From Okamejei kenojei (lineage: Eukaryota), in contig CM069134.1 of the NCBI GenBank assembly GCA_035221665.1, positions 94,178,001 to 94,242,000 on the forward strand: a stretch of 64,000 bases of DNA. The letters run 5' to 3'. Positions within the stretch are counted from its first letter, which is position 1, and each line of letters opens with the position of its first letter. The notes under the pieces were generated by a model that worked only from the letters and a program-made list of their open reading frames with translations, searched no databases and was not told where the DNA came from. Of the stretch, positions 1 through 64,000 are shown piece by piece. A program made the translations under genes and the position numbers.

Positions 1-842
1 GATAACATTGAATGGCGGTGCAAATAAGAGAACAGTTGGATAACATGAAGGAAGCAAGTGACTGGGGTAATTGGGACTTCGGAAGCTGGCCAGACTGGCT
101 AATCAACATGACTATTATCTAGCAATTGGGATTATTTGTATTTTTGTTGGATTAGCAGTTGTAAAATGTGTATTGGGGAATGACGCAGACAGCACTGGAA
201 GCAAAGGTGCTCCGAGAATGTTATTGGTGAGACGGGATGAAGTATGTGATGAAGCAAAGACTGAATATGTTAATAAGGTGCAGGAAGAGTTTGAATGACT
301 GGGAAGGATATATATAGGTAGGAACATGGGGAGTTATCATGGAATGATAAAAGGGTGGAATGAGAACATGTAGAATTGGGGATACTTTAGGACTAAGGTT
401 TAAGTATTCTGAGTTAAGTTTTAATTTCTTTATTTTGACATCATTTAGTTAAATTTCATTATCCTTGCTGTGACATCATTTTTCCTGGAAAACATGTGAT
501 GTTTAATGCTATTGTAATTGGCTAGACGTATCATGATTGTAATTGGGTGGAAAGATTGTCCGCACCTGTATAACCATGTGATACTGTAGTTATTGGTCTA
601 GAATCACCATCCTTTATAAGTTACCTCCCACTGTATCAACCATATATATATGCTAATCCCTTTGTTTGAGCACATGTTTTTCTCCACGATCCACTGGGAG
701 AGCTTCCCAGGGCGGTACAGAAAAACCTGGTCACCATGGTGAAATAAAGGATGATTTAAAGTAATCTAGTCTGTGTTTTCACTGAAAGAACTAAAGGATA
801 TAAATACCGGAATTATCGGGAGAAGTTCCCTTTCCTTCTTCA
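1..842 (+). mobile_element. 3' end of an env-bearing LTR element (ERV-like): env TM remnant, PPT, 3' LTR 361-842
   Basis: Trp-rich segment QIREQLDNMKEASDWGNWDFGSWPDWL frameshifts into hydrophobic YLAIGIICIFVGLAVVKC. Polypurine AAAAGGGTGGAA lies directly before TG at 361. TATA-like run at about 642, AATAAA at 743-748, CA end at 842. Confidence 0.7.
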
Positions 843-906
843 ATCAGTATAAACCTTTAAACCTAGAACTGTACAGTATAGGAACAGGCCCTTTCATTCA
901 AAATTA

Positions 907-912
907 TTTATT
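907..912 (-). terminator. Probable RIOK1 polyadenylation signal AATAAA
   Basis: tttatt on the + strand, about 120 nt past the stop codon. Confidence 0.6.
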
Positions 913-1034
913 ATTTTAAACTTTACAATCTCCTTGGACAGATGAACCAAGTTGGGGAATTCCTCATTTCATAATCTTGTGATGGCTGTCAATGAACAAA
1001 CATCAGCTGACTCAAAACAAAGTTGTTCAAACAT

Positions 1035-1148
1035 CTAAGCCCTCCCTTTCTTCGTTTTAGCAACCTTTTCTTTTCTTTTCTTGACATGTTTACGCACTTT
1101 GTTTTTTCGTTTTTCTCGCTGGGCTTCTTTAACCAATCGTTTTTTATC
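1035..1148 (-). CDS. RIOK1: RIOK1 exon 17 coding part ([17 protein letters not shown]...KKGRA*)
   Basis: cttag acceptor, TAG stop at 1037-1035. Confidence 0.95.
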   Translation of the reverse strand, partial: DKKRLVKEAQREKRKNKVRKHVKKRKEKVAKTKKGRA

Positions 1149-4100
1149 CTAAGGACAAACAAAGAGCATTGTTCAGAGACCTAATAAGCATCAATGACAA
1201 TATTATTTTTCATTTTATGTAGCTTGTCAATTAATTACATTAATTCAGTCCGCAGTGCAAATAATGCAATTAACAATTACATCTACGGAAGCAATTTATG
1301 CAAGAATTTAAGTTCACTGACAAAAAACACTGCGCACATCATAGCTCCAAACTAATCACAAGTGACGTGTAGGAAGGAACTGCAGATGCTGGTTTACACC
1401 AAAGATAGGTACAAAATGCTGGAGTAACTCAGCGGGACAGCCAGCATCATCTCTGGAGAGAAGGAATAGGTGACGCTTTGGGTCCCATTCTTCAGAGGTG
1501 ATTGAAGAATCTATAAGAAACTTTGAATGTAGCTAAAGAGAAGTAATCACGTCCATCAGTCAGTGATGCAACCTCATATTTCAACTACCCATCCCTAACA
1601 ACATACACACACACACGCAACACCCTCCAGCCTGATCCTGATGCAACATCACAAGTTTTTTTGTCCTTGGATAGATAGAGGGAATGTTTTGGCACAATCC
1701 ATTATACTCTGGTCACTTTTGTTTCCTGTGAAAACCCCCCACTACTTTCTCCCATTTGGCATTTAGTCTCCTTGAACATATCCTGCCTTGAAAAACGTTT
1801 AAAAGTTGCATTTAATCTTCACTCATCAGTCACAGAGTATTAGAAAAACTGAATATATGTTCACGTTTTCTAATTTATTAAATTGTAGCAACTCATTTTA
1901 CACAGAGGCACTATAAAGTGCTTAACTTTTTAAATGATCATAAAGAATAGCATTAATTGCTAGAAAAAATAAGTTTGACCTTTGTGAACTAACCTTTCTG
2001 TTACTTTCATCTTCCTGAACGTGTTTTTTAGGATGGGTCTTTCCTTCTTCAGAATTAAGCTCCGAATCCGAGTCATCTTGTTCAGAATTAGATTTTTCAT
2101 CACTTTCTTCTGAATTCTCGAGAAGAGCAGGTACCTGATACAAATAATTAATTAAATTATGGATTAATGAACAATAACCTGCCATCCAAAATGCATTAAA
2201 TAAATTAAAAAGTAGATCAATAATCACTGAGAGATTAATTTTACTTCGGAGTCACGTGAGTGACTACGTGAAGAACCCCGCCTGGCGCTGGAACGGCATT
2301 ACGTCGACGCTGACGGCAGAAGGAAGAGCTGCAGAGGCTAGCTCTTCGACAGCGGTAGGTACGGAACCGGCAGGTAAGTGCAGTTGAAAAACTTTTAGGG
2401 TCTGGAAAACTCCGTGCCTGGTGTATTGAACCTGGATTTGAAATGAATTTTAAAACAAAAATAAAATAAGAGTAAAATAGAACAAAAATACTCTGTATAA
2501 TACAACGGAGTTTAAAAAAGAACGTCCCGGGGGAATACCCAGCGATCGGGACGGGAGATTAATTACGGAGCCGGTTCCGATACTGGTGACCGTTAAAAAT
2601 ACGTTAGGGAGGTTTAGATGCTCCACAAACTTTTGGCAGGGGGGGGAAATTTTAAATAAGTCAGAAAGGCCATAATTTAAAAAGTTAATAAAGGCCTTCA
2701 GACGGAAAATAATGGAAATATTCCCTAACCTACCCTAAGGGGGTTTCACATATAAAAAGGAAAAAATATGATGAAATATGGTGGGAATATCGACCTCAGA
2801 TATTTCTGAAGGTAGTCTCCTTGAGGGGGAAAAAAACTCAGGAGAAACAAGGGCAGTGAAAAATAAAATGGAAAAACTGACCCTAAAAATGCACTGATAG
2901 TGGTGGCTGGTCATGAAGTACNNNNNNNNNNNNNNNNNNNNNNNNNNNNNNNNNNNNNNNNNNNNNNNNNNNNNNNNNNNNNNNNNNNNNNNNNNNNNNN
3001 NNNNNNNNNNNNNNNNNNNNNNNNNNNNNNNNNNNNNNNNNNNNNNNNNNNNNNNNNNNNNNNNNNNNNNNNNNNNNNNNNNNNNNNNNNNNNNNNNNNN
3101 NNNNNNNNNNNNNNNNNNNNNNNNNNNNNNNNNNNNNNNNNNNNNNNNNNNNNNNNNNNNNNNNNNNNTAAGAAGTGAGGCCATGGAAAATTACCATGGA
3201 AAACCAAAATGAGTTGGTCTCTCACTAAAAGCTGTTATGGTTAAAACAGCAGAACTAATGATGAGTGAGGCCATGAAAAGTAAACATGGAAACTAAAAAC
3301 TCACCAAAGCTGTAATGATTGAAACAGCAGAATATGATAAAACTTTTATGTTTTATAAAGATATCAACGGTGAATCCGTTTATGATATCCATGTCTCAAA
3401 TTATATGAGATATAAAGAAATACAATTTCAAAGTATTTCAAACTGGTGCATGGCATTACTATTCAAAAAGAAAAATAAAATAAAATAAAACGTTGTGCAA
3501 ATATCTAATACTTTTAAAATAAAATAAATTGCCATCAGTTTGTGGAGCTCAATGGGAAGAAATATATATAATTTACCAAATCTGCACTCTAGATTTGCAG
3601 ATCAATATAAATCAGGTTATGTTAAACTCCTGATTATTATGGAATAAACCTGCCTTATGATAAATCAAAGATATTGATTACAAAAGAACAGACTACTGAT
3701 CTTTAAACTTTGGGGGGGGGAAAACTATGATCCAATGAAAGATTTGATAATGGATCAAAACAAAGGCAAAGATCTTTAAACTTGGGGGAAAAACCATGAT
3801 CCAATGAAAGATTTGATAATGGATCAAAACAAAGGCAGAAGTGGTATAATCCAACATAGCCTTATCCAAACCCATATAATTGGGAAAAGAAGGCTTGAAG
3901 TACGTTGAAGAGGTGCAAACATCTTGTTACAAAATAAGTTCATGAAATCTCCAATTGTGGGGGATTACAGGTGTATTATGATCGTTAATTTAATATAACT
4001 AAGGAAGGATTGGTTCACCTGCATAAGAAAACCTTAAAAATTGATTTTAGGTTTGCACTCAAAAGTAACTCCAATAAAGAAGGGGTACGTACATATATAT

Positions 4101-6576
4101 TATAAAATTACCTCAGTGTAAAGATTTGATGGTATAAACCATACAAAACATCATTTTATATACACTTTCACAGTGTAAGAACATTTATTAAAATGGAAAC
4201 ATCTAGAACATGGAAATACAGTTGCCATTAACAAATTGTTAATCAATATTACAGGTGCTTGAAATTAATTAAAATGGGTCAAGCTGTGCAAGTTTAAAAC
4301 ATTGTCCAAAGGATTAAACCCAGTTCAAGGCTGTTAAACAGAATACTGGAGGAACAATTATGCTGATAAAAGATCAGCACTTGCACTAATGAGGTCATGG
4401 TCATGGGTTATCTTGATTACATTTAAATTGGAAGGTTATAAGAGTCGGCTGCAAATTAGTGCTGCAATTACAAACCTGGTGGTAGGTAAGGACCTGACCC
4501 ATTATATAAAGCGTATGCTTAGGCATTAATAAAATATTCATAAATTACTATTCTGAATTTAGAAGTAATTCAGCACCATAAGAGGGGGAAAATTGTTCCA
4601 TGATACAAATATGTCTCATTGTTGTTGACATACTTTGTCCCTCCATTAGGTTAGGTAAAGGGTAAATAAAGCTCCAAAAGAAGGAATACAGAAGCTTATA
4701 AGAAAATGTATGCCTTTGTGAGAGGCTTATGCAAATATCAAATGATACATTATCATTATTAAAGTAATGTAAAAAAGGTTCACAAGCTGCTTCAACTATA
4801 AGCTTAACAGCTGTTGCAAACTGAAGCATGTGTTACAGATGATGTACAGCTTCTGTGAATGTTTGGGTAAAGATAAGAATATTATCTATTCTTATAAGAA
4901 TAATTGATACGTCTCTTGTTGGGACTGCGGACAATAATACCAGGTGAGCATAAATGGATTGTCCTAAGAAATTTTCCAAACATTTGTATTAATTTTTGAA
5001 GTATAAGGAGTTATGGATTAAAATATCGATTGTTTTATTATGGAAGTGTCCATGTCGTATCAAGGCGAACAATACCACGGCTGTGGCATATGTTAAAACA
5101 CACAAGATAAAATAACAATTATGGGATTATCTGAGTAAACAGATGTGGCATATTCTAAAAAATTTAGTCCAGCTGTTTATCTCTAAGGAAGAGACAATGG
5201 TATCGGAGACAACAAATTTGGGAGGAAAAAACACATTGTCATTAATATGGATTACTTACGATTAATCTGGTTGCATACAGATTAAATCACCGATCTTTCA
5301 AATGTTTCTTGTGGGTAAACCAAGAACAGGAAAGGTGGATGCTTTTCTCTCAATTACATGAGGAAAAGATGTTCTTTTGTGTTCCTCATTTTGTTTGATA
5401 GGGCAGTGTCTGATGAAAATGTAGCAGGACACTGCCAGAGGCATTTTGGTGGCCCAATACGGATCCTTCATGGTTTCATAAATATTGAGTGATGTTGAAC
5501 CACTTGTGATGATTCATAGTTGCAGTAATTTATTGAAGTCTGAGGAAGGGTCTCGACCCGAGGTGTTGCCTATCTCCTTTCGCTCTTCGGATGCTGCTGC
5601 ACCCGCTGGGTTCTCCAGTTTTGTGTAACCCTGCAGTAATTTATTGTTGTACAAAGGCATCCATGACATGAAAATATGAATTTGACTATCTGCAGGTTGA
5701 CCAGACCATTACAACAGCTGATGGTCAAAGAAGTCTATGAATGTTTAACTAATATAACAACATAACAATAAAATAATTATGTATAAAAGAAGTGTTATAC
5801 CTGCAATTTGCAGAAATAAGTTTAAAAAACAATATTTTGTTATAAGAAATTGGAAGTCTGTGTATACAGTAAAGTTATTTTATCATATTAGATATATGGA
5901 GTTCCTTGTGGATTGCATTTTTCTGAGCATCTAATTGATAGAGCCAATAATAGGGCTCGGAGTGTTACCGTCCTATTAACGGACAATATACTAACCAAGA
6001 AGTTATCAGGTGCATTCATAATATCCCGATATGGAAAGGNNNNNNNNNNNNNNNNNNNNNNNNNNNNNNNNNNNNNNNNNNNNNNNNNNNNNNNNNNNNN
6101 NNNNNNNNNNNNNNNNNNNNNNNNNNNNNNNNNNNNNNNNNNNNNNNNNNNNNNNNNNNNNNNNNNNNNNNNNNNNNNNNNNNNNNNNNNNNNNNNNNNN
6201 NNNNNNNNNNNNNNNNNNNNNNNNNNNNNNNNNNNNNNNNNNNNNNNNNNNNNNNNNNNNNNNNNNNNNNNNNNNNNNNNNNNNNNNNNNNNNNNNNNNN
6301 NNNNNNNNNNTATATAAGTCGGGAGATAAATAATCCTGAAATGCCTTAGGCAATGGACTCTTAACTCTATCAATGATTCAAAAAAGTTAGCATTGAAAAT
6401 AATAATGCTGATGACTTTAGTATCAATATAAGAGAGCAAACATTGCAAATGTTACGTTATAATTGCATGTGGATACAGATTGCATTATCATATATGTTTA
6501 TGAATTTACCAAACAAAGCACACCAAGAGGAGCTGAAACCATGGTAAACCTATAAGCATATCCTGTCGGCCTTAAG

Positions 6577-6657
<81 letters not shown>

Positions 6658-9600
6658 CATTGATGAAATATGTTGAAGTAGGTAAGAGTCTCTGTGGTAA
6701 TGAGACAGCACTACTTATTACACACAAAAACCACATTAGGTTCAGTAAAAACTGATGGTTCTAGAGGAATGTATTCTAGATGGTTAGAAATTGGATACAC
6801 TCAGTGGAACTAGACACTGAAAGGTGGAAAATCACTCTGTTAATGAGGTAGATACATTCACAGGAATGGCACGGGATGAGCCGCTCGAGCAAAGATGCAA
6901 GGCCACAGGAGGGTGTAAATTAATGTTAAAGTAAAAAGGAACCAGTCATGGTGTCAGGTTTGGACACGGAGTGTTGGGTTCTCTATAATTGTTGCTTTGT
7001 CATACCATCAAAATATATATATCAATTGATATTTTGTGATAAACTTGCCTTTCAATGGAAAGGGCATTACTTTTATTCTTTATAATGTGAAATAATTTAT
7101 CACATAACTTGAGGCAATGTTTGGGGAAAAATGTGTTATTCGCTCGACACATGTGTTGAATGAGCCGGACTGTCGTATGGAATAAATTCTACGACATGAA
7201 AAACACAGAAAGCTTCAAAATCTTCACGTAGTCACTCACGTGACTCCGAAGTAAAATAGTAAGATTAAACGAGAACTTACCAGTTTTGAAGTTTGATCTT
7301 TATTTTTATGAGGAGTAACGATGAGGGATTACGTGCCCTCCACTCCCCACCCTCATAAAATAAATGATCATCTGGTAGTTCTAAATCTATGAGAAGCCTT
7401 ACTATCTTACTCAGGCTATTATGTTCTGTGTTTTTCATGCCGCTGCTTTGAAGTATGCCGTTCCAGCGCCAGGCGGGGTTCTTCACGTAATCCCTCGTCG
7501 TTACTCCTCATAAAATAAAGATCAAACTTCAAACTGGTAAGTTCTCGTTTAATCTTACTATTATCAAGTGTTAAAGCATCATCCAAATATGGAAACAAAA
7601 TTAGTTTTAAACCACTGTAAAACACATCACTTGCGTAGGACGGAACTGCAGATGCTGGTTTAAACTGAAGATAGACACAAAATGCTGGAGTAACACAGCG
7701 GGACAGGCAGCATCTCTGGAGAGAAGGAATGCCTGTCCCGCTGAGTTACTCCAGCATTTTGTGTTTACCTTCCATCACTTCCTGTTTAATCTCAAACCAC
7801 CAATTTCATATATTCTCAAGTAGCTTGACTCTTGTTGAATTGCTCAATTTGCCTTGATTTATGTAATGGCCTTGTTCAAAAGGAGGCCCACAACTTATCT
7901 TCTAAAAAAGTTCATTTTATTTCTGTTTGTTTTCATCTTATTGGTTTTGTTTTCAAGTTTACACCAGATTCCAGGTCCTCAAGAAAGGAATACTGGATAT
8001 ACGGAACTCTTCACATTTGAACTAATTTTCCAAAACAGAACCACAAATCTTACCCGTTGTACACCCGTCAAGTCCTTCTTCATTCCTGTTACTGTTTGGT
8101 ACAGAATCTAAGCAAAGCCACAAATCAGACTGGTTGAAATATGTTATTTTATAACATGCAAAAATTACTATTCAATGGCATATTTAGAAAAGGCAGAAAT
8201 ATTTTTGCTGCTGTATGTTATAAACATTTTCATTGTTAAGTATCTCAAAGACTAGATTCACTCGATATGCATTAAATAATTTATAATGAATGCATTTGGT
8301 TCTTTTATTTCCCCCCTCAGGTAGTCCTTGGGGTCAAGGACGACTTGCTTCTATTCCAGTTCTGTGGGCATCAAGGTGTCAAATGAGCCCCATGCACCTT
8401 CTAGGAGGAATAGTTGGGGCAGGTAGGTGGGTAGTTGGATTGTGTGCTCTTTTAGTTCATTCCACATAGCCTCTGGACTCATTTGTAGAGACAGTAGTTT
8501 TGCATTGTCTTCCCAATATCTGCTTCTCCATTTTGAATCTTTGGGAGTGAGGAATTCGTATTGGTCAGAAGGATGTGAATTTTTATACAGAAAGGCTTGG
8601 AGAATAAACTTAAATCCTTCCTTTGTGCTCATGGGAAAACATTTAATGTGACTGATATCAGAGTTGAGTGCTTGTTTTGGAAATCTGATAGTCAGGCATG
8701 CAGATGATGTAGCCTGCTAACTACAGAGTCTTGAGGCAGGGATATTGCCCCAAAAGAGGACATTGCGATTACTTCATCTCTCTTAACAATGGATTTTATG
8801 GATATTGTGGAGGCAGAGATGTACCTCTCCAGCTCTCCGAAGTATCCATTATAGGCTGTTGATGCCTCTGAAACAAACAGTCGAGTAAAACATCAGTGCT
8901 GCTCAGTAGACTGTGAGCTTTGCACTGATGTTCATGAGAGAGGTGGCTCACACAATATGGGAAAATAAATGAAAGGGGTTCTAGGTAAGGTACATGTTAG
9001 TTGCTTCAAGCTTGAATAATTAACGCTGATTAGAAAATGAACGAAATTCATTTTCTAAATAATTTATTTGTTAACCCATGAAATGAATGTATTAAAACTG
9101 GCAACAGTGATAAATTATATTTAAATTATACCAGAAATTAAATAAAGACTGGGTTATGCTGATAGGATTGAAGGAGAAATGTAAAGGAGGACAATCAGTA
9201 AAATTAAATGCATTGTTTATATTACAAAGTTTATTTTCCTTTGAAGGAATGTTAACATTTTTTTGCAGTTAATTGTACTTGGTCTGAAAGTTGCTCAATT
9301 GAATTATTGCTCATTATACTGTTAATCACTCATATTTGCATAAACTAAACCTAACATTTGCATCTGTCTTTAGCATTAAACGTGGATAAATTTGTACCAT
9401 TGAAGTGATTACAAAGCCAGATTTGTTGGTGAAATCTGCAACTATCACCATTGTGAAGCAGCCTGAGTTCGTGACAGCAACTTATGGTTTTCTGCCTTTT
9501 GGGGTCAATTGTCATATGTACCAGAAATGAATTAAAGCAATTCTTACTTGCTGCAGCTTTACAAGCCTATTAGATCAATAGCACACAGATATACAATGAT

Positions 9601-12600
9601 CAACAATATATAAATAAATAATCAGCCAGTAATACCAGTTAACCAGATAACTATTTACAGAATTGTGTATAACCAAAATACATTGTGTAACCTAAAACAA
9701 AGTCTACAGTATATTGTTGCAGAGGTAGGTTTGTTATTAGTGTTGTGCAATGTGGTTCAAGTGCTTAATAGTTTCTGGAAAGAAGCCATTTTGAATCTGG
9801 AGGTTAGAGTTCTAAGACTCCTGTACCTTCTTCCTGATGGTTGTAATGAAATGAAAACGAGACCAGGGTGACGTGGGTCATTAATTATATTGACTGTCTT
9901 TTTGAGACAGCATCTCCAATAGATCCCTGTGATGGTGGAGGCGGGTGGGGGAGGGGAAATATTCATGATGGGTCAAGCAAGGTCAACAACTCGGCAGCCT
10001 CCTTTCTTGGGCATTCGAGTTACCGAGCCAGGCCGTGATACAATGAGTATGATCTCTACTACTGCACAACTGTACAGGTTCAATAGAGTATTCGGTGACA
10101 TATCGGATCTCCTCAATCTTCGAAGAAAGTTGCTTTGTTGCATCGTGCTAAGGAGATCATTTATGATATGCATGCCCAGGAACGTGAAGCTATTGACTCT
10201 TTTTAGAGATGCAGATACCAGAAGACCTATAACGGTGGTGACTTCTAATTGCTTTGTTATTTTTAATATCAAAATAAAGTTTAATGTATTGGTATTCACA
10301 GCTAAGCAAAGTGTCAGCGTTCAGCTGAATTATAATTTTTAACTGAAAGAATTGCTGCTTTGGGGAAGATACTTGCAGAATTATTAAAAATTATTGGACA
10401 GATTTTCAGAAATTCTATAAAATGAGGCAAATGTCTTGCTGGAGATTATCCTTTACATAAGCAGAACAAAAAACAATATCTTCATACAATAGATTTTATT
10501 TTTCTAATGCAGATCACAAAGACGACCACTTACATTGTCATGCTGTCTATCTAAAATATTCTCCTCCTTAAACTTTGTCATGATATCAACATCTCGTTCA
10601 TAATCTTTCACTTCATTTAGCGTCCTGGGAATGTAGGCCCTTTTGAACACCTACAGAGAGAAAAACAAATGAAACCAACAATCATTTTTTCCTCACCTTC
10701 CACATCAGCCGTCACTTATAACATATAATCCCATCTCCTCCCTCTTCTGCTCTCCGCAGAGATTGTTTCTTCCGTAACTCCCTTGTCAATTTGTCCCTTC
10801 CCATCCCCTCCCCTTGTACTTTCCCTTACAACCACAGGAAATGCTACACTTGTCGCTTTATCTCCCCTCTCGACCCCATCCAAGGACCCAAGGAGTCTTT
10901 ACAGGTGAGGCAGAGATTCACCTGCACCTCCTCCAACCTCATCTATTGCATCCGCTGTTCCAGGTGTCAACTGCTCTAACCAACCTGATCTCCCAGTGGC
11001 TCAGCACTTCAACTCTCCCTCCCATTCTGAATCCGACCTTTTTGTCCTGGGCCTCCTCCATGGCCAGAGTGAGTCCCACCGCAAATTGGAGGAACAGCAC
11101 CTCATATTTCGCTTGGGTAGTTTATACCCCAGTGGTATGAACATTGACCTCTCCAATTTCAGGTAGTCCTTAGACCCGAAACGTCGCCTATTCCTTCACT
11201 CCACAGATGCTGCCTCCCCTTTCTCCAGCTTTTTTGTCTACCTTCAACTTTTATATATAACCAGTAACACTGAACAGCACACTAATAAGTATAACATAAA
11301 TATACAGAAGTAGATAATATGCTCAAGGCAAAACTCCAACAGTAATACATCTGGAGAGCTTAGGAATGTGAAAATTCAATCAATTTCCCCGACAAGATAC
11401 ACACCTCTTCATCTACTTTGCCTTGGTTCGATTGTTCCTCCTCTGTTCTATTTGCAGATAATTCCATTGCCTAATAACATACGTAAAGCATCAGTTCTGT
11501 TAGACACACAACAAGCAATTTCCTTCATTGCATATTTGTTTATGATGATAAATGATTATTTCGCAATACTCTTGTTCATTAAAGTTATTTGTAACGAAGG
11601 AGATTTCACACCAATTATCGAAAAGCTGAACACTTTTAATCAATCGTACTTCTTTGGAAAGAGTCACAAGTCATTATAAATATTCCAAGAGCCACAAGGC
11701 TAAAAAATGCATTGACCAGAAAAGATAGTATTAAGAAAGAAGTGCAAATATAAAGACCTTAGGATTCACGTAGAAACCAAATTGATAAATAAATGGCTTT
11801 ATAACACGAGGCATGTAATACAAAGATACTATCCTGAAAGTCTTTAATATATCATAGATTAAACACTTTGGTTATCAATATATAATTAAACCAATGATTT
11901 CAATTCCGGGAATGGCATGATACAAAAGACCCGTGAGAATTTTAAAGAGCCAGAGAAAATGTATTTGAATGATCCTAGGCACAAACAAATTTCAGATATT
12001 TATGAAGATATTAGTAAAATACTGTTGGCAAAGTTAACCCATAATGGGACTATTCAAAAAGATGAGGAGTTTTGATAGAATAGGTCAGGAAAATCCAAAA
12101 CTCCTCATCTTTTTGAATAGCCCCATTATGGGTTAACTTTGCCCTCCATAATGGATGAAGGGTTCATGTCTTAATAACTTAACATTAGAAGTGCAAGAAC
12201 TAAAAACAAATTCCTCGATATAAAGCAGGTCAGACAGGTTCTGTTGAGAAATAGCAGTCACAGGTATTAGATCAAATATCTTTCATCAGAACTGGCAAGT
12301 GAGAAAACAAGTTAGTTTTTAGCTCAGAGGGGCACGGAAGAATGGATAAAACTAATGGTATATCTCTGTAATAGCGTAGTGCGTGTTGCAAAGGTGATTC
12401 CACCGTTTACAGCCATCTGTTTGATAAATTAATGAGAGCAGTTAGAGAAAGAGAAAACAAAGGACATGTAAAAGTTGTGAAATGCTCATCTGAGCTGTTG
12501 CTAAAAGACAAAACCAAATGTAAATGCCAAGCAGATCAGACAGTGATGTAATATTGCAGATGGATATATTTTACATCAGAACTGGTCAACTCAGACACAA

Positions 12601-15600
12601 CAAAAAAAGGTATCTGAAGTTGTTGAATTCAAGATGATGCAAGATGATGTTCTGTTCCTTGAGTTTACATTGCATTTCATTCAAACAGCACAGAAGGCCA
12701 TTGACATATAGATCAAAATGAGAGCGATGTGGAAAATTAGAGAGAGATAGCTGGTTGTCTTGCAGACTGAATGCAGGTGCTCTGATCAGCAGTCAGACAA
12801 TCTGCGTTTAAAGAAACGATTTTGCTACAATCGGAACTATGGATTTTAGCACATTAAAAAAAATATTCTGGATATAGTTTCCCAAACATTCTCACTCCTT
12901 TCATACCAATAACCATTTAAAAAATGTCCTAAATTCTTTATGATATAGTGGGGCATTTTGGCCATCAATGCAAGAAAAGACTGGATTTAATATCTTTCTC
13001 TTACATACATGACAATGGAAAAGGTGAAAATATCCATTATTAGACCACTTCGAAAAATGCTTGCACTTTATTTAAAATAGAGATGCGCCTTCATCTGTGT
13101 TGTTCAGTTAAAAACATCCAATTGCAAGCCTGTTTGAAAATTAAGGTTGAAATTTAAGATAATCTATTAAAAGACACAACATTAATGGATAAATAAATGT
13201 ATTATGAGGACTCATGATCTAGTGTAGCCATCGGGTGGAGTGTACTGGGGATTATTGGAACAGAATAGACATAAATTAAGACACAATTCTAAGAGACAAA
13301 CATTGTTTTATATTTATTACACGTTTTTATAATGTTATAATCAAACAGCAAAATGCAGAGATTCAGAAAGTTGCGTTGCTAAGAGTACAATAATTTTGTA
13401 CGGGCTAATACTGCGAGCTGAAGGTGGATAGTACAGCTCATTTCAAAAGGTTATTTATTGGTCACATACACCAATTGGTGTAGTGAAATGCTCCAACAGA
13501 AGTGTGCAGGTGTAATTACAGTACGACAAACTTATGCTTGCAATTTGTATTTTCAGTATCTATAGGAATGTAATATGAGAAAAAAATCAAAATGTGCAGC
13601 ATTTTTGTAGCATATGAACAAGTCATCTTGGTCAGGTAATGTAATAATTTATTCCAAGCAGTGAATGAAAAATCACATCAAATTACTACTTGCTGATTGG
13701 AGCTACCATACAAATTAACCGTATAATATCAGAGAGGTGGGATATAGATGGTCCCCAGATTATGACAGGGTTACGTTCCTGAGAATTGTCCATAAGTAAG
13801 AAATGAACAAAAATATTGCGAGGTAGAAGCTCACAGAAACAGCCTTGATGGGAGAGTGAGCAGGTATGGGGAAGAGCAACCATCAGCCAGCCTCACTGAC
13901 ACGGTGAGTCTGCTCAGAGCTCCCAGCTCTGCTTGGTGCAACCCAGCTCCCAATTATTGTAGCTGAGGTGGAGATAAAGAAAAGCCATGCGAAAAAGCCC
14001 CGCTCCCACTGGCAGACGATGCCTGCCTGTAACTTTGCAGGAGCCAGCAAATCAATTCCACCAGTCTTCCAAACACTCATATATTTGGGGTGTCCATAAG
14101 TCAACTGTTCATTTGCAGGGGAGGACATGTACACTATTTTATTGCAAGGCCACCACTGATTAAACCTAACCATTACATAATTAAAAATCAATATCTTTCT
14201 GCAAATTGCTGCTTTAAGAAAACTAGAATTTTATTTCAGGAATGTACTGTAAAGTCTTACCTTTTCTAGGTAAGCATCAAGGTTATCTTCTGCAATTGAA
14301 GGATCTGTGACAAATTCAAAGAGCTCTCGAACAGTCATCACAGCAACGTCGTGTTTACGGAAAAATTCTACCACAAAAATATAGCGTCAGTTTGTGATTT
14401 AAATCAAAATAATGGAAATAATGCAAACATTCTCTTAACCTTATGCAATTAGAAAGTCAAGCATGTAATTTTCAGAAATTTACAAACGTAGATGCATATG
14501 AAATTGCATGTGTTCATTCTGTGCAGCTCTGGCAATAAGTTGGAAACTCATCCATAACAGTAATAATATATTAAAAACTATCAGATAAGAAATTACCAAA
14601 CAGTAAAAATTTGAAGATAAGTGTTCACTGAATACGTATGAAATATATAAATCTTACTTTTTTTCCTAATTGCCCAAAAGTAAGACTGAAATGAATTAAA
14701 GAATATGCCAAATTATAGCCTAGAAGAACAAGTAAAAATACCAATAATGAAATAATAATGAGCAGCCATGCATACAAAGAGACCATCCTGGCTATGAACA
14801 AATAAAAACACTAATTTATTAAATAGTCCACTTAAATTGATTATTTTGAAAGAAACTATTCCACCCTAATGCCATTCCATACATAATCCTCAGAAAACGT
14901 AATTTTCCACATTAAACCACCGAATATGAGATTAAGAATGTACCAGAGACAATATGTTTAATTTTATAGATATTGTTAAAAACAAGATTAATAATTTAGC
15001 ATCCTGGACATGGCATTATGTATCAATTTTCGTATCGAGGTTCCGCAGGTTAGATCGCATGGGATTCATGGAGAGATAGCTGAATGGATAGCAAATTGGC
15101 TTCATGGAAGGAAGCAGAGAGTGATGGTGGAAGGTTGCTTCTCGGACTGGAGGCGTTTGACTAGTGGTGTGCCTCAGGGTTCGGTGCTGGGCCTGTTACT
15201 GTTTGTCATCGACATCAATGATTTGGATGAGAACATACAGGGCAAGATTAGCACGTTTGCTGATGATACAAAAGTGGATGGTTTTGCAGATAGTGCAGAT
15301 AGTTGTGAAAGACTGCAGAAGGATCTGGATCGATTGGCCAGATGGGCTGAGGAATGGTTGATGGAATTTAATATAGAGAAGTGTGAGGTATTGCATTTTG
15401 GGACGTCTAACAAGGGCAGGACCTACATAGTGAATGGTAGGCCTCTGGGGAGTGTTGTAGAGCAGAGGGATCTCGGAGTGCGGGTGCATGGTTCCTTGAA
15501 GGTCGAGTCGCAGGAAGATAAGGTGGTCAAAAAGGCTTTTGGCACATTGCCCTTCATCAGTCAGAATATTGAGTATAGAAGTTGGGAGGTAAAGTTGTAG

Positions 15601-18600
15601 TTGTATAAGACGTTGATGAGACCGCATGTAGAATATTGTGTTCAGTTCTGGGCACCATGTTATAGGAAAGATATTGTCAAGCATGAAAGGGTTCAGCAAA
15701 GATTTACGAGGATGTTGCCAGGACTAGAGGGTGTGAGCTTTAGGGAGCTTGAGTAAACTGGGTCTCTATTCCTTGGGGCGCATGAGGATGAGGGGTGATC
15801 TTATAGAGGTGTATAAAATCATGAAAGGAATAGATAGGGTAGATGCACAGTCTCTTGCCCAGAGTAGGGGAATCGAGGACCAGAGGAAATAAGTTCAAAG
15901 TGAAGGGTAAAAGATTTAATTGGAATCTGAGGGGTAACTTTTTCACACAAAAGGTGGTGGGCGTATGGAACAAGCTGCCAGAGGATGTAGTTGAGGCTGG
16001 GACTATCCCAATGTTTAAGAAACAGTTAGATAGGTACATGGATAGGACAGATTTTGTGGGATATGGACCAAGTGCAGGCAGGTGGGACTAGTGTAGCTGG
16101 GACATGTTGGCTAGTAAGGGCAAGTTGGGCCAAAGGGCCTGTTTCCACACTATCATCTATGATTCTATCTATGGGGCCAACCTGTCCATTCAATGAAGTC
16201 TCGAGGAGATTAACATAGCATCTTTCTGCATATTCAATACTTAAGATTAAATTTAACAGAGTTATTATATAACAATTAATCATAGTCTCCAACAAATCCA
16301 AAAAAAAATCTGAACAGGAACAAATATATTTATGGTTTTGACCCACCATTAATATTGAGACAGTCTTTTCGGAGAAACTCCAAAGCACATGGATGATCGT
16401 GTTCCACTGACTGGGATACATCAATTATATAAATTCCCCCATCGTGGTACCTACGTAATGACAAAAACAATATATACATAAATTACCTAGTTGCTCATTC
16501 GTGAATAGATAGGAAAGGTTTGAAAGGATATGGGCCAGATACAGGCAGGTAGAACTAGCTAGGTTGAGCTACTTGGTTGGCAAAGCCAAATTGGGCCAAA
16601 GGGCTCGTTTACATGTTGAATCGCTTAATGACTATGAATTCCATTAAGTAAAAAAGCCTGGGCAATAAAATTAAATTTTAAAAACATATTTTCAAATGAA
16701 AGTCAAAGGACAAACACAATTCAAAAATTAATTTCCCATTTTCAACAATATTAGGTAAATGTGCACTTTAATATAATCATTTCAAACAAATAACAAAATA
16801 TAGAAATAATTATAATTATTAATTGCTTGATAATGTGAAATCCATGGCCTACCAACTTTTAGGAATTGTGTACAGTTTAAGTTTCCTTATTGTAAATAGC
16901 TATAGAGGTTCTGGTGAAAGTAAACAAAAGATTTAACAATAATACTAGCAATGAATTACTGTAATTTCATGGAAAACTGAAGAGGTCGAATCATTTCAGT
17001 AAAGATAAAGGTTGAGGAAAGATCTGATGAAGGTTTTTAAGGAATATGAGAAATAACATAGGGTAGATGTTTTTCTTACATAACTGAGTGGGTTAAACTC
17101 GAAAACCAGGAGTCATAATTAAGATAGTAACCAACAAATACTCTTTTCTGAAAAAATGTTATCATCCATATAATGGTTAGAACTTTGTTGGATACAGTAT
17201 GCAAGGCAAACAGCAATGACACGGGAAAAGGAAAGCCTGGTTGAAAAAAGAAAAGAGTATGCAGTAAAAAAAAATAGATAAACATGGATGCAACTAAGGA
17301 AAGTTGCATCTATTATTAAGGAACTGGTAAAGGGGCAATAAGAAAATAACTGAATTGGGCAGAATCAACATGGTTTATGAAAGAGCATATTTGACAAACC
17401 TTTTGTAACATTTTGAACGTACTTAGCAGAATAGATAAACATGAACCAGTCAATGTGAATTTGAGCTTTCAAAATAATTTTTAGGAAGATACCAGTCTAG
17501 ATATTATTAAACAAAATTCGAGGGCATGGTATTGAGGATAACACGCTGGTATGAATTGGCAGAAAATAGTCAGAACAAATGGCTTATTTTTGAGTAGAGT
17601 TCAAAGGGTTTGTTGGATTTATTGCAAGAGGATTTGAATAGAAAAGTAGAGACAAGTGATTCAAATTACACAAATCCTGGTGGCTACACCTGGGGTGCAG
17701 TACAGGTTTGATCTCTCAACCCAAGGAAAATCATACTTCAGGGTTTACGAGATTGGTTCCAGGGATGATGGGTTTGTCATGTGATGACAGGTTTAGTAGG
17801 GCTCAAGTTTAGGAGAGTGAATTCATTGATTTCACCTCATCTTCCAGTGTTCTAGAGAAAACAATCCAAGTTTGCCCAACCTCTCCTTGTGGCTAATACC
17901 ACCTAATCCAGACAGCATTCTGATAAATCTTATCAGTCTGAAGGAGGGTTTTGAACCAAAATGTCACCAATTCCGTCTCTCCAGAGATACTGTCTGTCCC
18001 GCTGAGTTACTCCAGCATTTTGTGTCTACCTAGCATTCTGATAAACCTCTTCTGCACCCTCTTCAAAGTCTTCTTGTAATGAGCCAACAACTGCACAAAG
18101 TATTCCAAATGCAGCCTCATCAAACTCTTATAGAGCTGCATCATCAATGATCTGACCAATGGCCATCATACCATACAACTTCAAAACTTCATACGAACAA
18201 CAAAAGGTCTGATGAATAAATTCAATGTAAATCCTAAATACAGATAAGAGTCAGACAGAAAATATTAGAAAAATAACTCACAACAGATTAAATTCACTGA
18301 GATCAGCATGAACCAGCCTGGCGTCCTTGTACATTCTTCGCATATATTGAATTAGAAGAAAATAAAGTTCCCTGGACTTGGATTCAGACAAATGAGCATT
18401 CTTCAACAGTGGTGCTGGCCTAGAGAGTAAAAGATGATAAATAAGTACGACTTTTTGATAAAGATAAATTACAAGTTTTTTGTAAATCAGCATCTGCAGT
18501 TTCTTGTTTCTACGATAAATTAGTATTTGTTAATTCCTTTATATTGAAATAGATATAACAGATGTTTACAACACAAATGAAGCTGTGAAAATACAGAACT

Positions 18601-21600
18601 TCAGCAATTTATTTTTAAGATACAGGAATTTTAAAGTTTTTAAACAAGGCTGATTCCAATGAACCCACTTATACATTGGCAGCCTTGTGACCCCGATTTA
18701 ACTAAATAAAAGTACTCATCTAGACAAGCATTTTTCAAAATATCATAGTTTCTAACATTTTTTAAAGAAAGAATAAAGGACTAATTTTCCTCAAAGATAG
18801 ACACAAAATGCTTGAGTAACTCCGCGGGGCCGGCAGCATCTCTGGAGAGATGGAAGGGTGACGTTTCGGGTCGAGACCCTTCTTCAGTCTCAACCCAAAA
18901 CGTCACCCATTCCTTCTCTCCAGAGATGTTGCCTGTCCCGCTGAGTTACTCCAGCATTTTGTGTCTATCTTCGATTTAAACCAGCATCTGCAGTTCCTTC
19001 CTACACCTAATAATTTTCCTCATATGCAGTAAAAGTAATAAATTAATTATCAAATAATGGGTGAGCACTGGATGCAGCAAAGGCAATGGGACCAGACAAC
19101 ATCCCAATGTTAGTGTTGAAGATGTGCACTCCAAACCTAGGTGTGCCTTATGACAAACTATTCCATTATTATTGTGGAAAGGTGCACATGTATATTGCCT
19201 TCACAAAATATAGGACAATTTATTCTGGCTAATTACTACCCAATCATTCTCCCCTCATCATTGATGATCTAATGGAGATTGTCATCAACAGTGCTATCCA
19301 GTGGCACTTATTTACCAATAATCTATTCACTGATGCCTGGTTTGGGTTATGCCTAGACCATTCAGCTCCAAACCTCATCACAGCCTTGATCCAACATGGA
19401 CAAAAGAGCTGAATTCCAGAAGCTAGGTGTCTTCCAGAAGCAGGCCAGAGTGTCTGTCCTTGACAATGACAACATGGTAATATTTGACTAAGTGTACCAT
19501 CAAGATGCCTTAGCAAACGTAAAGCTAATAATTCCCAAACATTCAAGTGAGTGGAGTGATACCTCAAACAAAGGAAGACTGTTGTGCTTATTGGCATACA
19601 GTAATCTCAGCCTAGACATATCTCAAGAGGTTCCTCAGGACAGCTTAGTGATGGTTGCACAATGTTCGATTTTATTGGCAATTCCTCAGCAATTGAAGCA
19701 ATCTCTTGTTTGCATGCAGCAAAACTGTGACAAAATTCAGGCAATGGCTGACAAGGAGCACGCAAAATTCACGTCATAAATGTGCCAGGTGACAATATTC
19801 AACGAGAGAGAACTACCTGCCTCTGATATTCAATGGCACTACCGATAACAAATCTATCATCAACACATTGAGGGTCACCATCAATCAGAAACTCAAATGG
19901 CCAAGCCACAAGCACCATTACTACAAAGGTATACCAGAGGACAGATGCCTTTCTACCAAGCACAAACATGGAGCGCGATGAAATACACTGCACATCTGAT
20001 GAATGCAGTATCTACCTCTCACACAAAGGACAAAAGCAACAGTCCCGTAAGAAATGAAGAATTTTCCACATTGTCAGGTAGATGCCGGTATATAATTGCA
20101 CTGAAACAGCTTGGTCAGAGGCACAGCTAGTTCTTGAGCATAAATCTTTAGTGTTCCAGCTGGGATTTTGTTCGACCCGTATCATTTATGCTTTATTCAG
20201 TAATACTTATGCTTTATCCTTAGTACTCCTGACATACAAAAAATCATCACAATGACAGTTTGTCTAATGAATGCTGCAATGAGGCTCTTAAATATATGAT
20301 CTTTTTACAATAATTACAAAGAGTTTGAATTCTACAAGAGACTCACATGTCATCTTTACCAATAAAACCCATAACAAGCACATGACTCCTGAGCATAATT
20401 GGCTCTGGGCAGGGTATTTTTGCTGTCTGCAACCTATGTTAGAAATGAACAGCGTTAATTTTTACAGTTAAATACACAGTAATGCGCTGAATACAAACAT
20501 TCAGTAAGTTATATGGAATACTCTCTGCTGCTTAATTAACAGCCATTAAATGTTGCTGTTTTAAAGAGTTCATTAATAAAGTGGATATCCTGTATGTTCA
20601 TTTCCAGGTGTTAGCATTATTTAATTACTTGGCCAATAGAATATTTATTGTGCCAATAATATGCATAATCATACAGATTTACCATCAATTTTATTGATAC
20701 CCAACAGAATTTTGATGCATCATACAATTCGTTTTTAATAAAAGTTTAGACATGCATTAATTTTTTAGAGCAAACAACAGAAAATTATTGACTACGTCCA
20801 AATGAAACAACCCAAAACACATGATGAGATCCAAAACAATTATTCAACTCAAATCTTTATCTGTTTCTCTCCCCACAAATGTGGTCTGACCCTCTGAATA
20901 TTTCCATTATTTTCTGTTTATATTTCAGATGTCCAGCATCTGCAGATTTTTCTTTTGATTTTCAATTGAAACAATTAGTTGGTCTAATTGAACGCAGTAT
21001 CCAAAGAAGTCAAATCAGGAAATTCAGACACCTTTTAGTTTAGATGGGCATCTTGGTTGGCATTGATGAGTTGGACAGAAGAGCTGTTTCTGCCCTCTCT
21101 GACACTATGACACTTTAAGGTTTTTGAAAAGATTTATGTTTGTTTGATTCTAGCTATTTTAAGATGTTTATCAGATTCTTTCCAATATCAAGAATTCTGT
21201 ATCTGAGGTGTTAATCAAGCCGCTAAATTTCTGTAATTTAGGTTATAGTAAAATAACTTTTACGTAAGATGTACTTAGATTACAATTTTGCTTTCTGATG
21301 TCACTGAAGATTACAAAGGGGGATATGAAAAAAACTAATGGGCAAAATGATTCATGAAGATTAAATCTCATATCAAGAAAGAAAAACAATGGGGATAAAC
21401 TATCAGCAGGAATAACAAGTCAGGACAATTTTCTGATTATCATTTAGATTTCTGTATACTATTTAGAAAACTAGGGACCCTATTAAAGAGTGATATTTAC
21501 CACCCAATCAGATTTATCCTATGCAACCCATGAAATATGTTGACTACATATGACAATGTCTTAACGTGGATTTAAAAATGTAAAAACGAGAAATGCATTG

Positions 21601-24600
21601 TGCAACATGAAGAGTGAAGTGAAAAAAAGTTGTGTGCAATGTATTGCATTCCTTACACAATAGTGACCCTGTATGGGAGATGTCAATAGTCAGCAGTCCA
21701 ATGCTCAGAGGAAACAAAATGAATGGTGTAGAAAATTTCCAAAGTTGCCATTAATTGCAGATAGTTACAAACTATGCATCTACAATTGAGACAGTATATA
21801 AATATAGCAAGACTGCCTCAAGCTCCAATAAATTATTGTTTTCAGTACCTGATCAAATTTCTCATTTCCTTTTCTGCCCAAGTCCTCACCATTTTTCTTG
21901 GATTTCCCTTGCAGTAGCCATGGCGAAATCTAAAAAAAAAGATTTGCTCCTGTCAAATGTACTTAGTTTATAAAGTACAACTTTAAATGCACATATATTT
22001 ATATTCTATATTACTTAATGCCCTTTAACATTTTTCTTTAAATAACAATAGTCTGTTGTAGTTGCTACATCATGACAACTAGTATTTAATAGCAATATTA
22101 CAGAATCGTAGGAAATAAATATTACACAAGTACTGCCTGTAAAATCAGTACCTTGAATACTGAATATGCTTTTCATATACAGGTTATTGTAAGTAGCTTC
22201 AAGAAATGCTTCAGATTCTTGGATGGCATTGAAGTTATCCTGGCAGTGAGAGGATATTTGCCTCGATCACATGGCAATTACTACATTAATGCCAATGTAC
22301 AAACATTATTGAAAAATGTAATGATTATCTGCAATGTTTCCCAAATATGCTTTCACAGATAATTTCCATTACTTTATGCATATCCGCTGTCTTAATTCAC
22401 AGTCCATACGAAGTTGTGCAATGATCGTTGATTGTCCTATCTGGGACACATAACAATAAAACTCTCTTGACTCTTGATTCCTTCATTTTAGGAGTTATTT
22501 GCATGCATGTCAAACACGTAGATAAATACAAGTTACGGGTGGCTACAATATTAAATAGTAACAAGATGTAAAAAAGAAAAAATCGATATGAATGAGGGGG
22601 GGGTAGGCCACTCCTTGGATCATCCCCCTCGACGATTGAGGGACAGGGGCGTTGGTCTGCCACGGGGTTCCCAGACCACCATGGGTGTGTGCTCTCAGTG
22701 TGTGTGTGGTGTGCTCTCGCTGTAGGGATTAAAGGACTACTGTTTAAACCTGCCTAGCGCCTGGCCTTTTCCTGACCTTGTCTAGGCCGCTACACTCGTG
22801 ACCACGACGCAGACCGAATGGACGGCCTGGGTGACCTCCGGTCCTCTGCCCTCTTGGAGGACATGCTCACCCTAATGGAGGACCATGAACCCTGTTTGCT
22901 ATTTAAAAGTCGCCTACCTGCAGCAGCTCCCGCCAGACATCCGCCTGCAGCTCGCCAGGGATCCCTTTACTAACATGCAGGCGCTGGGTGAGCAGGCCGA
23001 CGAGCAGTGGATGTCTCGCCAGCAAAACCTGGAAGCGCTGACCGTCCTTCCCGCAGCGGTTGGAGGCTCAGAGCAGGTCGAGGCCGCTATAGACCGCATC
23101 TCCACTGCTCCCAGACGGCCCTCGCGGCAAAATCTGGCCGCCATTAGGCATTCCACTGCAGGTACACCCTTTCAGCACGGCCCACCTGCAGTTCTACCTA
23201 ACGCCAGCAAAGGTCGCTGGCATTTAAACCAGCCAAATTGGCTTGCAGTTCCACCAGACGCCAGCAGAGGGGGTTGGTGCTATAACCACCATCGCTGGGG
23301 AGCTGCAGCCAGGCAATGTCGCCCACCCTGTTCCAGGGAAACGAAGGGGCCGATCGTCAGTGATTCCTCCGGCGGCCGGCAAAATTCATCGCATCTTTGC
23401 CTTGGATTGCCGCACTGGAGGTCAATTCCTCGTGAACACTGGTGCGGAAGTGAGTGTCCTGCCTCCCTCCATCGCTGACATCCGTGCGGGCAAACGCGGC
23501 CCCCTCCTCACCACGGCGAACGGGATTGCTATTTGCACCTACGGGTATCGCAGCATCTCCCTCAACTTTGGCCGCAGCTCCTTTTCGTGGGAGTTTGTCA
23601 TTGCTGACGTTTCCCAGCTGCTGCTGGGCGCCGACTTCCTTTGAGCCCATTCACTGCTCATGGATGTCAAGCGGCGGCGCCTGATGCACTCCGTCACGCT
23701 GGAGCCGGTCTTCCTCCGCATTGGTGATCCCGTATCACGCCCTGATGGCCCCGTCGTCCGTTGATGCGACTTTTGCGCGCATCCTGGCGGATTTCCCTGA
23801 TATCCTTGAACCCCACTTCCACTCCTCCACCCCCAAGCATGGGGTGGAGCACCATATCCCTACTACCGGCCCACCTGTGCACGCCCGAGCGCGTCATCTC
23901 GTGCCAGACAAGCTTTGTCTGGCTCGGGAGGAGTTCCACCTGATGGAGGCGATGGGTATCCTGCGTCCCTCCGATAGCCCATGGGCATCACCGCTCCACA
24001 TGGTCCCCAAGGCGGACAGGGGCTGGCGCCCGTGTGGGGATTACCGTTGCCTGAACGATGCGACCGTCGCCGACAGGTACCCTGCACATCCAGGACTTCA
24101 ACGCCCATCTGGCCGGAGTATCGGTATTCTCCAAGGTAGACCTCGTGTGAGAGTACAATCAAATTCCGGTCCGCCCCGACAATATCCCGAAGGTGACCAT
24201 TATAACGCCATTTGGTCTATTCGAATTTGTACGGATGCCGTTTGGGTTGAAGAACGCTGCGCAGGCCTTTCAGCGGCTTATGGACTGTGTGTGCCGCGGC
24301 CTGGACTTCGTCTTCGTATACTTGGACGGCATACTCGTGGCCAGTTGTTCGCGGCAGGAGCACTGCATCTACCTCCGTCAGCTGTATCAGCGCCTCAGCA
24401 ACTTCGGGTTGTCTATCAACTCATCCAAGTGCCGTTTCGGGGTGACGGCTATTGACTTCCTCGGCCACCGCATAACTCCACAGGGGGCGGTGCCTCTGCC
24501 TGCCAGGGTGGACGCCGTTCGCAGGTTCCCCCGTCTGACCACAGTTAAGGGCCTACAGGAATTAGTAGGGATGGTCACCTTTTATAACCGTTTCCTGCCA

Positions 24601-27600
24601 GCAGCGGCTGCAGTCATTCGTCCGCCTTTCCACCTGATGGCTGGTCATCGCAGGGAGGTTGAGTGGTCTGTGGAAGCAACAGCGGCATTCGAGAGGGCCA
24701 AGGAGGCACTGGCTGAGGCCACGTTGCTCTTCCACCCACGAGAGGACGCCCCGACCGTGGACGCTTCTGAGGTAGCGGTTGGGGCAGTGTTGGAGTACCA
24801 CTGGACATAACATCCGACCGGGGGCCTCAGTTCACGTGGGAACTGTGGTCGGCCATGGCACGCCTCCTGGGCGTTCGCCTACATCACACGACGGCGTATC
24901 ATCCGCAGGCGAACGGCCTGGTGGAGCGGTTTCACCGTCAGCTCAAGGACTCCCTGAAGGCACGGCTCAATGATCCGGTCTAGGTGGACGTCCTGCCGTG
25001 GGTTTTGCTGGGGATCTGCACTGCACCGAAAGAGGACTTGGCCTCCTCCGCCGAGTTGGTGTATGGCTCTCTGTTGACGGTCCCCGGGGAGTTCATCCCG
25101 CCAGCACAGGGCCAGGTGGAGCAGCCTTCGGATGATCTGCGATGTCTTCGGGAGACGGTGGGCAAGTTGCTGCCGGTGCCCACATCTTGCCATGGGTCCT
25201 TCCGACCGCACGTTCCCTCTGCTCTGGAGGATTGCCAGTTCGTCTTCCTGCGCAGAGATGCGCATCGGACACCTCTCCAGCGGCCGTACAAGGGTCCCTT
25301 CCGGGTCCTGGAACATGGCTCGTCCACTTTCGTCCTGGACATGGGGGGTTGGCATGAAACTGTTTCAGTTGTGCGGCTGAATCCGGCGCATATTGATATT
25401 AATCAGTCGGTGCGGGTAGCACTGCCCAGTAAGAGAGGGCGCTCTCTGTCTAGGGTACCTTCCCCCTCTGGCTACTCCGTCTCCTGCACCTTTTGGTCAG
25501 TTGCCAGTTCCTGTGCCGAGCATGGTGTACACCCGGGCTGGTCGCCGTGTACGCCCTGCTGTCTGTTTCGTGCCTCGGGTACTTGGGGGGGTCGTGTGGC
25601 GGTCCCTGGGGGGTAGGCCACTCCTTGGATCATCCCCTTCGCCGATTGAGGGACAGGGGCGTTGGTCTGCCACGGGGTTTCCCTGGGTGTGTGCTCTCAG
25701 TGTGTGTGTGGTGTGCTCTCGCTGTAGGGATTAAAGGACTACTGTTTAAACCTGCCTAGCGTCTGGCCTTTTCCTGACCTCGTCTAGGCCGCTGCAGAGG
25801 TACAGAATGCATCCTTTATATTGTTTATAAATGAAATATAAAACAGGTCAATTTTTATTTTTTAAAAGCACATTTCATAAATCGTACCTGAATTCACCGC
25901 TAACATATTTATCACGATCTTTAAATATTAGGATTGAAGTTTTGTAGATTTTTATTGCTCTGCTTTCTCCACTGTTTGCAGTTGCATGATATACATTTGC
26001 CTGTGGGTTAAAAGGATGAAAATTAGATCAATTAGGGAGGCTTGAAGCAATCATGCACAAAACAAATAAGTTAAATGTAATTGAAAAAAATCAGATTAAA
26101 AAAAAAAAAATGCATGCAGAGAGATAATGATTTCCCATGTTAGCTTTTGTGAGCATTATGACGTGCTATCTTGTGTAAGGGAATCCAATTGTAAAAATAA
26201 TCTATTTAGCTGTCTAAATCTGCCACATTTTAAGAAGTGTACATTTGGTTAAAAAAGTTGAAACGAAGTTGAGACATTAACCACTTCTTTCTGCAAACGC
26301 TGAGCATTTTCTTAGCAATTCTTGCTAAGAATTTACTTAAGATTTTTAGCAATCACAATATATGAATCAGAAAGCTGATGACTTTACCAACAATTGTCAC
26401 ATTCTTTTGAAATCACCACCAGGTGAAGTCAGAGTAGAAATAGGAGTAAAAATAGGAAGATATTTCAGATGAATACGTGGCTTGAAGAATGGTGCAAGGG
26501 GGAGGGATTCCAATTTCTAGGGCACTGGAACCAGTTCTGGGCGAGGTGGGACCAGTACAAACAGGACGGTCTGCACCTGAGCTGGAATGGAACTAATGTC
26601 CTTGGGGGATGGGAGCACGAGCAGAGAGACAGAGGGGTGTAAAATGAAGGTAGAAGCAATAGGTAGGAAGGTGAAAAGTGGCAGGCAGACAAATCCAGGG
26701 CAAAAATCAAGGGACACTTTTCAACATAATTGTATAAGGGGTAAGAGTGTTGTAAAAACAAGCCTGAAGGCTTTGTGTCTCAATGCAAGGAGAATTCGTA
26801 ATAAGGTGGATGTGTTGAATGTGCAGATAGTTATTAATTAATATGATATAGTTGGGTTCACGAAGACATGGCTCCAGGGTGACCAAGGCTGAGAGCTGAA
26901 CATCCAGGGATATTCAATATACAGAAGGGATAGACAGAAAGGAAAAGGAGGTGGGGAAGCATTGCTGGTCAGAGAGGAGATTAACACCATAGAAAGGAAG
27001 GACATTAGCTTGGAGGATGTGGAATCGATATGGGTAGAGCTGCGAAACACTAAGAGGCAGAAAACGCTAGTGGGAGTTGTGTACAGGCCACCTAACAGTA
27101 GTAGCGGAATTGGGGATGGTATCAGGAAATTAGAAATGCGTGCAACAAAGGTAAAACAGTTATAATGGGTGACTTCAATCTACAATGGGTGACTTCAATC
27201 TACATATAGATTGGGTGAATCAAATTGGCAGGGGTGCTGAGGAAGAGGATTTCTTGGAATGTATGCGGGATAGTTTTCTAAACCAACATGTAGAGTAACC
27301 AACGAGAGAGAGAGAACAGGCTATTCTCGACTGGGTATTGAGTAATGAGATAGGGTTAGGTAGCAGTTTATCGTGCGTGCCCCTTGGGCAAGAGTGACCA
27401 TAATATGGTTGAGTTCTTCATTAGGATGGAGTGACAAAGTTAATTCAGAAACAAGGGTTCTGAACTTAAAGAAAGGTAACTTTGAGGGTATGAGACGTGA
27501 ATTGGCCAAGATAGACTGGCAATTGATTCTTAAAGGGTTGACGGTGGATATGCAATGGAAGGCATTTAAAGACCGCATGGATGAACTACAACAATTGTTC

Positions 27601-30600
27601 ATCCCAGTTTGGCAAAAGAATAAATCAGGGAAGGTGGTGCATCCATGGATAGATAACAAGGGAAATCAGGGATAGTATCAAAACAAAAGATGAAGCATAC
27701 AAATTAGCCAGAAAAAGCAGCCTACCAGAGGACTGGGAGAAAATCAGAGTCCAGCAGAGGAGGACAAAGGGCGTAATTAGGAAAGGGAAAATAGATGATG
27801 AAAGAAAACTGGCAGGGAACATAAAAACTGACTGCAAAAGCTTTTATAGATATGTGAAGAGAAAAAGATTAGTTAAAACAAATGTAGGTCCCTTGCAGTC
27901 AGAAACAGGTCAATTGATCATGGAACAAAGGACATGGCAGACCAATTGAATAACTACTTTGGTTCTGTCTTCACTAAGGAAGACATAAATAATCTGCCGG
28001 AAATAGCAGGGGACCGGGGGTCAAATGAGATGGAGGAACTGAGTGAAATCCAGGTTAGCCGGGAAGTGGTGTTAGGTAAATTGAATGGGTTAAAGGCTGA
28101 TAAATCCCCAGGGCCAGATAGGCTGCATCCCAGAGTGCTTAAGGAAGTAGCCCCAGAAATAGTGCATGCATTAGTGATAATTTTTCAAAACTCGTTAAGA
28201 TTCTGGAGTAGTTCCTGGGGATGGGAGGGCAGTTAATCTTACCCCACTTTTTAAAAAGGGAAAGAGAAAACGGGGAATTACAGACCAGTTAGTCTAACAT
28301 CGGTAGTGGGGAAAATGCTAGAGTCAGTTATTAAAGATGGGATAGCAGCACATTTGGAAAGTGGTGAAATCATTGGACAAAGTCAGCATGGATTTATGAA
28401 AAGTAAATCATGTCTGACGAATCTTATAGAATTTTTCGAGGATGTAACTAGTATAGTGGATAAGGGAGAACCAATGGATGTGTTATATCTGGACTTTCAG
28501 AAGGCTTTTGACAAGGTCGCACATAAGAGATTAGTATGCAAACTTAAAGCACACGGTATTGGGGTTTCAGTATTGATGTGGCTGGCAGACAGGAAGCAAA
28601 GAGTAGAGTAAACTCCTTTTTAGAATGCCAGGCAGTGTCAGTGCTGGGACTCTATTATCGATCGTTGAATGCAGTTTGCGGATGACACGAAGCTGGGGGG
28701 CAGTGTTAGCTGTGAGGAGGATGCTAGGAGGCTGCAAGGTAACTTGGATAGGTTGGGTGAGTGGGCAAATGTATGGCAGATGCAGTATAATGTGGATAAA
28801 TGTGGATAAAACAGGTAAGTAGACTATTATCTGAATGGTGGCCGAGTAGGAAAAGGGGATATGCAACGAGACCTGGGTGTCATGGTACACCAGTCATTGA
28901 AAGTAGGCATGCAGGTGCAGCAGGCAGTGAAGAAAGCGAATGGTATATTAGCATTCATAGCAAAAGGATTTGAGTATAGGAGCAGGGAGGTTCTACTGCA
29001 GTTGTACAGGGCCTTGGTGAGACCACCTGTGGAGCATTGCGTACAGTTTTGGTATCCTAATCTGAGGAAAGACATTCTTGCCATAGAGGGAGTACAGAGA
29101 AGGTTCACCAGACTGATTCCTGGGATGGCAGGATTTTCATATGAAGAAAGACTGGATAGACTTGGCTTGTACTCGCTAGAATTTAGAAGATTGAGGGGGG
29201 ATCTTATAGAAACTTACAAAATTCTTAAGGGGCTTGGACAGGCTAGATGCAGGAAGATTGTTCCCGATGTTGGGGAAGTCCAGAACAAGGGGTCAAAGTG
29301 TTAAGGATAAGGGGGAAGTCTTTTAGGACCGAGATGAGAATTATTTTTTTTCACAGAGTGGTGAGTCTGTAGAATTCTCTACCACAGAAAGTAGTTGAGG
29401 CCAGTTCATTGGCTATAATTAAGAGGGAGTTAGATGTGGCCCTTGTGAGTAAAGGGATCGGGGGTATGGAGAGAAGGCAGGTACAGGATACCGAGTTGGA
29501 TGATCAGCCATGATCATATTGAATGGCGGTACAGGCTCGAGGGCCGAATGGCCTACTCCTGCACCTATTTTATATGTTTCTATGTATACTGATGGCATCT
29601 ACCAAGCATGTCCTGCTTAAATTCATCTCATTCACATTTATCATCTTGAAGTGAATCGCAACATCCTCAGTGAAAATTACCTCTTTGCCTGTGCTGATAC
29701 ATCCATGGATTTGAGAGATCACACCTCTGCTCAGCATTTTAAACAGAATCATTCGAGTTCTTGGATCCAAAACCTAGAGAATGACATGTGTGAAACCAAG
29801 TTTCATAAAATAATATGTAAAGATTGATCAGTCTGAAGAAGGATCTTGACTCGAAACGTCAACTATTCCTTCGCTCCATAGATGCTGCCTCACCTGCTGT
29901 GTTTCCACAGCATTTTTGTCTACCTTGTAAAGATTGTTCAGTATGTTTGGGCAATGTGATATGCAGACCTGGACCTTGTAGTAAAGATGGACAAGGCAAA
30001 CTAAAATACCTTTATTTTCACAATTTTCAACTGAAATATACCCTTCACAAATAAATTTAAATCGATTGCCTAAGAGATTAGATTCATGCATTGGTGAGAT
30101 CATTATTCCATTTGATATTTTAAATAAAATGTAGCTTGATTTTTTATTTACCTCATGGATTGCCACTTTAACTGATTTCTGCAAACCATATTCTCTCTAC
30201 AATATGTCTTATGCAGAGAGTATATAAATACAATGGAGATTAGTCAGGGAGCTGAAAAGAATTCATTCAAAAAGCAAAGTGCAGAATGATACTGTGCCAA
30301 TGCTCAAAAGTATTTTATAAACATACAATTCTTAATTGATTAGACAAACTAGATGCAGGTAAAATGTTTGCAATGTTGGGATTGGGGGGGGAGTGTCCAG
30401 AACCAGGGGGTCACAGTTTAAGAATAAGGGGTGAGATGAGGACAGAGATGAGGAAAAGCTTTTTTCACCCAGAGAGTTGAGAATCTATGGAATTCTCTGC
30501 CACAGAAGGCAGTGGTGGCCAATTCATTGGATGTATTCAAGAGAGTTAGATATACTGTAGCTCTTTGGGCTAACGGAATCAAGGGAGTGTAGATGATATG

Positions 30601-33600
30601 TGTGTACACCTTTAACTGTAGTGACGCAGCCCTTCTTAACCACTCCCCCATCATCTAGTATAATTGTGACCTTCCCACCCATAGCTCTCTCTCTAGTGTC
30701 CGTGACAGACCACGTACAGCTAGGGCAGTGATGTAATTAATAAAGTGTATAATTAATATTGTAGTAAAGATTCATCGGTGTATGCGCGTATCCTTTACAT
30801 GGTGTCAGAAGTTTTTTACCCTGTGTCTCCTGTCTATCAGTTTTTTGTTTCTTTAGTCCCAGTACCCCCTCCCTGTGTCGCGATGGCTTCTGCTTGTCGT
30901 AAACCTGACATCCTGATCTTTGATGCTGACATCGCTCACCGCTGGAGCGTTTTCAGACGTGACTTTGAGCACTACGTTACCATCGCTCACCCTGTGGTTC
31001 CCCCTGAGGTCAAAGCCTCTCTCCTGCTCAACTTGGCCGGTCCCGAAAGCTCTGGAGCGATCGGACTCGTTCATCTACGGGGTCAACGAAAACGCCCAGG
31101 ACCCGGTATGTTTACTTGCAAAGTTTACTGAGTTGTGTGATACCCCTACTAACTGTATCCTGTAGCGTTTTAAACTTTTCGGCCGCCGCCAAAACCCTGG
31201 GAATCGGTCAATAATTTCGTCGCCGCGTTGCGGCACCTGGCTCGCCGCTGTGGCCTGGATACTTTAACCCCTGAAACGTTAACCCGGGACATTTTGGTCT
31301 ATGGCCTCCGGGATGAGAAGCTGCGATCTGAGTTCCTTCGCAAGCCTGATCTGACTTTTAATGAGGCATTGCATGCCTCTCGCCTGGCAGAGGCTGTCTC
31401 CACCGCCGTGTTGCCGCCCGATCATGAGGTTCACGCGGCCAGTTTCGCCGGCCGTCAGTACTATGCTCCACAGCGACAGAGGGTAAGCCCTGCGCCCGGG
31501 TCCAGACCCCGTCAACGCTGCCCGAATTGCAACTTTGCTTCGCATCGTTTTAATGTTTGTCCTGCGCTGGGAAGGACCTGTAATTTCTGCCACAAGCAAA
31601 ACCATTTCTTGGCGGCGTGTCGTTCCCGTGGGAAGCCTGTACAGCCACAGCAGAAGCCCTCTAACTACCTGACACGTGCTGATATGGTGTCTGGTTCCCA
31701 TCACCAGCAAGAAGAACTCCCCTTGTCTGATTCAAGCTTTTCCCAGAGCGAGCTGAGTGTTTTTTCGCTGCGAAATGCACCTGCACTGATAACGGACCCG
31801 ACCGTGCGAGTCACTGTGAATGGCACCACCTTCTCTGCTAAAGTCGACACGGGGGCTGCTGCCAACGTTATGTCAACAAGCTTGTTCAGAAGATACGACA
31901 TAATGAGCTCGTTAGCACTGACCGCTCTGTTTTGCGTGCCTATGGGGGAGGCGTGCTCTTTCCTGTGGGGAAGGCCACTCTCCACTGCAAGGTACTGAAG
32001 CCTCTCGGCCCCTCTCTTTCTTTCTGCTGGACAGTAAATGTGACCCCCTGCTAGGCATTCGGGCCTGCCAAGACCTCGGATTGGTGAACTTCCACCGTGA
32101 CATTCGCTTAGTGCAGTCACCTCTGGACCCGCTGGCCGAATACCGGGACCGTTTCGACGCCAAGCTGGGGAAGCTTCCCTGCAGCTACAAAATTGTCCTC
32201 AATCCGGATATCGAACCCGTCATCCGCCCAACGCACCGGGTGTCCTTCGCGATGAAAGACAAAGGCGAGTCTACACTTCGTGAAATGGTGACCATTGGCA
32301 TCCTGAAGGAGGTGAGTGAGCCCACCCGGTGGGTCTCTACCATGGTCGTTGCTGCAAAGAAGGATAAGAGTGAACTCCGAATCTGTATCAACCCAAAGGA
32401 TCTGAACTTGGCCATCAAGCGCCCGCACTACCCCATGCGAACCGTTGAAGATGTTGCTGCACAAGTCAGTCCAGCCACTGTGTTTTCGGTTCTCGCCAAG
32501 AGCTCGTTCTGGCAGATACCATGACGAACGGCCTTCATACCTGACAACGTTCAGCAGGTTTGGCAGGTTTCGTTTACTCCGCATGCCGTTCGGGATCAAC
32601 TCTGGCAGTGAGGTGTTCCAAAGGACAATGGAACAACTGTTTGCCAGGCTCCCATGTGCCATCATTGTCGACGACATCCTAGTCTACGGGAAAGATGTCG
32701 CTGAGCACGACCATAACCTCCACCAGGTCCTGGAACGAGCTCGGGAAGTCAACCTGAAGCTTAACCCAAAAAGATGCCGGTTTCCTGTCCCTGAGGTCAC
32801 CTACGTGGCTGAAGCCCGACCTGCAGAAGACGGCCGCTATATCCGAGATGCCTGCGCCTGCTGACGTGCCAGGCCTCCAGCGTTTCCTGGGCATGGTCAA
32901 CTACCTGGGAAAGTTCATCCCTGACCTAAGCGAGCTGAGCGCACCTCTGAGAGACCTAGTAAAAAGGACACTGCCTGGGCCTGCTTCCCGCAACACCAGA
33001 AGGCTTTTGACATTCTCAAATCCAGGTTGGTCAGCACCCCAACGTTGAAGTATTTCGACCTCCAGCGCCCCATTGTTCTCACATGCGATGCGTCCAAGTT
33101 TGGCCTCGGGGCCGCCTGCTTGCAGCTTCACAACGAGTACAACTGCCCTTGTCCTACGCATCCCGTACGATGACTCCCGCCGAACAGCGCTATGCCCAAA
33201 TTGAAAGAGAATTGCTGGCTGTCGTCTTTGCCTGCTCAAAGTTCAAAGACTATATTCTGGGCACCTGTTTTTCTATTGAGACGAACCACCAACCTCTGGT
33301 TACTATCCTCAACAAGCCGATAACAGTGGCCTCTTCTCAGCTTCAGCGCATGATGCTTCAGCTACAACGGTTCACTTTTACTGTGGTTTATCGCAAAGTG
33401 AAGGACATGTTTGTTGCCGACACGCTGTCTCGGGTGCCTCTCGCATCCACAATATGTCACCCCTACGAGGCATCCGATTTGATAGTTCTCAACGTTAATT
33501 TTGTGCCCTCTAATCAGATGAAGTCTTTGGTCCAGCACACAGCGGCTGACACTTTGCTACAACAGCTGGCTGCGGTTATCAAGCAGGGCTGGCCAGACCG

Positions 33601-36600
33601 CCGTTCTTCCCTGCCGGCTGCAGCGGTGCCTTATTTTCTGGTTCGTGACGAGCTGGTGCTGCGTGACGGTGTAATTGTGAAGGGGCACAAGGTGGTGGTG
33701 CCCGCAACACTTCGAGAACAATACTTTGAAACTGCTCATCGTGGCCATCCCGGGGCCGAAGCCACTCTTTCCATCGCTCAGAGCCAGTTCTACGGGCCTG
33801 ATATGGCTCGTTATTTCCGGGATAAGGTTTCCTCCTGCCCTACTTGTAACAGCCTTGCCCCGCAACAGCAGCGGCAGCCCCTCTTGCAGCAGCCTGCTCC
33901 CGACCTCCCCTGGTCTGCGCTGGCAACTGACATTTTCGAGTGGCGCGGAAAGCATTTTCTAGTGCTTGTCGACTCTTACTCCAGCTGGTTTGAGGTTGAT
34001 CAGCTTCACTCTCTATCTTCATCTGCTGTCATCGAAAAGCTGCGCCGCCACTTCGCTACTTTTGGGTCCCCGGCCAGCCTGCAGTCGGGACAAGGGCAGT
34101 CAATTCACCAGTGCTGAGTTCCGTGCTTTTGCTGATCGCTGGAATTTCCGTCACTACTCCAGCAGCCCAGAGTACCCGCAAAGCAACGACCTGGCTGAGC
34201 GTGCGGTCCGCAGTGCTAAAGGATTGCTAACGTATGTACATTTACCTAGCCCTCCTGAACCTCCGCAACATCTCCCGCGACTTGGGTAACCGCTTCAGTA
34301 GCGGCCTCCGATCGCAGCTTGCTCCTTCTTAAACCCGCACGGTAAGCGCATCGCCCACAAACACGTTGTCGGTTATACTGGTCAGTGTACAGTCCTCCTC
34401 CCTCTCGGCCCTCTCCAGTGCATCCTCCCGCTGCTCCCTGGTTATGGGACCCCGGGGTTGTCAGGGCTCCACCCGTACCCCATAAGCTCTCTCTGTATTA
34501 CCGCTGTTTCTCTCCCTTAGCGCATGAGATGTGGTCGCCCTGTCACTGCTCGTTGTTTTGTTTTTATAGAGGAAGGATGTAGATATGTGTGTACACCTTT
34601 AACAGTAGTGACGCAGCCCTTCTTAACCACTGTACATCTAGCTCTCTCTTTCTAGTGTCCGTGACAGACCACGTACAGCTAGGGCAGTGATGTGTGTGTA
34701 TAATTAATAAAGTTGTAGTAAAGATCCATCGGTGTATGCGCGTATCCTTTACAGGGAGAAAACCGGAACGGGGTACTGATTTTGGATGATCAGCCATGAT
34801 CTTATTGAATGACGGTGCTGGCTCAAAGGGCCGAATAACCTACCCCTGCACCTATTTCCTATGTTTCTATTTTTGGGGGGGGTTGGAGGCCTCCAAAGAC
34901 ATAATCCATTACATCCATCATGAAGTGTCTTCGAATGGTTTCAACTACAAAACAAGTCCCTGCAGCACTGCATGTTGTAACCATTAAAATATAACAAGAA
35001 GAATATGTTGTCTACTTCAACAATACTTTGGTTTATCTATTACAAACAAAGAGTAATCTAATTATAAAACTAAAAAAAACAAAATTCAGGCTACATGGAA
35101 TTTGGTTGATCACATTTAGAAAAGATTTATCCATTTTGCTGCTTTGTCTTTTAAATTAACATACATTTTTCAACAGATAGAAAAATTGTATGTAGCAGAT
35201 TATGAACAAACGGCAAAGTAGATAGGTTTTATTTGATCATTGTTGGTTTAGTTTTTATTATAGTCACAAGTACCTTGGTACTGTGACAAGTTTTTGTTGC
35301 GTGCTATCCAGTCAAAGACTATACATGATTACAATCAAGCTATACAGTGTACAGATAAAGGATAAAGAGTAAGACATTCCATTACATTAACATTTCCAAT
35401 AGGAGCCTGCACACACTATAGATTGTGCACAATATTTTAAAAGGCAATGTAAAAGATTATAAATATAAATTGACATAAGTTTACATTTTCTCCAAGTTAT
35501 TGAAACCAAACAATATCCTAATTAAAAGCAACATTGCAATGCACAATATTTCTTGAGCTTCACACTTTATTTGTATTATTAATTAATATAACTATTACCT
35601 GTTCCACTGTAGCTCGGTCAGATTTATCTTTAACTCGATACCTAAAAAAACATGGCCGATAAAGAATACTAATGCAGTTTATCTCTTTCAGATTACATAG
35701 TTCAAAGATATATTTAAGTATTAATAACAATAAAAAACTGCATGGAACTCAAAATTATAGATGGAATAATGTATTTTTAAAAATATTAGCATTTCACAAT
35801 TCACAAGGTACGTGACCCTTGCTATATTTCTCTGGCAATTTGTACTTTATAAATAGGAGGTTTTCATATTCAGCACAATATCAGCTTTTATCCTATCTCA
35901 ATATAAACAAAAACTAGAATGCTGAAAGGAGTGGTGGCATTGCAAGCCGAAGGCATAATCACCAGGACCAAAACATTCAAGAGAAAGGCCATTCATTATC
36001 TATAACAGGAATTGCTATGTCATGAAAACTGAATTGACATGGACCAGTCTTGCTGTCACTTTTCTATCTTCTGTAATCTCTCTTCCTTCAAAAAGTTATT
36101 TGTGTGTTCAGTTCCATGACCGTTATAGTGAAGTTCATCCAAGTCTCCCCAACATCTATATATTTGCACCTCTGATAGAAGTCAATAAACAGCATGTAGG
36201 AGAAGGAAACCCAACTAGCAGTGAGGTTAAGCCAACACAAACAACACCATGAATCTAGTCCCTATATAAACCAATTCAAATGCTGAGGGAATTCAATATC
36301 CTTTAAGTATAGGATACGAGGAGCCTATGTACTGTTAAATGATGTTCATTAATTACATCGATAAAAGCTGCCCAAATTGTAGTAATGCTTAGTTTTGTTC
36401 TATCAATATAACTTTTACTTACATATTTGTCTGTTTCTGCCTCGACTTCTCAGTTACTCTGTTTATCACAGAATCAGGAAAATTTAGTTTATCTGTCAAA
36501 AGAAAAGGAAAAGTCACATGTAATGGAACGCCATTCCCTAAAAACTATTATTTTGATGATGGAACATTATAGCTTTTAAACATTTCATTCTCACTCAACA

Positions 36601-39600
36601 ATCCTAGACTGAAAAAGCAATGATCTGTCCGCTTTATTGACTTTTGACAAAACTATGCATTTGATCAGCATTCACAATATTGTAGCTAAAGTTAATTCAG
36701 CCTGATTCTCTCCATCCCCTGACAAAAACACATCATTTTCTGATTAGATGTTCAGTTTTTCTTTTAGAAACACAGTAGTATCTGACCAATTTATAACATG
36801 TTATGCTTGTTAAATTTTTAATGCATAATAAATTTAACTACATAAACAAACACATTTAGTGAGGTGTTTGATTTTTTGAACGTTAACTTAAAATGGAAAC
36901 CTAATTTCAAATATTCATGAATGTCAAACCAAATACCGTATTTCCCAGCAATGAAGACGCTATTTTTACCCTAAAATAAGGCCCGAAAATTACCTGCGCC
37001 TTGGAGGCCAAAGCAGGTGCGTCAAACTCATTTTAGGTTGTGGGCAAAATGCGACCATGCGACCGGGGAAATCATCCCGCGGGCCGGATCAGACTCCTTC
37101 GCGGATCGGTTGTGCCCCTGGTCCGCGTGTTTGACACCCTTGGCCTATAGGAAGCGTTTCAGTACAAAACGGCAATCCAATCAGAACCAACATGCATTCG
37201 CACAGGGATTTTCGCCATTTCAAACACACCTGGTCTAGGTAGGAGCTTTGTAAATTCTGTTTAAGTTGTTTAACTCTGTTAATTGTTGAACAGCAGTGAT
37301 GACCCTGATGTACCAGTATTATGCTTTGAAGATTCGGATGATAGTAGTGAATTTTTTCGGATTTGAAGATTAGAATGCTTTCCTTTTTTGTAATCTCTGT
37401 AATCTTTGTTCCGTGCACAATTAAATGTTATTTTATTCCCAACGCTATATTTATTTTATTATTGCACCGGTGTATACATTATCTGTGTTTTGTACTGGAA
37501 ATGGCCACGAATGGAAATGACCGCCACCACGGCGCATGGAAATGGCCGCCACCACAGCGCATGGAAATGACCGCCACCACGGTGCATGCCTGTTTTTAAT
37601 TTTTTCAAAATTTTGCGACTCAACGCAGGTGTGTCTTCATTGCCGGGAAATACGGTATATGAAGCAAATCAAAACAGCTCACTGCTTGCAATGTTAATAG
37701 AATTTGGAAGCCCACCATATAACAGGGGTTTAAGATAGTCAGAAATTGTTCCCTATCAAAGACTGAGAGGATTTTTAATTGAGGTATTTTAAATTAAGGA
37801 GCTTTACAGAAAGATTTACTCATGCTAACAGAAAGATCTATAGGGAGTGGGTGCAGACAGTAGATTCAAGTCAATTGATAGAAAGCTCAAAGAGGAGCAA
37901 AATATTAGTTCAGAGTGTAGTAGGGGTCTGGAACTCACTAGCTCACTTAGCACTAAACGTGGGACTTGCTAAAATGACTGTGGCTTACTCCCAATGTTAG
38001 TTTGGGAGATAAGATATACAAATTTATACATTAAAAAAAAAGGCAATACATTTATTACTTGCTTAATGTAAAAATATTTCTGAATTTACAAAACCTGAAT
38101 AAAGCAATTTAAAAGTCATAATCTACAGGAGCAATGACAAAGAATTTAGGGTGGAGAACCCAAAGTCTATCTTTGTTGTGCATTGCAAAGAAACAATTAG
38201 CCAAATGGCCTCCTTCCATACTTCAATTTACACAATTCTAAATAATATTTCAAATTAAAACTTACCAAGATTAATTTTATGTTCAAATTTTCTCAAAGCC
38301 TTGTCTGGAGGTGCGTACATCTTTACTGAATTAAAGGAAACTTGTCTATTTGCCTGAATGAAATAAATTGCAGCAGAAACGAAGAGTCATGATTTTTGTC
38401 ACAAATTACAAGTAATCAAAAGATGTACAGACCATTAGTAATAGATGTCCAATCTATTTGGACCATAAATGTATAACATTAATATAGTCTATGGAAATGT
38501 TCTATTAAAGCAAAGTATTAATCCACAAGAATAATTCAAACAAATATAAAAATGAAATAAATGGCTGCAAAGACAGCCAAGTTAGAATACATGTTGACTT
38601 ATCCAAAGTAGCTAGAAAATGCATTCTTTATTAACATGATGATCAACTTTATATACTAAAGATATTTGTAAATCAAGATCCAAAATTGTTATTTAAGATT
38701 TCTACATTTAGGATGTAACTGCAAGCATCTCTATAATATTTGAACACGGTTACTAGCAAAATCTCTATTTATATTGCAAAATTGAAACCACTCACAAACA
38801 TTTATTTTTAAATTGTAAGTGACTTGTGTTAGTTGTTTTAAATATAAAGTCCACTTCTAATTTATTGTTTCTCACCATAAACAACCCAATACCCAGAATT
38901 ACCACCGAGAGAGCAATGTGGCGGCCCCTGGTGGCTAGCTGATCGTGGTGCGAACCCTCGACTCTGGGGGTTGGGTCATGTGACTTAGTTTGACAGGAAG
39001 AGCAGGTCACGGGTCTCCCCTGGGGTATATATACTGCTGGTAACTCCTTTGCCCCTTGTTGTGGTTCTGATAGCTGTTCTGTGTTAACCTAATAAATATC
39101 ACTTTGTTTGACAATACGTGCCTCGCTATATTGGTGACCCCGACGATCCAAAATAGTCATTTTGGAATTCAAAGACGAACGCTGCCAACGCTCAACCCGC
39201 CGTTGCCCCCGATCCAACCCAACAAAACGCCGTCGCACTTAAGCTGCCGGTTTTCTGGACCTCGCAGCCCCAGGTGTGGTTCCAGTAGACCGAGGCCGAG
39301 TTCCACATCCTTCGAATCAAAGATCCTATAGCAAGCAAGATAGTGCACTCCTGCTAAAACCAATGGGCTGACGTGTAGTACACAACAAAGACGCAACGGA
39401 GTGGAACGTCAGCCTTTTCGTCGGCCATTTCAGTAAACCTGACCCGACAGTTTGTGTGTGTGATAGTGTTAGATTCATGATTCTGTTACTTTTTGTTAAT
39501 GATTAATATGTTAATAAATTATGTTTTCTTTTTTAATGTTTTGGATTCAAAGCCCTGGGATTGGGATCGGACTGTGCAAAGGTGGAGGGGGCACTGAGGG

Positions 39601-42600
39601 CAAAGAGGCTGTGCCCACACGGCAGTGTAAAAGGGGAGACCTTTCCAATCCACGCTTCCCTCTTTTTTCCGCAAAAAGAGAAGAGGGAACGAGCGACTGA
39701 GGCTTGCACCGACCGACCGAGTGAGCGAGTGTAGCCCACCTGCTCCCCATCCCTTCTGCCCCAACAAAGATGCTGAGACCTGCGAACGGGGAGCAGCTAC
39801 ACGCTGTGAACTATGTGGAGGACTGTCTGGATTCAATCGAGTCTCTGCTTTTTGATCTCCAGAGGAACGTTTTCTGATGAGAGAAATTGATGCTCAATAC
39901 CAAGGTAAGAATTGGTGTACGAGCCCGACCCCCACCAAACTGCTGCAGCACTGGGGCTGGCCGAACAAAAGAGCCGTTCCAGCACAACCATTTTCGCAGA
40001 AAGAGGAATAAATGTCCGACAGTCAGCAACGCAGAGGAGCAGACCGGTCCGGAGTTTGGGAGCCAGGCAGCGAGCGTGATGGGGAAAGAAATCGAAGGGC
40101 CGTCTGTTCTCAGCTTCGGATCTCATGCACCCCCCCCTCCCCTCTCCCACCCCCCTCCCCTCACCCCCCTTCTCCCCTCCTCCCCCCCCTTCACCCCTCC
40201 TCCCCCCCCTACCCCCCTCCCCCCCCCCCTCCCCCCCCCTCTCTCCCTCTCCCCTCTCTCCCCCTCCCCCCCCCCCCCCCCCCCCCCCCCCCCTACCGCC
40301 ATTTGCTCAGCCATGACGGACAAAGATGGCGGAGATGGAAGCCGGTTACGGAAATGGGGCCGAAGATTACCCATGAATTTGCCTATGACCCTACTAAGTC
40401 TTTTTCGTCGAGTGGGCTATCTTGCTTGCTATAGGATCTTTGCTTCGAATCAGCCGATAACACCCGCTATTACGTGGTCGGCGTGCTCGATCAGGAGACG
40501 GCCGGTTGCTTGGTTCCTTACCAACGCGAGCCGCCAGCTGCTGATAAGCACGAGGGTCCCTTTCGGATGCTGCAGCATGGAACTACTACTTTTGTTTTGG
40601 ACATGGGGGGTCGGCGTGAGACTGAGTCTGTGACTTTTGGACCTTAGCGAGCCAGTACAGGTGGCCCAGCCTCGCCGTCGGGGGCGTCCGCTGTCCCAGG
40701 TGCTCCCGAGTTCGTCTATACGGGGCTGGTCCCCTGTGTGTGGGGATGCGTGCACGAGGTCCGGCTGCCTCGTTCGTCTTCCCTTTCGGTTCTGTGCCTC
40801 CGGATCTGGGGGGGTGCTCCTGGTGGTTAGACACTCATGATGGGAACCCTCGGCTCTGGGGGTTTGGTCATGTGACTTGGTTTGACGAGAAGAGAGGGTC
40901 ACGGGTCTTCTCTGGGGTACATATACTGCTGGTAACTCCTTTGCCCCATGTTGTGGTTCTGAGAGCTGTTCTGTGTTAACCTAATAAAGATCACTTTGTT
41001 TGACAACACGTGTCTCGCTATAGCATCTTTATTGTTTGGCATCACCTGTTGGCTGTTGTTCTTCGAGGCAGTATAACGTTTGGTGAGGTCTCCATCACAA
41101 GACTCCCAGTCCCAATCTTCACCATCATCACTCTCAATAGGAAATTCCTCTTCATCTGAGTTATTCAGTTGCGGAATCTCAATCTTCTTCTCTGTCTTTC
41201 CAACTTCCTCTAGTGTTTTCTCAGCACAGCCGCCATCACTAAAAAAAACAAATTGCATTTGGTGTCTTTAAAATAAAACAAAATGCCAAGAACAGCACCA
41301 GAGCATATAATCAAATCATAGCTATCATTATGTCACATGAGGAGGCTGTAGGACATCTGATTTAAAACTTTATCACAGCAGTTGGGTTTTCAGGAACTAA
41401 TAAAGAGGAAAATTGCAAGGAGGTACCATGGCAATGGTAGGAGATGCCAGCGGCACAGCCAGTTGAACTGCTGCCTTCTAGCTCCAACCTCCCAAGTTCA
41501 AATCTGACTTCTGGTGCTGTGCCTGTGCAGTTTAAATGTTCTCCCTTTGACCATGCAAAAATGCGCAGGTTAGCAAGTTAATCAGTCACTCCAATTCCCC
41601 CTAGTGTGTAGCTTGTGTGCATTATAAGTACCTGAAGGGAAATAAGGTGACTAGAGAGAGAATAGGGACCAACAGAATCCAAAGTGTAGCCGCACGAGAT
41701 ACGCAAAATCCGCAATGCGTATTTCTCCATTGTTTTTACCGTGGAGAAAAACATGAAGGCGAGGTAACTTGGGACAGTTAAGATATATTAAGGTAGATAG
41801 ATATCCAAGGGCTGATCTCATATATCCATGGACACTGGAAAACTAGAGAAGAAACTGCAGGTGGGCTGGCTGAGATATACGAATCGTCATTAGGCACAGG
41901 CAAGGTGCCGCAATGTTGGAGGGTGACTAATACTATGCTTCTGCTTAAGTGGTTTGGCAAGGAAAAACCTGGGAACTATAGACTGGCAATGCTAATATCT
42001 GTGGTAGAGGCTGCTTAGGGATAGTCAGAATGGTTTGTCTGTGGGCAAGCGTGTCTTACGAATTTGATCGAGTTTTATGAAGTAACAAAGAGGTTGGCAA
42101 AGGCAAGGGCATAGACATTGTCTACATGGATTTCAGCACGACCTTTAATATGATTTCATATGTTAGGCTGCTCGAGAAGGTTAGATCACGTGGGATCCAG
42201 GCAGAGTTGGATACACAATTGGCTTAAGGGAAGTAAGTAGATGGTGGCGGTGGTAGAAGGTTGTTTATGGTAGAAGGCTTGAGATTATGAGTGTGCCTCA
42301 GGGATTAGTGCTGAGTCCATTGGTGTTTGTGGTTTAGGGATTGTGTGAGGGGGTTTCTGGGTAGGAGGGGATCCCCATCAACCCCGTTCTGGGCAAGACT
42401 TCACCCATTCCCCAAACTACAGACATACAGTGGGGGATCTTGCCCAAAACAGGGAGTGGGGGATCGGTACTTCGATCGTGGAGCGAGGTAGAGGGGGTTC
42501 TGGACAGGACCCCACCACCTCATTCCCCAATCAACCATACCAGGGGTGGTGTCCCAGAACAGTCAGGTGGCGAATCTGTGGAATTCATTGCCACAGAAGG

Positions 42601-45600
42601 CTGTGGAGGCCGTCAATAGATATTTTAAAGGCAGAGTTTGACAGATTCTTGATTAGTACTAATGTCAGGGGTTATGGAGGGAAGACAAGAGAATAGGGTT
42701 GAGAGGGAGATATAGATCAGCCATGATTGATGCCTTGAAGCCTTACCTTCAAGGTCGGCAGAGGAGCGCCAGGTGAAGGAGTGAGTGCAGGGTCTGCGAG
42801 TCAAAACGTGGCGCTGAAGCAAAGCTGAAGAGACAGACGTCAGGCAGAGCCGTGACAGTAGGGAACTCCATAGTGAGATGTACAGACGGGATTCAAGGAT
42901 GGTGTGTTGCCTCCCTGGTGCCAGGATTCAGGATGTCACAGACCAATTGCAGGGCATCCTCAAGGGTGAAGGCGAGCAGCCAGAAGTGGTGGTGCATGTC
43001 GGCACAAATAACGTCGGGATGAAGAGGAAAGAGATTCTACAGCGTGACTTTAGAGAACTCGGAAGGAGGCTGAAAAGCAGGACCTCCAGGGTGGTTATCT
43101 CTGGTTTGCTTCCAGTTCCTCATGCTGGTGAGGGCAGAAACAGGGAGATAGGGGATCTGAATGTGTGGCTGAGGAGCTGGTGTGGGGGGCAGGGATTTAG
43201 ATTCTTAGACTACTGGGATCTGTTTTGGGGTAAGGGTGAATTGTACAAAAGGGACGGGTTGCACCTTAACAAGCGGGGGACTAACATTCTGGCAGGCAGG
43301 TTTGCCACTGCTACATGGGTGGGTTTAAACTAAATAGGGGGGGGGGGGGGGGGGAGGCAAATTGGAAATACAAGGATGGAGTTAAAGGGAAAGAGAGTAT
43401 AAGAAAAGTTAAGAAAGATACCAGAAAGCTCACAAAGGGATAGGAGAGTATGGCCAAGTGAAATAAGAATCGATGTGAAAGGTGAGGTGAGTAATGGATT
43501 AAAAGTATTATATATGAATGTGAAAAGTATAAGAAGTAAACTGGATGAGCTTGAGGCTCAGTTGGAGATTGGTAGATATGACATTGTGGGGATTACAGGG
43601 ACAGGAGGATCAGTACTGGGAACTGAATATTCAGGGTTATATGTCCTATAGAAAGGACAAGCAGGTGGGCAGAGGAGGTGGGGTAGCTCTGTTGGCGAGG
43701 GATGAAATTCAGTCCCTTGCGAGGGGTGACATAGGGACATAAAATCGCTATGGATAGAAATGATGAATTGTAAAGATAAGAAGACACTAATGGGAGCTAT
43801 CTATAGGCCCCCAAACAGTAGCCTGGAGATAGGGTGCAAGCTGCAAGCAGGAATTAAAATTGGCCTGTAACAAAGATATTGCCCTGTGGTTATGGGAGAT
43901 TTCAATATGCAGGTAGATTGGGAAAACCATGTTGGTTCTGGACCCCAAGAAAAGGAGTTTGTAGAGTGCCTCCGAGATGGATTCTTAGAGCAGCTTGTAC
44001 TGGGGCCTACCCGAGAGAAGGCAATTTAGTGTTGTCCAATGAACCAGATTTAATAAGGGAACTCCATGTAAAGGAACCACTAGGAGGTAATGACCATAAT
44101 ATGATAAGTTTAAATCTGTAATTTGAGAGGGAGAAGGTTAAATCAGAAGTGTCAGTGTTGCAGTTGAACAAAGGGGACTATGAAGGCATGAGAGAAGCTG
44201 GCCATGGTCGACTGGAAAAGGATACTAACAGGAATGACGGTGGAACAGCAATGGCAGAAATTTCTGGGCATAATCCAGAAGATGCAGGATCATTGTATTC
44301 CAAAGAGGAAGAATGATTCAAAGGGGGACACAAATGCTGGAGAAATACTTTTTTTTTCCAGCATCTGCAGTTCTTTCTTAAATATTTTAAGGGGAGTAAG
44401 AGGCAACCGTGGCTGACAAGTGAAGTTAGGGATGGAATAAATAAGGAAACGGTGTATAACACAGCAAAGAGTTACGGGAAGCCAGAGGATTGGAAAACTT
44501 TCAAAGGACACCAGAAGGTAACAAAAAGGGCAAAATGGGGTGAAAAGATGAAGTACGAGGGTAAGTTGGTCAAGAATATAAAGAAGAATAGTAAAAGCTT
44601 CTTTAGGTATGTTAAGAGAAAAAGATTAGTAAATGTGGGTCCCTTGAAGGCAGAAACAGGTGAAATTATTATGGGGAGTAAGGAAATGGCAGAAGAGTTG
44701 AACAGGTAATTTGGTTCTGTCTTCACTAAGGAAGACACAAACAATCTCCCAAATGTACTAAAGGACAGAGGATCTAGGGAGACAGAGGAACTGAAATAAA
44801 TTTGCATTAGGCCAGAAACAGTATTGCGTGGAATGATGGGACTGAAGGCTGATAAATCCCCAGAGCCTGATGGTCTGCATCCCAGGGTACTCAAGGAGGT
44901 AGCTCTAGAAATCGTGGGTATTGGTGATCAATTTCCAATGTTCTATAAATTCAGGATCAGTTCCTATGGATTGAAAGGTAGCTAATGTTATCCCACTTTT
45001 CAAGAAAGGAGCGAGAGAGAAAACGGGGAATTATAGACAAGTTAGCCTGACGTCAGTGGTGGGGAAGATGCTGGAGTCAAGTAATAATGGTGCATTGGGA
45101 TAGGAGTAAAAGGATTGGCCCAAGTCAGCATGGATTTATGAAGAGAAAATCCTGCTTGACTAATTTTCTGGAATTTTTTGAGGATGTGACAAGTAAAATG
45201 GATGAAAGAGAGCCAGTGGATGTAGTGTATCTGGATTTTCAGAAAGCCTTTGATAAGGTCCAGAGATGCCAACCCTAAATTTAGTTCACAGTAACATTCA
45301 ACCCATTTGTCCGTAACAAATGGGGTTAAATGCATTTCTCTCCGTAACATACTCACTTGGGGTTGTTGCCGGCGGCTATGCGCCTGCGCACTGGTGCAGA
45401 TCAGCGGGCTGCCGGAGGGCGGGTGCGGCACATGCGCACTTGGCAAGGTTGCCGGCGGGTCTGCGCCTGCGCACTGGGTGGGGGTGGGGGTGGGGGGGAG
45501 GCCCGGTGATGGGGCTGCCGCGAGCGGCCGGCTGGCGGCAAGAAAGTGCCGCTGATCGCGCGGGCCGGCGCCGCCCGGGCTCTGGGCCGGGCGTGGCTGC

Positions 45601-46834
45601 GAGCTGCCGGGCTGGCAAACCGGGGGCACATGGCGCCGGCGTTCACCACGGGAGGAACACCGGCGCGGCGGTGTTCCGTAACAGCATGTTTGGCTGCCGG
45701 AACACCGTAAAAAGGTTATTTCGCCGGGACAAAATACGGCGAATCCGGGACACTTGGCATCTCTGAAGGTCCCACACAGATTAGTGGGCAAAATTAGAGC
45801 ACATGGTATTGGTGGTAGGGTATTGACATGGATAGAGAATTGGTTGGCAGACAGGAAACAAAAAGTAGGAATAAACGGGTCTAGGAAGTTGCAGGCAGTG
45901 AAGAAAGCTAATGGCGTGTTGGCCTTCATAACGAGAGGATTTGAGTATAGGAGTAAAGAGGTCCTCCTGCAGTTGTTCAGGGCGCTGGCGTATTGTGTTC
46001 AGTTTTGGTCTCATAATTTGAGGAAGGACATTTTTGCTATTGAGGCAGTGCAGCGTAGGTTCACGCAGTTAATCCCCGGGATGGCGGTACTGTCATATGA
46101 GGAAAGATTGGAAAGACTCAGCTTGTATTCACTGGAATTTAGAAGGATGATAGGTGATCTTATAGAAACATATACAATGATAAAAGATCTGGACAAGCTA
46201 GATGCAGGAAAAATGTTCCCAAAGTTGGGGGAGTCCAGAATCAGGGGGTCACAGTCTAAGAATAAAGGGGAGGCTATTTAAAACTGAGATGAGAAAAAAA
46301 AACTTTTTCACCCAGAATTGTGGATTTGCAGAATTCTCTGCCACAGAGGGCAGTGGAGGCCAATTCACTGGATGAATTTAAAAGAAAGTTTGATAGAGCT
46401 CTGGGGGTCAGCGGAATCAAGGGATATGAGGAGAAGGCAGGCACGGGTTATTGGCTGGGGATGATCAGCCATGATCACACAAATGGCGGTGCTGGCTCGA
46501 AGGGCCGAATGGCCTCCTCCTGCATCTATTTCGTATGTTTGAATGACGGAACAGAATTAATGCGCCGGATGGCCTAATTCTGCTCCTATAACCCGTGAAC
46601 AGGGAGGATGAGGGGGGGGGGGGGGGGGGGGGGGTGGCGTTGCCCGGCATGGGGAGCGGCCGGGGCGGGCCGAGGGACAGAGACGCGTGTGAAAGCAGCG
46701 GCGACCACCCCCGCACTCGCCGGGACCGGGACCGGGACCGGGCCCACCGCCGCCGCCACTCACCTCTCGCCCGACTCGGCGTCGTCGAACTGCCCCGGGA
46801 CCAGCGCGTCGCCCCGGAAACCGCGCGCGATCAT
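1035..46834 (-). CDS. RIOK1: RIO kinase 1, complete 17-exon CDS (1680 nt incl. stop, 559 aa)
   Basis: Exons assembled by hand with canonical GT/AG sites and matching phases. Translation contains RIO1 motifs [56 protein letters not shown] and a Lys-rich C-terminus. Confidence 0.97.
1367..1495 (-). mobile_element. Penelope-derived short repeat (hammerhead-bearing family)
   Basis: Matches the ctgaagaagggtc...gatgctg...gagttactccagcattttgtg...ccagcatctgcagttcc family. Confidence 0.75.
1994..2134 (-). CDS. RIOK1: RIOK1 exon 16 (VPALLEN... acidic)
   Basis: atcag acceptor, gttagt donor, 141 nt. Confidence 0.94.
2922..3168. other. Assembly gap
   Basis: N run. Confidence 1.
3698..3837. repeat. Direct duplication of about 70 bp inside the DIRS element
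   Basis: gatctttaaactt(g)n aaaac..atgatccaatgaaagatttgataatggatcaaaacaaaggca occurs twice. Confidence 0.85.
5536..5631 (+). mobile_element. Penelope-derived short repeat nested in DIRS, 15-bp TSD
   Basis: TSD tgcagtaatttattg at 5521-5535 and 5632-5646. Confidence 0.8.
6040..6310. other. Assembly gap
   Basis: N run. Confidence 1.
6578..6655. repeat. (TG)n microsatellite
   Basis: Pure TG run inside the DIRS YR remnant. Confidence 0.98.
7633..7772. mobile_element. Penelope-derived short repeat, inverted (fold-back) form, 8-bp TSD
   Basis: TSD catcactt at 7625-7632 and 7773-7780, internal inverted arms. Confidence 0.75.
8054..8107 (-). CDS. RIOK1: RIOK1 exon 15 ([18 protein letters not shown])
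   Basis: cttag acceptor, gtaag donor, 54 nt. Confidence 0.96.
8320..9000 (-). mobile_element. Old LINE 3' fragment (RTE-like)
   Basis: Decayed RT C-terminal-like coding and a 3' end resembling RTE elements. Boundaries approximate. Confidence 0.45.
9510..10205 (-). mobile_element. Rex1/Babar-like LINE 3' fragment
   Basis: [12 protein letters not shown]...FLRRLRR...[15 protein letters not shown] thumb region. Confidence 0.7.
10534..10650 (-). CDS. RIOK1: RIOK1 exon 14 ([20 protein letters not shown]...)
   Basis: tgtag acceptor, gtaagt donor, 117 nt. Confidence 0.96.
10690..11245 (+). mobile_element. Penelope-like element 3' part (GIY-YIG endonuclease remnant plus terminal repeat)
   Basis: [31 protein letters not shown], then VAQHFN and [13 protein letters not shown], followed by gacccgaaacgtc and the repeat family. 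Confidence 0.88.
11405..11470 (-). CDS. RIOK1: RIOK1 exon 13 ([22 protein letters not shown])
   Basis: ttag acceptor, gtgtgt donor, 66 nt. Confidence 0.95.
12027..12143. repeat. Near-perfect inverted repeat, 48-bp arms, 21-nt loop
   Basis: 12027-12074 is the reverse complement of 12096-12143 with one mismatch. Confidence 0.95.
12200..12810 (-). mobile_element. Old Penelope-like remnant
   Basis: Decayed [16 protein letters not shown] endonuclease end and two ccagttctgatg cores on the minus strand. Confidence 0.5.
13745..14129. mobile_element. Degraded Tigger/pogo-like MITE
   Basis: TA-flanked diverged TIRs (tagatggtccccagattatgac / gtccataagtc...ggggaggacatg). Confidence 0.45.
14261..14367 (-). 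CDS. RIOK1: RIOK1 exon 12 ([24 protein letters not shown]...)
   Basis: gtag acceptor, gtaag donor, 107 nt. Confidence 0.97.
15043..16165 (+). mobile_element. CR1 LINE, 5'-truncated
   Basis: RT motifs [21 protein letters not shown] and a CR1 3' UTR. Confidence 0.92.
16347..16450 (-). CDS. RIOK1: RIOK1 exon 11 ([20 protein letters not shown]...)
   Basis: gtag acceptor, gtgggt donor, 104 nt. Confidence 0.97.
16960..18145. mobile_element. Mosaic of old CR1 fragments in both orientations
   Basis: Decayed CR1 ORF2 segments (cagaatcaacatggtttatg; ttctgcaccctcttcaaag). Boundaries approximate. Confidence 0.6.
17928..18031 (+). mobile_element. Penelope-derived short repeat, 14-bp TSD
   Basis: TSD agcattctgataaa at 17914-17927 and 18032-18045. 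Confidence 0.8.
18282..18419 (-). CDS. RIOK1: RIOK1 exon 10 (PAPLLKN...[11 protein letters not shown], catalytic loop)
   Basis: ctag acceptor, gtgagt donor, 138 nt. Confidence 0.97.
18794..19010. mobile_element. Penelope-derived short repeat, head-to-head inverted form, 12-bp TSD
   Basis: TSD taattttcctca at 18782-18793 and 19011-19022. Intact CTGAAGA-AGGGTCTCGACCC-GAAACGTC on the minus strand. Confidence 0.85.
19060..20100 (+). mobile_element. Old CR1/L2-group LINE RT fragment
   Basis: [21 protein letters not shown] and VPQ remnants. Confidence 0.55.
20347..20433 (-). CDS. RIOK1: RIOK1 exon 9 ([28 protein letters not shown])
   Basis: catag acceptor, gtgagt donor, 87 nt. Confidence 0.97.
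21849..21929 (-). CDS. RIOK1: RIOK1 exon 8 ([26 protein letters not shown])
   Basis: tttag acceptor, gtactg donor, 81 nt. Confidence 0.97.
22598..25796 (+). mobile_element. Gypsy LTR retrotransposon A (gag-PR-RT-RH-INT, defective)
   Basis: LTRs 22598-22794 and 25595-25796, TSD gagg, degenerate tRNA-Trp [12 protein letters not shown] protease, [26 protein letters not shown] integrase end, RH-INT deletion near 24810. Confidence 0.93.
25888..26000 (-). CDS. RIOK1: RIOK1 exon 7 (ANVYHA...YVSGEF)
   Basis: cacag acceptor, gtacga donor, 113 nt. Confidence 0.97.
26430..29586 (+). mobile_element. CR1 LINE, long copy (ORF1 esterase end, APE, RT), disrupted
   Basis: [27 protein letters not shown] and a CR1 3' UTR. 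Confidence 0.93.
29681..29773 (-). CDS. RIOK1: RIOK1 exon 6 ([14 protein letters not shown]...STGKE)
   Basis: ctag acceptor, gtaatt donor, 93 nt, P-loop. Confidence 0.97.
29827..29925 (+). mobile_element. Penelope-derived short repeat, 11-bp TSD
   Basis: TSD tgtaaagattg at 29816-29826 and 29926-29936, core ctgaaga-aggatcttgactc-gaaacgtc. Confidence 0.8.
30320..30587 (+). mobile_element. CR1 3' fragment split by Gypsy B (resumes at 34759-34870)
   Basis: CR1 3' sequence is continuous across the LTR element. Confidence 0.8.
30588..34753 (+). mobile_element. Gypsy LTR retrotransposon B (Mag-like, defective)
   Basis: TG..CA LTRs 30588-30799 and 34578-34753, 5-bp TSD gggag, PBS tggtgtcagaag (tRNA-Leu), PPT agaggaagga, double Zn knuckle, VDTGA, IVDDIL, integrase HHCC and VDSYS. 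Confidence 0.95.
35247..35375 (-). mobile_element. LINE 3' tail fragment (related copies at 47762-47950 and 62865-63050)
   Basis: Shared tttagttt..gtacagtgaaaagcttttgttgcgtgcta..atacatgattacaatc motif. Confidence 0.6.
35599..35641 (-). CDS. RIOK1: RIOK1 exon 5 ([14 protein letters not shown])
   Basis: tttag acceptor, gtaat donor, 43 nt. Confidence 0.95.
36423..36492 (-). CDS. RIOK1: RIOK1 exon 4 ([19 protein letters not shown])
   Basis: gacag acceptor, gtaagt donor, 70 nt. Confidence 0.95.
36936..37655. mobile_element. Tc2/pogo-type MITE with an embedded hAT-like mini element (37014-37142) and 25-bp tandem repeats (37495-37585)
   Basis: TIRs CCGTATTTCCCAGCAATGAAGAC / GTCTTCATTGCCGGGAAATACGG, TA TSD. 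Confidence 0.88.
38266..38353 (-). CDS. RIOK1: RIOK1 exon 3 (ANRQ...[13 protein letters not shown])
   Basis: ttcag acceptor, gtaag donor, 88 nt. Confidence 0.95.
39318..40442. mobile_element. Non-autonomous DNA transposon, 26-bp perfect TIR, 8-bp TSD (P-like, hAT not excluded)
   Basis: TIR CAAAGATCCTATAGCAAGCAAGATAG, TSD cttcgaat at 39310-39317 and 40443-40450. Confidence 0.88.
40129..40293. repeat. C-rich polypyrimidine low-complexity tract
   Basis: Almost entirely C/T. Confidence 0.95.
41046..41238 (-). CDS. RIOK1: RIOK1 exon 2 (acidic, DWDW motif)
   Basis: ttttag acceptor, CAG|gtgatg donor, 193 nt. Confidence 0.92.
41445..41680 (+). mobile_element. Degraded tRNA-derived HE1/V-SINE
   Basis: Similar to the copy at 60020-60332. 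Confidence 0.55.
41720..42730 (+). mobile_element. Old CR1 fragments
   Basis: Decayed RT (PGNYR, VYMDFS, VPQG) and 3' UTR. Confidence 0.7.
42800..46540 (+). mobile_element. Near full-length CR1 (ORF1 SGNH esterase plus ORF2), disrupted
   Basis: [27 protein letters not shown] and RT motifs, 3' UTR. Confidence 0.93.
45261..45765. mobile_element. GC-rich MITE, 12-bp TIR, 6-bp TSD (hAT6-like)
   Basis: CAGAGATGCCAA / TTGGCATCTCTG, TSD aaggtc. Removal restores the CR1 FDKVPH codons. Confidence 0.88.
46764..46834 (-). CDS. RIOK1: RIOK1 exon 1 ([23 protein letters not shown])
   Basis: ATG at 46834, donor AG|gtgagt, 71 nt, lies in a CpG island. Confidence 0.92.
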
Positions 46835-46841
46835 CGCCAAC

Positions 46842-46972
46842 CGCCGACCCTCAACCCTGTTAAAGAAGGGGGTGCACAAAATGCCGGAGAAACTCAGCGC
46901 CGACCCTCAACCCTGTTAAAGAAGGGGGTGCACAAAATGCCGGAGAAACTCAGCGCCGACCCTCAACCCTGT
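46842..46972. repeat. 56-bp tandem repeat (2.3 copies) in the RIOK1 5' UTR region
   Basis: Unit cgccgaccctcaaccctgt-taaagaagggggtgcacaaaatgccggagaaactcag starts at 46842 and 46898, partial copy at 46954. Confidence 0.95.
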
Positions 46973-47129
46973 CCCGTGCTCGGCAACGGCAACGGCAGCC
47001 GCGCCGCTCACCAACACCACCGGCCAAACGCGTTTTCGAAATGGATCAGACACTTCCCTTGCCGAGATAGTTACAAACACAGATCAGAGAGCGGATGATC
47101 TTTGGTTACAAAGCACAAGAAAAAAAAAC

Positions 47130-47258
47130 ACGTGGAGGAAGGAACTGCAGATGCCGGTTTACACCGAAGATTGACACACAAAATGCTGGTATAACACAGC
47201 GGGACCGGCAGCATCTCGAGAAAGAAATGGGTAACATTTCGGGTCGAGACACTCCTCG
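47130..47258 (-). mobile_element. Penelope-derived short repeat (further pieces at 47955-48015 and 48672-48840)
   Basis: Same family motifs. Confidence 0.75.
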
Positions 47259-48219
47259 ATAGAAAATAAACTTTGATTTCCCACCAGAGATAACAAGTAG
47301 ATCACCTTGTAGCAAATACTATCCACAAAAATAAGTGCTGCGAAGCAGGATGCATTTATTGCCGGTTTAGAAAAGATAAAATCTCAATTTCAAGTAAAAA
47401 TAAAAATAATCAAAAATTACTTCTCACGGAAAATGTGTAAATTGAAATTTCTATATTTCCGCATGGATCCACGAATTCGACTCACTTTTAATTTCAAATT
47501 ACACAAAAACCTCGCGAGGCCCAAGAGTTTGCAGTCGCCGGAATCTCAAGCAACAGCTCAGAGTGGATACAGTTAAATGATATTAGTGAAAATGATTATT
47601 TTATGTATGTCTTTCGTGAGTTGTGAACCTTCAAAAGGAGTGAAGGACAATGTTATCCATCTCCGACAGTGTCATTTGTCTCATGATTGCATCGATTGCC
47701 TCACACTTTCTAACAGATACAACTGATGAAGCTAAATTGGCAAATATATGAAACGATATTTAGTTTAGTTTAGTTTATTGCCACTTGTACCGATGTACAG
47801 TGAAAAGCTTTTGTTGCGTGCTAACCAGTTAGCGGAAAGACAATACATGATTACAATCATGGTGTACAGATACATTAGGGAATAACGTTTTTGTGCAAGA
47901 TAAAGCCAGCAAAGTCCGATCCGATAATCCGAAGGTCTCCAATGAGGGAGATTGGACACCAGCATTTTGTGCCTATCTTCGGAGTAAACCAGCATCTGCA
48001 GTTCCTTCCTACACATTTCGTCTGCTTTCTCGCTGTGGTAGGATGGCTCAGTATATAACAGCTGTGAAGAAACTATTCCTGAATCTGGGAATGTATATTA
48101 AACTACGAAATGTCATATTAAACTAGAAGTATGAAAAATAAAAATAAAGTATTCCTCCCTTGCTTGTCCAATAAACTCCCCTTTGCCATGTTTTTGAGAA
48201 GCTAATGAATCTTGAAGTG

Positions 48220-48480
48220 TTAAATGTGACGTGAACTCGCAGCCCGGAGCCGCCACAGTGTTGCACACACCGCTATTGGATGGCGTCAGAGAATGGTCAA
48301 GCTGTAACTGAATCAGCCCTATGTGGCGTCATAAAGGCGGGTGCGAATGACGTCACGGAAAGCCGCGCTGCATGCCCCGGCCCCCGGGCGAAAGCCCAGG
48401 TGTGAACGCTGCACTGGGGAGGGCGATGGAGCCAAGCGCGTCTGCTTTTAAGCTGCAGGACGATCAACTGGATTCCTGAT
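48220..48480 (+). promoter_or_regulatory. CpG-rich promoter of the divergent gene with a CRE cluster
   Basis: Perfect CRE TGACGTCA at 48348-48355. Variants TGACGTGA at 48227 and TGGCGTCA at 48281 and 48324. Inverted CCAAT at 48275. Confidence 0.6.
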
Positions 48481-48485
48481 GTCTC

Positions 48486-48526
48486 ATGGAATCCACTGAC
48501 AGAGAAACGGAGAACGGTTATAAGTG
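48486..48526 (+). CDS. Divergent gene exon 1, coding part
   Basis: ATGG with an upstream in-frame TGA, donor gtgagc, phase 2. Confidence 0.5.
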
Positions 48527-51500
48527 GTGAGCATTTCAATGCTAAGTAAATACATCCTATGCATACTGTCGACCTACACTGCCATGCTTTATCCCCTATC
48601 CTTCGTCTGCCTTCATTCTCTCTATATGCAGCGCTCCTTAGGCAAAATAGAGTTGTTTTTGAATCATAAAAGGAAACAAATTGCTGGAGTAACTCAGCGC
48701 ATCTGGAGAACATGGATAAGTGAAGAAGGGTCCCGACCCAAAACGTCACCTATCCATGCTCTCCAGAGATGCTGCCTGACCGGGTGAGTTACTCCAACAC
48801 TTTCTGCCCTATTGTGTACATTTGTATCTGCAGTTTTTTCTACTTTTAAATAATAATTTTAAAAAAAGGGGACAAATGAATATGAAAGCTGACTCTGAAA
48901 GCTTATTTAGATATGTAAAAAGGAAGAGTAATAATGTAGGTCCTGTACAATCAGAGACAGGTGAGTTTATAATGGGAAACAAATAAATGGCAGACCAGTT
49001 AAATGAGTACTTTGTTTGTTTCTTCCTCACTGAAGACAGAACCAATCTTCCAGAAAGGACTGGAAGGGCCGAGAGGGCCTGTTTCCGTGCTGTAGGATCT
49101 AGTGGGAGGGAGAAACTGAAGGGAATCCACATTAGTCTGGGAAATGGTGTTAGGTAAACTGTTGGGACAGAAGGCAGATAAATCCCCAGGGTCTGATGGC
49201 CTGCATCCCATAGTACTCAAAGAGGTGGCCCTAGGAAATTGTGGATGCATTGGTGATCATTTTCAATATTCTTTCTACTCTGGATCAGTTCATGTGGACT
49301 GGAGTGTAGCTAATGCAGCTCCACTTTTTAAGAAAGGAGGGAGAGAGAAAAACGGGGAATTATAGACCAGTTAGCCTTACATCGGTAGTGGGGAAGATGC
49401 TTGAGTTGAATATTAAAGATGTAAATAGCAGCGGATTTGGAAAATAGTTACAGGATTAGTGAAAGTCAGCATGGATTTATGAATGAGAAATCATGCTAAT
49501 CTTCTGGAATTTTTTGAGGATGTAACAAGTAGAATGGAATAAGGGAGAGCCAGTGGAAGTGGTGTATCTGAAATTTCAAAAAGCCTTTGACAAAGTCTCA
49601 CTGGATTTGTGTGCAAAATTAAAGCACATGGTATTAGGTGTAGGGTATTGATATGAATAGAGAACTGGTTGGCAGATAGGAAGCAAAGAGTAAGAATTAA
49701 TGGGTCCTTTTCAGAATGGCAGATGGTGACTAGAGGAGTGCCACAAGGCTCGGTGCTGGGACCCCAGTTATTAACAATATATATTAACAATTTAGATGAG
49801 GGAATTACAAAGACAAAGACAAAGGACAAAGGAAATTGTTACATACACCAATTGGTGTAGTGAAATTTGTCTTGCCATGCAGCACACAGATAAAGATAAG
49901 GCACAACATTAAAGAATTTAACAGTAAACATAAAAAACATCCCCCCACAATGGTTCCCATTATGAGGGAAGGCACAAAGTCCAGTCCCCATCCCCTTGTC
50001 CACCCATAATCGGGCCTATTGAGGACTCCGGCAGTCGCCGCTACGGGGGCCGATGTTACAGGCCCTTCTTCACTGGGTGATGGTGCTCCGGGGTCGGGAA
50101 AACCCTCTCAGCGGCTCGGGGTTGCCTATAATGGCCGCTTCCTTGCTGGAGACCGTGACTTCCAACGCCAACAGGCCGCGCTGAGAGCTCCACAACTGGC
50201 GATCTTGCCGAGAGATCCCAGGCCCCGACGTTAAAGTTGAAGTTCAGCGCCGCCGCCCGCCCACAGTCCGGCAGCTCCGCGAAGTTCACCTGCGGTCTTC
50301 TGCTCACGACCCAGGCAAGGCATCGCCCGCTCCGCTCTGCGATGGTCCTCCCAGGAAACGCCGCTCCATGCCCACTGGTAGGCCGCAAGGACGGGTCGAC
50401 GGTGCAGCCCGGAGAAAGCAGCCTCTCTGACCAGGTAGAAACATAGAACATAGAAATTAGGTGCAGGAGTAGGCCATTCGGCCCATCAAGCCTGCACCGC
50501 CATTCAATATGATCATGGCTGATCATCCAACTCAGTATCCCGTACCTGCCTTCTCTCCATACCCTCTGATCCCCTTAGACACAAGGGCCACATCTAACTC
50601 CCTCTTAAATATAGCCAATGAACTGGCCTCAACTACCCTCTGTGGCAGAGAGTTCCAGAGACTCACCACGCTCTGTGTGCCAAAAAGTCTTTCTCATCTC
50701 GGTCTTAAAGGATTTCCCCCTTATCCTTAAGCTGTGACTCCTTGTCCTGGACTTCCCCAACATCGGGAACAATCTTCCTGCATCTAGCCTGTCCAACCCC
50801 TTAAAATTTTGTAAGTTTCTATAAGATCCCCTCTCAATCTCCTAAATTCTAGAGAGTATAAACCGAGTTTATCCAGTCTGTCTTCATAAGACAGTCCTGA
50901 CATCCCAGGAATCAGTCTGGTGAATCTTCTCTGCACTCCCTCTATGGCAATAATGTCCTTATGGCAATAATGTAGGGACCCTAGAAAGCAGTCCCCCTCC
51001 CCCCCCCCCACCCCCACATAAAAAAGGCTAGGACTCCGAAAACAAAAACTCAACTAACTAAAAATTAAAAAAAAAGAGAAAAAACGGACAGCTGCAAGGC
51101 TGGGCAGCCATTATCCGTACAGGACGGCACCCCGGTTTTAAATGTGACATCTCCAAGTTTGCGGATGACATAAAGCTGGGTGGCAGTGTGAGCTGCGAGG
51201 AGGATGCTATGAGGCTGCAGGGTGACTTGGATCAGTTGGGTGAGTTGGCAGATTCATGGCAGATGCAGTATAATGTGGATATGTGTGAGGTTATCCACTT
51301 TGGTGGCAAGAACAGGAAACGGATTATTATCTGGAATAGGTATCAGATTAGGAAAAAGGGGAGGTGCAACAAGGCCTGGGTGTGCTTGTACATCAGTCAC
51401 TGAAAGTAAGCATGCAGGCAGTGAAGAAAGCTTATGGCATGTTGGCCTTCATTGCGAGAGGATTTGAGTTTAGGAGCAAATAGGTCCTACTACAATTGTA

Positions 51501-54500
51501 CAGGGCCTTGGTAAGACTGCACTTTGAGTATTGTGTGCAATTTTGGTCTCCTAAAATTTGAGGAAGGACATTATTGTTCCTGGGGACCATCATCTCCAAG
51601 GACCTTAAATGGGGGGCTACCATCGACTTCACAGTCAAAAATGCACAACAGAGGATATACTTCTTACGGCAGCTGAGGAAGCCCAATCTGCAACAGGCAA
51701 TGATGGTCCAATTCTCTACGGCCATCGAAGAGTCTGTCCTCACTTTTTCCATCATGGTCTGGTTTGGCTCAGCCACCAAGCATGACATCCGGATGGCTGC
51801 AGCGAATCGTCCGATCAGCTGAGAAGGTTATTGGCTGCAACCTTCCCTCCATTGACGAACTGTACACTGCAAGGGCCAGGAAGCGAGCGGGTATGATAAT
51901 CCATCTTAACCTGGCCACAAACTCTTTGAACCACTTCCCTCTGGAAGGCGACTCCGGACTGTCAAAGCTGCCACAGCCAGACATAAAAACAGCTTTTTTC
52001 CATGAGTGGTAGCTGTACTCAATAACCAAAAATCTGTAGCCTCCTTTTACTCTGGTATTTTATTTAATTCACATGTTTAATCAATAACATTTTATTATTA
52101 ATGTTTAATGTTTTATGTGTCATTCCTAACTGTCACTGTATGTCATTGTCACTTGCGGGCGGAGCAACAAGGCAAATTCCTTGTATGTGAATACTTGGCC
52201 AATAAACATATTAATTCATTAATTCATTGCTGTTGAGTGCAGCGTAGGTTCACCAGGTTAATTCCCAGGATGGCGGGACCGACATGATGAAAGAATGGGT
52301 CCTCAGGGCTTGTATTCACTGGAATTTAGGATGAGAGGAGATCTTATAGAAACATATAAAATTCTTAAAGGTTTGGACAGGCTAGATGCAGGAAAAATGT
52401 TCCCGGTGTTGGGGGAGTCCAGAACCAGGGATCACAGTTTAAGAATAAAGGGTAGACCATTTAGGACTGAGATGATGAAACATGTTTTCACCCAGAGAGT
52501 TGTGAATCTGTGGAATTCTCTGCCACAGAAGACAGTGGAGGCCAATTCACTGAATATTTTCTGGAGAGAGTTAGATTTAGCTCTTGGGGCTAAAGAAATC
52601 GGGAGATATGGGGGAAGAAGTAGGAACGGGGTACTGATTTTAGATGATCAGCAATTATCACATTAAATGGCGGTGCTGGCTTGAATGGCCTACACTCGCA
52701 CCTATTTTCTATGTTTCTATAATTGGATGCCAGATTTGCACACAACAGCATCTCACAAACAGCAAATGAGTTATAGAGCGTTGGTTGACAAGTAACTTTC
52801 ATCAGGCCAAATTTTCCAATCCCTTTCAAATTGGATGCTATTTTATGGTGGATTTATAAATGAGGCCAGAGTTTAAAAATTCTCATCAAAGTGGTCCGAT
52901 CTCTGACAATATAATTTATTGTAATGACAATATAATGACACTGATCTGTCAGCCATAATTGTGTTCAGGAAATATGAATCGGGGCTCACAATATTTTGAC
53001 TCAAAAACAGAACATCTGACTAAGATTAATTGGCAAATATATTAACATTATTATATTATAATATAATCTATTTCAAAAATTAATGCTGTCTTTGGTTAAA
53101 GCACAAGTATTAAAATACAGTTTAAGTCTTCCTTACTTGTTCACTTTTCATTCGAGTACTTCCTCTTGCTTCAAGAATCACCCCTTCTTGCCAGTGTAAC
53201 CATTTTGAAAAGTGACCATTACTTTTTCAGTGTCAATGAAATGCAGACTGGAGGAACCCACATTAACCTTTTAGAACAAAATAAGCTACGCGAGTTGAAT
53301 ATTGGATTTGCTGAAGGTAAGGCTTCCTTGGGATTCAATTGACCAGGATACAGTCTAGATGCAATAACAATCTCTAAATTGACTTCCATGGTGGGCTTCG
53401 TATTGTTCATGTTTTTTTTCATGTCTTTAAATCTGTAAGAACAAAAGTTTGCAGCAAAATCTAATTTCGGTCAGCATTTAAGAATGAGGAGGAAATTGGA
53501 ATTATTGAACAATTTGATCAGTTTCCTTGTCTAGCTTTCTGATTATTTATGAATGCTACCACAAGGAATTTCTTCACTGAATGTCCATCGGGTGGAGACA
53601 TTTTGCCTGTGGTAAAATACATTTCCAAATTACCTAACTGCTACAACAGATTTGTAGTATGAATTAATATACTGTGTTTGAATCTATGATGCAGAAATGT
53701 AGCATATGTTAGTGCATAATAAGATTATTCCAACAGCCAGAAATTTTGGAAGTATATACAATATTATCCTAATGCTGAAGATAAATTCTAATCAGAGCCT
53801 ACATTGTATTGTTGCTGTGAGTTTTGGGATGGATGGACTCCCGATCAAGTTTCATTTGATCTCCTTCTCATTGTTCAATCTTATATAATACACCATAATC
53901 AGGGCTCAAAATTAACAGTTGCCCGGTTGCCAATGGCCACCTAAAGTCCCGCCGGGCAACCTAAAAGCCGTGTCATTTTGCCCGGCTTGATACTGCAGAT
54001 ACTGGTTTATACCGAAGATAGACACAAAAAATTGGTATGACTCAGCAGGTCAGGCACCTACTCCTTATCACGCACCCCGCCTGCCCTCATAGCGGCCGCT
54101 GCGTGCCACTCCGCCAACGGCGATAACCGCTTTCAAAACAAACTCTCCCGCATGCCGAGGCCGGGAAGAGGGAGGGAGGGAGGGAGGAAGGGGGAGGCCC
54201 CCTTCCGCCGTATGAAGCACCTGCACCGCTCGGCCCGCACCTTCCTGTTGGCTGGTGGAGGAGGGGAGGCTGTGGCGAGGAGATCCCAACTGTCTCCCCC
54301 TTTGGCGGCAGCACTTGGCGGTGGACAGGGATGACCAAGGCAGCCGGGCGATGATGCCGGTGTTGTCTGGGGCACACTGACCTTCCTTCCTTCCCACCGC
54401 CTCTGCCCCTTCCCCTCTCTCTTGTACGCCCCCCTCCACCCCCCTTATCCTGAGACCCCTCCTCTCCATCCCGCACTGATCTCCATTCCCGCCTCTATTG

Positions 54501-57500
54501 TCCTCACTGGCATCCCCTATGCTCCCCTCCCCATCTATCTCCCCCCCCTCCTCATCTGTTCATCCTGCACTGATCTCCCTAACCACCTCACATTGGTTCT
54601 CCTGCCACCCCCATCCATCCTACACTGGCCCCCCCAATTCATCCTGTACTGACCCCCCCCATCCATGCTGTAGTGAACTCCCCATTCATCCTGTACTGAT
54701 CCCCCCCCCCATTAATCCTGTACTGATCCCCCCCATTAATCCTGTACTGATCCCCCCCCCATTAATCCTGTACTGATCCCCCCCCATTAATCCTGTACTG
54801 ATCCCCCCCATTAATCCTGTACTGATCCCCCCCCCATTAATCCTGTACTGACCCCCCTTCCCATTCATCCTGCACTGATTTCCCCCTTTCATCCTGCACT
54901 GATCCCCCCATCCATCCTGCACTGAACCCCCTCATCCATCCTGTACTGATCCCCCCCATTCATCCTGTACTGATCTCCCCCAATTCATCCTGTTCTGACC
55001 CCCCCCATTAATCCTGTACTGATCACCCCCTTCATCCATCCTGTACTGATCACCCCCTTTATCCATCCTGCACTGATCCCCCTCATCCATCCTGCACTGA
55101 TCCCCCTCATCCATCCTGTAGTGAACCCCCTATTCATCCTGTAGTGAAGCCACCCATTCATCCTGCACAGACCCACCCTGGTCCACGCTGTACTGATCCC
55201 CCCCATTCATCCTGTACTGACCCCCCCCCCATCCATCCTGCACTGAACCCCCCCCCCCATACCCCCATTCAACCCCACTGACATCCTCCGAGCTCTTCCC
55301 TCACAATTTTACCTACTCCAGCCAATGGATTAATTAAATTGTGAATACATGAAACGTTAAAACCGCTGTGCTTGATTGTCATTGCTACCGTTGACACGTT
55401 ATTACAGAATTCATTTTAACGGCAAATCTATGCTCTTAATATGTAGTATCAGTATTGTTATTTAATGAGCAACATTCACAACCATATGTTGGAGTTATCC
55501 AGGTTTTACTTCTACAGTCGGTCATATACATCATAAATTTGGTCAGGAGATATTTCAGTTGAAATGTTGACGCTAATTCTGAAGTGGGAATGATGGAATC
55601 AGCGTTTATCAATAATTTTTTTTAAATCTGGTGCGTACAAACTGGGTATCTTCATTGCTGTTCACACCAAATACATCAAATCTGAATGACCGGTAATGTG
55701 GCGTTTTGACACCTTTAAACATATTGCCAAAAGAATATTTGCTGCAGTTATGTCATTTGGCCATCTCTTGTCAGTTAGTGTAATGTTTAACTTGTCAGAT
55801 GGGTATAGTCGGTCCTTCACCAAAAACATGCTTGCATCAATCTGTAATGTGCATTGTAAGCATTTATGTTACCATGGTCCAGGATTTTTTGACACAGGTT
55901 GATCATACGCTGAATAATCCAACTGCATTTTTGTTTGGAAGTGAAAAGAAATAATAGAAATTGCATTCATTGCAAGGTGTAAAAGGATACTGTATTATAA
56001 TGTTGCTGCTTGTCATTGTGGTATATATCATGTCTTGATTGGTGAATATATTTTGATGGTGACTTTATTTGAAGCAGAAATAATATGTGGCTGCTTCATT
56101 GAGCGTAATTCCAACTGGTAACTACGCACTTCGTCCGAGCACATTATCGCACGAGTCATGCAAGCCGTCTTAAATGACCACCTAAACTGTCATTTGGCAA
56201 CCTAAAAAGCTGCCTAGGTTGCCCGGCTGGCAACAAAGAAAAAAGTTAAGTGAGAGACCTGATAATGAAAATCTTCTCTATTTCCCTTTGCATATCGAAC
56301 ATAAAACACAACAAATAGCACAAGAACGTTCCCTTTGACCCACAATGTTTGTGCCAGACATGATCTCTTCTCTCTGTACATGAACAAAATCCCTCCATTC
56401 TCTGCATTTTCATGTGGCTGTCAAAAAATCTCATAATGCCACTACCATATCTGCCTCCACAACCAACCCTGGAAATGCATTCCAGGCCCCACTGCCCTCT
56501 GTGTAAAAGGAACGTGTCCCGAACGTCTCCATTAAACTTTTCCCCTCTCACCTTATTGCTATTTCCTGTAGTGTTGGACATTTCTATCCTGGGGAAAAAA
56601 GGTTGTGACTGTCTACCCTATCTATGCCTCTCGTCATTTTATATACTTCTATCAATCACCCCCTAACCTCCGACGATCCAGAGAAAACAATCCAAGTCTA
56701 TCCAACCTCTCCCTATAGTGGAAACCGTCTAGTCCAGACAGCATTCTAGTAAACCTCCTCTGCACCCTCTCCAAAGCTTCCCCATCTTATTGAACAATTT
56801 CTTTTCTTCGGTATTCACCAAGGAGAAGGATATTGAACTCGGTGAGTTAAGGGGAAAAAGTAGAGTAGCTATGGAAACTATGAGATTCAAAGAGGAGGAA
56901 GTACTGACACTTTTGAAAAATATAAAAGTGGATAAGTCTCCAGGTCCTGACAGGATATTCCCTAGGACATTGAGGGAAGTTAGTGTAGAAATAGCAGGAG
57001 CTATGACAGAAATATTTCAAATGTCATTAGAAACGGGAATAGTGCCGGAGGATTGGCGTACTGCACATGTTGTTCCATTGTTTAAAAAGGGTTCAAAGAA
57101 TAAACCTAGCAATTATAGACCTATTAGTTTGACGTCAGTGGTGGGCAAATTAATGGAAAGGATACTTAGAGATAATATATATAAGCATCTGGATAAACGG
57201 GGTCTGATCAGGAACAGTCAACATGGATTTGTGCCTGGAATATTACAGGGTATGACTTTCCACAAATGGTTAGATATGTTACCCGTGGAAATAGCAGCAG
57301 TTGAAGGCTTCTGTGCCAGAACGTCACTGTGCCATTTAGTAAGATTTCTCCATCAATTCTACTTTCTTACCAAGTCTCGATATCTTCTGATACCATAATG
57401 CCCAATGTCCATTATTCAAAACCATATAGATGTGTCTGTACATTCACAGCCTGAGACAGTTCCAGAGATTCATAAACATCCAAGTAAAGAGGTTTCTACT

Positions 57501-60500
57501 CGTCTCTCAGCAATGACTCCCCTTATCCTGAGATTATGACCCCTGAAGAGTTGGACAAAGCAGTCTCTTTGCTGCGTAGCTCTAAAATAAATTTTGTATG
57601 CTTTAGTGATATCTCCACTTCTTTTAAGCTTCAAGAAATTGGCCCACTTCACTTCTTCATGAAAGGTTGTCCTTTCACTCCTTGAATCAGGCTGGCGGGT
57701 CCACGATGCACCCCTTTTAAAACAAGACTCAAACTACACATAATATGCTCAAACTATACACAATTCTGCCATCTGGGAAGAGGTACAGGAGCATCAGTTG
57801 CAAAACCAGCAGGATGTTACACAGCTTCTTACCACAGGCAATAAGACTGGTTAACGGACTGTGTCCCCTCCCCATACATCACACACCAATTCATCTAACC
57901 TCGCCCATACTTTGACAACCTGTCAAAGCATGCTACTGTTTTTAGTTCAAATTTTAGGCCTACTTTTAGATATGTTCATTTTAATTTTTTAAAGTTGTAT
58001 GTATTTATTCTGTTTTTATTAACTGCACTGATGGGAACTGATTAAGACACAATTTTTCGTTTCTTCTGTGTATGTAAGTACTCGGTTAAAATGACATTAA
58101 AGTAAATACTGAATACAACGGGTTGTCATGTCAATGCCATTGGTCATGTATAAAGGTAAACAAATTACATCGCCATTATTTCCAGGAGAGATGTGTCTTA
58201 TAGAATACTTGCCCAAATCCATTAGAATTGCATTGAGCTGGTATAATTTCAGCGCAAAAACCAACGATGACTTTATAAAATATTGACTGCATTAGAGAGA
58301 AGGGAACAATAAATATGAACCTCCAGAAAATAAGTGGGTCTGAAAGATGTACTTCAGGCTTTACTTTATATGTAAACAGTATACTTTGGGGTGGCTTTAG
58401 GCAGGCTGTTGGTAGAAGGCCATATTGTTGGATATATGTGTAAAAACTTTGATGGACATGTAAAATATTTTGAAAGAATATTTGCTGAAATTTTGTTAAT
58501 AATAAATTTGATACTTTTGTAGAAATATTTCTGCATTTGGGAATGAGCGATGAGAAGTTTCTAACGTGGAATCGCAACATGGATAACTTAGAAAGAAAAG
58601 ATGCTAACTGCAGTCAATTTCGATTTGACAGTAATTCTCCTTTAGACACTAGTTCATTAAGCATCACAAAGGAGGAAATGTCACTTGCCACTGAAACTAT
58701 TAGTCTATCTTCGGAACTAGCCCAGGTAAGACCAATTAGAATTGCAGGGAACAAACATAAATGTATCACTTTTTTGCCAGTAAGAGGATGTATTTCCATT
58801 TCACAGGTCAAACAGAATGCATTTATCACTGGTAACGTGTAAACTTTATGGGACTGTTCACACGTAGAGCATGCATTCTGTTTTACGGAATGTACAGTAA
58901 GATGTTGTGCATTGTATCTTTAACATTTTGTTCATTTTCTGCAGTCTGAATGGGCTAAGATCAAGATCTGATCTGGCCTTTGGCTGGACCAGATGTTTAG
59001 CTCTGTCTTTGTAGAGAAGTATACAGTTTGAAGCAAATATGCCTTGCTGCTTCTCACTCATTTTGTATCACACATTCTTTACCATTGCATTCCTTACTAT
59101 TGAATTGCTGTGGTTTGAATTGCTGTGTACTAAACTTCAATTAGTAATTGGAACCTGTATTTGATGTGATGCAAGATGCAACTAATTTACAGAAAATGCA
59201 ATAATTTCCCTTTTGTGCCTTAATTTATTTGGTTTATGATTGCAGAGAATGTAATCAACTCTAATTTGGATGTATGGATTTGGTTAATTAATATGTATGA
59301 ATTATATCAAATGATTGTTTTCACAAAAATATTGACATGCAGACTGAAATAAAGCAGAATCCATACCCTCATTGTAAACATTCCTGTCAATTATTCACAA
59401 TGAGATCGGGAACAGTTATCTATTTGCTAAACAAAGGTTTCTTTAATCCCTCTTCCCTCCTCCCCCAGTTTTGAAGACATTGACCTAAAATTTGGTCTGT
59501 ATGGCACCATTTTATTTGGTATTATTTGGACCAGTAATGGCATGGAGGGTGGAAATGTGAACACATTTCAGTGTGCAGTCCCCAGCCCACCATAAGAATG
59601 AGTCCAGCTGTCATGTCTGAAACAGACTCTGGATTCCTTTGTACATTTGAGGTGTCATGCCTTCAATCTCAGACTGAAATTGTCCCCCCAACCATCTATC
59701 TTTCCCTTGAGCACCACCATTTCCGGCCCTAGTCCAAATCCATAGCTTCTTGTCCCTGGGTTGGTGCACATTCAAAGCCTCACAAACCTGGGCTATCTGA
59801 TTTACAAAGCCATTCCGATTATGTCATATTCGTATCCCTCACTGCCCAACCTTCCTATCCGCAGCCCATGAAATGAGTTGATATCTAGAGATCCACGCCC
59901 TGGCCCTACAATTTAGTTAACAATACTTTCCGGGTTTACTATATGGTCAAATGAAGTGGAACTGGGAGAACATCTTTTTGTTAGCTATTGTTATGAGCAT
60001 TGTCTATTCCAACTTAATTTAGTTTAGAGATACAGCGTGAAAACAGGCCCTTGGCCCACTGAATCTGTACCGACCAAAGATCAATTGTACACTAGTTTTA
60101 TGCTATCCTAGTTTCGCATTCTACACACTAGGGACAATTTACAGAGGTTAAGTAACCTACAAACCTGCATATTTTTGGAGTGTGGGAGGAAACCGGAGCA
60201 CCCAGAGAAAACCCACACAGTAGGTCACAGGGAGAACGAACAAACTCCATGCAGACAGCTCCCATTGTCAGGATCGTACATGGGTCACTAGCGTTGTAAG
60301 GCAGCAACTCTACCAGTGCGCCACTGTGCTGCAACGATCAAAATTAACACTGCAACACTATAATGAACAAAACCAGATACTGAACTAAATCTCCATATTT
60401 TTCTGGCACTCCAATTCCACTAGAGGAGCTTGTTGGAATGTTTGTTTATGAGTTGTTATTTTGTTCAAGTGGTTTACATAGCTGGGAACTTGGTAATATT

Positions 60501-60665
60501 TCTCAATTTATGGTTGCCCTTCAAACCAGGATGAAGTGAACTCTAATGATTGTAAGGAGGAGAAGATGCATGTGGATTTTATGAGCAGGCTTCTTTACCT
60601 GAACAACTTGGAAGAAGACTTGTGTTCCCTGGATTTATCATCTTTTTCAGAGACCTACTCCTGTG
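48486..60665 (+). CDS. CAGE1: Divergent gene, 5' part (4 exons, 155 codons, incomplete); probable cancer-associated gene 1 orthologue
   Basis: Exons 48486-48526, 53231-53316, 58523-58725 and 60530-60665 have canonical sites and splice into one stop-free frame (MESTDRETENGYKCVNEMQ...LGMSDEKF...ELAQDEVNS...YSC). The name rests on the known head-to-head RIOK1/CAGE1 synteny, not on recognisable motifs. Confidence 0.55.
49810..51135 (-). mobile_element. Non-coding LINE-tailed element, itself split by a minus-strand CR1 3' end (50438-50972)
   Basis: (caaaga)n tail, GC-rich body, inner CR1 flanked by gtag. Confidence 0.6.
51576..52225 (+). mobile_element. Rex1/Babar-like LINE 3' end
   Basis: FLGTIISKDLKW...AQQRIYFLRQLRK...ESVLTFSIMVWFG, AATAAA and (attc/atta)n tail. 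Confidence 0.8.
53231..53316 (+). CDS. Divergent gene exon 2
   Basis: actttttcag acceptor, AAG|gtaagg donor, phases fit both neighbours. Confidence 0.55.
53900..56261. mobile_element. Non-autonomous DNA transposon, imperfect 17-bp TIR, 5-bp TSD (hAT5-like)
   Basis: CAGGGCTCAAAATTAAC / GTTAAGTGAGAGACCTG, ataat on both sides, subterminal GGCAAC/GTTGCC/ACCTAAA repeats at both ends. Confidence 0.75.
54560..55280. repeat. Minisatellite, about 24-26 bp unit (atcctgtactgatccccccccatt)
   Basis: Many tandem copies inside the hAT5-like element. Confidence 0.95.
56294..57240. mobile_element. CR1 fragments: minus-strand 3' end (56294-56785) and plus-strand ORF2 piece (56790-57240)
   Basis: KSPGPD, PEDWR, NYRPISLTS, QHGF. 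Confidence 0.85.
58523..58725 (+). CDS. Divergent gene exon 3
   Basis: ttttgtag acceptor, CAG|gtaaga donor, open frame, alternative in-frame ATG at 58543. Confidence 0.7.
60020..60332 (-). mobile_element. HE1/V-SINE (tRNA head, V domain, CR1-type tail)
   Basis: Minus strand reads gcacagtggcgcactggtagag...GGGTGCTCCGGTTTCCTCCCACA, with an (aaact)n tail. Confidence 0.8.
60530..60665 (+). CDS. Divergent gene exon 4
   Basis: aaccag acceptor, G|gtaagt donor, open frame DEVNSND...TYSC. Confidence 0.7.
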
Positions 60666-60889
60666 GTAAGTTTACTGATCCAATGACAGTTTCCCAGTAT
60701 GAGAAAGCACTCCTTTTTCATGAAATGTAATACATCTGCATAGCTGACTTCTTAGCATGTATAGAACTGGAATTTGTAGGTCCTGGGGTTTGATCCCTGG
60801 TGTATTAACCTGGCTCCACAAAACAGTACAGCATAGGAACAGGTCCACATTGTTTGTGCTGAACATGGTGCCAAGTTAAACTGATCTCA

Positions 60890-61533
60890 GATGAGCCAAA
60901 ATTCCAGAATAATTCAGCAGGACAGGCATCATCTCTAGAGAGAGGGAATGGATGGCATTTTGGGTCGAGACCCTTCTTCAGACTGAGTCAGGGGAGAGGG
61001 AGACTAGAGATATGGAAGGGTAAGATGTGAAAATGACATATTAAAGCTGACGATGATCAAGGAAATGTAGAATGAGTCATTGTTAGCTGTGGGGAAGATG
61101 ACAACGAGGCATACAATCAGTAAAATTAATCAGGAGAACAGTGAACGAGTTGGAGAACTAGGATGGGAGAGGGGCAGAGAGAGAGGGAAAGCAGGGGTTT
61201 CTTGAAGTTAGAGAAATCAATATTCATACTGCTGGATTATAAGCCCAAGCAAAATATCAGGTGCTGTTCCTCCAATTTGCATTGGGCCTCACTGACATGG
61301 TGGAGGCCTAGGACAGACATGGCAGTATGGCAGTGGGAGGGGGAGCTAAAGCGTTTAGCAACCGGGAGATTGCCAAGGCCTAGGCGAACTGAGAGGAGGT
61401 GTTCAGCAAAATGATCGCTGAGCCTGCGCTTGGTCTCGCCGATATATAGGAGTCCACACCCAGATACAGAAGATGTGGTTGGAGGATGTGCATGTGAACA
61501 TCTGCCTCACCTGGAAAGGATTGTCGGGTTCCC
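60890..61533 (-). mobile_element. Penelope-like element 3' part (GIY-YIG plus hammerhead-type repeat), 11-bp TSD
   Basis: [38 protein letters not shown] aactgatctca at 60879-60889 and 61534-61544. Confidence 0.88.
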
Positions 61534-62350
61534 AACTGATCTCATCTGCCTGTATATGATCCATATCCATCTATTCCCTGTTACATCCTTATTGCCTATG
61601 TAAAATCCTCTTAAACACCACTATCATTTCTGCCTCCCCCACCATCTCTGGGAATGTGTTCCAGGCACCCACTACTCTCTGCGTAAAATAAAACTTGCCC
61701 TACAAATCTCCATTAAACTTCCCCCCTCCCCCTCACCTTAAAGCTATGCCCTCTAGTGTTGGAAATTTCCACCCTGGAAAAATGGTTCTGACAGCTACCC
61801 TATCTATGCCTCTTATTTTATATACTTCTATCGTCACCCCTCAACCTCCGACATTCCAGAGAAATCAATCCAAGTCTATCCAACTCCCTGTAGCTGAATC
61901 TAATCCAGGCAGCATTCTGGTGCACCTTCTCTGCACCCTCTCCAAAGTCTCCACATCTTTCTTGTATTGGGGCGACCAGAACTGCTTGCTGTACTCTAAA
62001 TGTGGCCTGACTATAGACCTACAGAGCTGCATCATGGCTTCCTGGCTCTTGTATTCAATCACCTCGCAATGAAGGCAAGTACACCATACACTTCTTTACC
62101 ACCCTATCTACTTGTGCTGTCACCTTCAATGGAACTTGGACTCCAAGGTACCTCTGCACATCATTGCTGTTAAGGGTTTTGCCATTAACTCTACATTCTC
62201 CCCTTACATTCAACCTCCCAACATGCAACACACTTGCTTAAGTTAAACTCCATCTGCCATTTCTCCACCTATTTTTGCAGCTGATCAATATCCCGCTATA
62301 TCTTCTGACTGCATTACAACTCCTCCGATTTTGGTGTCGTCAGCAAACAT
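61534..62350 (-). mobile_element. CR1 3' fragment (its tail lies at 60828-60889)
   Basis: FADDTKIGG, RPHLEY..QFWSP, LERVQRR. Confidence 0.85.
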
Positions 62351-64000
62351 GCCCACCATCTGATGGGAGTACAGCTGGAATTTTGTTTTAAAGAGGGGTG
62401 GAGTCCTGGTTTCATCAGATAAAGTGACTCCTGCTGGAAAATATACACATTTGCATAAACAGTGCATCAGATTAGGTACGATTGTCATGGTTTGCAAATA
62501 ACCTACCAACGTTCATTTACTAGATTAAGGGGTGATTATTGATAACTTGCTCCAATTGTAAGGGGTGCATTGCTGCCAAAATTTGTCATTGTCCTTCAGT
62601 CAGTGCAGGAGAATATTTAAAAAATTGGCAGGAATTTGAAACAAACCAAAAATTAGCCAATTTATCCAAGAGAAGGTTATGTTTAAAGACAAACTTAGTT
62701 ACTGGCTGATCTGTGGCATTGATGGCAGTAAGTTTCACGTTATAGTGTTTTATAATCATAGATCTAAGTCTGTAACACCCAATGCATCATATCATATGGA
62801 TCATGTGTTTAAGAAACTTATCCCCAGTCATGCAGTCAAAATACTTAAACAACTATGCCACTGTTTCAGTTTCAGCTTAGTTTATTGTCACGTGTACCGC
62901 GGTACAGTGAAAAGCTTTTTGTTGCGTGCTAACCAGTCAGCAGAAAGACAATACATGATTCGTGATTACAATCAATCCATTTACAGTGTATGATTAGGGA
63001 ATAACGTTTCCATTTACAGTACGTGATTAGGGAATAACATTTAGATAAGGGAATAATATTATTATAAATATGCCCACTCTAATTAAACAATAGACCAACA
63101 CCTCTGATGATATGTGATGTTGGACATGTATTTGTTCATCATAGCAGGACTGTTCCTTTTTAATGAATAGCAGAGGTAAGTCATATGAAATAATTTAAGA
63201 AATCTGGATTTAAGGCTCCCTTCTATTGAAAGGTGCCAGTCAGTGTCGGGGTGTGGCCCAGGAATAGAAGGGTGCAGATGGGGAATGTTTGAAAGTCCAA
63301 ATAGCCTATTTTCATAATGACTGGAAAATGGTCATGTTTAAACAGCAGAATATATATATTTAAACTATAATAAAATATGTTTAAACTTTTTTTCATCAAT
63401 CATTTCTTGTTTTGTGTGTAGAGGGCATAATTTCACATTATGGAAAATCATAATATGGTCCATTTTGTTGCCATTCAGCCCCCCCACCCCTCCCGGGATA
63501 TGGAGATTGCATGTATTCCTAACGTGTCTGAATAAGGTTTCAGAAATTTGTATTGCTGGTGAAAAGAGCAGAAGGAATATTAGTTCAGGCAAATTATAAC
63601 AATCCGTTTGAATTTGTCACAAACAAAACCACACTTTGCAAAATCGATTACAGATCTGATGTCCAATATTTGACTGATTCAAAGTCAGACATCAGAAAAT
63701 GGGACATTTCTGGAAGTCTGGCAGGTCACTGGTTTACCGGGTTTTGCCTATTCACTTTGCTCTAATTCAAAGTTGGTCCTGTGTCGTGAGTTGACCTGAC
63801 ACCAAATGCTTGACCTTACTTTGGAAACAGAAAGCAGAAAGAATATTCGGCAAGTACAAAAAAAAGTCTGTTTCCAAACTTTAGAATGACACTGTCCAAT
63901 TTTAAATGTGAACTTGAGCATGCTCTCAATCGCAAAGCTGCCAAATTTTGGACGTCAGAGCAAAATGCTACCTGGCTCCATTTTTGTAGTCGCCGTTAAA

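Follow-up and report, generated by a model that had tools for sequence, protein, structure and literature searches.

Short repeats with a predicted hammerhead motif in Okamejei kenojei are end modules of a coding Penelope-like element

A 64,000-nt stretch of the Okamejei kenojei genome (contig CM069134.1, positions 94,178,001 to 94,242,000; hereafter the window) contains short inserts with a hammerhead ribozyme motif, which raises the question whether these form a retroelement of their own or are parts of a larger one. All eight inserts named in the initial annotation were present at their positions, and a profile search identified 16 pLTR arms in the window. The duplications of 8–15 bp assigned to five short inserts proved exact in each case and the long copy at 60890 is flanked by an 11-bp duplication, whereas duplications of at least 7 bp were sought at 1367, 47130, 48672, 53985, 47956 and 10690 and not found. 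The copies are the following (duplication starts in brackets).

1367–1500, minus strand: tailed pLTR stub; damaged core, duplication not found.
5521–5646, plus strand: pLTR stub (5536–5631) of subfamily F3 without tail, GAAA box damaged; 15-bp duplications at 5521–5535 and 5632–5646.
7625–7780, no single strand: head-to-head fold-back of a tailed minus arm and a short plus arm; 8-bp duplication (7625, 7773), no hammerhead core.
10690–11250, plus strand: 5'-truncated Penelope-like copy with a GIY-YIG remnant at 10722–11160; UTR and first core half deleted, pLTR from +16.
17914–18045, plus strand: pLTR stub (17928–18031) of subfamily F1 without tail, core damaged; 14-bp duplication (17914, 18032).
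18782–19022, no single strand: head-to-head pair; 12-bp duplication (18782, 19011); minus arm with intact core (CTGA at 18887), plus arm from +11, tailed.
20834–20979, plus strand: old, diverged pLTR arm lacking a core; flanked by a possible 11-bp duplication (one mismatch).
29816–29936, plus strand: untailed pLTR stub (29827–29925) of subfamily F2 with intact boxes and a damaged stem II; 11-bp duplication (29816, 29926).
47130–47256, minus strand: tailed pLTR stub that has lost the first box; no clear duplication.
47956–48015, plus strand: pLTR 3' fragment with tail.
48660–48840, no single strand: old head-to-head pair with a damaged core; duplication not found.
53992–54063, minus strand: pLTR 3' fragment with part of the tail.
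60879–61544, minus strand: 5'-truncated Penelope-like copy with GIY-YIG remnant, UTR of about 230 nt and pLTR; core at 60981 damaged, 11-bp duplication.

The plus-strand inserts at 5536, 17928 and 29827 had been described as starting within about 10 nt of the core, and CTGA indeed lies 4, 10 and 6 nt downstream of their starts. The view that the inserts are built around a hammerhead core holds only in part: a core is present in many of them, but the insert at 7633 has none and the copy at 10690–11245 has lost the first core half together with the UTR. Only one of nine window cores inspected is intact, that of the arm at 18887. The stub at 5536–5631 sits within a longer dispersed host repeat. 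Among paralogous sites of this repeat, three are empty and contain the target once, and two others are filled with this insert. The comparison of empty and filled sites fixes the ends of this insert directly, with one extra A before AGTCTGA on the 5' side and the 3' end at +92. The dispersed repeat itself, about 5 kb long and located at 2238–7565 of the window, recurs in four of the eight unselected blocks of 50 kb and at a further locus (L100), some of its copies with and some without the insert.

The short repeats are the 90–130 nt end module, a pLTR with an optional tail, of a coding Penelope-like element. In coding copies the GIY-YIG stop is followed by a pyrimidine-rich UTR of about 95–250 nt and then by the core/pLTR module. 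The two GIY-YIG remnants of the window, both of which had been noted to precede the repeat, align to the intact family frame (aa 1026–1196 and 1084–1196). The Penelope origin suggested previously is thereby supported, the repeat being the pLTR of coding copies. One locus (L141) comprises a full unit of pLTR, ORF and second pLTR that is flanked by an 11-bp duplication and broken by another repeat, and partial-tandem pLTRs occur at this locus and at 27 of 35 full-length 5' ends. Three of six long loci fetched have open frames, of 1197, 1197 and 1190 aa, in which the DKG, YIDD, CX4CxxC linker and GIY-YIG motifs were read directly; Pfam matches of the 1197-aa frame to RVT_1 (E 5e-6) and GIY-YIG (E 0.004) were both below the curated cut-offs. 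This frame includes CX2-5CxxC between RT and endonuclease as well as CCHH, a layout given in PMC8557442 as defining the Neptune/Nematis type, and by this layout the coding element would be placed as an EN+ Penelope-like element with Neptune/Nematis-type motifs. Elements of this type, as described in PMC8557442 and PMC3846280, possess a pLTR, a one-sided tail of 30–40 bp and an inverted 5'-truncated copy. The present element shares with these descriptions the RT with DKG, the CX2-5CxxC linker, the C-terminal GIY-YIG, partial tandems, head-to-head inversions, a tail at one end and the range of duplications, which is 8–17 bp there; it differs from them in that most insertions consist of the pLTR only and have 5' ends clustered at the front of the core. 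At the other side, module 3' ends peak at model positions 93–94 and 123–125, corresponding to about +93 and +125 when counted from the C of CUGA, and the optional tail of 30–35 nt lies between these two ends.

Young F1–F3 arms in 862 kb of unselected sequence (n=97) revealed where copying ends. Among the 68 arms reaching +10, 47 stop between +10 and −8, with the mode at −3 (10/47), compared to 1.2 expected from the upstream end rate. This hotspot is a smear about 18 nt wide and, since the end rate between +11 and +60 is itself raised 5–9 times over the upstream rate, exceeds that adjacent zone only about 5–10-fold. At the predicted cleavage site (+29; range +26 to +31) only one of 76 young arms ends. 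Duplication-bounded simple inserts, called with a false-call rate of 37/1178 as determined with swapped flanks, start between +9 and −10 in 33 of 71 calls (one minisatellite row was excluded from the 33), ten more start within −22 with filler, and none starts at +26 to +31. The check proposed earlier, comparing 5' ends with the cleavage site, thus had a divided outcome: the ends are non-random and clustered near the core, but they are not at the cut site, which we therefore rejected as the 5' end of the inserts. This implies that cleavage does not set the insert boundaries. In 3/116 cases a longer re-copy of the core was found ahead of the stub, a number within the random range of 0–3.

The same hotspot is found in copies of full length. 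The 48 distinct top-scoring F3 loci comprise 13 that end downstream of the core, 8 that end at the core and 27 that end farther upstream. Of the loci used for the counts, L225/L235 and L229/L231 each entered once and L080 was left out as a duplicate of L079. Accordingly, 8 of 35 full-length F3 copies stop in the hotspot, six of them at +3 to +5, while 27 extend 50 to more than 1300 nt farther upstream, nine of these (loci L201–L250) into a possible second cluster at −400 to −530. The occurrence of the hotspot in full-length copies indicates that this leaky stop belongs to the copying of the coding element, on uncut RNA.

These data bear on the proposal in the initial annotation that the inserts constitute a separate, ribozyme-defined mini-retroelement, i.e. 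a non-autonomous element of retrozyme or SINE type with masters of its own that is mobilised by Penelope enzymes. The high density of the inserts, their own duplications and their sharp 5' boundary would suit such an element, as would the scarcity of coding copies of F4 and F5 in the sample (the incomplete UTR references of F4–F6 lead to an overstated short-copy share in these subfamilies) and the report of vertebrate retrozymes derived from pLTRs (10.64898/2026.07.22.740005). However, the coding copies carry the module, and F1, F2 and F3 each contain both coding and short copies, the F1–F3 core arms of the unselected sequence being 30 long, 21 inversion-adjacent and 50 simple short ones. Junctions were distinct in 309 of 325 cases, and those shared had either common outer flanks or were microhomology joints or UTR ends with unrelated flanks. 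Mixed subfamilies and almost exclusively distinct junctions imply that stubs are made anew, with no master stub. Neither private sequence nor a shared leader was found upstream of the stubs, where composition is at background by −7, which leaves no shared head or 5' junction of the kind that a SINE-like element with its own master would have. Moreover, head-to-tail arrays with the core are absent from the window, close pairs are head-to-head, and a 54-bp minisatellite related to the pLTR lacks the core. Metazoan non-LTR retrozymes, as presented in PMC7229834 and 10.64898/2026.07.22.740005, resemble the stubs in being short, non-coding, pLTR-related and equipped with a type I hammerhead, but they are arranged as head-to-tail repeats, each unit with its own ribozyme, and give rise to circular RNA, in contrast to the dispersed single or head-to-head stubs found here, for which there is no master. 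Together with the avoidance of the cut site and the hotspot in coding copies, this largely refutes a distinct mini-element for F1–F3, and we regard it as improbable. In annotation, the repeats are best entered as Penelope stubs and not as a new ribozyme element.

The boundary could alternatively be a splice acceptor, so that stubs would derive from spliced or splicing-intermediate RNA. The core is preceded by a pyrimidine tract and CAG (CAG/TCTGA), a donor-like CAG/GTAGT occurs at the F2 ORF end, and in D. virilis an intron is described to end at helix I (PMC4209133). Against this, clean removal of the UTR was seen in 0 of 90 coding arms, a donor-compatible junction in just one of 237 short arms, where it reads as a UTR variant, and a first exon shared by the stubs was not found. 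We consider this explanation very unlikely and rejected a spliced leader or spliced copies as the source of the stubs. No GT-AG joint was present among the 15 contig joints listed of 249, a comparison confounded by UTR subfamilies. Contigs of four sequencing runs had loose ends at −6 to −3 and at about +93, but contigs cannot show starts and are subject to the same confounding, and neither contig observation counts as evidence here.

If cleavage does not define the ends, what is the role of the hammerhead? The motif was correctly annotated as a minimal hammerhead, with the core boxes, the base before stem II, the G-C first pair and the palindromic 15.2–16.2 all present, and its helix I is as short as had been suspected: it has two pairs only, with A.C at the third position in 172 of 258 cores, and thus falls short of the 4–5 bp of the minimal type I motif. 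A 2-bp helix I has been described for D. virilis (PMC4209133). The metazoan minimal type I hammerheads of that description have in common with the present core CUGANGA, the extra base before stem II, the G-C first pair, GAAA, the palindromic ACGU, the lack of helix III and the occurrence mostly as single motifs of truncated copies; apart from D. virilis they differ from it in a helix I of 4–5 instead of 2 bp, and stem II, 7–8 bp there, is 4–5 bp here with little variation between subfamilies. Concerning the suggested covariation in stem II, 243 scored cores contained no compensatory change (p 0.13–1.0 for an excess), the variation between masters being too small for a clear signal, and the stem change seen was solely one-sided, from U-A to U-G. 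A match to an Rfam hammerhead, likewise suggested as a check, was not obtained: no hammerhead family reached E<=10 when the window and an intact pLTR were scanned. The expected excess conservation of the core was observed relative to the sequence just downstream (28 of 34 columns from −3 to +31 invariant across six subfamily majorities, versus 7 of 17), but it is matched by the next stem-loop (27/35). The fold stability of the pLTR is unremarkable (z −0.52).

Conservation across subfamilies suggests that the hammerhead likely matters to the master elements, which it may serve as a dimer or with the help of a protein, as judged from sequence, whereas in the stubs it is best explained as a passenger. 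The 2-bp helix I, the missing compensatory changes in the little-varying stem II, the lack of an Rfam match and the equally conserved downstream stem-loop argue against ribozyme function. For the PAc element of Anolis, the ribozyme was reported to require protein and to be dispensable for insertion in vitro (PMC11167929).

Altogether, the stubs are very probably terminal-module leftovers of separate abortive insertions, in which uncut RNA was copied back to about 3 nt before the core. Each stub would then represent one such insertion, with its cDNA initiated at one of two internal start sites. By analogy to the Anolis element, the enzyme would nick both target strands and prime one cDNA per strand, one at each start site; a single surviving cDNA would yield a simple stub, and two cDNAs joined by microhomology a fold-back. 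In vitro, uncut RNA was the main substrate of the Anolis element, and its optional tail was tied to two internal RT start sites (PMC11167929). The present element is like this Poseidon element, as characterised there, in that two internal RT start sites bound the tail, uncut RNA is used and RNA ends at the cut site are lacking. It belongs to a different clade, its long frame opens just past the tail and not in stem II, and its one-tail rule and 5' hotspot are genomic counts as opposed to biochemistry.

The least certain step is the boundary itself. Some of the templates may have their 5' end here, with initiator-type transcription beginning at the A of TCAGTCT, in which case the long copies would come from jumps or from longer read-through templates. 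We take TCAGTCT to fit the initiator consensus, and the most frequent arm end falls on its A. CAGT is invariant in the six subfamily majorities although only its GT pairs in helix I, and arms ending at A-3 have a purine before it in 33 of 37 cases (T deficit p=2.5e-4; two duplicates dropped), both of which we count for an RNA start. So do we count the rarity of second-pass stops (8/35 versus 12/24 in the first pass, p=0.049), since a stall of constant probability predicts equal proportions. On the other side stand the 18-nt smear, the upstream extension of 27 of 35 full-length copies, a cap-type extra G that is not significantly enriched (14/37, p=0.06), and the case of D. virilis, in which the RNA is described to start some 120 nt upstream of the point at which the intron ends and helix I begins. 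Within the explanation by abortive insertion, an RNA start at this A is about evenly poised.

The same origin would hold if the hotspot resulted from a structural or protein-bound barrier on longer templates, with RT stalling at the front edge of the ribozyme fold or on reaching the self-complementary UCAGUCUGA. This sequence would also pair two cDNAs head to head, and five inverted pairs from three subfamilies are joined exactly at it. For the −6 to +34 fragment of F1 and F2 the best dimer is predicted to be the palindromic duplex of UCAGUCUGA, with −24.7 (F1) and −20.9 (F2) kcal/mol compared to −14.4 and −10.6 for two monomers. Concordantly, core inversions are few in F3, which has a shorter palindrome (4/63, versus 59/153 in F1). 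The leaky and smeared stop, with most full-length F3 stops at +3 to +5, is consistent with a barrier, and GA precedes AGT in 9 of 37 cases (p=9e-4), a pattern expected from realignment at a boundary. However, F3 simple stubs still halt at the boundary about half the time, first- and second-pass stops are unequal, and the pLTR fold is not unusually stable. We regard a barrier as a tentative though serious explanation: an RNA start is slightly favoured, with a structural stop as its close rival.

The fold-backs provide a second regularity. Close pairs are head-to-head in 90 cases and tail-to-tail in 7, and exactly one arm is tailed in 24 of 26 duplication-bounded head-to-head pairs and in 54 of 65 classifiable close pairs (25 unclassed). 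A one-sided tail is known in Penelope-like elements (PMC8557442), and PAc cuts and extends both target strands and has a predicted dimer (PMC11167929). By this analogy, the near-strict one-tail rule would fit one start site per target strand. Stubs at two loci (L089:5268 and L153:2583) were inserted in the end of a sibling element copy or in a core-like target, in line with self-targeting.

The counts thus indicate that cleavage does not define the insert ends, that each of the two RT start sites serves one arm, and that copying frequently halts at one fixed boundary. Tentatively, this can be extended to a strong-stop-like process, in which the main RNAs would start at −3, a dimeric enzyme would prime one cDNA on each target strand from the two internal sites and most cDNAs would run off after 95–130 nt, long copies and pLTRs arising only via a jump to the 3' pLTR or from a longer template. 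In that case the copies, hundreds of thousands in number, would document how the ends of Penelope-like elements are regenerated; pLTR regeneration in these elements and the role of the hammerhead are treated as open questions in PMC2377424 and PMC11167929. The kind of element, the ribozyme, the tail and the inversion are already in print, whereas neither the 5' hotspot nor the one-tail count was found in the literature searched; the supplements of PMC4209133 and 10.64898/2026.07.22.740005 may list the ribozyme of this family.

Exact matches to the 31-nt core number 13,437 in the 2.76-Gb genome, against none for its reversed control, and the profile search of reversed sequence also gave 0 matches, indicating that the repeats are not due to chance. 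With 240 arms, 153 of them with core, in the 862 kb of unselected sequence, extrapolation would give a genome-wide total of several hundred thousand arms.

Other repeats were observed in or near the window. The 54-bp minisatellite, derived from about +37 to +90 of the pLTR, occurs in numerous short arrays within the first 4 Mb of contig C1 (L071–L089, e.g. L080:660–1310); a peak of profile matches starting at +37 was traced to it and removed before the counts. The window further contains a 56-bp tandem repeat that includes a reversed pLTR piece (46842–46972), a 24–25 bp minisatellite of 26 copies (54608–55254) and a near-perfect, MITE-like hairpin with 41-bp arms (12030–12141), of which no second copy was found in 1.6 Mb searched. 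Broken frames at 22876–25613 and 31174–34114 presumably belong to a Gypsy-type LTR retrotransposon gag-pol, a label based on motifs. Many remnants of one LINE family, which we take to be CR1-like, lie at 14995–15990, 27200–29580, 44600–46600, 49100–52700 and 56700–57400.
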